DNA from: an uncultured delta proteobacterium
GTDB taxonomy: Bacteria > Desulfobacterota > RBG-13-43-22
DNA: 64,000 bases
Direction of reading: 5' to 3'
Assembly: GCA_963743305.1 (NCBI GenBank)
Contig: CAVUPH010000022.1
Location: 32,001 to 96,000, forward strand
Below, in pieces: positions 1 to 64,000 of this stretch. The position numbers were made by a program, and so were the translations under genes. The notes beneath the pieces are model-generated. The model was not told where the DNA came from. It saw only the letters and a program-made list of their open reading frames with translations, and searched no databases. Each line of letters begins with the position of its first letter. Position 1 is the stretch's first letter.

Positions 1-322
1 CGACGACTGCGTCTGCATGCGCCAGGGCTTCGTCCGGCAATACTGTGGGGTGTATTCCTCCCATTACCACCGGCACACCCTTCCGGCGATAGGTGTCACC
101 GATAGAATAGGCTCTTAGCGCCAGTTCGGTCAGGACGGTGATGCCCACCAAATCCACCTCTTGATGGATGTCATCAGGAGCAAAGGCTTCCTCGACAATG
201 GTAATGGTGTGCCCCGGCGGGGTGAGCGCCGCCAAAAGAGGAAGATTTACCCGCTGTAGTTTGAAGGGGCTGGATATCGTGTCTTTCCGCTGTTCATGGG
301 GTGCGATAAGTTTTATCTTCAT
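1..322 (-). CDS. B12-binding domain radical SAM protein, N-terminal part (runs off window edge)
   Basis: Hand translation from ATG 322: MKIKLIAPHEQ...LPLLAALTPPGHTITIVEE...DLVGITVLT...VVMGGIHPTVLPDEALAHADAVV, typical cobalamin-binding domain of class B radical SAM proteins; not in ORF track. Confidence 0.8.
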   Translation of the reverse strand, partial: MKIKLIAPHEQRKDTISSPFKLQRVNLPLLAALTPPGHTITIVEEAFAPDDIHQEVDLVGITVLTELALRAYSIGDTYRRKGVPVVMGGIHPTVLPDEALAHADAVV

Positions 323-367
323 GACTTCACCTTTTCTAGATCATTTTCCGCAGGGGGGACTTGGCGA

Positions 368-1483
368 TCATTGGTCCCCTTCCCACCGAGTAGCGACGAT
401 ACCCAGGATGAAGACCACGGCCGCGAAACCCCCTATGATCGCGGCGTAACGCAGCGCGGCCAGGTGGTCGACCAATACCATGGAGGCCCGGAGTCCCTCG
501 TTGACGTAGTACAGAGGCAGTGTCCTGGCGAGGGTCTGCAGGAAGCCCGGCATCATCTCGATGGGGAAGAAGCTCCCCGAGAGGAACATCATCGGGAACA
601 TGATGGCGTTGGCGGCGGCGGCGGCACTCTGCGCCTCCCTCACGAAGCGGGTGAGTATCATCCCGATTCCGACGAAGGCGAAGACGTCAAGCACAATGAA
701 TACCGGGAGCCAGGCGTTTATCCGCAGACTGACGTTAAACACGGCATAGCTCACCAGCAGCATGGCTACCGTCGATAGGACCGCTAGTATGAATTGGTAC
801 AGCATGTTCGACAGTACCCAGTCCGTACGGGTAATGGGCGTAGTGGATAGCTTGCGGATGACGCCCTTCTGCCGCAGTTCCGTGTTCACGTTCACCGTCC
901 CGAAAAGGCTCGCGGTCATCACCGCCATCGCAATGATGCCGGGGATGAAGAACTCGATGAACCGATACTTCTGGCTGAGTATCGAGGTCTCGGCCGTTTT
1001 GATGAAAGGAGACTTCCCGGAGAGCTCCTGGTTGATATAGGCGAACACCGCGTTCAGAATTTGCATCTTCATGGGCACCGAAGCGACGCTGGGGTCGTAA
1101 AGATACCGCAGGGTCACGGAGGCGTTAGAGGCGTCGTAGGCCATACTCTGGTCGAGGGATTTTTCGTACTCTTTGGGAATGATGAGCACCAGGTTCAGCT
1201 TGTTCTTCTGGGCGTACTCCCGGGCGATGATGGCGGGATCGATGTGGGTTATCTGAAACTTGCCGCTGAGTCTGAGGGTCTCGACCAGATGCCGCGAGGC
1301 CTTGGTCTGGTCGAGGTCCTGCACGTAAAGGTTGAAGCGGACGTTGTCCTGGTCCTTGAAAATAGTGCCGAAGACGAGTATCAGGAGGATCGGGAAGGCA
1401 ATCGTGAAGAACATGGCGGTCTTCTCGCGGTAGAAGCTCTTGACGCTCACGACGAGATTGGCGCCGACGACTCGCAGGGTCAT
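368..1483 (-). CDS. ABC-2 type exporter permease
   Basis: N-terminal TM, extracytoplasmic loop, FFIPGIIAM, FLSGSFFPIEMMP and LPLYY motifs; overlaps ATPase stop. Confidence 0.9.
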   Translation of the reverse strand: MTLRVVGANLVVSVKSFYREKTAMFFTIAFPILLILVFGTIFKDQDNVRFNLYVQDLDQTKASRHLVETLRLSGKFQITHIDPAIIAREYAQKNKLNLVLIIPKEYEKSLDQSMAYDASNASVTLRYLYDPSVASVPMKMQILNAVFAYINQELSGKSPFIKTAETSILSQKYRFIEFFIPGIIAMAVMTASLFGTVNVNTELRQKGVIRKLSTTPITRTDWVLSNMLYQFILAVLSTVAMLLVSYAVFNVSLRINAWLPVFIVLDVFAFVGIGMILTRFVREAQSAAAAANAIMFPMMFLSGSFFPIEMMPGFLQTLARTLPLYYVNEGLRASMVLVDHLAALRYAAIIGGFAAVVFILGIVATRWEGDQ

Positions 1484-2433
1484 TCCGCCTCCCTTCTCCC
1501 GGCGAGACCTTCGCGGGGCGCCTCGCCGGTGAGCTTGAGGAAGACTTCTTCGAGGTTGGGCCTGCGAACGTCCAGGCCGCGCAGCGACGTCCCGGTTTCC
1601 CTGATGGTCTTCAGTATCTTCTCGACGTCGTCCGGGTGCTCCACTCTGACCTTGAGGTCTTGGTGGTGGTCCAGTACCGGCTCGAAGCCCATATTTCGGA
1701 CGGTTTCCAAGGCTTTTTTATCGGCGGACTGCAGCGTCAGAACCAGGTAATTCAGGCGGCCTTCGATGAGCGCCCCGGGAGAGCCCAGGGCGATGATCCT
1801 TCCTTTCGAGATGATGGCCACCGTGTCGGCCAGGAGCTCCGCCTCTTCCATGTAATGCGTGGTCAGGAAGACGGTCTTCCCCTTCTTCTTCAGGTCCAGC
1901 AGGATTTCCCAGACCTCTCGCCTGGCGCGGGGATCGAGCCCCGTCGTCGGCTCGTCGAGGAAAACGACCTCGGGGTCGTTGACGAGGGCAATCGCGATTC
2001 CGAGGCGCTGTTTCAAGCCCCCGGAGAGGTTCTGATACTGCTCCCGGGTCTTTTCCTTTAGCTTGACGAGTTCTATCAGCCCGTCGATGTCGATGTTCTT
2101 GCAGCAAAAAAGCCGCGAGTAGTACTGCAGGGTCTCTCGGACCGTTATCCTGTCGAACGAGCTGAACCCCTGCGGGAGGACGCCGATGCGGGGGACGATG
2201 TCGTGTTTCTTCTTGGTGACGTCCATTCCCAGAAGGGTCACTTTCCCGGACGTGGGCCTGCGGATGGTGTCGACGATCTCGACGGTCGTGGTCTTGCCGG
2301 CGCCGTTCGGGCCCAGCAGGGCGAAAACCTCGCCTTCCCTGACGTGGAACGATATATCGTTGACCGCCAATAAATCCCCGTAGCGCTTCGTCAGGTTCTC
2401 GACTTCGATGGTATATTCCGCTTCTTTCGTCAT
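1480..2433 (-). CDS. ABC exporter ATP-binding protein
   Basis: Walker A GPNGAGKTT, signature LSGG, Walker B VFLDEPTTGLD, H-loop TTHY. Confidence 0.95.
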   Translation of the reverse strand: MTKEAEYTIEVENLTKRYGDLLAVNDISFHVREGEVFALLGPNGAGKTTTVEIVDTIRRPTSGKVTLLGMDVTKKKHDIVPRIGVLPQGFSSFDRITVRETLQYYSRLFCCKNIDIDGLIELVKLKEKTREQYQNLSGGLKQRLGIAIALVNDPEVVFLDEPTTGLDPRARREVWEILLDLKKKGKTVFLTTHYMEEAELLADTVAIISKGRIIALGSPGALIEGRLNYLVLTLQSADKKALETVRNMGFEPVLDHHQDLKVRVEHPDDVEKILKTIRETGTSLRGLDVRRPNLEEVFLKLTGEAPREGLAGRREAE

Positions 2434-2487
2434 GGTTCGATATCGGGTCTCTCTAGGGCCTGGTATTAAAACGTCCCCGCCGGCGTC

Positions 2488-3243
2488 TCAGCGATGGCGC
2501 CGGTTCAAGAGGGCGATGGACAGCCACCCCTTCGCCCGGGGAAGTGAACGTACCCGCAGGGACCGGTCGGCAGCCCGGGGAAACCGTTCCAGGGCTTTTC
2601 CCGATAAGCCCACCGGAAAGATGTACCCGCCGTCCCCCCCGACCGTCTCCCCGGCCGACAGATAGACGGTGATTTGGCGCGGATCCAGGAGATGAAAGGC
2701 ACATCCCAGGGCTTTGACCACGGCTTCCTTGATAGACCAGAGCAGTGCCCCGGCCTCTTCCCACGCTCCGTCCGCCACCCTCAAGGCCTGTTGAAGTTCT
2801 TGTGGCTGGAAGACCCGCTGGAAGGGGTATTCTCCTTGGAATTCATCGCACCCGGCCACATCGATGCCGATAGACGATTCATCTCCGCAGAGAGCGGCCC
2901 AGAGTTTTCCCCCACCCTCGCTGAAGGAGACGGACGGACCCCGATATTCCCCTAAGAGGAGATAGGGTCGGCCAAGCAGGCCGCATGCCACCTGAATCGG
3001 CCAACCAGTTCCGTTGGAGACTTGACAGCGTTTCCAAAGAGGACTTTCTCTAGTCACCGTATGGTCCCACAGGGCGGAGACAAGGCGGTGCTTGTCCTCC
3101 GCCCCGTTCGTCCCACACCCTTCGCGCGTTTTGTCGGCGCCTACCCTCCCATAGGGTAAAGAGGCATAGAAAACGGGTCCCCCTCCCGGAGCGAAAGGCA
3201 CGGACTGAACGGTTAATCCTTGGCAATCCTCGGCCAGATCCAT
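2488..3243 (-). CDS. 4'-phosphopantetheinyl transferase (Sfp-like, divergent)
   Basis: GRPYL, SVSFS, IGIDV and WSIKEAVVKALG motifs; directly downstream of the PKS. Confidence 0.85.
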   Translation of the reverse strand: MDLAEDCQGLTVQSVPFAPGGGPVFYASLPYGRVGADKTREGCGTNGAEDKHRLVSALWDHTVTRESPLWKRCQVSNGTGWPIQVACGLLGRPYLLLGEYRGPSVSFSEGGGKLWAALCGDESSIGIDVAGCDEFQGEYPFQRVFQPQELQQALRVADGAWEEAGALLWSIKEAVVKALGCAFHLLDPRQITVYLSAGETVGGDGGYIFPVGLSGKALERFPRAADRSLRVRSLPRAKGWLSIALLNRRHR

Positions 3244-3285
3244 TCCCCTCTTTCTCGACCTGTGCTTCTTTCGATTTCTGAAGGC

Positions 3286-6200
3286 TCAGTCCGAAATCCA
3301 GTGCATCCGCAACCCATGAATCTGCATGAGAATGCGGCCCTCGTCGTCAACCCCTCTGGCGTCCCAGGAGGAGCCTTCGTCGTCCTGCGCCCGTCTGCGG
3401 GCTTCCAGGGTGATCTGTTCCCCTGCCCGGCATTTTCGCCGGAACCGCATCTCTCCGATCTCCATGGGAATCAACAATCGCCGCTCCGCCGGGTCCGTGG
3501 CCGCGAGGTGGAAGCCGACCAACTGCAAAAGGGCCTCGAAAAGGTAGGGAGCGTATTGGTACCGGGCGTTCCGCAGATGGGCGAAATCACGTGTCTCCCG
3601 GTAGGTGGTTCGGCCCCGCACCACCCCGGGACCTGCACCGTCAAGGAACTCCATCACGCGATACCGGCCTTCGAGGCCGCTGCGGTTTTTGTACCATTTA
3701 AGCACCTTCTTCTGATTCATGGGCTTCGTCCGCAGTTCGTCCGGCCGGACAGGAAAATCCGGCAACTCCTCCCCGAGAAATCCTCCCCCGTCATCCCCGC
3801 CATCAAGGATCACGTAACCTTGGCTGCGCGGGGTGAAGCGGTCGGTCAATCTCCCGGCGAGGGAGATCTCCTCTGTGGCCAGAGAGATCTCGCACCAGAC
3901 CTCTCGAAGGCCGTTGTCGACCCGACGGCAGGAGACCCTGGAAGGCCGTGGAACCCCGAGAGGACAGGGGATCATGTCCAGTAGCCGCACCCGACGAACT
4001 CCTCGCACCTGCAGGTGGGGATACAGGATCCGGGCGGCTTCCATGAAGGTCTCCACCACCATGGCGGCTGAGACCAAAGGATGCTTGATGAACTTGAAAG
4101 GTCGGTGATCCGCGATCCAAAGATCCTTCTCCAGGGAAAAGGATCTCAGGGCCACCAGCTCTTCCCGACGGAGGTCCAGGCCAGAGATCCTTTCTATCAG
4201 GGGGAAGTCCTCGGGGCTGAAGGACACGGCGCCTCCCTCCAGTTCTCCACCGGGCGCAGAACGGACGGTATCATTGAGCCGTGACGTCCTCACGGCGGGC
4301 AGTCTCCTCATGAACATCACCCAATCGTCGTCGGCCGGGGCGACAAAGAGCTCCCGGCAGAATAACCCCGCCAGCTCATTGACCTGGATGTAGGCCACGC
4401 CTTTCCGCTTCATCAACTCCCGGACCTCCGGATCCTCGGCCATGCCCGTCCCCTCGACCGGGGGCAGCATCAAAGCCTTGAACCGGATGGCGCCGTTTTT
4501 CCGGTGGAGGGCTCTGAGGTAACGCCGACATCATCCGGTTGGCGGCGGCGTAGTTGGCCTGGCCGGGATTCCCCTGGATGGCGGCCGCCGAAGAGAGGCC
4601 CACGAAAAACCTCAACCCGGCCCCCTCCGCAGCCGAGAATAGGTTCCAGGCCCCAAGGAATTTAACGTCCGTGACCAGGGAGAAATCATCCGCGGTCATT
4701 TGGCTGAAGAGCCCGTCCCTGAGGACTCCGGCGCCGTGAATGATCCCGTCGATCTTGCCGTAACGGCCGATCACCTCGCCCAGGATCGCGCGGACCTCCT
4801 CGGGGTCGGTCACGTCGCAGGAGTGGTAGGTGGCCTCGATCCCTGAAGCGTGTAAGTCCGCCAGGGTCCGGGCGATCTCCGTCGCCCGGTGGTTGAAGGG
4901 AAACGCCGCGGCCGGCGCAGGTTCGGGTGGCCGCTGTTCGGGCCGGAGGCCTGGATTCGAGAGGGGTCCTCCCTAGAAAGACGAGGCGGGGCCCGAAAGG
5001 CGCCAGGCAGCGGGCCAGGTGGGCGCTGATCCCGGTTGCGCCCCCGGACATGACGACGACGTCTCCAGCGCTCAGCTTCAGGCCGGACGAATCCCCGAAG
5101 ACCGACGGGGCTAAGCGCCCCTCCGAAGTGAAGACCTTTCCCTCGCGATAAATGATCTCCACCACGGTGCGACCTCTATCCAGAGCGGCGCGTAGCGCGT
5201 TGCCCAGGTCGGTATCCCTGCCGATTTCCATTGTGCGAAACTGGACCGAGGGGTATTCCTGCGCTGCGCTTAAGAATAGTCCGAGCATCCCTTCCATCAG
5301 CAATCGAACCGGAGTTTCAGCATCCTCCCGGGAATGGATCAGCATCACGAATTTCTTGGACGGTGATTGCAGAAAGGCCTGCAGGAGGAGAAAAAGTCCC
5401 CTAAGCAGCCGCGAAACATCCGCCAGGCTGCTTGACTTTCCCGGCCCGCCTTGGGGTAAGGTGATGACCATCCCAGCAAAGGGCGAAAGGTTGGATAGCC
5501 GCTCTACAGCCCTGGAGGACCCTTCATCGGTTCGAAGGTCGTGGCCCTCAACGCCCTGACCCCAATCCCCTTGACTGAATAGCATGGGAAACGGTTCAAC
5601 CCCGTACTCCAGCCGGAGGATATCCCTTGCCCTTCCGGCAAGCCCGTCATCCGCGTCGGACGAGAGAAACAGGACCGACTCGCCCGGGCTCAATTCCACG
5701 GGAATAGAGCCCGCCGACTCCACCTGGGCCCGGTTGAAAACGAGCCGTTTCAAGCTTTCCTCCGCTGAAGTCTTCCGGATTTCATCCCCTACCGGGCTGG
5801 AGTCAACAGCCTTGGTGACCGGTTGCAGACCGGGGACTCCCTGCCTGGCGATGACCTTGGAAATTCTCTGGGCGACGTCTTTTACCGTACGGACGCCGAT
5901 AAAATCCTCCAGTTCGATAGTGATCCCGAATTGGCGTTCCGCGGCATCCATGATGATGGGGAGACGGCTGGATCGGATGGAGAGGTCCCTGCGGAGATCC
6001 ATTTCGGGTTGGATCTCGTCCCTATTGAATCCGGTAGCCTCCATGATGATCCGAATTAGCCTCTCCATAAGCTCTTGGCCCTCAGGCGCCTCTTCGGGGG
6101 CAGGTGGGGCCTTGTCCCGGGAATAGCCGGCCAGGGGCGGAATCCCCTTACGAGAAGGGGAGAGGCCGGTTTGGAGGCCCTGCGAATCATGATCGACTCT

Positions 6201-9200
6201 TAATCCGTCAGCATTGCCGGCAGGTGTTTCCTTCCGGCCCTCAGTGGACCGGAACCCACCAGCATGGATTTGATAACGGATAAGAGATCGCCTTCTTGGA
6301 AGGTGGGGTCAAGTTCCTGGCGGATGGCTTTCAGGATGTTGGGCTTAAGGAGGCCTCCGAAGGTCTCTATCACGAATCGATTGATTTCCCTTTGAATGAT
6401 CCTCTCCGCCGGGTTGGAACCTGCCGGCCCGGGTTCCGACGTTTGTGCCGCGGGTGCCGGAGCGATCTGGTGCGATTCCGGAGTTTTTTTGGATGCCGAG
6501 AGGGAAACAAATCTTGGTTCCCCTTCAATCTTCAGATGACCTTGAACGAAGAGCTGAGCCAGAGCGGTCTTGTAGGTCAGACCCTCTGCGGAGGGAAAGC
6601 TCGTCTGGATGCCTGCCGATTCAGGAAGCGTCTCGGCGATGAGATTGCTTAATGTTTCGCCGGGTCCCACCTCCACGAAGAGCCGGACTCCGTAGTCATT
6701 CCAAAGGGTCTGGACATTATTCATCCACTGGACGGGTGATTCCAGGTGGGCCATGAGGATTCGCCTGATCTCATCGGGATCCGACGGATACGGCGCCCTG
6801 GTCGTGTTGGAGATGACGGGAATCTGCGGGGAATGAAAGGGAATGGAGGCAATGTAGGCCGCGAGCTCCTCATGGATGACCTTCATGATCGGCGAGTGGA
6901 AGGCCATGCTGACCCGCAAGAGGGTGGCCCGGTGACCCATTTCTTTGAATCGTTTGCACAGATCCTTGACGGCCTCGGTGTTGCCGCTCAGAACGATCTG
7001 GTGCGGTGAATTGATATTGCCGATGTGGACATCGTCCCGCCCCTGGATCATCTCCTTCAGCAGCTCCGGGGGGACGTCCACAGCCGCCATGACGCCGGGG
7101 TCCAGGTGCAGGCCGGCGGCCTTGTCCATGCAGAGGGCCCGCTTGTTCACGATTCGAAACCCGTCCTCCGGGGAATAGACACCGGCCAGGCCTAAGGCGG
7201 TCAACTCGCCCAAACTATGGCCGGCCATGGCCACGGGCTGGATGCCCAGGGTCATGAGGTGTCGAGCCATGGCCTGTTCCATGGTAAACAGGGCCGGTTG
7301 CTGCCACCGGGTCTTCTGAAGGTCCTCCTCCCGATCGTGGAACAATAAGTGGAGGAGATCGAAGTCCGCTACGGCCGCGGTCCGATCCATCCACTCCCTG
7401 ATGACGGGAAAGGACTCGTAGAGCTCCTGACCCATTCCCGCGTACTGGGACCCCTGTCCGGGAAATACCAAGGCCAGCGGCCGGGCCGGCAAATCCTCGC
7501 GGCTCATGAAAATTCCCTGCTGCGCCAGGGACCTCGAGGCCCGGGGTGAGGCCATTCCGGATTCGGCCAGGGACGCCGACCGTTCGATGATCGTGAGCGC
7601 CTCCTCTTCGGATGGCGCCACGACGGCCATCCGGCAGGTCCGGCCGTCCATCTCGGTCCGGAAGAAAGAGACGCCCTGGAGTGTTGGAGAGCCACCCCCT
7701 TTCTGCCGATCGAGACCGGGCTCTCGGCCCGGTGAGACCAGGATCGTATCCACCTCATTCAGAGCCTGCTCCACCTGCACCACGTAGTTGGAACCTCCAA
7801 ACCCGAAGGCGTTGACTTGAAGCCTTCTCGGCTCGCCGGCCCGGCCCTTCCAGTCCAGCGGCTCCGGGGTAATGAGGAGACCCGAACCTTCCAGGTCGAT
7901 TTCCGGGTCTGGATGCCTATAATTGAGGGTGGAGGAAAAATCCCCGCCTGCATGGCCGTGACTCCTCGAATGAGGTTATTGAGGCCCGAGGCGCCCAGGG
8001 TGTGTCCGATCTGGGATTTGAATGAGGTGATCACGGTGCGCTTGGAGGAAGGGAAGACGGCCTTCAGTGCCCGGGCCTCCTCCACGTCTCCTTGCCGGGT
8101 GCTCGTGGCATGGCATTCCACCAGGTCCACGGCCTCGGGCCCATAGGGTGTCTCTCGGAAAGAGTTGCGGATGGCCATCTGCTGGGTGACGTTGGAGGAC
8201 TCCACCATGCCCAGATGGTTGTTGCTCGCTCCCATGCCGGTCACGACGGCGTGGACACGCGCCCCTCTGGCGCGGGCCAGGCTTTCCCGCTCGATGACGA
8301 TCATTCCCCCGCCCTCGCCGAGGACCATCCCGTCTCTTTCCGCATCGAAGGGGCGAGAGGTCTCCTGAGCGGGTCTTTCCTTTCCGGACAGCCCGTACAG
8401 TGCGCCCAACGCGGAGAATTCCAGAAAATGCAAGTGGGTGAGATTGTCTTCACCCCCCCCGACGATAGCGGCATCGAGGATGCCGTTCCGGATCATCTGG
8501 ATGGCGCTGTAAAGGGCGACCAACGAGGTCGCGCAGGCCGCGGAGACCGCATAGCTGGGGCCCATGAACCCATACCGGTTGCAGATGAAGCCGGCCGCCG
8601 CGCAGTTGAGCCGGCCCAAAAGGGTGGTGTCATCCGGGGCCAGGCGTCCGGACTTCACCGCTCGTTCGACGGCGCGCTCCTGCTCCGGCGTGAGGAATAA
8701 CGGCCTTTTGGACAGCGCCCAGGATATCATGAGCGTACTCCCTGATAATCATATTGGTGAGGGTCCCCGCCGCCTCCCCCGAGTTTTGGGAGATGAGGAC
8801 GCCGATTCGTTCGCGCGGGATGTCCGCATCCAGGATCCCGGAGGCCCGGATGGCCTTGTCCGCCAGCCACATGGTGATCCGGGTCGCCGCGGTCATGGTC
8901 CGGAAATCATGGGGAGGAATACCGAGTTCGGTGCGGGAGATAGGAAAGTCTACGAAGGCGCCTACCTGGCAGTAGGTCTTATCCGGAACCTGCGGCCGGG
9001 GATCATAAAAAAGCGCGTGGTTCCACCGCGAAGCCGGAACCACGGTAATCCCGCTCTTCAGGGCCAGGCTGGCCGCCCAGACTTCCTCCGGACTCTTCCC
9101 CAGGGCATTGAGCAGGCTCATCCCGGTGATGGCCACCCTATCAGGTTCGTCTCCGTCGGGGGTGATTCGCCTCAGCCTACGGCCGACCCCGGAGGATGAA

Positions 9201-11272
9201 GTTTCCGGGGTTTTTTCGATCGACCCCACCACGGGCTGCTGCAGCCGGAGAGGACCTTCGGCCAGCTCGCGGTGAAAGGAGAGCAGCGTCCGGACCTCGT
9301 GGATGAGCCCGGCGCAGGCCCCACTCATGAATTGCCCGCGTTCCAGAAAATCCCGCTCCTCCAGCGCTACCCCGCCCGGGCGGTCCAGGCCCCGGGCCGC
9401 CGTGAAAAGACTCCCCGCCGCCATCGCCTCCATCTTCGCCCGGAAAGCGGTTTCGTCCTGGTGACCCGCCGCAAACTCCCTCTCCAGCGATAAGATCGCT
9501 TCCACTCGGGGGGTCCGCAGGGACCGCACCCGAAGCCCCGTGGGCTGGCCCGTAACGGCCGTTCCCCCCGGGGGCGATTCCAGGACCATCCGCTGATACC
9601 GCGCGGTCAAGGCGCCTGTTTCAATGATCTCCCGGGTAGCCAGGTAGGCGCTGCCCATCTGGATGGCGTCCGCGCCCAGCATGGCGGCCAAGAAGGCGGT
9701 CTCCCGGTTAAAGATTCCCCCGGCCAGGATCAGGCGACCCTTTTGAAAGAGGGCGGGCTGGCGCCGCTTGAGATCCAGCAGGCTTTGAGCCAGGGTGAGC
9801 GTGCTATGCTGCCCCACGTGGCCGCCGGCCTCATAGCCCTCGCAGACCACGTACCGAACGCCGGCTTCCAGAGCGAGCCTCAACAGGGCCTCATCCGGGG
9901 CGATATAGATGACCTCCAGGCCACAGTCCAGCAATTCTCTTACGGGGGAGAGGTCGCCGCCGGCGATGACCACCAAAGGGGGTTTCTGTTTCTTAATCCA
10001 GGCCAGGTGCTCCTCCCGGAAGGGGTTTTCCACCAAAGAGACGACATTCACCGCATAAGGGCGCCCAGCCATGATCTCCGGCAGGCGTCCCAGCCTCCGC
10101 TCCAGGGCCTCCGCGCCCATCAGGCCCAGGGCGATGGTGGGCAATCCGCCGGCCTCGGCAACGCTTGAGGCAAATTCCGGGACATCGGTAATCCAGGACA
10201 TGGCGCCCTGGATAAAGGGGTATCGGGTCCCCAGCTCCCTGGCGGCCGGGCTGTCCAGAAAGCAATCCTTTTTGGCCCCGGCCAGGCGGCTGAGGTCACG
10301 AATTTCGTCCAGGAAGGCGTTCACGGCCTCCTCGGTTCCGGCCCCGAAACGCTCAACGAACGACGCCGCAAAGGCCGCTTCCACGCCCAGCGGGATGACC
10401 TCGTCCTGACCGAAATGGCTCTCCAGAGGATGGAGGGCCCTGGCCTGCACCTGGCTGACGAAGGAACGGCGGCTTTGCTCCGTGATCTTTGCGCTGGACA
10501 GCGAGTCCTCGAACGCTTTGATCTCCTTGAAGGCCAGGGAGTTTCCTTTGGTGAACAGGCGGCAGGGAACCTGCAGGGCCAGGCCCACCAGATCGGTGGA
10601 ATCCAGACGGAGGTTGGAGAGTCGCGGACGTTGAACCTCATCAAGGGCCACCAGATCCGTCAGCCAATGGACGCTCTCGAAAACGATCCCGGCGGCCCCG
10701 GTCGACAGGAAGGCCGCTGCCGCCTCCGGGGTGGCGACGCCTCCCCAGAGGATAATGTCGAGAGGCTTTGAGGGGGGGCGTTCCATGTCCTTGACCAGCG
10801 AATAGAGGGTCGTGGTCGTCTCTCCGCTCACGAAGCCAGAGGCCTCGCACCCTTTCAGGACGATGCGCCCGAGGCCCGCGCTATCCTTCAGGATCGTTGC
10901 CAGGAGATCCAGGTCAGCGATGATTGGAAAGCAACGGTGGTCATCCGACAATTCCCTCAACCGCTGCAGCCAGCGGGAAGGATCGCCTTGAAAAAACCGG
11001 GGGTGGCACTCGACCCAGATGTCGTGGACCCCGGTTTCCTTTAATAACGGCCCCAAAGAGGGATCAAAGAAGGCAGAGACGGAAATCTTGATATCCCGGA
11101 CCTGGCCGGCGGGGGCCGCCTTTCGTAAGAAAGAACGTACCCTGTCCATCCCCATCCCGGAAAAATCGAAGACCGCCCGGCTTCCTGTCCGCCGGGCCAT
11201 TTGAAGCACGGCTGGGGTGATCTCCTCGGGCCGCCAGACGAAAGCGATGATAGCCAGTCGCTGCTCAGCCAC
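3286..11272 (-). CDS. Iterative type I PKS/FAS, ER(FabK/PfaD-like)-KS-AT-ACP-KR-DH; one gene split by five single-base frameshifts (~8700, ~7932, ~6245, ~4940, ~4520)
   Basis: Six track ORFs join: IQGAM/EGYEAGGH/LAGGI (FMN ER), SAACATS/ECHATST/KSQIGHT/NAFGFGG (KS), FPGQG/GHSLG/AFHS (AT), ACP helices, SGGATGI/YAAAN (KR), ADHRPF..HP (DH). Junctions read through after +/-1 base correction. Confidence 0.85.
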
Positions 11273-11311
11273 TTAATCCGGTCCCTTTCGGCAAGGCGCG
11301 CCATTGCCCAG

Positions 11312-12439
11312 TTAAGACGATAATGCTTTTCTGAATAGGCGATATTTCTTGCATGTTTTTGCGCCGGTTTCCTCTATCAGGGAGTTGATCGACTCGTTGT
11401 CTTCCAGGGTCCAGCCCAACTCCAGATAATGATATTTCTCTTTCTTCCTCACCACCTCAAATATGTGGTGGAAGGCTAACAGGGGGAGTCCCAGTTGCTG
11501 GTACTTCTCCTTAACCCCGAAGATCAGGCACCTCAATCCCCTGATCTCCCGCCGATACCTGAGGAACTTCAGCAAACCCAGCAGCCCGACCCGTCCGTTC
11601 AAACGCTTGAGTAACGGGTTGATGTCGGGAAAGATCACGCAGGCCGCTGCGGGCTCATTCTCATAATAAATGAAGAAGACCAAGTCCGGATCCACGAATT
11701 TCATCACGTTCTTTTGAATGTCCCGCATCTCCCGATCGCTTAAGGGGACGAAACCCCAGTTGCCCGACCAGGAGGCATTGTAGATCTCTCTGATCAGCGC
11801 GAACTCAGCGTCCACCTCCTTGGGGCGCGAGGGCCTGATGTGGACCCCTTTTTTTCGGGAAATCCGTTCCGCCAGACGATCCATCCACTCGGGAAGACGG
11901 TAATCGCCCTCTATCAAGAAGGCCAGCAGGTCCTTCTCTTTGGTGTAACCGCACGATTCTACCAACCCGGGGTAGTACGGCGGGTTGTACACCATCATTA
12001 AGGACGGCGGGTAATTGAATCCCTCGATGAGCAAGCCCACCTCGTAATTGGTGGATGGGTTGAGCGGGCCTCTCATGAAGGTCATCCCTTTTTGAAAAGC
12101 CCAGGTCTCTACGGAAGAGAAGAGGGCCGCCGCGGCCTCCGGATCGTCAACGCATTCAAAGAATCCCCAAATGCCCATCTTTTCGTCATGGAACCGGTTA
12201 TAATGGCGATCGATGATGCCCGCGATCCTTCCCACCGTCTCCGAACCGCGTCGGGCCAGAAAGAGGATGCGTTCGGAAAATTTCCAGAAAGGATGCTCAC
12301 CGGGGTCCAGCATCCGGCGAACCTCCCCCTTGAGGGGGGGGACCCAGTGGGGATACTCCGCATAGATCCTCCAGGGCAGGTCAATGAAGTCCTTTAGCTC
12401 CGACCCCCCTTCCGACGCAATGATCTCTAGGCCGTCCAT
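11312..12439 (-). CDS. GNAT-fold N-acyltransferase, YghO/bacterial ceramide synthase-like
   Basis: FIDLPW..Y..WVPPL, VGRIAG, GFFEC, RGPLNPSTNYEVGLLIEGF, NWGFVP, ELGWTLEDN pattern; first gene of the PKS operon. Confidence 0.75.
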   Translation of the reverse strand: MDGLEIIASEGGSELKDFIDLPWRIYAEYPHWVPPLKGEVRRMLDPGEHPFWKFSERILFLARRGSETVGRIAGIIDRHYNRFHDEKMGIWGFFECVDDPEAAAALFSSVETWAFQKGMTFMRGPLNPSTNYEVGLLIEGFNYPPSLMMVYNPPYYPGLVESCGYTKEKDLLAFLIEGDYRLPEWMDRLAERISRKKGVHIRPSRPKEVDAEFALIREIYNASWSGNWGFVPLSDREMRDIQKNVMKFVDPDLVFFIYYENEPAAACVIFPDINPLLKRLNGRVGLLGLLKFLRYRREIRGLRCLIFGVKEKYQQLGLPLLAFHHIFEVVRKKEKYHYLELGWTLEDNESINSLIEETGAKTCKKYRLFRKALSS

Positions 12440-12671
12440 AATCGTTATCTTTGAAAGGTTATCACCAAACCGTTACCGGTCGGCAGTTTCTCAGTCCCGA
12501 CGCAAAAAAAGCAAGGGAAGCCGCCAAGAGAAAAGTACTATAAATGGGGGGAAAAGGGAAGGTGAAATTGGGAGGAGATAGGCAGGAAGCAGCCGGGGTT
12601 CTGCAGAGCAAGGCAGCCACTTTCTGAATTTCAACAAGCGCGCCTGTTGCGGTTGATGCCTGGATTGGGCT

Positions 12672-12702
12672 GGAAAGGGGAGACTCGCGGTCTCCCCTTT
12701 CC
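12672..12702. terminator. Intrinsic terminator-like hairpin
   Basis: GGAAAGGGGAGAC-TCGCG-GTCTCCCCTTTCC, perfect 13-bp stem just after the stop of the minus-strand stress cluster. Confidence 0.7.
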
Positions 12703-12720
12703 CTGGTATAACCGGGATTC

Positions 12721-13194
12721 TTACTTCGTCGTTTCTGTCTTGGTCTTTGTGGTGGTGGTCTCCGTCTCTGTGGTGGTGGCCTTCATTTTCCTCGCTTTAC
12801 CCCTGGTGACTGAAGAGGCCATCATCTTGCCGTCTTTCTCCATGTACTTCACCGTGACCATGTCGCCGGCCTTCGCTTCGCCCTTCATCTTGGCGCCTGA
12901 AACATCGAAGGTCATCTCGGCCTTCTTGCCTTTGACGGTCATCATCTTCTCGGCCATATCCATGTTCGTGACTCTGCCCGTTAACATCAGGGCTTTGGTT
13001 CTCGTTGTTTTGGTAACTGTTTCCTTTTTTTCAGGTGTGGTAGTGGTAGTGGTAGTTGTTTCCTTCTTCGTAGGCGGGGTTGTGGTAGTCGTAGTGGTAG
13101 TGGTTTCCTTCTTCTCAGTTGTCTGCGCAACTACAGTCGTCATAAACGCAACACTAATAAGAACCGCCAAACCGACCGATAACGCTTTCTTCAT
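12721..13194 (-). CDS. Secreted Thr-rich protein with small Met-rich beta domain
   Basis: Signal peptide MKKALSVGLAVL..VVA, KKET-poly-Thr repeats, central TGRV..VKG...AGDMVTVKY; GGAGG upstream. Confidence 0.75.
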   Translation of the reverse strand: MKKALSVGLAVLISVAFMTTVVAQTTEKKETTTTTTTTTPPTKKETTTTTTTTPEKKETVTKTTRTKALMLTGRVTNMDMAEKMMTVKGKKAEMTFDVSGAKMKGEAKAGDMVTVKYMEKDGKMMASSVTRGKARKMKATTTETETTTTKTKTETTK

Positions 13195-13260
13195 GATCTT
13201 GTTCCTCCTTTGTTTTTATTCAATTCACCAGCCTCTGTCCGAGATAAGGAATACGGTCGC

Positions 13261-13575
13261 CTATTTCACGATCAGATCATTCTTGACGGATGAAACCCCC
13301 TTGACGCTACCGGCGATTTGCCCCGCCTTATCGACGGTGCTTTTAGAATCAACGAAACCGCTCAGTTGGACGACGCCCTTCTGGGTTTCGACACTGATTT
13401 GGAATGACTTGAGAAAATCATCACTTGCCAGCAGGGCTTTAACTTTGGTCGTGATGACCGAATCGTCAACATATTCACCCGTACTCTCACTTTTAGCTGT
13501 CGATGCATAGCCGGCGAAGACGACTATCATCATAAGCAGCACTAAACAACGTATTACGACATTTCTCTTTTTCAT
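13261..13575 (-). CDS. BON domain protein (OsmY-like)
   Basis: DDSVITTKVKALL, VETQKGVVQLSGFV, VKNDLIVK; GGAGG before ATG 13575; paralog of 63651-63965. Confidence 0.9.
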   Translation of the reverse strand: MKKRNVVIRCLVLLMMIVVFAGYASTAKSESTGEYVDDSVITTKVKALLASDDFLKSFQISVETQKGVVQLSGFVDSKSTVDKAGQIAGSVKGVSSVKNDLIVK

Positions 13576-13702
13576 ACCGTTTATTCCTCCCTGTAAATTT
13601 GATTGGGTAAGGGTCATTAACAAGACCCTTGCTGCTCAACATAACCCTAAGTGGTTTCAGCTAAATTTTCCTCGACCTGCCGACCACCTCCTTTCAAATA
13701 CC

Positions 13703-14122
13703 TTACGCCTGCGGTATTCCTGTATCCTTCGCACCTCGCCTCAAATCCTCTCTGGCCTGTGTTGCTAAATTCTCATAATCGATTCGAATCTTGTCAAGGT
13801 CCTTCTCGTCTAATTCCTCTAGATCTAATAGCGCATTATGCGCACCTTCTATTACACGAATCAATTCATCTAATTTTACTTGTAAGGCCGCAGAGTCCCG
13901 ATTCTGCGTATTCTGAATTAAGAAGACCATAAGAAAAGTCACAATAGTAGTTCCAGTATTTATAACCAGTTGCCAGGTATCACTGAATTGGAAGATGGGG
14001 CCTGTAATTATCCAAATGATGATTATCGATACCGCCAGCATAAAGGCAATGGGCTGTCCGGTTTTCCTCGCAGTCATTTTTGCAAAGCGAGTAAACCAAG
14101 AAGTAGATTTAGTAGGCTTCAT
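13703..14122 (-). CDS. Low-affinity iron permease family protein (Fet4-like)
   Basis: FSDTWQLVINTGTTIVTFLMVFLIQNTQNRD...KLDELI signature. Confidence 0.9.
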   Translation of the reverse strand: MKPTKSTSWFTRFAKMTARKTGQPIAFMLAVSIIIIWIITGPIFQFSDTWQLVINTGTTIVTFLMVFLIQNTQNRDSAALQVKLDELIRVIEGAHNALLDLEELDEKDLDKIRIDYENLATQAREDLRRGAKDTGIPQA

Positions 14123-14158
14123 AATTATTCTCTCTCTGTCGAAGGATTCGGGTTCTGT

Positions 14159-14854
14159 TTACGCGGCCTTTCCGAAAAGAGCCCCGATGCCTGCGGTCAC
14201 GGCCATGGCTAGTGCACCCCAGAACGTTACGCGCAGCGCGCCTGCCTTCGCGCTTGCGCCGCCGGCGCGCGCAGCCAACCCACCCAGGAGCGCGAGAAAC
14301 AGCAGGGACACTCCAGCGACGAGAGGTACCAGGTTCGTCGCGGGTACTATGACGACGGTCAAAAGAGGCAGGGCGGCTCCAACGGCGAATGTGCTCGCCG
14401 ACGTGAGCGCCGCTTGAATCGGGCGCGCTGTGAGAATAGCGGAGATACCCAGTTCGTCGCGGGCGTGCGCGCCTATCGCGTCGCGAGCCATAAGTTGCCT
14501 GGCGACCTCCTTCGCCAGCGAAGGATCCAGGCCGCGACCCATGTAGATCCCGGCCAATTCCTCCGTCTCGTTTTCTTTGTCCGCGGAGAGTCCCTTGCGC
14601 TCAAGCACGAGGTCGGCCCGTTCGGTGTCCGACTGCGAGCTGACCGAGACGTACTCGCCGGCAGCCATCGCCATAGCTCCCGCGACCAGCCCGGCGGCTC
14701 CCGCGACCACTAAGCCGCTGTGAGTCGCCTGCGCGGCCGCTACCCCGAGCAGCAAGCTGGCTGTCGAAACGATGCCGTCGTTCGCACCCAAGACGGCCGC
14801 GCGAAGCCAGCCGATGCGTTGCATGCGGTGCCGTTCCCGGTGGAATATACGCAT
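14159..14854 (-). CDS. VIT1/CCC1 family Fe/Mn transporter
   Basis: WLRAAVLGANDGIVS, MAAGEYVSVSSQ, AHARDELGI motifs. Confidence 0.93.
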   Translation of the reverse strand: MRIFHRERHRMQRIGWLRAAVLGANDGIVSTASLLLGVAAAQATHSGLVVAGAAGLVAGAMAMAAGEYVSVSSQSDTERADLVLERKGLSADKENETEELAGIYMGRGLDPSLAKEVARQLMARDAIGAHARDELGISAILTARPIQAALTSASTFAVGAALPLLTVVIVPATNLVPLVAGVSLLFLALLGGLAARAGGASAKAGALRVTFWGALAMAVTAGIGALFGKAA

Positions 14855-14965
14855 TCTCTTGGCTAACCTTGTCCGGTTGGCTTCTCAACCAACTGGATTC
14901 TCCAGACTTTTCCTGGCGCTAAATAAGACTCTGCTTTTGCGTCAAAATAATGTGAAAAGTGGCCC

Positions 14966-15055
14966 CTATCGTCGTCTAGTCCAATAGTAACCGCCGCCCC
15001 CGCCGAACAATATGACCAACACGACAATGATAATGATGAGCGTTGTATTATCCAT
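14966..15055 (-). CDS. 29-aa membrane microprotein, copy 1
   Basis: MDNTTLIIIIVVLVILFGGGGGYYWTRRR; AAAGGAA upstream; near-identical copy at 23210-23299. Confidence 0.8.
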   Translation of the reverse strand: MDNTTLIIIIVVLVILFGGGGGYYWTRRR

Positions 15056-15119
15056 GATAATTTTCCTTTTTTTGTTGAACATGGGTGTCAGTTTCGAGGT
15101 TTTCCGTTGACCGCTCTCC

Positions 15120-15299
15120 CTACTTTCCCAGGGCCTTCTCGACTTGGCCGATCTTTTCTTGCGCTTTGCCGGCCACCTTTTCGACTTTCCCTTCTGCTTC
15201 CAATAAAGGTTTTTTGCTGAGTTTCCCGGCGACTTCCTTGACCTTACCCTTCACTTCGTGAAACGTTCCTTCCGCCTGGTCCTTCGTGCTGGGTTTCAT
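15120..15299 (-). CDS. CsbD/YjbJ family stress protein
   Basis: DQAEGTFHEVKGKVKEVAGK...LEAEGKVEKVAGKAQEKIG; AGGAGG RBS before ATG 15299. Confidence 0.92.
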   Translation of the reverse strand: MKPSTKDQAEGTFHEVKGKVKEVAGKLSKKPLLEAEGKVEKVAGKAQEKIGQVEKALGK

Positions 15300-15412
15300 G
15301 GTATTCTCCTCCTGATGTTTTAGATTTCTCATTGTCTGTCCCTTGTCGGAAAAATCTTTCCGGGCCAGGTGATCGCTTCATTTCCAAATAGTTTGCCTTC
15401 TCCGGGAAGGGG

Positions 15413-15460
15413 TCAAATCGCACCAATCATCTTCGTCCTTCGTATGACTACCAGGATCAT
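15413..15460 (-). pseudogene. 5' remnant of an ABM gene (MILVVIRRTKMIGAI*)
   Basis: First 24 nt match the 60451 ABM start at 19/24, at the same 14-nt offset from the sigma54 -12 C. Confidence 0.55.
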
Positions 15461-15472
15461 AAAGATGGTTAG

Positions 15473-15489
15473 TGCAAAGGGGTTGCCAA
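15473..15489 (-). promoter_or_regulatory. sigma54 -24/-12 promoter, module copy 1
   Basis: Minus strand TTGGcaacccctTTGCA, exact GG-N10-GC, 98 nt from the palindrome pair. Confidence 0.85.
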
Positions 15490-15585
15490 AATTCCGGAAA
15501 AGGCAGAAGCTCGAAATCTAATCTGATATCGGACTTTTAGATTAACAGGAGAGGATAGGTCTAAAGGTTGGAATGATGAGTGGAG

Positions 15586-15620
15586 CCTCCATATTTGGTG
15601 GAACCTCCATATATCGAGGG
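15586..15620 (-). promoter_or_regulatory. Tandem palindromic enhancer (UAS), copy 1
   Basis: Minus strand CCCTCGATATATGGAGG-TT-CCACCAAATATGGAGG; 25 bp after the bEBP stop. Confidence 0.8.
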
Positions 15621-15644
15621 GATCTTTGAGGGGCGCCGAACAGC

Positions 15645-17405
15645 TTAATCCGAATCTTTGATCTTCGGACGGGATATTCCGAGCTTATGCATCCTGGCCC
15701 TCAAGGTGCTGGGGTGGAGACCCAGGATGGCTGCGGCCCCGTTCTTTCCTTCGAGGCGCCATCGGGTTTCCGTCAGGGTGTTGAGGATTTGGTTTCGTTC
15801 CGCCTCTTCCAAGGTATTCATACCCGCTGAAAAGGGGAGGGAGGCGATCTCCAGTTTATCCGTCAATTGCAGGACCGGCCCTGGGCATAAGATCACGGCT
15901 CGTTCAATGATACTTTCCAACTCCCGGATATTCCCGGGCCAATGGTAATCCTGGAGGGCCTTCATGGTTTCCTTTTGGATAGAGGTGATCTGCTTCCCCA
16001 GTTTTCTGGCATAGCGCTCCGTGAAGGCCTGGACCAGGATCGGTATGTCTTCCTGGCGCTGCCGCAAGGGAGGGACCGTAATGGGGAAGACATTCAGCCG
16101 ATAGTAAAGATCCTGACGAAACAGGCCTTTACGGACCTCCTCTTCGAGATTTCGGTTGGTCGTGGCCACGATTCGTACATCGACTTTAATGGTCCGGGAT
16201 GAGCCCAGGCGCTCAAACTCGCTATGCTGGATCACCCGGAGCAGTTTGGCCTGTAACTCCAGCGGCAGCTCCCCGATCTCATCCAGACAAAGGGTAGAGC
16301 CATGGGCGATCTCAAACCGGCCTATCTGCCGGGTATCGGCCCCGGTAAAAGCCCCCTTCTCCCGGCCGAACAATTCGCTCTCTATTAAGTTGGCCGGCAG
16401 GGCGGCGCAGTTGACGGTGATCAGCGGCCGATCCCGGCGGGGGCTCAGGTTGTGGATGACGGCGGCGATCAGTTCTTTTCCCGTCCCGGTCTCCCCGAGG
16501 ATGAGGACCGTTGTGGTCTGAGGGGCGACCTGTTCCGCTCGATAAAGAACGTATTTGAGACCATCGCTTTGGCCGAGAATGTGGTCGTAGGGTTGTTTCT
16601 TTTTGGCTTCTTGACGGAAATAGATATTCTCGGCCTCGAGCCGGTCTTTCAAGGTCTTGATTTCAGAAAGGGCTTGGCGAAGGGATTCTTCGTCCTGGTG
16701 GTGTTCTTTAATTTCCTTCCCCAGATGCTTGTTGGCTGTCCGAAGTTCGCTGGTCCGCTCCTCCACCCGTCGTTCCAGTCCATTGTGGGCTTTTTGCAAG
16801 GCCCCGGCCAGACGTTTCCGTTCGGTGATATCGCTCATGACCATGCGGTACTCGGGAGGTTCAGCGGCTTCTTGCGCGGCGGAGGCTTCCAGTCGCGCCC
16901 AGAATTCCGTTCCGTCCTTTTTCGCCATGCGCAGTTCGCACTCCTGCAGAGCCCCGGTTTCAAGAAGCAGTTTGTGCTGCCGATAATAGATATCCTGGTC
17001 CTCGGGGATGACGAACCGGGCGATCGGCTGCTTGACCAATGCCCGCCGATCCAGGCCGAGCATTTGGGCGGCAGTGAGATTCGCTTCCCAAATCAGCCCC
17101 TGCTCGCTGAGGGTGACATAGCCCACCGGCGCCAGATTGTAGAGGTCGAAATAGCGCGATCGAGCGGTTTCCAGTTCCATCTGGGCCCGGCGCAGCTCAT
17201 CGTTCTGCATCTCCAGCTCGATCTGGTGCACCCGCAGTTCATGGAGCGTCTGCCGCGTTTCTTCGGGCGATAGGACCACCGGGGCTTTCGACGACCGGGC
17301 TGCTTTTCCCCGGGCGATCTCTTCGGCCTGTCCGCGTAGAGCTTGCCCTGAGCTGGTCGAAGGGGCGGCTTGTTCGGGACGATCAGCCTTGCTTTTCGTT
17401 GTCAT
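15645..17405 (-). CDS. sigma54-dependent enhancer-binding protein (coiled coil-PAS-AAA+-HTH, FhlA-like)
   Basis: GETGTGKE, ESELFG.EKGAFTGA, LDEIGEL, RQDLYYRL, WPGNIREL; HTH GAAAILGLHPSTLRARMHKLGI; no receiver domain. Confidence 0.95.
   Translation of the reverse strand: MTTKSKADRPEQAAPSTSSGQALRGQAEEIARGKAARSSKAPVVLSPEETRQTLHELRVHQIELEMQNDELRRAQMELETARSRYFDLYNLAPVGYVTLSEQGLIWEANLTAAQMLGLDRRALVKQPIARFVIPEDQDIYYRQHKLLLETGALQECELRMAKKDGTEFWARLEASAAQEAAEPPEYRMVMSDITERKRLAGALQKAHNGLERRVEERTSELRTANKHLGKEIKEHHQDEESLRQALSEIKTLKDRLEAENIYFRQEAKKKQPYDHILGQSDGLKYVLYRAEQVAPQTTTVLILGETGTGKELIAAVIHNLSPRRDRPLITVNCAALPANLIESELFGREKGAFTGADTRQIGRFEIAHGSTLCLDEIGELPLELQAKLLRVIQHSEFERLGSSRTIKVDVRIVATTNRNLEEEVRKGLFRQDLYYRLNVFPITVPPLRQRQEDIPILVQAFTERYARKLGKQITSIQKETMKALQDYHWPGNIRELESIIERAVILCPGPVLQLTDKLEIASLPFSAGMNTLEEAERNQILNTLTETRWRLEGKNGAAAILGLHPSTLRARMHKLGISRPKIKDSD
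17341..17364. repeat. REP-like palindrome half embedded in-frame in the bEBP (encodes PSTSSGQA)
   Basis: GCTTGCCCTGAGCTGGTCGAAGGG matches the arm of the intergenic palindrome at 38590-38656. Confidence 0.65.
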
Positions 17406-17799
17406 CCTCGATCATTTCCAGGCGGTGTTTCTGAATCCCATGTTGCTCTCCAAGGGGATGAACCCTCTTTTGGTCAGTTTGGTTAGGAAGCTTTGCCGCA
17501 GAGCCACCTTGCCTAACCCTCTAATTTTTGAATATATTATAGTTTTTAGGAGGAAAAGTAAATGAAAAAAAACGATTAGCGAAGGCCGGGACCAAGAGGC
17601 GGTCTTTTTTTGCGAAATCCAGGTTGCCGGGTATTTACTTCTTAAGTCTATTTAGATAGCATAAACGGGTAGTCAAATAAAAGCCTCCTAATCGTGTGGC
17701 GAGTAAGGAAATGAGGAAAGAGAAGATGATCCATCTCGGGAATCACGGTTTAGGGCGATCCGGGCCGCAAAGCTTGGGGATTGTTCGATCGGGGAACGC

Positions 17800-18873
17800 G
17801 TGGTGACGCCTTCCCCGGTTTGTTCCTACAACGAATGGGACCCGCTCGAGGAGGTCGTGGTCGGTCGACTCGAGGGCGCGATGATCCCGTCCAAACACCT
17901 CACGGTCAGCTTCAACATCCCCCGGAGACTGATGAGGATCTATAAGCTGGTCGCCGGGCTTCCCTATCCCAAGTTTGTCGTGCGCCCGGCCCAGCGCGAA
18001 CTGGACGAGTTCATTCACATCCTCGAGGCGGAAGGCATCACCGTGCGCCGGCCGGCGGTGACGGACTTCTCCGTCACCTACAAGACGCCGCACTGGAAGT
18101 CGAAGGGCTTTTGCGCAGCCTGCCCGAGAGACGGGCTGCTCGTCGTGGGCGATGAGATCATCGAGACGCCGATGGCCTGGCGGTCTCGTTACTTCGAGGT
18201 GGACGCCTACCGCCCGCTGCTCAAGGAGTACACCGCGAGAGGGGCGAAGTGGACCACCGCGCCGCGTCCTTCGCTGGTCGATGCGCTCTACAACCAGGAC
18301 TATCGTCTCCCCGAGCCGGGCGAGCCGATCCCCTTCGTCGTGAACGAGTATGAGCCCGTTTTCGATGCCGCCGACTTTGTCCGTTGCGGCCGGGACCTCT
18401 TCGGCATCCGCAGCAACGTGACGAACGAGTCCGGCATTCACTGGCTCCGGACCCATCTCGGCGACAGATTCCGCATCACCCTGCTCGAGACCCGCTGTCG
18501 CCAGCCCATGCACATCGACTCGAGCCTGATGCCGCTCGCACCGGGGAAGCTGCTGCTCAATGCGGACTACATCGATCCGAGCCGGCTCCCGCCGCTGTTC
18601 GCCTCGTGGGACATTCTCCTCGCCCCCGAACCGAACCCCGTCCCCTGGCGCATCCCCTCATTGTGCAGCCGTTGGCTGAGCATCAATGTGTTGATGCTCG
18701 ACGAGAAGCGAGTCATCGTGGAGCGGTCGCAGGTGTCTCTCATCAAGAAACTCAAGGACTGGGGTTTCGCGCCAATCCCCTGTTCCTTTGCCAACTATGC
18801 CCCCTTCGGCGGCTCCTTCCACTGCGCGACCCTGGACGTGCGAAGGAGAGGCGAGCCGCGGTCGTACTTCTGA
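17800..18873 (+). CDS. Amidinotransferase (glycine/inosamine-phosphate amidinotransferase family)
   Basis: SYNEWDPLEEVVVG, CPRD, FDAAD, MHID and GGSFHC catalytic motifs. Confidence 0.9.
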   Translation: MVTPSPVCSYNEWDPLEEVVVGRLEGAMIPSKHLTVSFNIPRRLMRIYKLVAGLPYPKFVVRPAQRELDEFIHILEAEGITVRRPAVTDFSVTYKTPHWKSKGFCAACPRDGLLVVGDEIIETPMAWRSRYFEVDAYRPLLKEYTARGAKWTTAPRPSLVDALYNQDYRLPEPGEPIPFVVNEYEPVFDAADFVRCGRDLFGIRSNVTNESGIHWLRTHLGDRFRITLLETRCRQPMHIDSSLMPLAPGKLLLNADYIDPSRLPPLFASWDILLAPEPNPVPWRIPSLCSRWLSINVLMLDEKRVIVERSQVSLIKKLKDWGFAPIPCSFANYAPFGGSFHCATLDVRRRGEPRSYF

Positions 18874-18983
18874 GCGCCGATTTTTCAGGTGAGCCGCCTC
18901 AGATGAGCCATTGGGGGAGCATTCCCGGCAGAGGCCGGCCCTCAGCATCCCTTTCCCTTTCCTCCTCAAACGGAGGAGGAGGG

Positions 18984-20483
18984 TTACCCTCTCCCATAGG
19001 TCTCGGTCAGAGAACGGAGTTGGGCAGTGACGGCCTCGCTGAGCTGTTCCGGCTTAAACCTCCAGGTCCAATTGCCGTGAGCAACCGATGGTTTGTTCAT
19101 CCGGGCTTCCTGGCCGAGGCCCAAGACGTCCTGCAGGGGGAAGATCGCCGTATCGGCCACAGACATCATGGCCAGCCGGATGAGCTCCCAGTTGACGTCC
19201 GGGGACGCGATTTTTCTGCCCAGGTACCGGAAGAGCCTCTCTAACTCCTCGGGCCGGGCCTCACGGTCGAACCAGCCTCTGGCCGTGTTGTTATCGTGCG
19301 TGCCGGTATAAACCACGCAGTTCCTTCCGTAGTTGTGGGGCAGATAGCTGTGCAGGGGATCGTCCTCGCCAAAGGCAAAGAGAAGGATCTTCATCCCTGG
19401 GAGGCCCAGACGGGTGATGGTTTCGCTGACGTCGGGCGTGATGATTCCCAGGTCTTCCGCAATCAGAGGGAGGCGGGGGAAAGAGCTGCCGAGCCGGTCA
19501 AAGAAGTCATCCGTGGGCACCTCCACCCAGCACCCGTTCACCGCGCTCTTCTCCTGAACAGGCACTTCCCAATAGGCCACGAGCCCCCGGAAGTGGTCTA
19601 CCCTAACCAGGTCGCAGAGGCGCAGCGAGTGGCCCATTCGCTCTACCCACCAGGCATAACCGGTCTCCCGGAGGGCATTCCAATCGTACACCGGATTACC
19701 CCACAACTGACCGCTGGAGCTGAAATAGTCGGGTGGCACCCCTGCCACCGCAACGGGCCGTTTCTCTCCGTCGAGTTTGAATATCTCCCGATGGGCCCAC
19801 ACGTCGGCGCTGTCATAGCTGACGTAAATGGGGATGTCGCCGACGATCTGTATGCCGCGACGGTTACAGTACTCCTTTATCTCCTTCCATTGTTCGAAAA
19901 AGAGGTACTGTTCAAATTTTTCCCTTTCTATGTCCGCCGCGCATTCGGTTTGGACCGCGGCCATTTTCTCAGTTACCCTGTCCCTCAATTCCACGGGCCA
20001 TTCGCTCCAGGGCCTGCCGTCAAAGCGCTTTTTCAGGGCGACGAAAAACGAGTAGTTGTCGAGCCAGGAGGCATTATCCAGACAAAAACGGTCAAACCGG
20101 TCCCGATAGGTACCGTTCTTGCTGAAACGGTCATAGGCGCGGTCCAGTACCGTTTTCTTGTAGTCGTTTACGGCATCGTAGTCGCATCGTTCCTCGGAAA
20201 AGGTGTGTTGGCCGTCCAGCAGCGAAGCATCCAGGAGACCGTCTCGGACCAGCAAGTCGGGACTGATGAGGAGGGTATTTCCCGCAAAGGTGGAGACGCT
20301 GCTATAGGGGGAGTTGCCGTAGGCGGACACGGTGGGGCTCAGGGGAAGGACCTGCCAGAAACGCTGTCTCGTTTTCTCCAGAAAATCGGCAAACCGATAG
20401 GCCCAGGGTCCGAGATCGCCGATGCCGTAAGGGGATGGAAGGGACGTGACGTGGAGAAGAATTCCAGAGCCTCTTTTATTCAT
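18984..20483 (-). CDS. malQ: 4-alpha-glucanotransferase (GH77)
   Basis: SGILLHVTSLP, GDIPIYV, GVPPDYFS, RVDHFRG, AEDLG, YTGTHDN. Confidence 0.95.
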   Translation of the reverse strand: MNKRGSGILLHVTSLPSPYGIGDLGPWAYRFADFLEKTRQRFWQVLPLSPTVSAYGNSPYSSVSTFAGNTLLISPDLLVRDGLLDASLLDGQHTFSEERCDYDAVNDYKKTVLDRAYDRFSKNGTYRDRFDRFCLDNASWLDNYSFFVALKKRFDGRPWSEWPVELRDRVTEKMAAVQTECAADIEREKFEQYLFFEQWKEIKEYCNRRGIQIVGDIPIYVSYDSADVWAHREIFKLDGEKRPVAVAGVPPDYFSSSGQLWGNPVYDWNALRETGYAWWVERMGHSLRLCDLVRVDHFRGLVAYWEVPVQEKSAVNGCWVEVPTDDFFDRLGSSFPRLPLIAEDLGIITPDVSETITRLGLPGMKILLFAFGEDDPLHSYLPHNYGRNCVVYTGTHDNNTARGWFDREARPEELERLFRYLGRKIASPDVNWELIRLAMMSVADTAIFPLQDVLGLGQEARMNKPSVAHGNWTWRFKPEQLSEAVTAQLRSLTETYGRG

Positions 20484-20588
20484 GCAGTTTTTTTAATCCT
20501 TTCCGCCGTCAACCGGGGTTGCCGACGCGAAAAAAATAAACCAACGAAGTGCGAGGACCAGGATACTCGGCGTATGGTCATCGCGAGG

Positions 20589-21065
20589 TTATGCCAGCCG
20601 CAGCAGGATCAACGACGCCCGGGCATCCCCTGGGCTTATGTCGGGCACGATCCTCAACTCCAACACCGTCACCCCGTGGAGGTTGAGGGCGTAGTCTTCA
20701 ACCTCGCGGGTCGTGCCGGGCGGACTGAACGTATACTGCTGGCGCAGAATCTCCCGGTAGGACCGCCCGCCATCCCCCGACCATCGGAGCACAAACTCCT
20801 GGGTCCGCTCCCGGCGCTCTTCCTCAAATTCAAGATGAATTTGCCTGAGTGCTTGCGGCTCGTCAAACACCAGGCGGATGGTCTGCTCCCCGGGTTCGCC
20901 GGCCAGCCAGCCTGGCCCACCGCCGGCGGTCAGCGCCGACTCAACGGGATGTCCGGCATCTTCGGAGGTAATCTCTACCTGCGCTAGACGCTCCAGGTCG
21001 AGCCAGTCCTGATCGACGAATGAGGATCCCTGTGGACTTCGATTGATCATCCGTTTGCGCATCAT
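20589..21065 (-). CDS. Galactose-binding-like/carbohydrate-binding domain protein
   Basis: TSED..HPVESAL, GW.A..PGEQTIRL.FD, RTQEF.LRWS pattern; lies between two glucan enzymes. Confidence 0.6.
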   Translation of the reverse strand: MMRKRMINRSPQGSSFVDQDWLDLERLAQVEITSEDAGHPVESALTAGGGPGWLAGEPGEQTIRLVFDEPQALRQIHLEFEEERRERTQEFVLRWSGDGGRSYREILRQQYTFSPPGTTREVEDYALNLHGVTVLELRIVPDISPGDARASLILLRLA

Positions 21066-21074
21066 AGGCCGAAC

Positions 21075-22889
21075 CTATTCCTTCTGTGAAAAAATTACCA
21101 CGGTGTAGGGCCCGATGCTGATATCGCCCGAGCAGGGCAGTCCATCGGCCCCTTCCTCGCGCGTTTCAACGTCTGGCGTAGGATGATTGTGAAAGTTTGG
21201 GTCGTAGTTGTAGGAGTCACTGTTAAGGCGCGTTTTCCACCATCCGGCCCGCGGGAAACCGAGGCGATATCCATCGCGGTTTTGATTCGTCATATTGACC
21301 ACCACCACGACGCTATCGGTGGGACCCTGTTGGTCCCAGCGGTGGAAGGCGATGAGCTTGGCCTCATCGTTAAAATGAAAAATATGGATGTTTTGACCGC
21401 ACAACCCCCGCGTCACACCCGACCGGTTGCGTCGCAGGGCGATCAGGTCCCGGTACATTCGGAAAATACCGTGCTCGTCCTCGGTTCGGGCCCAGTCGAT
21501 CGGGTCTTTATCCTGGAACCAGCGATCTTCCAGCAGCTCCTGCCCTTGAAAGAGCATGGGGATACCGGGCGCAGTAAGCACCAAGGCCGCGCCCAGGGTG
21601 GAGCGTTTCTTGGAAAACCAGCTATCCACCTTGCCGGGCCAGATCTCCTCGGGCACGCGGGCCCGCCCATTGGCGACCTCGTCGTGCGACTCGGTATAAA
21701 TGATCCGCCGAAAGACGTCTAAATCGTAACGATGCTCGATCGCATTGCGGACCGCCCCCAGATCGCGGAGTTTATCATCGGGGGAAATGACGGCCTGGCG
21801 AACGGGGTGAACAAATTCGGCATCCCATTGGGCATTGAAACCCGCACCGCCCGCCCCCACCTCTTTAGTGATCCAGGGGTTATTCTTCATGCTTTCGCCG
21901 ATGCTGATTTTGTCGGGAAATCGTTGTTTAATTTCCACGTTGATCCACTGCATCAGGCTCCAGCCTTCGGGGATGTCATTGGCCGGATTGTCGTCATTGC
22001 CGTCAATGCTTTTGATATAGGCAATCATGTCCCAGCGCAGGCCGTCGGCGTGGTACTCCTCGAACCACATCAGCGCGTTATCGCGCAGATAGCGGCGCAC
22101 TTCGTCGCGGCCATAATCGGGACGCGTCTCGCCCCAGGGGGTATTCGCCCGGCGATCTTCGTAAAAATAGATTCCCCCCTTCTCGTTTTCACTCCAACCG
22201 TCAAACTGCCACAAATCAAGATCCGAGGGGCCCAAGTGGTTGTAGACGACATCTACAATCACAGCGATACGTTGCGCATGGGCCGCCTTCACAAATCGCT
22301 TGAGGGCATCGGGTCCGCCGTAAATACTTGCAACGGCAAAGGGATGCGCTGGATTGTAGCCCCACGAAAAGTCGCCCGCAAACTCCGCGATCGGCATCAA
22401 TTCCACGGCATTGATGCCCAACTGTTGAAGGTAGGGCAGTTTTTCAATGGCGCTATCCAGAGTGCCCGGATGCCCCGCTTCTTTCACATGAAAGGTGCCC
22501 ACGTGCATCTCGTAAATGACCAGCTCATTCCCCGTTGCCTGGTGAAAGGCATCATCACCCCAGTCGAAGGCCTTCGGATCATAGATAACTCCATTGCCGA
22601 TCGAGTGGGTCACCTTTCTGGCATAAGGGTCGATGCGGGAGAGGAGGCCCCGAGGACCGTGAATCAAGTATTTGTATTCATCCCCTGTTTTGGCCTCCGA
22701 CACGTCGGTCGACCAGTACCCGTTCTCCTCTTTGGCCAGCGGTGTTGAGGTCTGGCTCCAGTCATTGAAAGTCCCGGTCAGGTAAACCTTGTCGGCGTGA
22801 GGCGCCCAGACGCGGAAGGTTACCCCCTCGGGACCGGGGTTGGCCCCCAGGCCGGAAGGTTTTGCCACCGTTTCGGCTTTTTCGGACAT
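21075..22889 (-). CDS. GH13 alpha-amylase family with CBM48 (branching enzyme/TreZ-like)
   Basis: FRVWAPHA, IYEMHVG, SWGYNP, DVVYNH, DGLRWD, ESHDE; AAGGAGG before ATG 22889. Confidence 0.9.
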   Translation of the reverse strand: MSEKAETVAKPSGLGANPGPEGVTFRVWAPHADKVYLTGTFNDWSQTSTPLAKEENGYWSTDVSEAKTGDEYKYLIHGPRGLLSRIDPYARKVTHSIGNGVIYDPKAFDWGDDAFHQATGNELVIYEMHVGTFHVKEAGHPGTLDSAIEKLPYLQQLGINAVELMPIAEFAGDFSWGYNPAHPFAVASIYGGPDALKRFVKAAHAQRIAVIVDVVYNHLGPSDLDLWQFDGWSENEKGGIYFYEDRRANTPWGETRPDYGRDEVRRYLRDNALMWFEEYHADGLRWDMIAYIKSIDGNDDNPANDIPEGWSLMQWINVEIKQRFPDKISIGESMKNNPWITKEVGAGGAGFNAQWDAEFVHPVRQAVISPDDKLRDLGAVRNAIEHRYDLDVFRRIIYTESHDEVANGRARVPEEIWPGKVDSWFSKKRSTLGAALVLTAPGIPMLFQGQELLEDRWFQDKDPIDWARTEDEHGIFRMYRDLIALRRNRSGVTRGLCGQNIHIFHFNDEAKLIAFHRWDQQGPTDSVVVVVNMTNQNRDGYRLGFPRAGWWKTRLNSDSYNYDPNFHNHPTPDVETREEGADGLPCSGDISIGPYTVVIFSQKE

Positions 22890-23209
22890 TTTCCCCTCCT
22901 TTTTCTTAATCAAGGCCATCGGGCCGGCGCCTGGCCTTGTTTGAACCGATAAGGATTATTCTCCGGTCGTTCCCTTTGATGAGAATTTTCGGAGAAAAAA
23001 AGTATAGGGTGAGAAAAGGAAGGGGTCAAGAAGCAAATTAAGTCGGAAGACCAAGGGAAATAACCGAGGCCGGTTTGCTGGAGGCCCCGGGTCACCTTGA
23101 AAATACCCAGGCCGACCCGGGTGGAACGGAACCGCGGGCAACGCGGCAGGCTATTCTCAAAACCTCCTTCCGGTCTTTGAGAGGCTGCTCCGAGGGTTGG
23201 AAGTGACCC

Positions 23210-23299
23210 CTACCGTCGTCTGGTCCAATAGTAACCTCCGCCCCCGCCGAACAATATGACCAATATGACGATGACGATGATGAGCGTTGTAGTATCCAT
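23210..23299 (-). CDS. 29-aa membrane microprotein, copy 2
   Basis: MDTTTLIIVIVILVILFGGGGGYYWTRRR; AGGAGGAG RBS. Confidence 0.82.
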   Translation of the reverse strand: MDTTTLIIVIVILVILFGGGGGYYWTRRR

Positions 23300-23589
23300 A
23301 GTAATTTTCTCCTCCTGATTAGGATTCCGATTTGACTGCTGGGCCGGCATCCCTTGCCAGGCTTGATTGAGCTTCCCCATCGGTTTGAATATCTATCTTC
23401 CAATCTAAACCTTTTCCCGGTAAATGAAATAATAAGAACCGTGTATTTTTTCAAAAGAATGGCTGTATTTTTGGTCTAACCCTTCGGGTCCCGATTGGGG
23501 CTTTCCTTTTTCCCCGATTCGTAGTACTTTTCACATGATGGCGCTCATTCCATTAGAGCATTCTCTTGCCTTAACCGGAGGACTAACGG

Positions 23590-26040
23590 ATGAACCGATT
23601 TATTTGTATCCATGGGCATTTTTATCAACCTCCCAGAGAAAGCCCCTGGCTGGAGGCCATTGAGATTCAAGATTCGGCGTTCCCGTACCACGACTGGAAC
23701 GAGCGGATTACCGCTGAATGCTACGCGGCAAACGCCGTGTCGAGAATCTGGGATACGGAAGGACGAATCGCCCAACTGGTAAACAATTATGCCAGTATAA
23801 GCTTCAACTTCGGTCCGACGGTCTTGCTCTGGATGCAGCGGTATGCCCCCGACGCCTATGAGGCCATTCTAGAGGCTGACCGGCAGAGCCTGGAGAAATG
23901 CTCCGGTCATGGAAATGCGTTGGCCCAAGCCTACAATCACATGATTCTACCGCTGGCCAACAGCCGCGACAAGAACACCCAGATTATCTGGGGAATAAAA
24001 GATTTTGAATATCGCTTTGGACGCCAGCCGGAAGGGTTGTGGCTCCCGGAGACGGCGGTAGATCTGGAAACCCTGGATCTCATGGCTCAGCAGGGCATCG
24101 GCTTTGCCATCCTTGCCCCCCGGCAGGCCAGCCGGGTCCGGCCCATTGATGGGAATGAATGGCAGGACGTGAGTGGTGGGAAAATCTATCCGGCCATAGC
24201 CTACCGGCTGTCGCTGCCGTCCGGCCGCGTCATGAACCTGTTCTTTTACGACGGTCCCATTGCCCAGGCGCTGGCCTTTGAAGGATTGCTCGACAACGGC
24301 GAGGCGTTCGCCAACCGGCTGCTGTCCGCCTTCGCCGACGATTCTCCTCGCCTCGTCCACATCGCCACGGATGGCGAAAGCTATGGACATCATCATCGCT
24401 ACGGCGACATGGCCCTGGCGCATGCGCTCCATCACCTGGAGTCCAACGGGCTGGCCCAGGTGACGAATTACGGCCGATACCTGGAGGATCATCCGCCGGC
24501 GTACGAAGTGGAGATCTTTGAAAACAGCTCCTGGAGCTGCGAGCACGGCGTAGAACGTTGGCGGTCCGATTGCGGGTGCAACAGCGGCGGCCACCCGGGT
24601 TGGAACCAGGGTTGGCGAGCCCCCCTGCGTGCGGCCCTGGACTGGCTCCGCGATGCCGTGAACCCGGCTTATGAACAACTGGCCGGACAGTTTCTGACCG
24701 ACCCCTGGGTGGCTCGTGACGACTACATCGACGTCATCGTGGATCGATCACCCGAACGCGTCAGGGCGTTTATGAACCGCCACGCCACCAGTCCCTTAAA
24801 CTCCGAGGACGAGATCACGGTCCTGAATCTCATGGAGCTCCAACGCCACCTGATGCTCATGTACACCAGTTGCGGTTGGTTTTTTGACGAGCTTTCCGGG
24901 ATGGAGACGGTTCAGGTCATACAATACGCCGGCCGGGTTCTGCAATTGGCCGACCAGCTTTTTAACGACTCTTTCGAACCCGGCTTTCTCGAACATCTGG
25001 AGCGTGCCAAGAGCAACCTGCCTGAACACCGTGACGGCCGCACCATTTATGAAAAATTGGTCAGGCCGGCCATGCTCGATATGAAAGATGTGGGCGCCCA
25101 CTATGCCTTAAGCTCGCTGTTCCAGGATATCGGTGAACGCAGTTCGATCTATGCCTATTCCGCCACCCGGGAGGACTACCGCAGCTTTCAGGTAGGAGGT
25201 TCCAGGCTGGTAATCGGGCGGGCCACGGTCACTTCAGACGTTACGCGCGTATCCTCCAGCTTGTGCTTTGGCGTTCTGCATCTTGGTGATCATAGTATCG
25301 CCTGCGGGACCGGTGAATATCAAGGCGCGCAAAAATATGAAGCGCTGGCCAAAGAAATTTCAGCGGCTTTCGCCGGAGCTGACTTTCCGAAGACCATACT
25401 ACTGCTGGGTAAATACTTCGGGACGTCCACGTATTCTCTGACCTCGTTGTTTGCCGATGAACGGCGAAAAGTCCTGAATATCATCATGGGGCCGACTCTG
25501 AGAGAGGCTGAAGCGGCCTATAGCTCGATTTATGAGCACCATGCTCCTTTGATTCGCTTTTTAGCCGGGTCCGGGACGCCACGGCCCCAAGTCCTGTCGG
25601 TCGCCGCGGACTTGTGCTTGAATGCCAAGTTTCGTAGGGTGCTTCAAGGGGAGGGTCTTGACCCCGAAGTCATCGGACCTCTTCTGGAAGAAGCTCGTTT
25701 GGCAGGCGCCACTCTGGATGCGACGGCTCTCGGCTTATTACTGGCCGTCAACATTGAGAGTCTGGCCGAGCAACTTCTCGATCAACCTGACGATCTTTCT
25801 CGCCTAAAGCTATTGAATAAGGCGGCCCAATTGGTCCGGACTTTGCCGTTCGAGGTTAATCTCTGGAAAACCCAAAACATCTGCTACAAGATCCTTCACA
25901 CCCATTGTCCCACCTTAAATGAGGAGGCCGGCCCGGGCAACCAAAACGCGCAAGAATGGCTACGCCGTTACACGGTTTTGGCCGATAATTTTTTGCTGCG
26001 GGTGCCCCAATGTCCCGTAAACAGCAAAGCCGCGCCGTAA
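23590..26040 (+). CDS. GH57 family glycoside hydrolase with DUF3536
   Basis: HGHFYQPPRE, WLPETA, TDGESYGHH, WSCEHGVERW, MYTSCGWFFDE. Confidence 0.92.
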   Translation: MNRFICIHGHFYQPPRESPWLEAIEIQDSAFPYHDWNERITAECYAANAVSRIWDTEGRIAQLVNNYASISFNFGPTVLLWMQRYAPDAYEAILEADRQSLEKCSGHGNALAQAYNHMILPLANSRDKNTQIIWGIKDFEYRFGRQPEGLWLPETAVDLETLDLMAQQGIGFAILAPRQASRVRPIDGNEWQDVSGGKIYPAIAYRLSLPSGRVMNLFFYDGPIAQALAFEGLLDNGEAFANRLLSAFADDSPRLVHIATDGESYGHHHRYGDMALAHALHHLESNGLAQVTNYGRYLEDHPPAYEVEIFENSSWSCEHGVERWRSDCGCNSGGHPGWNQGWRAPLRAALDWLRDAVNPAYEQLAGQFLTDPWVARDDYIDVIVDRSPERVRAFMNRHATSPLNSEDEITVLNLMELQRHLMLMYTSCGWFFDELSGMETVQVIQYAGRVLQLADQLFNDSFEPGFLEHLERAKSNLPEHRDGRTIYEKLVRPAMLDMKDVGAHYALSSLFQDIGERSSIYAYSATREDYRSFQVGGSRLVIGRATVTSDVTRVSSSLCFGVLHLGDHSIACGTGEYQGAQKYEALAKEISAAFAGADFPKTILLLGKYFGTSTYSLTSLFADERRKVLNIIMGPTLREAEAAYSSIYEHHAPLIRFLAGSGTPRPQVLSVAADLCLNAKFRRVLQGEGLDPEVIGPLLEEARLAGATLDATALGLLLAVNIESLAEQLLDQPDDLSRLKLLNKAAQLVRTLPFEVNLWKTQNICYKILHTHCPTLNEEAGPGNQNAQEWLRRYTVLADNFLLRVPQCPVNSKAAP

Positions 26041-26189
26041 ACGTATTCTTCCGTTGTTCGGCGGTTACGGTCTAAGTATCTGCAAAAATACACCCCTTTC
26101 CCTTCAAAAATTACGGGTTCACCCTATTCCCTTCATGGCCTGGCCCTGTTATCCTTTCAGCTCAAGGATCAGCTAAAGGAGGCCGCACC

Positions 26190-26600
26190 ATGTCCAGACT
26201 GATTAAGATCCTGCACATCGATCCCGATTACCAGATCACCTATCTCATTTATCGTCACAACTCATCTATCCGGACCTCGGTTCCCCTGAAGACGGCTATT
26301 GAGCTTTTGAAAAAAGAGGATTTTGACCTGATCCTATCGGAACCGCATAACAAGGCCATTCTGAAAAAGACGCCTCAGACCATTGAACCCAAACCCGGCT
26401 CGGCCGATGACCAAACTTTTATGCGGGCCATTCAAGGCGATTTCAGGAAGTACGATCCCATTGCTATTCATAGAAACAGGAGGTGTTCCATGAAACAGGA
26501 GGCCGTCATGGATTTAAAAAAAAGGATGTCTGATTTATTTTACGACCAATCCTTTTTCTACGGCGTAGGTAGTCAGTGCCCAAATCGAATGCAGGTTTAA
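26190..26600 (+). CDS. Hypothetical protein, degenerate receiver-like N-terminus
   Basis: AAAGGAGG RBS; KILHID...EDFDLIL resembles receiver strands; 3' end overlaps the response regulator. Confidence 0.45.
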   Translation: MSRLIKILHIDPDYQITYLIYRHNSSIRTSVPLKTAIELLKKEDFDLILSEPHNKAILKKTPQTIEPKPGSADDQTFMRAIQGDFRKYDPIAIHRNRRCSMKQEAVMDLKKRMSDLFYDQSFFYGVGSQCPNRMQV

Positions 26601-27197
26601 TTTCTTCATGAGGTTCGAACGATGCTTCTCTACCGTATGGAGACTGAGGCAGAGGTAGTCGGCAATGTTCTTGCTGCTATTCCCCTCCCCGATCAATTTC
26701 AAAATTTCCCGCTCTCTTGAGGTTAAGGTGTCCCAGGAGGTCTGGACGGATTCGGACTTTTTCCCGACCAGGTAGCCCTCGATCACCTTTTCGGAGATAC
26801 TCGGACTGAGTACCCGCTTCCCGTCCAAAATATTCCGGATAGCCTGAATCAAATCGGTATGACTGGAATCCTTTAAAATATATCCGTCGGCCCCCGCCCG
26901 CAGAGCGGCCAGGATGTATTCTTCGGAATCGTTGACGGTCAGGGCCAGGATTTTTATTTGGGGCCATTTTTTCCTAATTTGCCGGATGGCCTCCACCCCG
27001 CCCACCCGCGGCATGGATAAATCCATCAACACCAAGGCGGGTAGGAGCTTCTCCGCTTGCTGGATGGCCTCCCGCCCGTCCCCGGCTTCGCCGATTACTT
27101 CCAGATCCGGGAGAGAGGAAAGGAGCGCCCGCAGTCCCTCCCGGATAAGCGTATGGTCTTCGGCAATAAGTACGCCCCTCTTTTCACTGCCGATCAT
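26535..27197 (-). CDS. NarL/LuxR family response regulator
   Basis: IAEDH, LMDLSMP, GYILK; HTH LTSREREIL...TVEKHRSNLMKKL. Confidence 0.95.
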   Translation of the reverse strand: MIGSEKRGVLIAEDHTLIREGLRALLSSLPDLEVIGEAGDGREAIQQAEKLLPALVLMDLSMPRVGGVEAIRQIRKKWPQIKILALTVNDSEEYILAALRAGADGYILKDSSHTDLIQAIRNILDGKRVLSPSISEKVIEGYLVGKKSESVQTSWDTLTSREREILKLIGEGNSSKNIADYLCLSLHTVEKHRSNLMKKLNLHSIWALTTYAVEKGLVVK

Positions 27198-27326
27198 AGT
27201 GCCCTCCTGATATCCTTATCCCTCCCGGGGTTCGACGGGCGAGACTAAAGCCTGAACGATCTTTGATCAGGATATTACTTTAAAAGTGAAGAAAAAATCA
27301 ATACCCGCCAAAAATATTTGAAAGAA

Positions 27327-29504
27327 TTAATCTGCTTGGTTCCCCCCCCTGATCTCCCCATTCAACGGCCAGGAAATTCCGATAATCGTGCCTTTACCTG
27401 GATGGGACTCGACGGAAAAGAAGCCCCCGGATAGTTCCGCCCGCTCTTTCATGATGGAAAGTCCCATCCCCGTCCCCTGTCCGGCCGCCCCCGGCAGTTG
27501 TTCATAATTGAATCCCACCCCGTTGTCCCCGATAGCCAGCTTTATATGGCCCTGTTCCCGACTCAAGTGAATCCAAATTCGGGTCGCTTGGGCATGCTTT
27601 CCGGCATTGTTCAGGGCTTCCTGGGTTATCCGAAAAATTATGACTTTCAACCGTTCCGGCACGTCCTCCTCCCGGACCTCCAACCCTTGTTCGACCGCAA
27701 TCCGGGAATAGGTCTTTTGAAATTCCCGTGATAACCAGGACAAGGTGGGAAGAATACCCAGTTCATCCAGGTGGGGAGGCCGTAAATCATGCTGGATCCT
27801 CCTGGCCTCACGGATGGTCTCCTGAATGATCGAGATCAGGAAGCCCAGGGTTTCATTTATCTGTTGGAAATCCCGGTCGGACAAATTGAGAACCAGGTCC
27901 TCCAATTTATATTTGAGACCGCTCAGGGAGGCCCCCAGGCTGTCGTGCATCTCCCGGGCGATTCGCTTTCGTTCATTTTCCTGGGCACATAAAAGCTGGT
28001 TGGCCAGGAAACGAAGCTCCCGTTCTGAACTCCGCAGCGCTTCCTCGGTCGCCTGGCGATCGGTGACCTCCTCCAGAGAAAAAACTAAAGAAGCTACTTC
28101 ACCCCGATCGTCCAACAACGGGGTCAGGGTCCAGTCCCAGAAGGTTACCCCCCTCTCGGGATGATCCGGGAAAAAAAAAGGTTTGGCTACCGCCTGAAAG
28201 GGGGTCTTGGTTTCCACCACCCGCCGGAAGATAGCCTCATTTTCTTCGTTAGGGTAGAACTCGAAATGGTTGTGCCCGGGGAAATCGGCTACCGCCCGCT
28301 GGCAGGACCGGGCGTAGGATTCGTTGACCCGGAGGAAGTTGAAATCCCGGTCCAGAAGGACCAGGGGGGTAATCGTGTCCTTGAAAAAAGATTCCAGTAT
28401 GCGGGATTGCTCCGCCAGGTGCGCATGGGCTTTTTCCAGTTCAGCCGTCCGTTCCTGCACCCGGAGTTCCAATTCATCCCTCACCGCTCTGACCGCCTCC
28501 GCGGCCTTTTTACTCTCCTCGATGTTAAGGACATGGACCACAAATCCCTGGATTTGGTCTACCTCGTTGACGTCGGGGGTATAACTGGCTCGTACCCAGC
28601 GGCTATCGCCCCCCTGAAATGGCAATTGACGTTCGTACGTTATCGATTCCCCGGCCAGCGCCCTTTCCACATAGGGCTTAATTTCTTTCCACTGGGCCTC
28701 TCCAAGAATGTCGCTCATATGCCGCCCCGGGATGTCTTCGGCTGGGAAACCAAACCACCGGGCATAGTTCCGGTTGACCCGGCGATAACGGCCGTCGGTA
28801 TCCACGTAAGCTATCAGGGCCGGGACCGCTTCCATAACCAAACGCAGGTCATTTTCCCGATTACGCAGGGCCTCCTCGGCCTGTTTTTGTTCGGTAATGT
28901 CCAGCAGGGCCGCCTGACATACCGGTTGGGTTCCCTCCTTCGGCTCTCCCGGGACCCCCTCGATGCGTACACCGGCCAGGCGGCCTCCGTCCTTAAGCAG
29001 GGTCACTTCACAGACCTGCTTGGTCCCGGTGGAAAAAACCTTTTCCACGAAATCATTAAAGAGGGCGATATCCCCCGGCATCACAAATAATTGAAAACGC
29101 CGGTTCACCAGGCGACTCCGCTCCTCTCCCAGCAGGCGAGCCCCGGTGAGGTTGATTTCAAGGATTTCCCCCTTCGGACCGAAGGTGGCATAGCCGACCG
29201 GGGCCAGGTCGTAGAGATCGAAGTATTTGCGGCGGGCCTGCTCGGCCTCTAAGTGGAGCTGTTGGAGTTCCTGGTTCTGTTGTTCCAGCTCGATCTGATA
29301 AACCTCCAGGTCATGGACCAGGGACCGGGAATTCTCCGGTTCCGGGCCTGGCTGGGTTGCCTTTTGGGGGTCCGTCAGCTCTTCGGCCCGACTGCGCGAT
29401 TCCCGGCCGATTCTTTCCGCTTTAGAGTTCTGGGAGATCTTTTTGCTTTTCATATCCAAATCCGAATTCCAGGGAAGGTAGGCGAGATAATTTGATAAGT
29501 GCAT
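27327..29504 (-). CDS. Multi-PAS sensor histidine kinase (HisKA_3); start may be ATG 29453
   Basis: Three PAS regions, ERKRIAREMHD H-box, QEALNN, DNGVGF, GMGL; soluble. Confidence 0.93.
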   Translation of the reverse strand: MHLSNYLAYLPWNSDLDMKSKKISQNSKAERIGRESRSRAEELTDPQKATQPGPEPENSRSLVHDLEVYQIELEQQNQELQQLHLEAEQARRKYFDLYDLAPVGYATFGPKGEILEINLTGARLLGEERSRLVNRRFQLFVMPGDIALFNDFVEKVFSTGTKQVCEVTLLKDGGRLAGVRIEGVPGEPKEGTQPVCQAALLDITEQKQAEEALRNRENDLRLVMEAVPALIAYVDTDGRYRRVNRNYARWFGFPAEDIPGRHMSDILGEAQWKEIKPYVERALAGESITYERQLPFQGGDSRWVRASYTPDVNEVDQIQGFVVHVLNIEESKKAAEAVRAVRDELELRVQERTAELEKAHAHLAEQSRILESFFKDTITPLVLLDRDFNFLRVNESYARSCQRAVADFPGHNHFEFYPNEENEAIFRRVVETKTPFQAVAKPFFFPDHPERGVTFWDWTLTPLLDDRGEVASLVFSLEEVTDRQATEEALRSSERELRFLANQLLCAQENERKRIAREMHDSLGASLSGLKYKLEDLVLNLSDRDFQQINETLGFLISIIQETIREARRIQHDLRPPHLDELGILPTLSWLSREFQKTYSRIAVEQGLEVREEDVPERLKVIIFRITQEALNNAGKHAQATRIWIHLSREQGHIKLAIGDNGVGFNYEQLPGAAGQGTGMGLSIMKERAELSGGFFSVESHPGKGTIIGISWPLNGEIRGGNQAD

Positions 29505-29986
29505 TTAGGGGGAAATTACCATGGTCGGAAAACAAGATCAAGCGAGACTTTTATCCCTCAATTCCCGGCCATCTCCTCTGCTGATAAACTCCTTCTAAAA
29601 GCCCATTCCGACCGTTTCAATCCTTCAGGTTTTTCTCAAAAATGCTTGGTTTTTAACCCTTCTGGGGCATAAACTGCTTAGTCAATTACAGAAGTTAGCG
29701 GACATGATAATTCTTGCTTCGGCCTATTCCAGGGGTTCATTTATTCGCCCGTCTATAAGCTCCCGATGGCGCTTGATGGCACCCTGGAAACCACCACTAC
29801 CCGCCGGCCGCATTTACCGAATAAGGGGAATTCGCAGAAAGCAGCGGGAATTACCCCCAAAAGAGATTAAGAATACCTCCATTTTCCTTTCAAAGTAACG
29901 GCTTCCACTTATTGAATCTATTTCCTTTTTCCTCTATCCTATCGCTTAAGGGATATAGAAGGAATTCACAATTGGAGGGGCAGGGA

Positions 29987-30079
29987 ATGATTTTCGTGGC
30001 CTTCATTCTCCTTGGTTTGATCGGCTGGGCCTTATTTTATCCCCGATTGGACGGCTTCCTGACCAGGCGAAAAATTTAA
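29987..30079 (+). CDS. 30-aa single-TM microprotein
   Basis: MIFVAFILLGLIGWALFYPRLDGFLTRRKI; GGAGG RBS; basic C-terminus. Confidence 0.5.
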   Translation: MIFVAFILLGLIGWALFYPRLDGFLTRRKI

Positions 30080-30103
30080 AGAGTCCGGCTATCTTCAAAG
30101 TCT

Positions 30104-30138
30104 CCCTCCATATTTGGAGGCCCCGCCAAATATGGAGG
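30104..30138 (+). promoter_or_regulatory. Tandem palindromic enhancer (UAS), copy 2
   Basis: CCCTCCATATTTGGAGG-CC-CCGCCAAATATGGAGG. Confidence 0.82.
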
Positions 30139-30235
30139 TCCAGCCCATCGTTTCTACCTTCTTTGCTGTTTGCTTCTATTAATATAACTAGCTGGTTTCA
30201 GTGTTTTTTTAAGACTTTTAATTTTTTTCGGGCTG

Positions 30236-30252
30236 TTGGTCAACTACTTGCA
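30236..30252 (+). promoter_or_regulatory. sigma54 promoter, copy 2
   Basis: TTGGtcaactacTTGCA, GG-N10-GC, 99 nt after UAS. Confidence 0.8.
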
Positions 30253-30401
30253 CTTTGGATATTTTGTGAAGGATATTTGCCAAGCCCGAAAAAAGACAAG
30301 GGATGGAGACAGGATTTACGAAAACGCATAGACCCCCAACCATGATCCAGGAATTGGGGAAATCTTGGCTCAGATAGAGCTTAGAAAGGAGGCCGGATAC
30401 C

Positions 30402-30536
30402 ATGCAACTCATATTATCGCCACAGCCGGTGGTTGCGCTAATCGCGGGAATATTGATTCTTCTAATCCCGAGACTATTGAATTATATCGTTGCCATTTAT
30501 CTCATTATATTTGGCATTCTCGGGTTGATCCGCTGA
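30402..30536 (+). CDS. DUF3096 family small membrane protein (44 aa)
   Basis: MQLILSPQPVVALIAGILILLIPRLLNYIVAIYLIIFGILGLIR; AAAGGAGG RBS. Confidence 0.88.
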   Translation: MQLILSPQPVVALIAGILILLIPRLLNYIVAIYLIIFGILGLIR

Positions 30537-30594
30537 TTGGCTGGCGAATCATCTTCAGTTGGGAATAATTTAGTAACAAGAAAGGAGAAAAGCT

Positions 30595-30747
30595 ATGGGA
30601 CTTATATTGATCGTCATCTTAGTCCTGCTACTCATCGGCGTGCTGCCCACCTGGAACCATAGTAAATCCTGGGGGCCCTATCCCAGCGGCGGAATCGGAC
30701 TGATCCTCCTGATTCTGCTCATCCTGTTTCTAATGGGGCGAATCTAA
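30595..30747 (+). CDS. DUF3309 family small membrane protein (50 aa)
   Basis: LIGVLPTWNHSKSWGPYPSGGIGL signature; AAAGGAG RBS. Confidence 0.9.
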   Translation: MGLILIVILVLLLIGVLPTWNHSKSWGPYPSGGIGLILLILLILFLMGRI

Positions 30748-30852
30748 AGGGGGGGTAGGGCAGGTGCATTAGATTCTTACATCCACGTTTCATGCAGAAC
30801 TTGAAAAGGAAGCCAGAGGCCATGCAAATCGGTATGGAGGTTAAATAGATGG

Positions 30853-33372
30853 ATGGGGTTGGCGGTGTGTTTGTTTCTTGGAGCGGCGGCGACTGTTCAG
30901 CCGTCCAAGGCTGCAGACGCACCGGTCATGGTTGTAGGTCGCGTATCTTATATCGAAGGAGATCTGCTCCGATATGTTCCTGAGGAGAAGGACTGGGTGG
31001 CTGTGGTCAGGGATACACCCTTTGGATCAGAGGATACACTCTTCTCCGGAAGCCGGGGGATGGCGGAGCTGATCGTTCCCAACGGGACCTGGATCAGGAT
31101 TGGGAACAGCACCCAAATCCAGTTCTTCACCCTTGATACGGACCTGGCCGAAATGGACGTGGCTTCGGGCGTGGCCCGGTTCTACAACAAAAACCCCGAG
31201 ACGGTCATCAAGGTCACGAGCCCCTTCGGGTACGTCCTGGCTTATTCGGGCACGGTCTTTGACTTCTACGTGGGCGACAACTCCGTTGAAGTCGTTGCCG
31301 TAAAGGGAAGGGTAAGTTTCGTCCACTCGGCAACCGGGGCCAAATACGACGTGGCGGCCGGGTCCGGTTCGATCCTCGCTGACCAGCAGCAGGTATCCTC
31401 CGGCGAGGGAACCGTCGATCCTGACTGGAACCGGTGGAACGGGGGTCGTGAAAACTTTTGGGCGGCAAAGGCCAGGGTGAGGGGCCGCTCGGTCGAATAT
31501 CTTCCTCCCAATCTCCGAGACGAGGCGTATGCCTTTGAGGAGAACGGAAGGTGGGAGCGAGTCCCCTATGAGGGCGCGGAGCGCTGGTGCTGGCGGCCAA
31601 GAGTAGTGGTCGGCTGGTCGCCTTTTACCGTGGGCCGCTGGACCGACTGGTACGGGGACCAGACCTGGATTCCGGCAGAACCCTTCGGTTACGTCACCCA
31701 CCATTACGGCCACTGGATTTACCTGAGGAATTACTGGTACTGGGCCCCGCCGGTGGTGATCGGGCGCGGCGGCCCCCCCATTCTCGACACAGACTTCTTT
31801 TGGAGTCCTGGAAGGGTGTCCTGGATTCACAGTGGAGCGTATGTGGGCTGGGTGCCTCTGGCGCCTCGCGAAACGTACTACAGCTACCACCGCTGGGGAG
31901 GTCCCCATGACGTGGTCGTAACCAAGTCCAATTTCGGGCAGTTCAATCTCAATCCCCGGAATTATGCCTACGCCAACCGTGCCATCGTGGTCCCCCGGGC
32001 AGATTTCTACCGGGTGAGCAATTACCGGGATGTCCGGGTGACCAAAGTTGACCGTGCCAGCATCATCAAGGACTACCGTATGGCGCCGGTCGTCAATAAC
32101 ACGGTGATCGACAATTACACGAAAATCAAGCAGCGGTACAACTACACCAACGTCAAGGTAAACGAGAAGCCCCACAACACCGTGATCAACCGGATTCAGA
32201 AGAATGAGGCGATTATTCATGGAGGCAGGGAAGAAAAAGCTTCCCTGCTCCAGGAGCGAGTGAAGGGCCTGCCGGAGGGGAGGATCAACCGCGAGGCCCG
32301 GATCGAAGCGCCCAGGGTCACGAACTATATCGTACCGGCGAGCGAGGTGAACCGACCGAAATCAGAAATAAAGCTTCAGCAAAAGGAAATTAAAAGGAGC
32401 GGAGAGGGAACAGCGGTGACCCGACCCGGAGTGGCTGTCAAGCCCGGGCAGCAGCCGGCGGCCCGACCGGAGCGCGTGGCGCCGGCCAAGCCGAGTCAGC
32501 CGGAACGGGTAGCGCCGGCGAGGCCGAGTCCGCCGGAGCAGCCGGGTCAAGCCGCCAGACCGGAACGGGTGAGTCCCGCCAGACCGGTGCCGCCGGAACA
32601 GCCGGCGGCCCGACCGGAGCGCGTAGCGCCGGCCAAGCCGAGTCAGCCGGAACGGGTAGCGCCGGCGAGGCCGAGTCCGCCGGAGCAGCCGGGTCAAGCC
32701 GCCAGACCGGAACGAGTGAGTCCCGCCAGACCGGTGCCGCCGGAACAGCCGGCGGCCCGACCGGAGCGCGTAGCGCCGGCCAAGCCGAGTCAGCCGGAAC
32801 GGGTAGCGCCGGCGAGGCCGAGTCCGCCGGAGCAGCCGGGTCAAGCCGCCAGACCGGAACGAGTGAGTCCCGCCAGACCGGTGCCGCCGGAACAGCCGGC
32901 GGCCCGACCGGAGCGCGTGGCGCCGGCCAAGCCGAGTCAGCCGGAACGGGTAGCGCCGGCGAGGCCGAGTCCGTCGGAGCAGCCGGGTCAAGCCGCCAGA
33001 CCGGAACGAGTGAGTCCCGCCAGACCGGCGCCGCCGGAGCAGCCGGCGGCCCGACCGGAGCGCGTGGCGCCGGCCAAGCCGAGTCAGCCGGAACGGGTAG
33101 CGCCGACGAGACCGAGTCCGCCGGAGCAGCCGGGCCAAGCCGCCAGACCGGAACGAGTGAGTCCGGCCAGACCGGCGCCGCCGGAGCAGCCGGCGGCCCG
33201 ACCGGAGCGTGTGGCGCCGGCCAAGCCGAGTCAGCCGGAACGGGTAGCGCCGACAAAACCGAGTCCGCCGGAGCGGCCCGGCCAAGCCGTAGAACCTGAC
33301 CGAACGAAAAAGCAGAAGGAGCCCCCGGATGAGCGTGAGGACCAGCCCGAACAACGGGAGAAGAAGCGATAA
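30853..33372 (+). CDS. Secreted FecR-like/DUF6600 protein with Pro-Arg-rich repeat tail
   Basis: Signal-like N-terminus, FecR-like beta region, W..FTVGRW...EPFGYVTHHYGHW...VGWVPLAP, then tandem repeats. Confidence 0.8.
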   Translation: MGLAVCLFLGAAATVQPSKAADAPVMVVGRVSYIEGDLLRYVPEEKDWVAVVRDTPFGSEDTLFSGSRGMAELIVPNGTWIRIGNSTQIQFFTLDTDLAEMDVASGVARFYNKNPETVIKVTSPFGYVLAYSGTVFDFYVGDNSVEVVAVKGRVSFVHSATGAKYDVAAGSGSILADQQQVSSGEGTVDPDWNRWNGGRENFWAAKARVRGRSVEYLPPNLRDEAYAFEENGRWERVPYEGAERWCWRPRVVVGWSPFTVGRWTDWYGDQTWIPAEPFGYVTHHYGHWIYLRNYWYWAPPVVIGRGGPPILDTDFFWSPGRVSWIHSGAYVGWVPLAPRETYYSYHRWGGPHDVVVTKSNFGQFNLNPRNYAYANRAIVVPRADFYRVSNYRDVRVTKVDRASIIKDYRMAPVVNNTVIDNYTKIKQRYNYTNVKVNEKPHNTVINRIQKNEAIIHGGREEKASLLQERVKGLPEGRINREARIEAPRVTNYIVPASEVNRPKSEIKLQQKEIKRSGEGTAVTRPGVAVKPGQQPAARPERVAPAKPSQPERVAPARPSPPEQPGQAARPERVSPARPVPPEQPAARPERVAPAKPSQPERVAPARPSPPEQPGQAARPERVSPARPVPPEQPAARPERVAPAKPSQPERVAPARPSPPEQPGQAARPERVSPARPVPPEQPAARPERVAPAKPSQPERVAPARPSPSEQPGQAARPERVSPARPAPPEQPAARPERVAPAKPSQPERVAPTRPSPPEQPGQAARPERVSPARPAPPEQPAARPERVAPAKPSQPERVAPTKPSPPERPGQAVEPDRTKKQKEPPDEREDQPEQREKKR
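32452..33288 (+). repeat. 147-bp (49-aa) coding tandem repeat, about 5.7 copies
   Basis: Units start at 32452, 32599 and so on; QPAARPERVAPAKPSQPERVAPARPSPPEQPGQAARPERVSPARPVPPE. Confidence 0.95.
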
Positions 33373-33416
33373 GGCAGGCTGGGAACGAAGACGATTGATC
33401 GCCAGAGGAGATCCAA

Positions 33417-33617
33417 ATGATAAAACGGGGTAAGAGGGTCATGGCGGCATTAGTAATGGGTGCTTTGATTGCAGGGCTATCCTGCTGCCAGAAAAAAGAG
33501 GGTCCGCTGGAGAGCGCGGGTAAGCAAATGGATAAGGCGGTGGAAAAGGCCGGGCAGCAGATCGAAAAGACTGGGGATAAAATCGAGGATACGGCAAAAG
33601 ACGCTAATAGAAAATAG
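33417..33617 (+). CDS. Small lipoprotein-like protein
   Basis: GAGGAG RBS, signal with LSCC, then EGPLESAGKQMDKAVEKAG amphipathic repeats. Confidence 0.75.
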   Translation: MIKRGKRVMAALVMGALIAGLSCCQKKEGPLESAGKQMDKAVEKAGQQIEKTGDKIEDTAKDANRK

Positions 33618-33785
33618 CCTTGTGGGTGGCGCCATTCGCTCACCGTATTTGGCATCGTTTCCACCTGGATGAGCAATAAGAGAACACCGTTTTGTCCAGG
33701 GGGTGGGGTCTCCAGGGCGCGGCCTTATTATTTTCTGTTTGCCGTGTTCTCATTATCGAACCGATGGGAGTGGGGAAATAAGTAA

Positions 33786-34880
33786 ATGGAGGATAAGGGG
33801 AAGGGCCCGGCCAAGGCGCCCGCGATATTGATACTGGCCGGTTTTGTCATTGTGGTGGCAGGGATGAAGGCGGCCAGTTCCCTCCTGGTTCCTTTTTTTC
33901 TAGCGGTGTTCATTGCGGTCATTTGCGCTCCGCCATTATTCTGGCTGCAACGCCAGGGCGTGCCGAAGTTTATGGCGCTTCTTTCCATTCTGGCGGCCAT
34001 CCTGGCTGTAGGATTACTCTTTGGCTTATTGATAGGGCCCTCGCTGAATCATTTCTTGACCTCTCTTCCCGGCTATCAAGAGCGCTTATCGACCCATATT
34101 GTTTCTTTATTGAGCTGGCTGCGCGAAAAGGGCGTTAACATTCCAGCCGGAGAGGTGCCGGGTACTTTACACGCGGGATGGGTAATGAATTGGGCGGGAA
34201 GCATATTCTCCGCCCTGAGCGGGGTCCTCACCAATGGGTTTCTGATCCTGCTTACGGTTGTCTTCATCCTGCTGGAGGCAGCAGATTTGCCAAAGAAATT
34301 GCGAGTCGTATTACCAAATCCGGAGAGGTCGCTGGCTGCTATTGAGCAATTCAGCCGGAGCGCCAAACGCTATTTGGTCATTAAAACCCTGATCAGCGCG
34401 GCCGTCGGCCTGGCGATCTGGCTTTGGCTCATAATCCTCGGGGTCGATTATCCGGTGCTCTGGGGAACGCTCTCCTTTTTGCTGAACTATGTGCCTAATA
34501 TTGGCGCAATCATTGCTGCCGTTCCGGTAGCCCTTCTCGCTCTAGTCCAGTTAGGGGTGGGATCTGCCCTTCTGGCGGTCCTTGGCTTTGTCGTGGTGCA
34601 TATTGTTTTGGGTAGTATCATTGAACCGAAACTGACAGGCAAAGGCCTGGGTTTGTCGGTGCTGGTCGTCTTCCTTTCCATGGTTTTCTGGGGATGGGTC
34701 CTGGGACCGATTGGTATGATTCTTTCAGTGCCCATAACCAGGTTGGCCACGATCGCGCTGGAAAGTTTTGAAAAAACACGGGGGCTGGCCTTCATGCTGG
34801 GATCCGAAACCGAGATTGAGTGGGTCGAAGAGTTGGAGATGGCGGATGCGATAAAGCGCGAAAAAAAGAAGGATCGATGA
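33786..34880 (+). CDS. AI-2E family transporter
   Basis: LVPFFLAVF, LNYVPNIG, IEPKLTG, FWGWVLGPIGMILSVP. Confidence 0.92.
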   Translation: MEDKGKGPAKAPAILILAGFVIVVAGMKAASSLLVPFFLAVFIAVICAPPLFWLQRQGVPKFMALLSILAAILAVGLLFGLLIGPSLNHFLTSLPGYQERLSTHIVSLLSWLREKGVNIPAGEVPGTLHAGWVMNWAGSIFSALSGVLTNGFLILLTVVFILLEAADLPKKLRVVLPNPERSLAAIEQFSRSAKRYLVIKTLISAAVGLAIWLWLIILGVDYPVLWGTLSFLLNYVPNIGAIIAAVPVALLALVQLGVGSALLAVLGFVVVHIVLGSIIEPKLTGKGLGLSVLVVFLSMVFWGWVLGPIGMILSVPITRLATIALESFEKTRGLAFMLGSETEIEWVEELEMADAIKREKKKDR

Positions 34881-35728
34881 GATTCAAACGGCTCAAAAAG
34901 ATTCTCAAAGACTTCGGTTTCCTCTGGCAGGCTCTGAAAAAATTCAATGATGACAATGGGTTCTTTTTATCCGCGGGGATTGCCTTCAATATCCTCCTCA
35001 ATTTGATTCCTTTTATCATGCTGTTATTGGCCCTGGTGGGAACCTATCTCTACAACGACCGGGAAGTGCTCAATCATATTCGGGCCTATTTCAGGGATGT
35101 GGCCCCAGCCTTGGATCCAAAGATTACGAGCAATCTGATGGACGTTATCCAGAACCGTCAGGTTGTGGGAATTTTGGGGTTTGTCGGTTTGCTCTGGTTC
35201 TCCACCTGGCTTTTCAGCTCCCTGCGCGTCGCTCTCAATATGGTGTTTCGGGAGGAGAAAAGCCGAAGAATGCTTCGAGGGGTAGCCGTGGATCTTTTAA
35301 TGATTCTCCTGGCGGGAATCCTCCTCCTGGTGAGCATGATTCTTAGCTCTTTTGCCACTGTCCTACCGGATTACCAGGGACGGATTCCAGTGGCCATAGG
35401 ACCGACGATTCAATGGACCCTCAAGTACCTATTTCCTTTTGCCCTCACCTATTGCATGTTTTTCTTGATTTACAAAATCATCCCTAACCAGAGAGTCCAC
35501 TTCCTATCCGCCCTTCAGGCGGCCCTTTTTTCCGGTGTGCTCTGGGAACTGGCCAAACATCTATTTACCTGGTATGTGGTCCACCTCGCCCAGTACTCTT
35601 TTTTCTATGGCTCATTCAGTACCGTGATCATTTTCGTGTTGTGGGTCTATTATTCTTCGACGATTCTCATGGTGGGCGGGGAGTTTGCCTATTTCTTGGA
35701 AGAAGATCGACAGGGATCCGCGGCCTGA
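34877..35728 (+). CDS. YihY/BrkB family membrane protein
   Basis: SAGIAF, YKIIPN, YGSF....LWVYYS...GGE; ATGA overlap with upstream stop. Confidence 0.9.
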   Translation: MRFKRLKKILKDFGFLWQALKKFNDDNGFFLSAGIAFNILLNLIPFIMLLLALVGTYLYNDREVLNHIRAYFRDVAPALDPKITSNLMDVIQNRQVVGILGFVGLLWFSTWLFSSLRVALNMVFREEKSRRMLRGVAVDLLMILLAGILLLVSMILSSFATVLPDYQGRIPVAIGPTIQWTLKYLFPFALTYCMFFLIYKIIPNQRVHFLSALQAALFSGVLWELAKHLFTWYVVHLAQYSFFYGSFSTVIIFVLWVYYSSTILMVGGEFAYFLEEDRQGSAA

Positions 35729-35784
35729 AAAGATCAGTATCTTGGAAGGCCGATAACAAAGAAGCGAAAAACGGAGGTGAAACC

Positions 35785-35922
35785 AGGCCAAAGGTTGTCA
35801 TGGTCGGCGCGGGAAGTGTGGGAACAACGCTGGCCCACACGTTGCAGATCACCGGCGTGGCCATGGAGATCGTTTTAATCGACAGAAATCACGAGCCGGC
35901 CGAGGGTCAGGCGCTGGCCTAA
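35785..35922 (+). pseudogene. L-lactate/malate dehydrogenase N-terminal remnant
   Basis: KVVMVGAGSVGTTLA...EIVLIDRNHEPAEGQALA* is the Rossmann start, truncated at about 45 aa. Confidence 0.7.
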
Positions 35923-36037
35923 TGGTCGTTAAAATACTGCCATTTTTCTGCTAAAATTACAGTTTCCCCCCATTCCAATCATTGCCCGTCCCGGTTATCC
36001 TGCCAACTGTAAGGATGTCCGGCTGTCTTTTAAGTTT

Positions 36038-36072
36038 CCCTCAATATATGGAGGCCCCGCCAAATATGGAGG
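36038..36072 (+). promoter_or_regulatory. Tandem palindromic enhancer (UAS), copy 3
   Basis: CCCTCAATATATGGAGG-CC-CCGCCAAATATGGAGG. Confidence 0.82.
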
Positions 36073-36117
36073 TCCGGCACCTCATTTCAACCTTCTTTAC
36101 GGTGAGCTCCATTAATA

Positions 36118-36130
36118 TAACTTGTTGATA
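36118..36130 (-). promoter_or_regulatory. IHF binding site
   Basis: Reverse complement TATCAACAAGTTA is an exact WATCAANNNNTTR match; degenerate versions at the same offset at 15527-15539, 30185-30197 and 60372-60384. Confidence 0.7.
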
Positions 36131-36167
36131 TAAAATAGGTTTAAGACTTATTTTTTTCCACCGGCTA

Positions 36168-36184
36168 TTGGTAGGCTACTTGCA
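36168..36184 (+). promoter_or_regulatory. sigma54 promoter, copy 3
   Basis: TTGGtaggctacTTGCA, GG-N10-GC, 97 nt after UAS. Confidence 0.8.
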
Positions 36185-36359
36185 ATGGTATTTAATAGAA
36201 TGGAATTTAAATAAATGAACTTAAATAAATTTAGGAGGCGTAAAATGAATTGAGACATCAAGGATGGTTAAACTCGAAAAAAAAATTTGGGACCTGAAGC
36301 AAGAAATTTAGTCCAAAAAACCGGAAACTTGTCATTAATCACCCAAAAGGAGACCGATC

Positions 36360-36863
36360 ATGAAACGAATTGCTCAGCAGTTTACTAATTCAACGGTAGT
36401 GGTTATTTCGGCGGTGGCCTTCTTGGTCACTATCGCTTTCGCCGGCGCCAATCTTTCCCGGGCGGCCTCGGCCGAACCGGCCCAGAAGCCCCCGGCTAAG
36501 GTCTCTAAAAAGGTCTCTAAAGTCGACCGTACCGAGGCTCGCATTAAAGACCTTCAGGCCAAGCTCAAGATCACACCGGCCCAGGAGGAGCTATGGAATA
36601 AGGTCACCCAGGTGATGCGGGACAATGCCAAAACGATGGAGGCCCTTTACCAGGCCAGGGTCGAAAAAGCAAAGGACTTGACCGCCGTCGAGGATCTCAA
36701 ATCCTATAGCGAAATCGCCCAGGCCCACGCGGAGGGGCTCAAGAATTTCATCCCGGCCTTCGAGGCGCTCTATGCCAGCATGTCGGACGAGCAGAAAAAA
36801 GATGCGGATACCCTGTTCCGCTATGGCGGTCATCATAGGAAGGGCAAGGGCAGAAGCAAATGA
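36360..36863 (+). CDS. Spy/CpxP (LTXXQ) family periplasmic protein
   Basis: Signal peptide, LKITPAQEELW and LYASMSDEQKKDAD motifs. Confidence 0.85.
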   Translation: MKRIAQQFTNSTVVVISAVAFLVTIAFAGANLSRAASAEPAQKPPAKVSKKVSKVDRTEARIKDLQAKLKITPAQEELWNKVTQVMRDNAKTMEALYQARVEKAKDLTAVEDLKSYSEIAQAHAEGLKNFIPAFEALYASMSDEQKKDADTLFRYGGHHRKGKGRSK

Positions 36864-36904
36864 TCGCCGGCCTGACAACCACACGTCAAGAAAGGAAGGG
36901 ACTT

Positions 36905-37192
36905 ATGAAAATTTCGATAGTCGGTAAGATCATGATGGCGCTTATCTTTTTCTCCCTGATCGGCGGAATCTCCGCGGGGCCGGCGCTCGGCAGAAATGGC
37001 GATAGAGTCCAAAGGCCGCAGCAACGCGGCTGGGCCGATGACCGCGACCGGCATTGGGATCGCGGACGGCGAGGATATCGGTCCCGCGGTTACTACGACC
37101 GGGGACCCGTTTATGGTCCACCGATCTACGCTGTCCCGGTCCCATCGCCGGGCGTCAGGATCTTCCTCCCCTTCCCGTTTGATATTCGCTAG
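36905..37192 (+). CDS. Small secreted Arg/Gly/Tyr/Pro-rich protein
   Basis: Signal peptide ending PALG, low-complexity RD/RG tract, YGPP.Y..P tail; AAGGAAGG upstream. Confidence 0.65.
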   Translation: MKISIVGKIMMALIFFSLIGGISAGPALGRNGDRVQRPQQRGWADDRDRHWDRGRRGYRSRGYYDRGPVYGPPIYAVPVPSPGVRIFLPFPFDIR

Positions 37193-37307
37193 GGGAATCC
37201 TCAACGTCGATCGCCGATTGCTCACGGTTGCCTTTCTCTGCGCCGTCGTGAGCAATCGGGTTCGATGAGGATAAATAGATAACACTTAAAGAAGAAAGTA
37301 TGGAAAA

Positions 37308-37478
37308 ATGAAAAAAATCATTATGTTATGGATTGTGTTGGGGATGATATCCGTATCTCTGGGGGGCTGTTTTATACCCTATTATGATGACGGTGGAGGA
37401 TACCGTGGACGTGATGGAGACAGAGGCGACAGACATGACCGCGGGGGCAGAGACGACAGATATGATCATAGATACTAA
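37308..37478 (+). CDS. 56-aa lipoprotein with Arg/Asp/Gly-rich tail
   Basis: MKKIIMLWIVLGMISVSLGG-CFIPYYDDGGGYRGRDGDRGDRHDRGGRDDRYDHRY; lipobox LGGC. Confidence 0.7.
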   Translation: MKKIIMLWIVLGMISVSLGGCFIPYYDDGGGYRGRDGDRGDRHDRGGRDDRYDHRY

Positions 37479-37547
37479 AGGGGCCGAAGGGGCTTTTTGT
37501 TCGCCCCGGATCTCGGATTATTCCTTTAAAAAAGGGGGGGATAAAAC

Positions 37548-37814
37548 ATGGCAGCATTTGATCGAGGCAAAGGACTGGCCAAGGGATTTTTTTGGGGTGG
37601 CCTAATTGGGCTGGTGATCGGCATCCTCCTGACCACGAAAAGGGAAAAGGCGACCTGGGAGGAAATCGGGAAATCCGCGGATGCACTGGTTGATAAAACC
37701 AAGGAGCAGATGGGACAGGCGCGGAGGAAAATGGAGGAACTGGCGAATCGGAGGAAGGATTCATCCGCCGGGGAACAGGAAAGTCCACAGGAAGCCAGTG
37801 CCCCTCAGTTATAA
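37548..37814 (+). CDS. YtxH domain protein
   Basis: GFFWGGLIGLVIGILL followed by charged helix. Confidence 0.75.
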   Translation: MAAFDRGKGLAKGFFWGGLIGLVIGILLTTKREKATWEEIGKSADALVDKTKEQMGQARRKMEELANRRKDSSAGEQESPQEASAPQL

Positions 37815-37911
37815 GGGGCATTATGAGAAGAACCCTCCGTTCCCGATGGCTGATCGAACAATCAACCAGAATACCCGCAGTCAAACCGAAGTTCGAGAGG
37901 AGGAAACCATT

Positions 37912-38091
37912 ATGAAATCCAGCACCGAAGACCAGGCTCAAGGCAAGTTTCATGAAGTGAAGGGTAAGGTTAAGGAGGAAATCGGCAAACTCACCTCAAA
38001 TCCCACGCTGGAAGCCGAAGGCCAAAGCGAGAAGGGCGCCGGAAAAGTCCAACAAGTGGTCGGTAAGGTCAAGAATATCCTGGGGAAGTAG
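37912..38091 (+). CDS. CsbD/YjbJ family stress protein
   Basis: MKSSTEDQAQGKFHEVKGKVKE...LEAEG; GAGGAGG RBS; paralog of 15120-15299. Confidence 0.92.
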   Translation: MKSSTEDQAQGKFHEVKGKVKEEIGKLTSNPTLEAEGQSEKGAGKVQQVVGKVKNILGK

Positions 38092-38230
38092 CGGAGGTCC
38101 AGACGGTCCTCTGCTACGCGGCCTCAAGGTTCGAATGAGCATGGCCGTTGAATAGTTCTTCTGCAGTGCCTAAGCCGGAGCGGACCTTGTTGGCCCGCTT
38201 CCGATAACAAGAGAGGAGGTGTATTCGATC

Positions 38231-38422
38231 ATGCCTTTAACGCAAGTCATTGTGGTTCTGATCGTGGTGGGTGTTATTCTCTGGCTCATCAACCGATTCA
38301 TCCCCATGGCGGGCTCCATTAAGTCGATTTTGAATGCCGTCGTGGTTATCGTCGTTGTCCTGTGGCTCCTGAGTGTTTTTGGGATTTTGGGTTCCCTTTC
38401 TCAAATCCGCGTAGGGAAGTAA
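38231..38422 (+). CDS. Thivi_2564-like small membrane protein
   Basis: LIVVGVILWLINRFIPMAGSIKSILNAVVVIVVVLWLL; GAGGAGG upstream. Confidence 0.8.
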   Translation: MPLTQVIVVLIVVGVILWLINRFIPMAGSIKSILNAVVVIVVVLWLLSVFGILGSLSQIRVGK

Positions 38423-38589
38423 CACCCTTGGTTCAGCGCGGATGGGGCCCCGTCGTCATGATTGAAAACGAAGCCATCCGCGCGCGGGAAACGTTAGTGG
38501 GGTTCTATTGGGAAAAGCGCAGTGGTACGGCTTTCGGCCGCCAAGTAAGAACCCGTCAAGAAATAAGCTGTACAATGCCGCTAATATCT

Positions 38590-38656
38590 CCGTTCATGCT
38601 GAGCCTGTCGAAGCATTGCCGTATCGTTCACCCTTCGACAAGCTCAGGGCGAACGG
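38590..38656. repeat. REP-like intergenic palindrome
   Basis: CCGTTCATGCTGAGCCTGTCGAAG ... CTTCGACAAGCTCAGGGCGAACGG inverted arms. Confidence 0.8.
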
Positions 38657-38773
38657 TTGTAGGGCCGTTTGTTAAGGTTATTTGTTTACAGATCCTAAGG
38701 ATAACCGGACTACCCCTTATCCTGAAATCTGCGTTGGACTTTTTTGACAATGTTTTTTTAGAAAGGAAATATC

Positions 38774-39052
38774 ATGCCGACGACCTTAAAATCCAAGAGT
38801 ATAGATGAATTACTGGCGGAGGCCGATGAACTTGTCCAAAAATATAATTCCGAATTCCTCGAAGACCTGAAAGAGGAGCATCGCCTCCAGTTTGAAAAAC
38901 ATGCTCAAAAATTGCAGGAAATCAAATCTGAAATTCAGGCCAAGACCGAGGAGAAAGGAACCATAGAATCTTTTTCCACGGCCGAGGGAATGCACCAGGC
39001 GGTCCTGGATATTATCAAGGCCATGAAGGATTTAACGAGTTACTTTTCCTGA
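38774..39052 (+). CDS. Hypothetical helical protein
   Basis: AAAGGA RBS, 92-aa charged helical ORF. Confidence 0.7.
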   Translation: MPTTLKSKSIDELLAEADELVQKYNSEFLEDLKEEHRLQFEKHAQKLQEIKSEIQAKTEEKGTIESFSTAEGMHQAVLDIIKAMKDLTSYFS

Positions 39053-39229
39053 TTTTCGACAAAGGGGTTCATCCAACGGTAATAGCGCGCCTCTTTTTAA
39101 TTCTCTCCCGCGGGGGCGCATAGACAGCGATCCCTGACCACGAGCCGATTACCTGAAGCCGTCCGGAACCGACCAGATCATCGCGGGCGATGGCGACGGG
39201 TACAACCCCAAGCCCGAAGAGGCGACCGG

Positions 39230-39937
39230 ATGATCTCAGCCGACGAAGTGGTATTCTTGTTTGACGTGGATAACACCCTGCTCGACAACGACCGCGTGCG
39301 AGAGGATCTCAAAAGCCATCTGGAGCGGGGGTTCGGGGCCGCGACCCGGGATCGGTACTGGGCCATCTTTGAAGCGCTGCGCGCCGAGCTTGGCTACACG
39401 GACTACCTGGGCGCCTTACAGCGCTACCGGATCGAGGATCTGTGCGATCCTCGGCTGCTGCGGATGTCTTCATTCCTCGTTGATTATCCGTTTGCCGACC
39501 GACTCTATCCGGGGGCACTCGATGCGCTTAAATACGCTCGCACCTGGGGGAAGACGGTCATTCTGTCCGACGGAGACGTGGTCTTTCAGCCTCGCAAAGT
39601 GGAAAGATCGGGCCTCTGGGCTGCGGTCGAAGGCCGCGTGCTCATTTACATTCACAAAGAGCAGATGCTGGCTGACGTGGAGCGGCACTACCCGGCCGGG
39701 CACTATGTGATGATAGACGATAAGCTGCGTATCCTCACGGTGATGAAAAAGATCTGGAGGGATAAGCTCACTACGGTATTCCCGCGCCAGGGACATTACG
39801 CGCTTGATCCCAAAACCATCGCCTCCTATCCGACGGCTGACCTCACCATCCATCGTATCGGCGATCTGCTCCACTCTGATTTACCCGCCTTACTCGGCGA
39901 CACAAAAGCCGACAGCGCACACCAGGAGGTACCATGA
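39230..39937 (+). CDS. HAD superfamily hydrolase
   Basis: FLFDVDNTLLD motif I, ILSDGD, MIDDK. Confidence 0.88.
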   Translation: MISADEVVFLFDVDNTLLDNDRVREDLKSHLERGFGAATRDRYWAIFEALRAELGYTDYLGALQRYRIEDLCDPRLLRMSSFLVDYPFADRLYPGALDALKYARTWGKTVILSDGDVVFQPRKVERSGLWAAVEGRVLIYIHKEQMLADVERHYPAGHYVMIDDKLRILTVMKKIWRDKLTTVFPRQGHYALDPKTIASYPTADLTIHRIGDLLHSDLPALLGDTKADSAHQEVP

Positions 39938-40158
39938 AAGCGACCCAACGACTCCATAATCTCGGGCAGAGCCTTTGGCTCGACCATATTACCCGTGAGC
40001 TCCTGACCCAAGGGACCCTCCGTCATTATATCGCCGAACTTTCGGTGACGGGGCTCACCTCGAACCCCACGGTCTTCGATCAGGCCATCAAAAATAATGA
40101 CTTCTACGATGAGACCATCCGCCGCGTCCAAGATCAGCGCGCTCGGGAAGCCGACTAA
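39934..40158 (+). pseudogene. tal: Transaldolase fragment (large internal deletion)
   Basis: LGQSLWLD...GLTSNPTVF N-terminus only, about 64 codons. Confidence 0.8.
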
Positions 40159-40173
40159 ATCGGGAGGGAAACG

Positions 40174-41832
40174 ATGATGACCACGAAGCCCACCTCGAAA
40201 TCGCGGTCCTTGACGGAGAAGTTGGCCTGGAAAGCCTTGGGAGAGCATTACCAGCGTCTTCGCCAAGTGCATCTGCGGTCGCTTTTCGCCGATGATCCCC
40301 GACGCGGCGAGCGTCTGGCCGCCGAAGGGGCCGGCCTTTACCTGGACTATTCGAAGAATCGCGTTACCGCTGAGACGATCGGACTCCTCCTCCATCTGGC
40401 CGAGGAGTGCGGATTGCGCCGGCACCTCGAAGACATGTTCCAGGGCCGGAAGATCAATGTTACCGAGAATCGGGCCGTTCTCCACATTGCCTTGCGGGCG
40501 CCTAAGGGCGAGCAAATTCTCGTGGACGGAGTCGATGTGGTGCCCGAGGTGCACGCCGTACTCGAGCGGATGGCCGTCTTCTCAGACCAAGTCCGCAGCG
40601 GTCAGTGGCGGGGATACAGTGGAAAGCGCATCCGCAACGTCATCAACATCGGCATCGGTGGCTCCGATCTGGGCCCGGTCATGGCCTATGAGGCGCTAAA
40701 ACACTATAGTCAGCGAGACCTGACCTTCCGTTTCGTCTCGAACGCGGACAGCACCGACTTCGTAGAAGCCACCCGCGACCTGGACCCCGAAGAAACGCTT
40801 TTTATTATCTCTTCGAAGACCTTCACCACCCTGGAAACGATGACCAACGCCCACACGGCCCGTAGTTGGGCGCTGAAAGCGCTGCACCGGGAAGAGGCTG
40901 TGGCCCGGCATTTCGTGGCGGTCTCCACCAACGCCGAGGCGGTGGCGAAGTTCGGCATCGACACCGCGAACAGGTTCGGATTCTGGGACTGGGTCGGCGG
41001 CCGCTATTCTATGGAGTCAGCCATCGGTCTTTCAACCCTGATAGCCATCGGCCCCGAAAATTTTCGGGCCCTGTTGGCCGGCTTTCGCTCGATGGACGAA
41101 CACTTCCGGACCGCTCCCTTCGAGAAGAACCTGCCCGTCATCCTGGGGCTTCTCTCCGTCTGGTACAGTAACTTCTTTGCCGCGCCGACGGTTGCGGTCC
41201 TGCCTTACGCGCACTATCTCAAACGCTTCCCGGCCTATCTCCAGCAATTGACCATGGAGAGTAACGGCAAGCACGTCACGCAGGACGGCGCGGTCGTCAC
41301 CTATCAAACGGGACCTATCTATTGGGGCGAGCCGGGCACCAACGGCCAGCACTCCTTCTACCAGCTCATCCACCAGGGAACCAGACTGATTCCTTGCGAT
41401 TTCATCGGCTTCTGCCGGACGTTGAACCCGCTGGGTACTCATCACGACCTGTTGATGGCCAACCTTTTTGCTCAGACGGAGGCGCTGGCCTTTGGGAAGA
41501 CCGGGGACCAGCTTAAGGCCGAGGGAACTCCGGACTGGCTGGTACCGCATCGTGTCTGCGAAGGCAATCGTCCGACGAACACTATTCTGGCGGAGCGGCT
41601 GACGCCGGAGACGCTCGGCCAATTGATCGCGCTTTATGAGCACGCGGTCTTCACCCAAGGGGTTATCTGGCACATCGATTCCTTTGACCAGTGGGGCGTC
41701 GAGCTCGGGAAGGTCCTGGCGCAGCGCATTTATCCCGAGCTGGAGGGTGCCGGAAAACCGAAACTTCAGCATGACAGTTCGACCAATGCCCTCATCCGGC
41801 GCTACCGGGGGTTCAACGGCGGCCAATCATGA
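40174..41832 (+). CDS. pgi: Glucose-6-phosphate isomerase
   Basis: [45 protein letters not shown]. Confidence 0.97.
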
Positions 41833-43050
41833 AAAAGAGCCCTCTGGCCGGAAAGCCGGCTGAACCGGCCATGCTGGTTAACGTGCCCAAACTGATTACG
41901 GCCTATTATACCGACGTCCCTGATCCTTCGGTGCCGGAGCAACGGGTGGCCTTCGGCACTTCGGGGCATCGCGGCTCGTCCTTTCAGAAAGCTTTCAATG
42001 AAGGGCATATTCTCGCCATCAGTCAGGCCATTTGCCTGCACCGCGGGCAGCAGAAGATCGATGGCCCGCTGTTTCTCGGCATGGACACCCATGCCCTTTC
42101 CGTGCCGGCCCTGGCCAGCGCCCTGGAGGTGCTGGCGGCCAACGGGGTGGAAGTCATGGTAGCCGGAAAAGATGAATATACGCCGACCCCGGTCATATCC
42201 CATGCCATTCTCACCTATAACCAAGGTCGCCGGACCGGTTTGGCCGACGGGATTGTTATTACCCCTTCGCATAATCCGCCCCCTGATGGCGGCTTCAAGT
42301 ACAACCCGCCCAACGGCGGACCGGCGGAACGCGCCGTCACCGACTGGATCGAAGCGAAGTCCAACGCCTTTCTGGAGAGCGGCCTGCGGGGGGTGAAGCG
42401 AATTTCCTTCGAAAAAGCCCTGCGCGCCTCCACTACGCACCGTCACGACTACCTTAATACCTACGTTAGCGATCTGGGGCAGATCATCGACCTGGACGCC
42501 GTTCGCGACGCGAAGATCAGTCTGGGGGTGGATCCGCTCGGCGGCGCCGGGGTCCATTACTGGGCGCCGATCGCCGAACGCTACGGGTTGAACCTCACGG
42601 TGGTCAACGAGGCCGTCGACCCGACTTTCCGTTTTATGACGGTGGATTGGGACGGCCAGATCCGCATGGACCCATCCTCGCCTGACGCCATGCAGCGGTT
42701 AATCGGTCTGAAGGATCGCTTCGAAATCGCCTTCGCCTGCGATACCGATCACGACCGGCACGGGATTGTCACCCGGAGCGCGGGACTGCTGCCGCCCAAC
42801 CACTACCTGGCGGTTGCCATCTTCTACCTTTTTCAACACCGACCGAAATGGCCCGCGAAAGCGGCGGTGGGCAAGACGGTGGTGAGCAGCCAAATGATAG
42901 ATCGCGTTACGGCGAAGCTGGGCGGAAGCTCTACGAGTGCCGGGGCTTCAAGTGGTTCGTGGAGGACCTGCTCGACAGCTCGCTGGGTTTCGGCGGCGAG
43001 GAGAGCGCGGGGGCGTCGTTCGTCCGTCGAGACGGCCGCGTCTGGACGAC
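41829..43050 (+). pseudogene. pgm: Phosphoglucomutase, frameshifted near 42925-42945 and truncated after ...RDGRVWTT
   Basis: [37 protein letters not shown] in the next frame; C-terminal domain absent. Confidence 0.8.
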
Positions 43051-43149
43051 GCTTAGAAAAGAATATTGGCAAGCGATAAATGAAAAATTAATACATATTA
43101 GATTTTATTGTAAAGAATCAAAACTCAAAACGATTATCGGACAGGCAAC

Positions 43150-44390
43150 AAAAGAATTCAGAGCAGGATCTGATCCAAGGACTCCAGGTGCATCAGATCG
43201 AACTGGAGATGCAAAATGAAGAACTGCGCCGGACCCAGACGGAGCTGGAAGCTTCGCGGGCCCGCTATTTTGATCTCACAATACGGCGCCGTGGGCTATA
43301 TCACCCTCAGTGAAAAAGGGTTGATCAAGGAGGCCAATCTCACTGTTGCCACCATGTTGGGGGTGGAGAGAAGCGAATTGGTCAACCAGCCATTGTCCCG
43401 CTTTATCCTCCCCGAGGACCAGGACCTCTACTATCTCCATCAAAATCGACTTCTTGAAGCCCCTCGGCCGGCTCAGGACAAGCCGGTGCAACGCAGGTGT
43501 GGGAAATGCGGCTGATTAAAAAAGATGGCGTCCCTTTCTGGACGCGGGCTGGAAGTTGGCGCCGTTCAACAAGGCTATGACTTTGATGGGCCGTTGTGGC
43601 GCGTCATATCAAGCGACATCACCGAGCTCCAGCAGGTGGTAGCGGCGCTCCTGGAATCCGAAAAGGGACTTCGGAAATTGAACGAGCGGATTCTGAATAT
43701 GGTCATGATCCTGTCTCATGATGTCAGGGGGCCGCTGATCTCCATCATATCCATCTTGAAACTCCTGTTTCGAGGCTCCTTCGGAAAGCTGGATCAAAAT
43801 CTGGCCAACACCGTCAAGGACCTTTTGTCCCGCTGCCTGCGCCTGCTGGGGACTGCGGAAGATTATATAGGGAAAGCCTCCATCGTCGACGGCTCAGTGA
43901 AGATGGAACGAGAGGTCTTGGACCTGAGACAGGATATCATTGATACTGTTCTGGAGGAACTGGCTGACGATATCGCTAAGCATGAGATCGTAATCGATAA
44001 TCGTTTAGGAACCATTCCCGCTGGATCTATTGCCATCAGTGCCAGCAAGACCTGGCTCAAAGCCGTCTATCGAAACCTATTCACCAATGCCATCAAGTAT
44101 GGCGGAAGGGGTGTACTATCTCTTTTGGTTTTGAGCCTCATGAATCGCATTACCGTCTGAACGTCTACAACAGCGGAAATCCGGTTCCGGAACCCGATCG
44201 TGGGAAGCTGTTCTCTCGGTTTGAACGGATCGAAAGCGAGGGAAGACCATTCCGGGAGGGTGTCGGTCTTGGGTTGAGCCTCTGTCAGGAAATCATCCTC
44301 GATCACGGCGGAGAGATATGGTATGAAGCCCTGCCCGACGGTTCGAACTTTGTATTTACCATTTCCAAGGAAGAGGTGGTTAAGAGGTAA
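43150..44390 (+). pseudogene. PAS histidine kinase with several frameshifts and unclear start
   Basis: [16 protein letters not shown] and PAS, SHDVRGPL H-box, NLFTNAIKY, GVGLGL, HGGEIW; stop TAA 44390. Confidence 0.75.
43460..43483. repeat. REP-like half element inside the kinase PAS domain
   Basis: CCCCTCGGCCGGCTCAGGACAAGC resembles the 17341-17364 reverse complement and the 38590-38656 arm. Confidence 0.55.
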
Positions 44391-44522
44391 TTAATAACTA
44401 AGCGATATGCCCAGTTTTAGCGCGGTACAGAATTATGAAAAAGTTATTTTATAAGCAGTAAAGTATCCTAGATGGTAATTTAATATATTTGGTTTCGGAT
44501 TGTCCGGGGGAGGGAAGAGAAA

Positions 44523-45261
44523 ATGCAATCCAGTGTAAAAGATCTGAAAGGCTACGCATCGGCGCGACGGATGGTGATATTGGAAAGTTGGATGATTTCT
44601 ATTTGACGACGAATTCTGGACCATCCGATATCTGGTGACCGAAACCGGTAATTGGCTTCTAACTGAAAGGGCTGATCTCGCCCTTCGCGATCATCAAAGC
44701 GGATTTAGCAAAGGAGCGGCTCAATGTGACGCTGACAAAGAAGCAAGTAACTGAGAGCCCCAGCATTGATACTGACAAGCCGGTTTCCCGGCAGCACGAG
44801 GCATATTACCACGACACACTGTTATTCCTATTATTGTAATGGTCTTATTTGTGGGTCCCACGTTCGATCCTCAGATACAAGTCGCCGTTCAAAAACGGAT
44901 TGAAGAGCGTCGGAGAAGCGAGAAAAAGCAAGCGACTTGCACCTGCGCAGCGTTAATAAGTGACCGGCTATCATATCGAGGTGACCGATGGCGTCATCGG
45001 TCATGTCCAAGACTTTATCATTGACCTTGAAACATGGGAATTCGTTATCTGGTTGTGGATACGCAGAATTGGTGGCCGGGCAGGAAGGTGCTGGTCGCGC
45101 CACGGTGGCTCGACCGGGTGAGCTGGAACGATTCCAAGGTATAGAAGCGTATTCCGGAAGGCGATTAAGAACGCACCAAGTATTATTCTGTAGCTCTCAA
45201 CCGGGAGTACGAGGAGAAGCTTTACGATCACTACAAACGGCCGAAATATTGGGACATTTGA
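44523..45261 (+). pseudogene. Degenerate PRC-barrel protein gene (paralog of 48912)
   Basis: Fragments across frames: DLKGY, DGDIGK, WTIRYLV, SPSIDTDKPVSRQHE, IGHVQDFIID, NWWPGRKVLV, LYDHYKRPKYW. Confidence 0.8.
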
Positions 45262-45806
45262 GTTGACCATTAAAACCATCACAGGAAAGTGATAAAAATA
45301 GACCAAGTTCCCGAATTTGGATTTGGTCTACAAATGCGATTGATTGTTTTTGTGGATAATAAAGAGATACTGCCGGTTTACCTGGGCCCGTCTACTACCT
45401 TATAGGCCCTTGGCAAGCAAAACATTTTAGATTTGTCTTTTCCTTAAATTAGGCCCCAATACCCAGCGGTAGTCGGGGGCTTAGGGCTATCCACGGAGAT
45501 AAGGTGGTGTCAAAATGAGCAAAAGCAGAGGAGCCGTGAAGGAGAAACATGAGTAAACAAAACGGCCGGCTACGAACACAGCCTCGCCTATGATGTCGAA
45601 GGATTCGATTCCTGGCGAATTGCTCTACAATGCGCGGTCATGGAATCATGCTCTATGAAGTCTGGCGCAACTGGATCCCGCGCTTTGGGAGTTATTCAAA
45701 ACCTTTTGGGTGTCCTCCAGACGGTCCGAGACTATGTAATGTGTTGATTTATTTTCTTTTCTGATTACCAAGAGGCATTAACATCCAGAGGGGAGGTGTC
45801 ATTGTT

Positions 45807-46364
45807 ATGTTGAAAGGTGTGCTTTGGGGAGTCGCATTAACGCTCGCCGTTACGCTGATCGGCGCTTACTTTTTGGTGGGAAGCGGGCTCATTCCGGCCA
45901 ATGCCGATGCAAAACCCGGTTGGCTGGAAACCTGGATGGCCCGCACTTCGCTAGAGGCGACACTGCGTCGCGAAGCCCCCAAGGGCCAAAATCCGGTGTC
46001 GCTGAACGAGCAGAATCTCCTCAATGGAGTTCATCTTTTCGCGCAGAACTGCGCGGTTTGCCATGGTTCCGCAAAGGGAACGGCGTCGCTATCGCCGCTA
46101 GCGAAGGGTCTTTATCAAAAACCGCCGCAATTGGCGACCGATGGGGTGGAGGACGACCCGGAAGGTGTTTCGTTCTGGAAGATCAAGCACGGTATTCGTC
46201 TGACGGGTATGCCTTCGTTCGGGTCCTCCCTCAGTGACCGGCAGATCTGGACGTTGGCGCTTTTTCTGAAACACATGGACAAGCTGCCGCCCGCGGTTCA
46301 GCAGATTTGGCAGCAAGTCCAGAATTGGCCGATGGCGTCCGTGAACCAGACGGTTCAGAAATAA
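45807..46364 (+). CDS. Membrane-anchored monoheme cytochrome c
   Basis: N-terminal TM, CAVCH, WKIKHGIRLTGMP distal Met. Confidence 0.9.
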   Translation: MLKGVLWGVALTLAVTLIGAYFLVGSGLIPANADAKPGWLETWMARTSLEATLRREAPKGQNPVSLNEQNLLNGVHLFAQNCAVCHGSAKGTASLSPLAKGLYQKPPQLATDGVEDDPEGVSFWKIKHGIRLTGMPSFGSSLSDRQIWTLALFLKHMDKLPPAVQQIWQQVQNWPMASVNQTVQK

Positions 46365-46520
46365 CCTTTTCGACGCCTCCTGCGGTGAATCCCGAGTGAT
46401 GGCTCACGTACGCCGTAAACACTTGCCAGTCAGCAATTCGGGCTTTTACCGGTGCGGGCTTCACCATGGCCGTTACGGCGGTCATCGGGCTCTTGCCTGG
46501 ACTTCTCGTGGTGGGCTGAC

Positions 46521-47486
46521 ATGACAGTGGGTCGACCAAAAACTCTCGCCCGTTGGGTTTCGTGGTTCTTTGGACTGGGCCTTCTGGTCGGTGTGGTGCT
46601 GTTGGCGACACATTACAGCCAGGAGATGGCCTTCGCCCAACTCCTGCTCCAAGTTCGGCCTGCTTGGCTGCTCATCGCCTTCTTGTTCCAGGGGGGAACT
46701 TACCTAACGGACGCCCTGATCTGGCAACGAGTCCTTAACCACGCGAATATATTGAGGCCGCTCCGTTCCTATGTCGGTTTGGCGCTGGCGAAGCTCTTCA
46801 TGGACCAGGCCATTCCTAGCGTTGGCCTGAGCGGCACGTTGCTGGTCATCCGGGCCCTGGACCGCCGCGGCGTGCCGAGAGGCGCCAGCATGGCCGCGGT
46901 CGTCATCGATCTCGTGAGCTACTACACCGCCTACGTTCTGGCTCTGGGTATCGCCCTCGGCATCGTTTGGGCACACGGAGACCTCACCCCGTTGATGGCC
47001 TTGCCGGCGGGCGTTTTCGCGCCCTTGGCAGCAGCCGTTCCCATAGCCCTCCTGTGGGTGAGCCGCGGCCGGACGCTGCCCGGTTGGCTCGAACGGTTAC
47101 CTTTTATCCGGCCGGCACTTCAAGCGCTTGGTGAGGCGACGCCTGCCATTGCGCACGATGTCTCGCTCATTACGCGCTGCACTGGCCTCCAGCTCGCGAT
47201 CATCGCGCTCGATGCGGGGACACTCTGGGTCATGCTGTGGGCCCTCGGCCTTGAGGTCGATCCAGCGCCGGTCTTTGCGAGTTTCATGCTCTCGACGCTG
47301 GCGCGGACGCTGGGAGTGGTTCCTGGAGGGCTTGGGGTTTTCGAGGCCGTCTCCGTGACCACGCTCAAGCTCATCGGAGTGCCGGTCGCCGCCGGTCTCG
47401 CGGCGACACTCCTCTTCCGTTTCTTCACCTTCTGGCTGCCCATGGCGCCCGGACTGATCCTCGCGCGACGTGAGGCGAGGGCCTGA
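46521..47486 (+). CDS. Lysylphosphatidylglycerol synthase TM region (UPF0104) protein
   Basis: Multi-TM; PGGLGVFEA and LLFRFFTFWLP motifs. Confidence 0.85.
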   Translation: MTVGRPKTLARWVSWFFGLGLLVGVVLLATHYSQEMAFAQLLLQVRPAWLLIAFLFQGGTYLTDALIWQRVLNHANILRPLRSYVGLALAKLFMDQAIPSVGLSGTLLVIRALDRRGVPRGASMAAVVIDLVSYYTAYVLALGIALGIVWAHGDLTPLMALPAGVFAPLAAAVPIALLWVSRGRTLPGWLERLPFIRPALQALGEATPAIAHDVSLITRCTGLQLAIIALDAGTLWVMLWALGLEVDPAPVFASFMLSTLARTLGVVPGGLGVFEAVSVTTLKLIGVPVAAGLAATLLFRFFTFWLPMAPGLILARREARA

Positions 47487-47595
47487 TGACGACCGCACTT
47501 TATTGGTGCGTGCCGTTGCCTGCGTTGGAGAGGAGATGCCAGGCCGAGCGCGGTACCGGCTTTTTTCGAATGGCAAAATGACGAAAAGAGGCATC

Positions 47596-48828
47596 ATGAA
47601 ACCAGATAACCCACGCATCCTGACGATCAATGGCGGCTCGTCGAGCATCAAATTCGCGCTGTTTAAGGCCGGCGGTCCGCTCCGGCGGATTCTGCAGGGC
47701 GGGCTTGAGCGGATTGGACTGCCGGAGGCCATCTTGGGGGTGAAAGGTTTGAATCCGGCGGACAACTTTTCGCGGCCGGTGACGGCGCCGGATTACACGA
47801 CGGCGGTGGGCATTCTGATGGATTGGATCGAGGACCGCAGCGGGCGTGAGGTCTTGATCGCGGTGGGGCATCGCGTGGTGCATGGCGGGCCAAAGTATAG
47901 CCAGCCGCAACGAATCACAACGGAAATGGTGGAGGAGCTTCACCGGCTCAGTCCATTCGATCCTGAGCATCTGCCGGGGGAGATTCTGTTGACCGAAGCC
48001 TTTCAGCGCCGATTACCCGATCTGCCCCAAGTGGCCTGTTTCGACACGGCTTTTCACCATGACCTGCCCCGTATCGCCAGGATCTTGCCGATCCCGAGAC
48101 GATACGAAGCGCAGGGAGTGCGGCGGTACGGGTTTCACGGGTTGTCGTATGCCTTTCTGATGGAAGAACTGGCCCGCCTGACCGGATCGGAAGCGGCCCA
48201 AGGGCGAATCATCCTCGCTCATCTCGGGAATGGCGCGAGCCTGGCCGCGGTGTCTGGTGGGAAAAGCATCGACACCAGCATGGCCTTCACGCCTGCAGCG
48301 GGTCTGGTGATGAGCACCCGCTCCGGTGATTTGGACCCGGGACTGATGTCGTTTATGGCGCGAAGCGAACAGATGTCAGCGGACCAATTTGACCGGATGG
48401 TTAACCACGAATCGGGGCTGCTCGGAGTTTCGGAGACCAGCCCCGACCTGCGCGACTTGCTCGACCTTGAAACGGTAGACGTCCGAGCTGCGGAAGCGGT
48501 CGCGTTGTTCTGCTACCAGGTAAAAAAGTGGATCGGTGCGTTCGCGGCGGCGCTGGGCGGACTGGATACGCTCGTCTTCGCCGGAGGCATCGGCGAAAAC
48601 GCGCCACTCATCCGCGCCCGCATCTGTGAGGGACTGGGCTTCCTCGGCATCGAACTGGATGAGGCGCGCAATGTGGAGGGGGCGGGCGTGATTTCCACGG
48701 ACGCCAGGCGGGCCACGGTTCGCGTCATTCATACGGACGAGGAAGTGATGATTGCGCGCTCGGTGCGCCGCGTTTTGGGACTTGGCCCGGACATTGAAAA
48801 AGAAAATTCCGAACAGGCGGCGAAATAG
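47596..48828 (+). CDS. ackA: Acetate kinase
   Basis: INGGSSSIK, GHRVVHGG, FDTAFH, YGFHG, HLGNGAS, FAGGIGEN, TDEE. Confidence 0.95.
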   Translation: MKPDNPRILTINGGSSSIKFALFKAGGPLRRILQGGLERIGLPEAILGVKGLNPADNFSRPVTAPDYTTAVGILMDWIEDRSGREVLIAVGHRVVHGGPKYSQPQRITTEMVEELHRLSPFDPEHLPGEILLTEAFQRRLPDLPQVACFDTAFHHDLPRIARILPIPRRYEAQGVRRYGFHGLSYAFLMEELARLTGSEAAQGRIILAHLGNGASLAAVSGGKSIDTSMAFTPAAGLVMSTRSGDLDPGLMSFMARSEQMSADQFDRMVNHESGLLGVSETSPDLRDLLDLETVDVRAAEAVALFCYQVKKWIGAFAAALGGLDTLVFAGGIGENAPLIRARICEGLGFLGIELDEARNVEGAGVISTDARRATVRVIHTDEEVMIARSVRRVLGLGPDIEKENSEQAAK

Positions 48829-48911
48829 ATCTCTGGGCTGGATCCGTTTCCGGGAGGCGGTGTCCCCAGAGCGAAGAAAAACGAAAGGCAAAGAATGAAA
48901 GGAGTACGGTT

Positions 48912-49667
48912 ATGCTAATCAAAGCCAAAACACTAAAGGGTTACAAATTGAAGAGTCTTGATGGGGAAATAGGGAAGGTCAATGAATTCTACTTCGATGA
49001 CCATCACTGGACAATTCGCTATCTGGTCGCCGACACGGGGAGGAGCTGGCTCTTGGACAAGCAGGTGCTGATTTCCCCTTATGCGCTGGTCGCCGTGAAC
49101 CAAGAAGAGCGGCACCTATCCATCGATTTGACTAAAAAGCAGATCGAGGACAGTCCCTCCTTGAATAGTGACAAACCCGTTTCGCGACAGTTCGAGGAGG
49201 CCTACTACCGATATTATGGATGGCCGATGTATTGGAACGGCCCAAACATGTGGGGGTCTTATCCCTACCTTGAGCGGGACCCTGAAAAATGGAGAGCCTC
49301 CACCCCGGCGGATAAGGCAGCAGGGGATCCCCATTTGCGCAGCACTCAGGATGTGAGCGGCCATTACCTCCAAGCCGTGGACGGCGAAATTGGCCACGTC
49401 GAGGATTTTATTATCGATGACGATACCTGGGCGATCCGTTACCTGATCATCGATACCCGGAACTGGTGGCCGGGGAAAAAGGTCCTGGTTTCACCGCAGT
49501 GGATCGAGCGCATTAGTTGGCGGGAATCGAAAGTCTTTATCAATCTTACCCGCGAGATCATCAAGCAGTCTCCGGAATACACGGAGGAGTCTCTGCTGAC
49601 CCGGGATTATGAAACCGATCTGCATCGACATTACAATCGCAAGGATACTGGGTCGATGAACCGGTAG
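48912..49667 (+). CDS. Two-domain PRC-barrel protein (probable 1-nt error near C-terminus; likely ...RKGYWVDE)
   Basis: DGEIGKV..FYFDD..WTIRYLV motif repeated twice; AAAGGAG RBS. Confidence 0.9.
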   Translation: MLIKAKTLKGYKLKSLDGEIGKVNEFYFDDHHWTIRYLVADTGRSWLLDKQVLISPYALVAVNQEERHLSIDLTKKQIEDSPSLNSDKPVSRQFEEAYYRYYGWPMYWNGPNMWGSYPYLERDPEKWRASTPADKAAGDPHLRSTQDVSGHYLQAVDGEIGHVEDFIIDDDTWAIRYLIIDTRNWWPGKKVLVSPQWIERISWRESKVFINLTREIIKQSPEYTEESLLTRDYETDLHRHYNRKDTGSMNR

Positions 49668-49724
49668 CCATTGAAAAGGAACCTGATCATGAAAACAAAA
49701 AAGGGGCCTGAAAGGAGCATTGGT

Positions 49725-52160
49725 ATGAAGGTGAAAAATGGGGTTAAGGAGAACATCGCCGTGGAAACGGAGAAGAGGAATAAAACGGACAAGCCGTTGT
49801 CGCCCGATCTGCTGCGAAAGATGAACGCCTACTGGCGCGCCGCCAACTATCTATCGGTCGGCCAGATTTATCTTTACGACAATCCGTTGCTGAAGCAGCC
49901 GCTGAAACTGTCGCACGTCAAGCCGCTGGTGGTCGGACACTGGGGCACGACGCCGGGTCAGAACTTCATCTACGTGCACCTGAACCGGGTCATCAAGAAG
50001 TATGACCTCAATATGATTTACATTGCCGGTCCCGGTCACGGCGGCCCGGCGATTGTGGGCAACGTCTACCTCGAAGGCACCTGGAGTGAGATTTATCCGA
50101 ACGTCACCCAGGATGAAGCCGGGCTGAAAAAGCTGTTCACGCAGTTCTCGTTTCCCGGCGGGATTTCCAGCCACGTTGCGCCGACCACGCCAGGCTCGAT
50201 TCACGAAGGCGGCGAGCTGGGGTACTCGCTCAGCCATGCCTTCGGGGCCGCCTTCGACAATCCCGATCTGATTGTCGCCTGCGTCGTCGGCGACGGTGAA
50301 GCGGAAACGGGTCCCTTGGCGACCGCCTGGCAGTCCAACAAGTTTCTCAACCCGATCACCGACGGGGCCGTGCTGCCGATCCTGCACCTCAATGGCTACA
50401 AGATCAGCAACCCGACCGTGCTGGCCCGCATCGAGGCCTGAGGAACTGGATCAATTTTTTCGAGGCTGCGGTTGGACGCCCTACTTTGTGGAAGGCGATG
50501 ACCCGGAAAAGATGCATCAACTCATGGCCGTCATCTTGGATAAGGCCATCGAGGAGATTCGGCACATCCAAAGCCAGGCCCGGAACAAGAACGACACCAC
50601 TCGGCCGCGGTGGCCCATGATCGTCCTGAGGTCACCCAAGGGCTGGACCGGACCGAAAGTCGTCGATGGCCTGCAGGTTGAAGGCACCTTTCGAGCCCAC
50701 CAGGTGCCGATCCTGGTGGATCCCCAGCATCCCGATCATCTCAAGCAGCTGGAAGACTGGCTGAAGAGCTACAAGGCCGGAGGAATTATTCGACAAAAAG
50801 GGTCGACTCAGGCCGGAGCTGGCCGAGCTGGCGCCGAAAGGCGACCGGCGGATGGGCGCCAATCCCCACGCCAACGGCGGCCTTCTGCTGCGCGACCTGC
50901 GCATGCCGGATTTCCATGCCCACGCGGTGAAGGTGCCTTCGCCCGGCGCCGTTGTCGGGCAGGATACGCTTGTGCTGGGCAGTTCCTGCGGGATGTGGTA
51001 AAACTGAACAGGATCAACGGAATTTCCGGGTCTTCGGTCCCGACGAGACGCTCTCCAATGTCCTGGACGCGGTCTTTGAAGTGACCAAACGTCAGTGGGA
51101 CGCCCGAGTCGTAAAGAATGACGAATTCCTCGCGCCGGCCGGACGGGTGCTGGATCGATGCTCAGCGAGCACCAGTGCGAGGGTTGGCTGGAGGGTTATC
51201 TGCTCACCGGACGGCACGGGTTGTTCAATTGCTACGAGGCCTTCATTCACATCATCGATTCGATGTTCAACCAGCACGCCAAGTGGCTGAAGGTTACCGC
51301 GGAACTTCCCTGGCGGCGGAAGATCGCCTCGCTGAACTATCTGCTGGCCTCCCACGTCTGGCAGCAGGATCATAACGGATTCACCCACCAGGATCCCGGT
51401 TTCATCGATCACGTCGTGAACAAGAAGGCCGATATCGTGCGGGTTTATCTGCCGCCGGACGCCAACTGCCTGTTGTCGGTCATGGATCACTGCCTGCGCA
51501 GCCGCCATTATGTCAATGTGGTCATCGCCGGGAAAGCACGCGCTGCCCGCAATGGTTGACGATGGACGCCGCCGTCAACCATTGCACCGAGGGCATCGGC
51601 ATCTGGTCCTGGGCCAGCAACGACCAGGGCGCTTCGCCCGACGTGGTGATGGCTTGCTGTGGCGACGTGCCTACTCTGGAGACGCTCGCCGCCGTCTCCC
51701 TGATGCGCGCGCATCTGCCCGACCTGAAAATCCGGGTGATTAATGTCGTCGATCTCATGAAGCTCCAGCCGCAAAGCGAACACCCCCATGGGTTAAGCGA
51801 CATGGATTTTGACGAACTCTTTACCAAGGACAAGCCGGTCGTCTTCGCCTTCCATGGCTACCCCTGGCTGATCCACCGGCTGACCTACCGCCGTACCAAT
51901 CACGCAACATTCACGTCCGCGGCTACAAGGAAGAAGGAACCATCACCACGCCTTTCGACATGACGGTTTTGAACGATCTGGACCGCTTCCATTTGGTGAT
52001 GGACACCATCGACCGTCTGCCGCAGACCGGCGACCAGGGCATCTACTTGAAGCAGCAGTTCAAGGACAAGCTTATCGAACACAAGCAATACATCGACAAA
52101 TACGGCGAGGACCTGCCGGAGATTCGGAACTGGAAGTGGGGTGCGTCCACCGCAGGCTAA
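49725..52160 (+). CDS. xfp: Xylulose-5-P/fructose-6-P phosphoketolase, at least seven frameshifts (errors or pseudogene)
   Basis: [62 protein letters not shown] across consecutive frames. Confidence 0.9.
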
Positions 52161-52400
52161 ACGACGGAATAGAGAGTTGACGGCACGCCGGGCTGTTCTC
52201 CACCGAAGCGACCTGGTTGAGTTCCCTCGGTTGTCCTCTAAGTGGGCGGGTCAGTCGAGCGAGAGCTTTGGACGGACAGGAGAAGTCCATGAACCCAGCT
52301 TTTAAACATTTTTGAAAGGAGATGATGTGCCGTGATAGATAAGGATTAGATGGTATGGGAGCCCGATAAAAATATTTATCCAAGAAAGGAGAGCTTTAAA

Positions 52401-53783
52401 ATGAAGCTACAAAAGAAGTACCGTTTAGCGTTAATCGCGATCTGCATTCTGAGTGTCGCGGGGGCCGCCACTGCAGTTGTCTCTGCGCAGCAGGGGAAGG
52501 TTGTCTCCAGCTATGGACCGACGAACCAGGACGTCACCTTCGACCAAATTAAAGCCGCGCGCATGGCCGTGAAAGCTGAGCGGGCTAAACAGCACCTGGA
52601 ATTGCTGAACTCCCGGTATAACCTTTCAAAGAAAAACACTGCCGAGTCCGTTATGTCAGGGGGAAAATCCCTCCCCGTGGGACCGACAGCCAAACTTCAA
52701 GGGGTAACGTGGGAGCAACTTGGTAAAATGACCCCTGAACAGATCAAGGAGAAGGGTGTTTTCCCATACAAGCCCCTACCCTTTGCAGACCACGCGGAAG
52801 GGGGCATGCTCTTCCCGGAGATGATCACGAAACCACTGCCACGGTTGGTTCGCTTCGACTTGGATTTCGACCTGCCGGAACATATCCTGCCGGACCCGGC
52901 CCCAGCAATTTACCTGACCACCCGGCCTGACCTCGGTGATGTGGCCAAAGGGCGTCTGATTACCATCGACAACTACTACGAGATTTTCAACGGTATCCTG
53001 AACCCCAAGCAGCTTGAGGGTCTGCGCCTTCTCGTGACCCAGTTTCCGCAACAGCAATTTAACGCGACGGAAGACCGCCGGACCGACAGGCCCAGCTTGG
53101 GCGTAACCTGCTTCGACTGTCATGCCAACGGCCATACCAACGGGGCGAATCATCTGGTGGGGGACATTCGCCCGCAGGAATTCAGGCATCGTATCGAAAC
53201 GCCTTCCTTGCGGGGTGTGAACATCCAGCGGCTATTCGGTTCACAGCGCGCTTTGAAGACAGTGGAGGATTTCACGGAGTTTGAACAGCGAGCCGCCTAT
53301 TTTGATGGCGATATCTGTATGGCCGCCAAGAAGGGGGTGAACATTCTGGAAAGGGGATCGCAAGTGCATTTCATGGCGGAATTCCTGGCGATCCTTGATT
53401 TTCCTCCGGCGCCCAAGCTCAATATCTACGGCGAACTCGACCGGACCAAGGCTAGCGCAAGTGAATTAAGCGGTGAGACCCTTTTTAACGGGAAAGCTCG
53501 ATGCGCCGCCTGCCATTCTGCCCCTTATTATACCGACAACAGCATGCATAACCTCAGAGCGGAGCGGTTTTACAGGCAGGAGTTGGTCAATGGTATGATG
53601 ATGGCCCACGACGGGCCCATTAAGACCTTTCCTTTGAGAGGCATCAAGGATTCCCCGCCCTATCTACATGACGGGCGGTGCTTCACCCTTGAGGATACGG
53701 TGGAATATTTCAACCTGGTGCAGCAACTCCAATTGACCGCCAAGGAAAAGAGCGACATCGTTGCCTTCTTAAGGTCTTTGTAG
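52401..53783 (+). CDS. Secreted di-heme cytochrome c (CcP/MauG superfamily-like)
   Basis: Signal peptide, CFDCH and CAACH, TPSLRG, PPYLHDG. Confidence 0.85.
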   Translation: MKLQKKYRLALIAICILSVAGAATAVVSAQQGKVVSSYGPTNQDVTFDQIKAARMAVKAERAKQHLELLNSRYNLSKKNTAESVMSGGKSLPVGPTAKLQGVTWEQLGKMTPEQIKEKGVFPYKPLPFADHAEGGMLFPEMITKPLPRLVRFDLDFDLPEHILPDPAPAIYLTTRPDLGDVAKGRLITIDNYYEIFNGILNPKQLEGLRLLVTQFPQQQFNATEDRRTDRPSLGVTCFDCHANGHTNGANHLVGDIRPQEFRHRIETPSLRGVNIQRLFGSQRALKTVEDFTEFEQRAAYFDGDICMAAKKGVNILERGSQVHFMAEFLAILDFPPAPKLNIYGELDRTKASASELSGETLFNGKARCAACHSAPYYTDNSMHNLRAERFYRQELVNGMMMAHDGPIKTFPLRGIKDSPPYLHDGRCFTLEDTVEYFNLVQQLQLTAKEKSDIVAFLRSL

Positions 53784-53931
53784 GGCTGGTTCGCGGTGAT
53801 TTGCATGAAGGGTGCTGGGCAGTACAAGGAGGGGATACAATAAGAAAGGGGGTGGTCAAGGATATGATAGTCAATCCGACTCAAGTCACGTCCTAACTAT
53901 GAACATAACCAGAATCAAAGGAGGATTAACC

Positions 53932-54447
53932 ATGTCAAAGGGAAATGTGGCTGTGGCTATATTCAATACTCACGTCGAGGCCGAAAATGCCGTGAAGGAA
54001 TTGCAGAAATCAGGTTTTGATATGAAGAAACTGTCCATCGTGGGCAAAGATTATCACACGGAGGAACAGGTGGTCGGCTACTACCAAATGGGTGACCGCA
54101 TGAAGTACTGGGGCAAAATGGGCGCCTTTTGGGGCGGCCTGTGGGGTATTTTATTCGGTGCCGCCTTCTTCTGGATTCCCGGAATTGGTCCGCTTGTCGT
54201 AGCCGGCCCGCTCGTTTCCTCCATTATTGGAGGATTGGAGGGTGCTGTAGCCGTTGGAGGGTTAACTGCCCTTGGGGCAGGGCTTTACAGCATTGGGATT
54301 CCAAAGGACAGCATTATCAATTATGAATCCTCCATCAAGTCCGACAAGTTTCTGCTGGTGGTTCATGGATCTGGGGATGAGCTGGCTAGGGCCAAGGATA
54401 TTCTGAAAAGCGCCGGCCACGAGGTGTCCGTTCATTCTCCAAGTTAG
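53932..54447 (+). CDS. General stress protein (YflT/DUF1269-like membrane protein)
   Basis: AIF..H.EAE.AVKELQKSGF...LSIVGKD, glycine zipper, IPGIGP; AAAGGAGG RBS. Confidence 0.85.
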   Translation: MSKGNVAVAIFNTHVEAENAVKELQKSGFDMKKLSIVGKDYHTEEQVVGYYQMGDRMKYWGKMGAFWGGLWGILFGAAFFWIPGIGPLVVAGPLVSSIIGGLEGAVAVGGLTALGAGLYSIGIPKDSIINYESSIKSDKFLLVVHGSGDELARAKDILKSAGHEVSVHSPS

Positions 54448-54816
54448 AAATGATCGTTCCGGTGCCTATTCTATTGCCGGAGCTGTCCGACCGATGGGGA
54501 GGAAGCTCCGGCCAACCCGAGAAAAGGCCCCTATCTTTTAGGGGCCTGAATCATAGAGGTATTTGAAACGAGAAAAGGCGACTCTTTTTCAGCATTGACC
54601 TTCATCGTAATCCTCGGCCATGGTGTAGGATTAGCCTTTTCCAGGTATAGCGCAACGACTGACCTGGAAAGCGCCTCCAAAACATCAAACAGCAGTTTGG
54701 GGGGTTCGGGCCAGCAGATGCTGGAGTCCGAGGAAATGGTCCGGGCGCTCCATCCAGGATACCGTGATAAAGTGTGAATCAGCGTGCTGGCGAATATCGA
54801 GAATGGAGAGGAAGAT

Positions 54817-57261
54817 ATGGCAATTGAAAAAGGGATTTCCAAGGATCTAAAAGTCAAAAGCACATCAGACTATAAGAACATCTCCTTGGAGGAGATCGTT
54901 AAATTCCTGGGAACCTCCATGGACGGTCTTTCCGAGTCAGAAGCCGGAAAACGCGTCGAGGTATTCGGGTATAATGAAATACTCGAGAAGAAAAAGAATC
55001 TTTTTCTTGAATTCTTGTTGCGCTACTGGGGGCCCATGCCGTGGCTGCTGGAGCTGGCGATGGGGCTTTCAATCGTGCTGAGACATTACCTGGAAGGAAT
55101 AATCATCTTTGTGTTGCTCACGGTGAACGCCGTCATCGGCCACCTCCATTCACGCGGTTCGCAAAAAGCGGTCGAACTCCTTAAAAAGAAGCTGGCGATA
55201 AAAGCGAAGATAGTACGGAACGGGAAATGGCTCATAAAGGACGCGAAGGAGATCGTGCCCGGAGACCTCATCATCGTCGGCCTCGGGGATATTGTGCCGG
55301 CTGATGCCGTGATGGTGAGCGGAGAGATTTCAATGGATCAGTCAGCGCTCACCGGGGAATCCCTGCCAGTAGAGGCACACCGATCGGACATACTCTACTC
55401 CAGCTCCGTCGTCAAGCGTGGGGAAGCCCGGTGTGTTATTGTCAATACCGGTGCGAATACGTACTTCGGCAAAACAACGGAATTGGTCAAAACAGCAAAG
55501 CCGAATTCCCATCAAGAGCAAGTGATGATGGCGGTGGTCAAATATATGATGTACCTGGGGATAGCCGCCTCAATCTTGGTTTCATTGTATGCGGTGGTGA
55601 TGCATTTAAGTCTACTACTGATACTGACCTTCGCCGTAATCTTCCTCATGGGTGCAGTTCCAGTGGCCCTTCCGGCCGTTCTGACCATAGTCCAGTCAGT
55701 TGGCGCCCTGGAGCTTGCCAAAAAAGGAGCGCTGGTAACCAGACTCGATTCAATCGAGGATGCCGCTTCGATTGACATTCTCTGCTTTGATAAGACCGGG
55801 ACGATAACCCAGAACCGATTGTCAGTTGCCGAAAGCATACCATTCTCCGGGCAGACGAAAGAGGAGGTCATCACCACCGCCGCGCTGGCATCGCAAGAAG
55901 AAGGCCTGGACGTCATCGATCTGGCGGTTCTCGAATATGCCAAAAGCACGGGCGTTGATTTCAACGCCTACCAGCGGATTTCTCATACACCTTTTGATCC
56001 GTCGACTAAGAGGACCGAGGCGATCATCGGAGTCGGCGCAGCGCGTTTCAAAGCGGTTAAAGGCGCGCCACAGATAGTCCTCTCCCTATGCCGGGAAATC
56101 GATAAGGACGACTTGGCCAAGGCAGACAGGATGATAGGCGAGCTTTCCCGGAAAGGATACCGAACGATAGCCCTCGCCCGTTCGGAAGGCAGCGATCTGG
56201 ATAGACTTAAACTGGTCGGATTGCTGGCCCTCTCTGACCCGCTCAGGCCGGACTCAAAAAACATGATAGAACAGGCACGAAAGCTGGGAGTAAGGCCAAT
56301 AATGCTGACCGGCGATAATATGTCCATAGCTAAGGAGATAGCCCTTCAGGTGGGGATCGGCGGTAACATTATCCGGATGGCGGATATCGAGGGTTTGAGT
56401 CCTGACGAACAGGTAAAGGTTGTGGGAGAAAGTGATGGGTTTGCCGAGATATATCCTGAAGACAAGTACAAAATCGTCAAACTCTTGCAATCCAGGGGCC
56501 ACATGGTAGGGATGACCGGTGACGGCGTGAATGATGCGCCGGCGCTGAAGCAGGCGGAGATGGGGATAGCCGTGAGTAATGCAACCGATGTGGCCAAGGC
56601 TTCCGCGAGTGTGGTTCTCACCGAACCGGGGATCGGCGTCATTATCAACGCCATAACCATCAGCCGGCAAACCTATCAGCGAATGCTGACCTGGGTCATC
56701 AATAAGGTTACGAAGGTCATAGAATTTGTCGGCCTTCTGACCCTGACCTTTTTCTGGCTCCATGACATTGTGCTCTCTCTCCTGGGGATGTCGCTGCTGG
56801 TATTTGCAAACGATTTCGTGACCATGTCTCTGGCGACGGACAATGTAAAGCATACCCCGAATCCTAATCAGTGGAATGTGAAAAATATTACTCTGGCCTC
56901 CCTCATTCCGGGAATACTGCTGGTTGTAGAAGGTTTGATAGTCATATTCATTGGCAAGAATTATTTTCATCTCGAAGGGGAAAAACTGCGAACCCTGGTC
57001 ATGCTTAATCTTATATTCAACAGTCAGTTCAGGGTCCTGATCGTGAGGGAGAGACGGCATTTCTGGTCGTCGCTCCCGGGAAGGGAACTGCTTATCCTGA
57101 GCACGGCGACGATAATCGGGTTTGCATTGATGGGCCTATACGGCGTCCTGGTCCCGTCCTTGACATGGAATCAGGTTCTTATGGTTCTGGGATTTTCGAC
57201 GCTGTTTACGCTGGGTATAGATTTCCCTAAATACTATCTTTTCAAAAGATTCGGATTATGA
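54817..57261 (+). CDS. P-type ATPase, type IIIA (plasma-membrane H+-ATPase-like)
   Basis: WGPMPW, LTGES, AVPVALP, DKTGT, KGAP, TGDGVNDAPALK, M6 FAND. Confidence 0.9.
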   Translation: MAIEKGISKDLKVKSTSDYKNISLEEIVKFLGTSMDGLSESEAGKRVEVFGYNEILEKKKNLFLEFLLRYWGPMPWLLELAMGLSIVLRHYLEGIIIFVLLTVNAVIGHLHSRGSQKAVELLKKKLAIKAKIVRNGKWLIKDAKEIVPGDLIIVGLGDIVPADAVMVSGEISMDQSALTGESLPVEAHRSDILYSSSVVKRGEARCVIVNTGANTYFGKTTELVKTAKPNSHQEQVMMAVVKYMMYLGIAASILVSLYAVVMHLSLLLILTFAVIFLMGAVPVALPAVLTIVQSVGALELAKKGALVTRLDSIEDAASIDILCFDKTGTITQNRLSVAESIPFSGQTKEEVITTAALASQEEGLDVIDLAVLEYAKSTGVDFNAYQRISHTPFDPSTKRTEAIIGVGAARFKAVKGAPQIVLSLCREIDKDDLAKADRMIGELSRKGYRTIALARSEGSDLDRLKLVGLLALSDPLRPDSKNMIEQARKLGVRPIMLTGDNMSIAKEIALQVGIGGNIIRMADIEGLSPDEQVKVVGESDGFAEIYPEDKYKIVKLLQSRGHMVGMTGDGVNDAPALKQAEMGIAVSNATDVAKASASVVLTEPGIGVIINAITISRQTYQRMLTWVINKVTKVIEFVGLLTLTFFWLHDIVLSLLGMSLLVFANDFVTMSLATDNVKHTPNPNQWNVKNITLASLIPGILLVVEGLIVIFIGKNYFHLEGEKLRTLVMLNLIFNSQFRVLIVRERRHFWSSLPGRELLILSTATIIGFALMGLYGVLVPSLTWNQVLMVLGFSTLFTLGIDFPKYYLFKRFGL

Positions 57262-57270
57262 ATAGGAGAA

Positions 57271-57720
57271 ATGATGCGCATAGGCCTAGCTGCAGACCAT
57301 GGCGGGTTAGCGTTGAAAGTTCAACTGACCGCGGCCCTCAAGGACGCCGGTCAGGAGGTGATGGACTTCGGCGCCCATGAGTTGGAACCCGGAGATGACT
57401 ACCCGGATTTTGTGGTGCCCCTGGCCAGGGCGGTGGCGAGGGGTGAGGTCACCCGCGGCCTGGCCATCTGCGGCAGCGGGGTGGGGGCTTGCGTGGCGGC
57501 CAACAAGGTGCCTGGCGTACGGGCAGCTTTGATCACGGATTCCTTCTCCGCCCATCAGGGGGTAGAGGATGACGACATGAACGTCATGTGTCTGGGCGGT
57601 CGGGTCACCGGACAAGCCCTCTCCTGGGATTTGGTTCAGATCTTCCTGAACGCCCATTTCAAAGGGGGCGAACGGTTCAGGCGCCGTCTGGCGAAAGTGG
57701 CGGCGTTGGAAAGGATCTGA
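57271..57720 (+). CDS. rpiB: Ribose-5-phosphate isomerase B
   Basis: ADHGG, DYPD, CGSGVG, ANKVPGVRA, RF.RR. Confidence 0.93.
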   Translation: MMRIGLAADHGGLALKVQLTAALKDAGQEVMDFGAHELEPGDDYPDFVVPLARAVARGEVTRGLAICGSGVGACVAANKVPGVRAALITDSFSAHQGVEDDDMNVMCLGGRVTGQALSWDLVQIFLNAHFKGGERFRRRLAKVAALERI

Positions 57721-57803
57721 GCGGGACAAAAGGTTCCGAAACTCACGAAAACTGCGGCAGAGCAAAGAATCGAATCACGCCAAACTAAGTTAGGGGGAGG
57801 AAG

Positions 57804-57991
57804 ATGAAAAAATAATGATTGTTTTGGCGAATTTGTTTGTTTTGAGTCATTCCGCATTTGCCCAGATGGGCAACGGTTATGGTGGCGGCCTGATGGGTGG
57901 CCATTGGGGATGGGGAATGGGCTATGGAGGGGGTTTTGGGATCATTATTGCGATTCTCGTTATTTTTGGTATCATCTATATGCTGGAATGA
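57804..57991 (+). CDS. Small Gly-rich membrane protein (ATG 57804 needs one extra A; open from ATG 57815)
   Basis: GGAGG RBS; MIVLANLFVLSHSAFA-QMGNGYGGGLMGGHWGWGMGYGGGFGIIIAILVIFGIIYMLE. Confidence 0.6.
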
Positions 57992-58261
57992 TGAGTTGAG
58001 ATAACGTACCGAAATGGAAACCATTTTAGTTTTGCTCTTCGAGGCGGCGCTTTAAGTCGAGTTCAAACAATTCTGGCGTAACCGCCTCACCAGGAAAAGT
58101 TGCTCGCGGATATCGACGGGCAGTTGCTGCGTCTCGAATCGGGAGAAACGGAAGCGTCCAACGAGCAACACCCGCCCCCGGACGGCGCCCCTAGACCGAA
58201 CCCGGGGGGGATAGTTGAACGTGAAAACCGGACTAACGAACGGGATAATGAAAGGAGTACT

Positions 58262-60196
58262 ATGCCCATCAAAAAATTGAAAGAAACAATGGATAAATTG
58301 AAGGACCAGCTTCGTTCGCTCTTCAACCCCCAGGACCCCCAGAAAAAGCAGAACGCCCTGCCCCCTAAGGCGCATTTCAGCATCTGGTATTTTCTGATCG
58401 TTTTCCTATTATTTAGTTTCGTCCAACAATACTTTCTTTCTGGAAAAGTGGAGACCATCCCTTACAGCCAATTTAAGCAATACCTGGCCGAGGGGACCGT
58501 AGTTAAACTGACCATCGGCCCGGATAACATCAACGGAACGCTGAAAGGAAAAGAAAAAAAGCCGGGGCAGGAGTTCACCACGATTCGGGTGAACGATCCC
58601 GACCTGGTGAAAGATCTGGACGCGCATAAGGTCAATTACTCCGGACACTATGAGAGTAAATTCCTGAGCGGTCTTCTTTCCTGGATTATTCCCATCGGCA
58701 TTTTTTTCCTGATCTGGCGATTCGCCATGAAAAAGATGGGGCCGGGGATGGGGGTCATGTCTTTTAGCAAGAGCAAAGCCAAGCTTTTCGCCCAGAACGA
58801 AACCCAGATCACTTTCGCCGATGTCGCCGGGATCGACGAGGCCAAGGAAGAACTTCAGGAAGTCGTGGAGTTTTTGAAGAGCCCCGGGAAGTTCCAAAAG
58901 CTGGGAGGGAAAATTCCGAAAGGCGTACTCCTGCTCGGCGCACCCGGAACGGGAAAGACCCTTCTGGCCAAGGCGGTGGCCGGAGAGGCCCAAGTCCCTT
59001 TCTTCAGCATCAGCGGGTCTGAGTTCGTGGAGATGTTCGTCGGCGTGGGCGCGGCGCGCGTTCGCGATCTGTTTTCACAGGCCACCAGCCAGGCCCCCTG
59101 CATCATCTTCATCGATGAATTGGACGCTTTGGGGAAGGCCCGGGGAATGAATGTCATGGGTGGGCATGACGAACAGGAGCAGACGCTCAATCAGCTCCTG
59201 GTGGAGATGGATGGATTCGAAACGAACAAGGGGGTCATCATCATGGCCGCCACCAACCGACCCGAAATCCTGGATCCAGCCTTGTTGCGTCCGGGACGGT
59301 TTGACCGACAGATCCTGGTCGATCGCCCGGATATTAACGGCCGGGAGGCCATCCTGAAGATCCATTCCCGAAGCGTACTTTTAGGTCCCGATGTCGATCT
59401 CCGTTTGGTCGCCGGCCGCACTTCGGGTTTTGTGGGAGCCGACTTGGCCAACCTGATCAATGAAGCCGCCCTCCTGGCCGCCCGGAAAAACAAAGAATTG
59501 GTCGAGATGACGGATTTCGACGAGGCCATCGATCGGGTGGTTGGAGGTCTGCAGAAAAAGAACCGGGTGATGAACGCCCAGGAAAAAGAAATCGTTGCCT
59601 TTCATGAGTCCGGTCACGCGATTGTGGCTGAATCGGTCGACCATGCCGACCCGGTGGCCAAAATCTCCATTATCCCTCGCGGGATCGCGGCCCTTGGCTA
59701 TACCCAACAGCAACCCACCGAGGATCGCTATTTGATGACTCGCCCGGAACTGCTGGACCGACTGGCTGTTTTTTTAGGAGGGCGGGTGGCGGAGGAGCTG
59801 GTTTTCGGAGAAATCTCCACCGGAGCCCAAAATGATCTGCAGCGGGCTACCGACATGGCCCGTTCCATGGTCGCGGAATACGGCATGAGCGATCGCCTGG
59901 GACTGGTGACCTATGAGCGCCCCCGTCAGCCGATGTTCCTTCCGGGAAATTATCCTTCTCAGAAAACCTATAGCGAAGCGAAAGCATCCCAAATTGATGA
60001 TGAGGTCGCCCGTGTCCTCGAGGAAGCCCATCAAAGAGTCCAGGGAATCCTCTCCGGGCGGCGTCCGATCCTGGATGAATTGGCCCATCTCCTTTCGCAG
60101 AAGGAAATTGTTCAGGGGGCAGAGCTCAGAGAGATGTTGGCCAAGGCCTCATCCAAACCCTTGACTCTTCTGCCGGAGACCACGGAGCCTTCTTAA
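58262..60196 (+). CDS. ftsH: ATP-dependent zinc metalloprotease FtsH
   Basis: Two TMs, [31 protein letters not shown]; AAAGGAG RBS before 58262. Confidence 0.96.
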
Positions 60197-60291
60197 AACC
60201 CCAGGACAAAATGGGTTGAGGCCGCCTCAATCCGAGAGACTTTTGGCTCGAAAAGCTGGTTTTGTATTAAGTTCGAATCTCCCATACGCTT

Positions 60292-60326
60292 CCCTCCATA
60301 TCTGGAGGTTCCGCCAAATATGGAGG
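60292..60326 (+). promoter_or_regulatory. Tandem palindromic enhancer (UAS), copy 4
   Basis: CCCTCCATATCTGGAGG-TT-CCGCCAAATATGGAGG. Confidence 0.82.
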
Positions 60327-60421
60327 CCTGGCCGCAAGTTCAAACGCGACTGCCTTTCGCACCTATCTACTTAACATACTGTTTTCAATAGATGTTTCCA
60401 TGTCCGGCCAATCTCCGGTTG

Positions 60422-60438
60422 TTGGCAACCTCTTTGCA
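60422..60438 (+). promoter_or_regulatory. sigma54 promoter, copy 4
   Basis: TTGGcaacctctTTGCA, GG-N10-GC, 97 nt after UAS. Confidence 0.85.
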
Positions 60439-60450
60439 ATTGCTGACCTT

Positions 60451-60786
60451 ATGATCCTGGTCATCACCCGAATGAAGATTTCGGCTGCCAAGCGGCTGGA
60501 GCTGTCACAGACCATTGCTTTATTGATCGGTTCCATGAGGACGGAACCGGGATGTCGGCGTTTCGACTTTTGCCAAAATGTGGAGAATGAAAATGACCTC
60601 TATCTTCTTGAGGAATGGGAAAACCAGGAAAGTCTTAAAAACCACCTGAGATCGGAGCGTTTTAAGGTACTTCGCGGAGCCATGAACCTTCTCCGGGAGC
60701 CCTATGAGATGCAGTTTCACACCCTCGTCCAACTATCGGGGTCGGAGAATTTAATGAGATTAGTGAACCCACCCTTGATGGACTAA
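60451..60786 (+). CDS. ABM domain protein (putative quinol monooxygenase)
   Basis: R.EPGC, LLEEWENQESLKNHLRSERF; start set at MILVITRM. Confidence 0.85.
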   Translation: MILVITRMKISAAKRLELSQTIALLIGSMRTEPGCRRFDFCQNVENENDLYLLEEWENQESLKNHLRSERFKVLRGAMNLLREPYEMQFHTLVQLSGSENLMRLVNPPLMD

Positions 60787-60858
60787 AACGAAGGGGATGT
60801 TTGGACGAAGGACCTTGCCGGCAAATTAATCACTTACCAAAAGAAAGAGAGGCAGCTT

Positions 60859-61389
60859 ATGCGTTTTAGCAAGATCTTCCTATTGATGACTTTGAGTCTG
60901 GCCGTTGGTTTCTTGGGTTGCACGACAGCGCAAAAGACGGAGGCTCCCAAACAGGAGCAGGTTACAAAAAATCTGGTTCCCCCAAAGGCCGAGGTCAAGG
61001 GCCAGAATTTTCTTTTGGAGCTTAGCGACCTTCAAGTCACTATGATGGTAGACAAAACTTCGAAGGAGATCACCGGTACACCGAACCTTAAAGGCCGCAT
61101 CAAAATAACCAATCAATCAACTGATAATCTGGAAATACAAGGGGTTACCTTGGAATACCTGGATCAAGCGGGTCAGCCCATTCCTTTTACCTCCGGAGAG
61201 AAAATATCGAAGGCCACCATTTTCTTGCAGGCGGTTAAGCCCGGAGAGATTACCGAAGGTTCCATCGACGCCACCATCCCCAGGATGGCGCTCAAGGAAA
61301 AGGCCCTGGGAAAAATTGAAGTCAACCTGGTCTATGTCCCGACGCCGCTTAAACGAGAGAAGTTGTCCTTTTCTCAAAAGGTTGAATAG
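60859..61389 (+). CDS. Hypothetical lipoprotein
   Basis: Lipobox FLGC, beta-rich mature region. Confidence 0.75.
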   Translation: MRFSKIFLLMTLSLAVGFLGCTTAQKTEAPKQEQVTKNLVPPKAEVKGQNFLLELSDLQVTMMVDKTSKEITGTPNLKGRIKITNQSTDNLEIQGVTLEYLDQAGQPIPFTSGEKISKATIFLQAVKPGEITEGSIDATIPRMALKEKALGKIEVNLVYVPTPLKREKLSFSQKVE

Positions 61390-61557
61390 CCTGACGGGCT
61401 AGAAATACCGTCTTTTATTCAATAAAATACAGGATTAACCCTATTTGAAAATTATTTATGTCAGAGTAATTTTTAAAAGAGGGGCTGGTTTGGGGTACTC
61501 GTGGCGCCCGGGTGATCGATCCGAAAAAAATAATCAACTTTTCTTAAAAAGAGGAGG

Positions 61558-61995
61558 GTGTTTCACGTGAGTATAACCATGCCGGGAATGGAAACAAAGG
61601 GTGATTTTGAAAAAATCAGCAAGAAAAAACTAATGGAAGACCTCATGACCGTGGTGAACGATGCGGAAGAGTTGCTGAAAAGGGTTGCTTCCGACCAGAC
61701 CAGGGAATGGATTGCCATGGCGCAGGCCAAGGCGAAAAAATCGCTAAAGGCCGCCAATGACTGGCTCGCCGAGGAAGAAGCAACGATGACGGCCAAGGCC
61801 AGGGCAACGGCCAGGGCTACCGAGGACTATGTCCGGACCAATACCTGGATGGTCATGGGGATGGCGGCTATGGCCGGCTTGGTCGTCGGTATTTTGGCTG
61901 TACGACGCGGGCTGCCCGTCATAGAGGAGGGGAAAAGGCTGGTCACTCAAGTTTTGGGTACCGGGGACGATGGAAAAGTGCTGGAGAAACTCTAG
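61558..61995 (+). CDS. DUF883/ElaB/YqjD family protein (start may be 61567 or later)
   Basis: LMEDL..VVNDAEELL ... TEDYVRTNTW..MGMAAMAGLVVGIL. Confidence 0.85.
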   Translation: MFHVSITMPGMETKGDFEKISKKKLMEDLMTVVNDAEELLKRVASDQTREWIAMAQAKAKKSLKAANDWLAEEEATMTAKARATARATEDYVRTNTWMVMGMAAMAGLVVGILAVRRGLPVIEEGKRLVTQVLGTGDDGKVLEKL

Positions 61996-62025
61996 GAGAA
62001 CAATCCCTATAAAGGAAGGATAACC

Positions 62026-62670
62026 ATGCCACAGAAGATATTCTTTTCAATGCTTTTCATAGGTTTTCTCCTGATCGCCTGGGCTTTCCCTTCAGGACCG
62101 AAAGCTCAACCTGCTCAATCTTCAACGGTTAAGGCAGAGGAACCTGAATCTTCATTTCAGAAAGCTGATGAGTTCTTTCTGAAGAAAGACTTAAAAGCGG
62201 CTGCCGCTGAAATTCGCAAAGGCGCCGGATTTCTAAAAAAGGAAGTAAAAAAGGCCTCAAAGGATGGGAAAAGGGGCCTCCAGGCGTCCGTTCAAGAATT
62301 AGAGCAATTAGCCAAGGAGGTTGAAAAAGGGACAGTGACTTCCGAGGACAAACTCAAAGAAACCTTTGCGAGATCCTATGAGGCCTTAGCGCATCATCAA
62401 TATCTCAAGGCTTCTGAATCCTGGGCGAAGAAAAAGACCAAAGAGACCGGCCAGGCCCTGACCGCCGCAGCGCAGTATCTGGAGGAAACGGCCAGATGGT
62501 CGGGTCGCAAACTGGAAACGGGTACGGCTGACGCCGTAAGCTACGCCCGTACGGTCGGCGGAAAACTCATCAAAGGTGCAGGTTATGGCGTGGAAGAGGT
62601 TGGAAAAGGGATCAAAGAAATGGGCCGTGAGCTTTCCAACCTCGTCAAAAAGACGGAGCCTCAAAAATAA
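62026..62670 (+). CDS. Secreted helical hypothetical protein
   Basis: Signal peptide, Ala/Lys/Glu-rich helices, AAAGGAAGG RBS. Confidence 0.75.
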   Translation: MPQKIFFSMLFIGFLLIAWAFPSGPKAQPAQSSTVKAEEPESSFQKADEFFLKKDLKAAAAEIRKGAGFLKKEVKKASKDGKRGLQASVQELEQLAKEVEKGTVTSEDKLKETFARSYEALAHHQYLKASESWAKKKTKETGQALTAAAQYLEETARWSGRKLETGTADAVSYARTVGGKLIKGAGYGVEEVGKGIKEMGRELSNLVKKTEPQK

Positions 62671-62690
62671 TTAGTGGGCACGATCATTCT

Positions 62691-62846
62691 TGATGGTTAA
62701 GCAAAAAGTCGCCAGCGCTGTCATTGCGAGGAGTGAAGCGACGAAGCAATCCCCAAGAATTATCCGGTTACCATGGGGGGATTGCTTCCCCCGGATCAGG
62801 TCCGGGGTCGCAATGACAGGTTCTTGGACTTTTTGCGAGGTTGTCA
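62691..62846. mobile_element. MITE-like nested palindromic element
   Basis: Outer arms GCAAAAAGTC/GACTTTTTGC, inner CTGTCATTGCGA/TCGCAATGACAG and GAAGCAATCCCC/GGGGATTGCTTC, plus CCCCGGA-TCAGG-TCCGGGG; no coding capacity. Confidence 0.65.
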
Positions 62847-62974
62847 CTCTTTAGGCGTATAAAAAGCGGCTTGTTACTAGACAACCTATTTAGTTCCCGG
62901 AAAGATGGAACTTCAAAAAGTCGCGGAGGCAGCAGAAGGGCAGTTCGATGATCCAAAAATAGGAGATCCCTGAA

Positions 62975-63298
62975 ATGAAAAGATATCTGGCATTGTCTCT
63001 TCCGATGATAACCGGTTGGCTCGTCTCCTGCAGCGGTCAAGGATACTATGGCCCGCAAGGTCCCGGTGGATGGGGGCCCATGATGCATTACGGATTTGGA
63101 TATGGAGGGATGTTCATGTGGATCCTATTCCTGATCGTCATTGGATTTCTGATCTATTTTATGGCGCAGACCCAAAAAACGAAGGGCCAGACGCCGAACC
63201 AGCCTGAAAGTCCCCTGGATATCCTGAAGAGGCGTTACGCCAAAGGGGAAATCGGAAAGGAAGAATATGAGAGCCTGAAAAAAGACCTTTCAGAATAG
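62975..63298 (+). CDS. SHOCT domain membrane (lipo)protein
   Basis: LVSC, G/M-rich tract, TM, SPLDILKRRYAKGEIGKEEYE. Confidence 0.88.
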   Translation: MKRYLALSLPMITGWLVSCSGQGYYGPQGPGGWGPMMHYGFGYGGMFMWILFLIVIGFLIYFMAQTQKTKGQTPNQPESPLDILKRRYAKGEIGKEEYESLKKDLSE

Positions 63299-63355
63299 AT
63301 CCTGACGGTGGGTCGAGTCAAAATAGGCACTTTGGTTGCCGGAAAGGAGGTCTCG

Positions 63356-63496
63356 ATGCTTTGGACCATAGTGGTAATCCTCTTAATTTTGTGGTTGCTG
63401 GGATTTATCGGTCATGTAGGCGGTGGACTCGTTCATCTCCTGTTGGTCATCGCCGTCGTCGTGGTACTGATCCAAGTGATCCAGGGACGCAGGTGA
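63356..63496 (+). CDS. lmo0937/DUF5670 family small membrane protein
   Basis: MLWTIVVILLILWLLGF...GGLVHLLLVIAVVV...GRR; AAAGGAGG RBS. Confidence 0.88.
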   Translation: MLWTIVVILLILWLLGFIGHVGGGLVHLLLVIAVVVVLIQVIQGRR

Positions 63497-63650
63497 TGGT
63501 ATCCGTTGGGGGACTTGCCGGAAAAGGATGAGTATTTGGAAAAAAAGTATTCGGGAGGTCCGGAAAGATTTAGCCGAACCGTACGAGACTTTCAGTTAGA
63601 AAGACTTTCGTAACCCATTAACCGCTAAACGACAGATAGGAGTAATCGCC

Positions 63651-63965
63651 ATGAAAAAGAGAAATTTTGTTATCCGTTATTTTGTTCTTTTATTACTGGT
63701 CGCCTTCTTGGCAGCCTGTGCCTCGACACGCACCCAGGAAAGTACCGGTGAATATGTTGACGATTCGGTCATTACCACCAAGGTAAAATCCCTGCTGGCC
63801 GCGGATGATTTTTTGAAGTCATTCAAAATTGGGGTGGAAACGTACAAGGGCGTCGTTCAACTGAGCGGATTTGTCAATACCCAAAAGGCTGTTGATAAAG
63901 CCATTCAAATTACCAGGAGCGTCAAAGGGGTCACTTCCATAAAGAATGACCTGGTCGTGAAATAG
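63651..63965 (+). CDS. BON domain lipoprotein (OsmY-like)
   Basis: Lipobox LAAC, DDSVITTKVKS, VETYKGVVQLSGFV. Confidence 0.92.
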   Translation: MKKRNFVIRYFVLLLLVAFLAACASTRTQESTGEYVDDSVITTKVKSLLAADDFLKSFKIGVETYKGVVQLSGFVNTQKAVDKAIQITRSVKGVTSIKNDLVVK

Positions 63966-64000
63966 AGGGTCGCTGTCCCTATTTTTGAGATCTATAATTC

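Follow-up and report, generated by a model that had tools for sequence, protein, structure and literature searches.

Predicted sigma-54 units adjoining one activator gene head putative stress-protection operons in an uncultured sulfate-reducer-type bacterium

The window, i.e., the whole stretch of 64,000 nucleotides analyzed here, carries an activator gene and four clusters of genes, P1 to P4, each preceded by a conserved enhancer site and a predicted sigma-54 promoter (Table 1). The preliminary description had placed four such modules, each atop a co-oriented cluster, and the motif and promoter scans confirmed this arrangement. Families were assigned by Pfam and NCBIfam profile searches, which bore out the family names given earlier across P1 to P4; beyond the window, genes were called with our own longest-ORF script, with no gene finder. 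The P1 microprotein, the Thr-rich protein, the lipoproteins and the small secreted proteins matched no Pfam or NCBIfam profile, and their translations were read instead. The genes previously listed for P3 and P4 all stand, and each list gains a protein that it had missed (92 aa at the end of P3, 214 aa in P4). The microprotein of P1 is best taken as a 38-aa transmembrane ORF, and the “terminator” of the same cluster is a 13-bp GC-rich hairpin; it has no T tract and is absent from the list of the terminator scan.

Table 1. Features of the activator locus and of the unit-headed clusters (window positions unless stated; promoters and enhancer sites are predictions)
Locus	Feature	Position	Strand	Remarks
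Fifth unit (P0)	Promoter unit	21987-22134 (contig C22 numbering)		Outside the window, 10 kb upstream, same contig
Activator	PAS-AAA+-HTH enhancer-binding protein	15645-17405	minus	One-component, 586 aa
P1	Enhancer site	15586-15619	minus	CCTCGATATATGGAGGTTCCACCAAATATGGAGG
P1	Sigma-54 promoter	15473-15488	minus	TGGCAACCCCTTTGCA
P1	Remnant of ABM gene start	15413-15460	minus	15 codons (MILVVIRRTKMIGAI*), 12 nt past promoter
P1	CsbD	15120-15332	minus	58.4 bits; likely start, ATG at 15299
P1	Single-pass membrane micro-ORF	14966-15082	minus	38 aa; no family match; putative gene
P1	VIT1-family iron/manganese transporter	14159-14854	minus	Pfam, 208 bits
P1	Low-affinity iron permease (Fet4-type, Iron_permease)	13703-14122	minus	Pfam, 182 bits
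P1	Single-BON protein	13261-13623	minus	OsmY-like, under OsmY cut-off
P1	Secreted Thr-rich protein	12721-13194	minus	157 aa; no family match
P1	Hairpin after last gene	12672-12702	minus
P2	Enhancer site	30105-30138	plus
P2	Sigma-54 promoter	30237-30252	plus	TGGTCAACTACTTGCA; leader of ~139 nt after
P2	Operon	30402-35728	plus	Six genes, DUF3096 to YihY/BrkB
P2	DUF3096	30402-30536	plus
P2	DUF3309	30595-30747	plus
P2	DUF6600/FecR protein	30853-33372	plus	839 aa
P2	66-aa protein	33417-33617	plus
P2	AI-2E transporter	33786-34880	plus
P2	YihY/BrkB	34820-35728	plus
P3	Enhancer site	36039-36072	plus
P3	Sigma-70-like match	36125-36154		9 of 12; AT-rich spacer, coding strand
P3	Sigma-54 promoter	36169-36184	plus	TGGTAGGCTACTTGCA; leader of ~165 nt after
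P3	Operon	36360-39052	plus	LTXXQ to 92-aa protein
P3	LTXXQ (Spy/CpxP/ZraP family)	36360-36863	plus	First gene
P3	Two small exported Arg/Asp/Gly-rich proteins	36860-37192, 37308-37478	plus
P3	YtxH	37548-37814	plus
P3	CsbD	about 37885-38091	plus
P3	Thivi_2564 family	38219-38422	plus	74.2 bits, cut-off 33
P3	92-aa protein	38774-39052	plus	Terminal; no family match
P4	Enhancer site	60293-60326	plus
P4	Sigma-54 promoter	60423-60438	plus	TGGCAACCTCTTTGCA
P4	Operon	60451-63965	plus	ABM to BON
P4	ABM	60451-60786	plus	ATG 12 nt past promoter
P4	Lipoprotein	60859-61389	plus	176 aa
P4	DUF883/ElaB-like	61558-61995	plus
P4	214-aa protein	62026-62670	plus	No family match
P4	SHOCT	62975-63298	plus
P4	lmo0937/DUF5670	63308-63496	plus
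P4	BON	63651-63965	plus

Counting a fifth unit outside the window, the five unit-headed operons contain the hallmark protectant families of general stress responses (CsbD, BON, YtxH, DUF883, and LTXXQ) together with ABM, small membrane proteins and a cardiolipin synthase, and the gene order of P2 recurs behind a unit in another genome. Within the genome itself, such operons hold both CsbD genes, two of the three BON genes, one of the two YtxH genes and one of the five ABM genes; a two-BON gene, a YtxH gene and four ABM genes have no unit, and neither do the second LTXXQ, YflT and PRC-barrel copies. YflT, PRC-barrel, FtsH, glycogen and pentose-phosphate genes are also found on the island.

All five units share one architecture, in which a TGG-N8-TTGCA promoter of the sigma-54 type lies ~97 bp past a 34-bp enhancer site. 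In the promoters, the GG and GC doublets keep the spacing of TGGCAC-N5-TTGCW. The 34-bp site contains three strong copies (one forward, two reversed) and one weak copy of the 9-mer CCTC(A/C)ATAT, which together make up two imperfect palindromes of 16 bp each, centred 18 bp from one another. The site has both the dyad symmetry and the distance from the promoter (~80-150 bp) of an upstream activating site. With up to 3 mismatches allowed, the 24-base enhancer core TGGAGGYTCCNCCAAATATGGAGG matched five times within the window and in none of 100 shuffles; two of these matches overlap on opposite strands, and the window therefore holds four sites. Scans of the whole 4.9-Mb assembly (completeness 90%) gave five units, all on one contig, and no further copies. 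The spacer is not enriched for the IHF consensus (2 of 86 units, vs. a shuffle mean of 0.6).

The activator gene ends with a stop codon 26 nt before the P1 enhancer. Its product consists, in order, of a coiled coil, a PAS domain (residues 85-195), an S-helix linker, an AAA+ sigma-54 activation domain that carries the Walker A and GAFTGA motifs, and HTH_8, and it matches the Pfam profiles Sigma54_activat (234 bits), AAA_lid_14, PAS, and HTH_8. It stays under the cut-offs of all named NCBIfam equivalogs: identity with PspF was rejected (289 bits with the pspF model vs. a cut-off of 443.55; PAS present), as was identity with ZraR (291 bits vs. a cut-off of 760; no Response_reg domain). In about 16 other assemblies, 37-45 nt separate the 3′ end of an ortholog from the 24-base core that follows it on the same strand. 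The 18 orthologs compared hardly differ in their AAA+ and HTH regions, in keeping with the invariance of the DNA site; the sensor region is poorly conserved, with at least two N-terminal types, and a search of it for a cofactor motif identified none. The preliminary description had proposed a comparison of genomes for co-occurrence; of 18 relatives, 11 have both ortholog and motif, three neither, two the ortholog only and two the motif without a detected ortholog. In one of the latter two, the island lies at a contig end.

A single rpoN gene is present (TIGR02395, 441.5 bits, cut-off 277.35), and the sigma-70 family comprises RpoD, two FliA/WhiG-type and five ECF factors. No protein of this family in the 90%-complete assembly reaches the cut-offs for RpoS, SigB, or RpoH, and a PhyR-sized sigma-like protein was not detected in the genome. 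An alternative master regulator of the sigma-70 family, as is typical of general stress responses, was not found here, and RpoS exceeds its cut-off in none of the 21 genomes of the family; relatives also have sigma-32, plus ECF sigmas for other stresses. The earlier question of whether the genome encodes RpoS, SigB, or EcfG is thereby answered for RpoS and SigB-type factors, which were searched for and not detected.

The unit is conserved well beyond this genome. The motif occurs in 16 of the 21 genomes of the family, compared with none of the 21 for a reversed-pattern control, and in a phylum sample of 401 genomes exact matches were found in 12, eight from the same family as the window and four from two other families. 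Scanned for exact matches, the species collection yielded 98 distinct sites outside this genome, in at least 39 assemblies, nearly all of them MAGs labelled Desulfatiglandales or delta proteobacterium, and these sites, stemming from related MAGs, are not independent. A TGG-N8-TTGC-type element stands 113-123 nt from the start of the core at 87 of the 98 sites, and in 84 of 86 units the promoter lies 120-123 nt from it, i.e., behind a spacer of 96-99 nt. The number of units per genome varies from one to about eight. Enhancer, spacing and promoter are nearly invariant in at least three families while the flanks and the ABM remnant decay.

In 51 of the 86 units, as in P0, P1, and P4, an ATG occurs exactly 12 nt past TTGCA, mostly reading MILVIIRMK..., and opens either an ABM gene or what is left of one; the P1 remnant aligns with the start of the P4 ABM gene. 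This feature, which appears to be a new observation, implies that the unit spread by duplication, probably carrying the first codons of the ABM gene along, and that the mRNAs would be nearly leaderless, as the start codon falls 1-2 nt past the predicted transcript start. Downstream genes were surveyed at 69 sites, 60 of which had ORFs called by our own script (253 ORFs). ABM is the first gene in 24 of these 60 units, and CsbD and BON occur in 10 each, DUF3096 and FtsH in six each, DUF3309 in three, and YtxH as well as LTXXQ or Metal_resist in two each. At least one small stress-protein family is present in 23 of the 60 units, or in 35 once ABM is counted; 25 units have none of the named families. 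Cargo of a less stress-like kind includes PAS kinases or GGDEF proteins (four units), B12-radical SAM proteins (four), GNAT proteins (three), a class I aldolase with a phosphatase (two), and an N-type ATPase operon (one or two).

It is probable, judging from the sequence, that the four clusters and the fifth form the regulon of one enhancer-binding protein acting with sigma-54. The sigma-54 wiring suggested by the preliminary description is well supported by the conserved units, the adjoining GAFTGA activator and the presence of rpoN, as is the cargo that it listed, whose families recur behind the motif elsewhere. Triggered through its PAS sensor, the protein would assemble into an active ring on the 34-bp site, span the fixed spacer of 96-99 bp and, by ATP hydrolysis, open the sigma-54 RNA polymerase poised at TGG(C/T)A-N6-TTGCA. 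Five operons with about 30 genes would thus be switched on, supplying hydrophilic or envelope-associated protectants (CsbD, BON, YtxH, DUF883, the LTXXQ chaperone, and the small Arg/Asp/Gly-rich secreted proteins), very small membrane proteins, VIT1 and a Fet4-type permease for handling iron, two further membrane proteins (a transporter of the AI-2E family and a member of the YihY/BrkB family), a protein with the ABM fold, and cardiolipin synthase. Such a regulon may run protection against stress in a lineage where no RpoS was detected; that it is a “general” stress regulon we infer more cautiously. Such a wiring for this set of genes is not known to have been described before, and here an uncultured sulfate-reducer-type bacterium appears to keep such genes behind a repeated unit of a single type adjoining one activator gene.

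The units could instead be duplicated DNA without present regulatory use, the clusters running from sigma-70-type promoters. The decayed ABM starts of many units are a sign of duplication and erosion, and a few weak sigma-70-like matches do exist, yet these are not above shuffle expectation in the three regions scanned (5 vs. 2.6, 7 vs. 5.7, and 4 vs. 3.3), and the 9-of-12 match in the P3 spacer is the sole one suitably placed, between enhancer and first gene on the coding strand. Since enhancer, spacing and promoter persist across families while their surroundings decay, this explanation is very improbable. For a sigma-54 regulon under one activator, two roles come into consideration, and the one-component PAS architecture fits either. 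The PAS domain could sense one condition against which alone the operons defend, the likeliest cues for these anaerobes being oxygen/redox exposure or water/osmotic stress. Psp, Zra, and NorR, sigma-54 stress regulons all, are tied to specific cues. NmpR is tied to oxygen (PMC11841059). The architecture of the activator, the pairing of its gene with a unit as a core in about 16 assemblies, the frequent ABM-fold first gene, the iron sequestration cargo, and a superoxide dismutase fragment, CMD, hydrophilin-like and ice-binding-like proteins and cardiolipin synthase among the cargo all point this way. However, a sensor region so variable over a constant DNA site argues against one fixed ligand, and no cofactor motif was identified. 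Somewhat more doubtful is a true general stress response, a master multi-stress programme in which sigma-54 and its activator replace RpoS, SigB, or EcfG, and for which induction under starvation as well as under osmotic, oxidative and temperature stress would be expected, along with cross-protection. The overlap of the cargo with hallmark targets of those systems, the RpoS result in all 21 family genomes, the additional genes of the island and a unit number that ranges from one to about eight per genome, showing that new genes have been recruited, speak for it. Against it stand the single PAS-type sensor with no sign of a multi-input cascade, the small size of the regulon, the stress-type paralogs outside it and the sigma-32 and ECF factors that serve other stresses in relatives.

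CsbD/YjbJ, BON/OsmY, DUF883 (ElaB/YqjD), and YtxH belong to RpoS/SigB-type regulons. This cargo is what the operons share with the RpoS (Gammaproteobacteria), SigB (Bacillota), and EcfG/PhyR (Alphaproteobacteria) systems, as are the nearby YflT and PRC-barrel genes; those systems differ in their sigma-70-family master, in place of the sigma-54 and ATP-dependent enhancer-binding protein proposed here, and in their much larger regulons. In Sphingopyxis, csbD is given as a direct EcfG general-stress target in the available text of the source (PMC7083833). The PspF regulon resembles the one proposed here in answering stress through sigma-54 and an enhancer-binding protein, in its upstream activating site and in its role in envelope protection, but PspF lacks a sensor domain and is kept in check by PspA, which profile searches did not find among the cargo of the window operons. 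ZraSR-ZraP likewise provides a sigma-54-dependent periplasmic protein of the Spy/CpxP/ZraP family, comparable to the first gene of P3, although ZraR, the response regulator of a two-component system, carries a receiver domain that is absent from the activator here, and its cargo is far narrower. [quoted passage not shown] Unlike the multi-operon unit, DVU3305 is a response regulator over two adjacent operons; CsbD and BON each occur zero times in that paper, whose accessible text describes no multi-operon unit of the present type (PMC4641369). In NmpRSTU of the soil bacterium Myxococcus xanthus, according to the accessible part of the report, the NtrC-like activator NmpR acts through a defined consensus site and sigma-54 promoters before several operons, and it responds to a cue from the environment (PMC11841059). 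The system is a phosphorelay with a receiver-domain activator, its cargo serving oxygen use rather than consisting of small protectants.

The 24-base core of the enhancer site, TGGAGGYTCCNCCAAATATGGAGG, has five matches at four places in the window and none in each of 100 dinucleotide-preserving shuffles of it. On reading the DNA, each core is embedded in a 34-bp site, CCTC(N)ATAT(N)TGGAGG-NNCCNCCAAATATGGAGG, in which the 9-mer CCTC(A/C)ATAT occurs in three good copies (one forward, two reversed) and a weak fourth, arranged as two imperfect 16-bp palindromes whose centres lie 18 bp from each other. Every site in the window is followed, about 97 bp downstream, by a TGG-N8-TTGCA element with the geometry of a sigma-54 promoter, and these pairs make up the units P1 to P4; a scan of the whole 4.9-Mb assembly recovered the same four together with P0, a fifth unit on the same contig. 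Beyond these five, no further copies were found in scans of the assembly, and sequence reading revealed no degenerate units near FtsH, near a cytochrome c gene or around the gap at 44.2-45.8 kb, nor were any present near the paralogs on other contigs of this genome. The spacer is 61% A+T. The full IHF consensus is matched in 2 of 86 units, where shuffles averaged 0.6 and reached at most 4, and an IHF site was dropped from the model. Counts of sigma-70-like promoters and of intrinsic terminators within the four clusters did not exceed those of shuffles, so that these scans neither define the ends of the operons nor favour sigma-70 promoters as a rival source of transcription. Rfam and tRNA scans of the window returned no matches.

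Table. Units, operons and neighbouring features (window coordinates unless a contig or locus is named)
Feature	Position	Strand	Sequence or content
P0 unit, 10 kb before the window	C22 (the window's contig) 21987-22134		Operon: cardiolipin synthase (TIGR04265, 294.7 bits, cut-off 290), dual-specificity phosphatase-like protein
P0 unit with its cardiolipin synthase	C22 21987-23562; locus L147 9987-11562		
P1 promoter	15473-15488	minus	TGGCAACCCCTTTGCA; operon: CsbD, 38-aa membrane micro-ORF, VIT1, Fet4-type iron permease, single-BON protein, secreted Thr-rich protein
P2 promoter	30237-30252		TGGTCAACTACTTGCA; operon: DUF3096, DUF3309, 839-aa DUF6600/FecR protein, 66-aa protein, AI-2E transporter, YihY/BrkB
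P3 promoter	36169-36184		TGGTAGGCTACTTGCA; operon: LTXXQ (Spy/CpxP/ZraP-family) protein, two small exported Arg/Asp/Gly-rich proteins, YtxH, CsbD, Thivi_2564-family protein, 92-aa protein without family match
P4 promoter	60423-60438		TGGCAACCTCTTTGCA; operon: ABM, 176-aa lipoprotein, DUF883/ElaB-like protein, 214-aa protein without family match, SHOCT, lmo0937/DUF5670, BON
Activator gene	15645-17405	minus	586 aa
Second copies, same genome	C42 about 41560-42580; C37 about 63800-78000		LTXXQ copy includes two small neighbours
ABC-2 exporter	368-2433		
Polyketide- or PUFA-synthase-like cluster	2488-11272	minus	Phosphopantetheinyl transferase, PS-DH dehydratase, carrier protein, acyltransferase, 880-aa NMO/ketoacyl-synthase protein
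Glycogen/maltodextrin genes	18984-26040		MalQ (708 bits), GH57/DUF3536 protein, GH13 enzyme with CBM48
Stretch with many broken-looking genes	39934-51963		
PRC-barrel gene	about 44500-45270		Frameshifted
Phosphoketolase (XFP), three pieces	49671-50441, 50272-51084, 51556-51963		
P-type ATPase	54784-57261		Scores as plasma-membrane proton-efflux type IIIA (TIGR01647, 732.9 bits, cut-off 615.5)
Gly-rich exported/membrane ORF before FtsH	57805-57993		62 aa
FtsH	58100-60196		

The motif, with at most two mismatches, is present in 16 of the 21 genomes of the window's family, which is the whole of its order and class in the genome collection searched, and a reversed-pattern control had no match in any of the 21. 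Exact matches occur in 12 of 401 sampled genomes of the phylum (eight in the same family, four in two other families), and among about 185,000 species genomes an exact scan picked out 98 stretches, nearly all from MAGs that bear the label Desulfatiglandales, Thermodesulfobacteriota or delta proteobacterium. Three stretches come from MAGs labelled Pedobacter, Thermoanaerobaculia and Acholeplasmataceae (loci L093, L098, L116). Each of the three carries a full unit, and L098 the order ABM, 176-aa lipoprotein and DUF883 as well, so that misbinned contigs are likelier than chance matches. A promoter element stands 113-123 nt from the start of the core at 87 of the 98 distinct sites; where the flank suffices, it lies at 120-123 nt in 84 of 86 units, leaving a spacer of 96-99 nt. 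Since the chance of a pattern of seven specified bases in a 160-nt stretch is about one in a hundred, the pairing of core and promoter goes far beyond chance.

The families that the preliminary description had named in the four clusters were confirmed by Pfam and NCBIfam, and the proteins it had named without a family matched none in either collection. The terminator it had listed for P1 exists as a 13-bp hairpin but lacks a T tract. The 176-aa lipoprotein of the P4 operon belongs to an unnamed, phylum-restricted family, whose matches in the ESM Atlas are all unnamed clusters of this phylum. According to a whole-genome Pfam search, unit-headed operons hold both CsbD genes of this genome, two of its three BON genes, one of two YtxH genes and one of five ABM genes. 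By tblastn, contigs C42 and C37 were found to carry second copies of the start of the LTXXQ operon, of YflT, of the PRC-barrel gene and of the 92-aa protein, with 80-92% protein identity to the island copies and without the enhancer/promoter unit; they may be paralogs or the trace of a co-binned strain (contamination 5.7%). Taken with the partial family counts, they indicate that the regulon holds much, not all, of such genes. Conservation between the two LTXXQ copies visibly extends to their leader.

The predicted activator gene ends next to P1, its stop codon 26 nt before the enhancer, and in about 16 assemblies (tblastn, fetched loci) the 3′ end of its ortholog lies 37-45 nt before the 24-base core on the same strand. 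The protein comprises a coiled-coil head, one PAS domain, a helical linker, a AAA+ domain of the sigma-54 activation type with Walker A and GAFTGA, and a Fis-type HTH, and it scores under the cut-off of every named NCBIfam activator family. With orthologs defined by at least 60% identity, 11 of 18 relatives have both ortholog and motif and three have neither; two, with genomes 76-77% complete, have the ortholog without the motif, and two the motif without the ortholog, in one of which the island reaches the contig end where the activator gene is expected. Among 18 orthologs (ORFs of about 530 to 665 aa in those whose start lies on the contig) the AAA+ and HTH domains are almost invariant, which fits a DNA site that is itself nearly invariant. 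Conservation is poor in the N-terminal sensor region, which comes in at least two types, with one or two PAS domains. A search of PDB sequences for the sensor ligand with residues 1-275 gave only a coiled-coil match to DctB (E = 0.0024).

An ATG placed exactly 12 nt after TTGCA, which the preliminary description had not remarked, occurs in 51 of 86 units. Most of these ATGs open the sequence MILVIIRMK..., which corresponds to the first strand of the ABM fold, and in many such units the frame later decays or enters unrelated sequence. The ABM gene is intact at P4, P1 keeps a 15-codon remnant (MILVVIRRTKMIGAI*), and the P0 cardiolipin synthase frame runs from MIPVTRRMKII... directly into the signal peptide of a lipoprotein; the unit's ABM-derived start codon appears to have been captured in frame. 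These remnants show the unit to have spread by duplication along with the 5′ end of an ABM gene. The portable element, of about 170 bp, would comprise the enhancer, the spacer, the promoter and a leaderless start codon derived from an ABM gene, and a new gene would join the regulon when the unit is copied in front of it, the incoming protein sometimes being fused to the start codon. In the usual sigma-54 geometry, transcripts start 12 nt after the C of the GC doublet; ABM-type transcripts are therefore expected, from geometry, to begin 1-2 nt before the ATG and to be nearly leaderless. P2 and P3 belong to another subclass of promoter (TGGTA/TC...CTACTTGCA), and their leaders measure about 139 and 165 nt. 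The word leaderless is absent from the available portion of the paper on the D. vulgaris sigma-54 regulome (PMC4641369).

Elsewhere, 69 sites had a promoter and at least 1.2 kb downstream; co-oriented ORFs, called by a simple script rather than a gene finder, were obtained at 60 of them, and all 253 were scanned against Pfam. The units come from related MAGs, and the counts describe rather than test. ABM is the first gene in 24 of the 60 units; CsbD and BON occur in 10 each, DUF3096 and FtsH in six each, B12-radical SAM proteins and PAS kinases or GGDEF proteins in four each, and DUF3309 and a 362-aa GNAT protein in three each. Two units each have YtxH, LTXXQ or Metal_resist, AI-2E, OmpA, CreA, ice-binding-like, baeRF, and a histidine phosphatase with class I aldolase, one each has DUF883_C and PLD, and one or two have an N-type ATPase operon. 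At locus L104, in another genome, the P2 gene order recurs headed by ABM instead of DUF3096 (ABM, DUF3309, DUF6600, AI-2E, BrkB). At least one small stress-protein family is present in 23 of the 60 units. The co-occurrence of motif, activator and cargo families in other genomes, which the preliminary description had proposed as a check, is seen in the synteny, in the 11 relatives with both motif and ortholog and in the 35 of 60 units that hold such a family when ABM is counted. CsbD itself is found in only 14 of 121 sampled genomes of the phylum. Among the 12 csbD loci outside the family, a good sigma-54-like element stands no more than 130 nt upstream in two and a weak one in a third, numbers too small to carry a claim for the phylum; the good ones, TGGCATAGTCATTGCT at 79 nt (L150, genome G099) and CGGCACGCTAATTGCT at 128 nt (L156, genome G077), come from two other families of the phylum, and sigma-54 control of csbD with other enhancers may be wider in the phylum. 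In the window, FtsH precedes P4 and has no unit of its own; several other genomes have FtsH, together with a 58-aa ORF, inside ABM-headed units.

The assembly, 90% complete, encodes one rpoN and eight sigma-70-family proteins, namely RpoD, two of FliA/WhiG type and five ECF factors (one truncated). None of these eight reaches the RpoS, SigB/SigBFG or RpoH cut-offs, which answers, for a 90%-complete assembly, the earlier question whether the genome encodes RpoS or SigB, and RpoS is over cut-off in none of the 21 family genomes. A second sigma match of about 318-349 aa is present in 18 of 20 relatives and is a sigma-32 in G001, the sole relative checked (NF005143, 276 bits, cut-off 241); no gene of this type was found in the 90%-complete assembly studied here, where it is probably missing through an assembly gap.

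The predicted wiring of this cargo to sigma-54 and an enhancer protein, as initially proposed, is strongly supported by the conserved unit, the adjoining activator gene and the presence of rpoN. In the proposed mechanism, two dimers of the activator would bind the 34-bp site, a signal received at the PAS domain would free the AAA+ domain to form a ring, the fixed spacer of 96-99 bp would let the ring contact sigma-54 polymerase at the promoter, and ATP hydrolysis would open it. The output would comprise hydrophilic and envelope protectants, proteins for iron handling, tiny membrane proteins, and cardiolipin synthase for membrane remodelling. A role of the regulon in stress protection is probable; 25 of the 60 units elsewhere carry neither a small stress-protein family nor ABM. 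The pairing of a variable sensor with a constant DNA site is compatible with a general response and with a single cue. The wider proposal, that the general stress response of RpoS-less Desulfatiglandales-type bacteria is in the hands of sigma-54 together with one PAS activator, with genes recruited by the copied unit, is tentative and, judged from sequence, rather doubtful.

To our knowledge, the organisation of the general stress response outside Proteobacteria and Bacillota is largely unknown, and we know of no model for RpoS-less Desulfobacterota. CsbD, BON, YtxH and DUF883 proteins are classic small stress proteins of poorly understood function, which the proposed circuit would place under an ATP-gated, tightly off/on type of promoter rather than under sigma competition. 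The circuit is testable, with one activator, one 34-bp site and a defined promoter, and its predicted regulon amounts to about 30 genes in this genome and tens more operons in related genomes. The copied unit with its ABM-derived start codon offers an example of how a regulon can grow, and predicts near-leaderless sigma-54 transcripts. Known sigma-54 stress regulons include Psp, ZraSR-ZraP (with an LTXXQ protein), NorR and RtcR. In the accessible part of the D. vulgaris sigma-54 regulome study, the response regulator DVU3305 is labelled “General stress response, transmembrane transport”; CsbD and BON, both part of the cargo here, are not mentioned (PMC4641369). A search of the literature outside subscription journals found neither a link of sigma-54 to CsbD-type cargo nor this unit.

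Several neighbouring genes deserve mention. Between P3 and P4, the broken-looking stretch includes a transaldolase fragment of 74 aa ahead of PGI, a phosphoglucomutase whose match to a 546-position model is confined to positions 2-365, PAS and HisKA fragments, the frameshifted PRC-barrel gene and the divided phosphoketolase, and could reflect gene decay or assembly indel errors. The P-type ATPase, of a type uncommon in bacteria, belongs to a co-oriented stretch between the same two units, beside YflT and RpiB. The ABC-2 exporter accompanies the polyketide- or PUFA-synthase-like cluster. The glycogen/maltodextrin genes lie between the activator and P2, their GH13 enzyme scoring under both the GlgB and TreZ cut-offs, and are followed by a LuxR-type response regulator and a PAS kinase.
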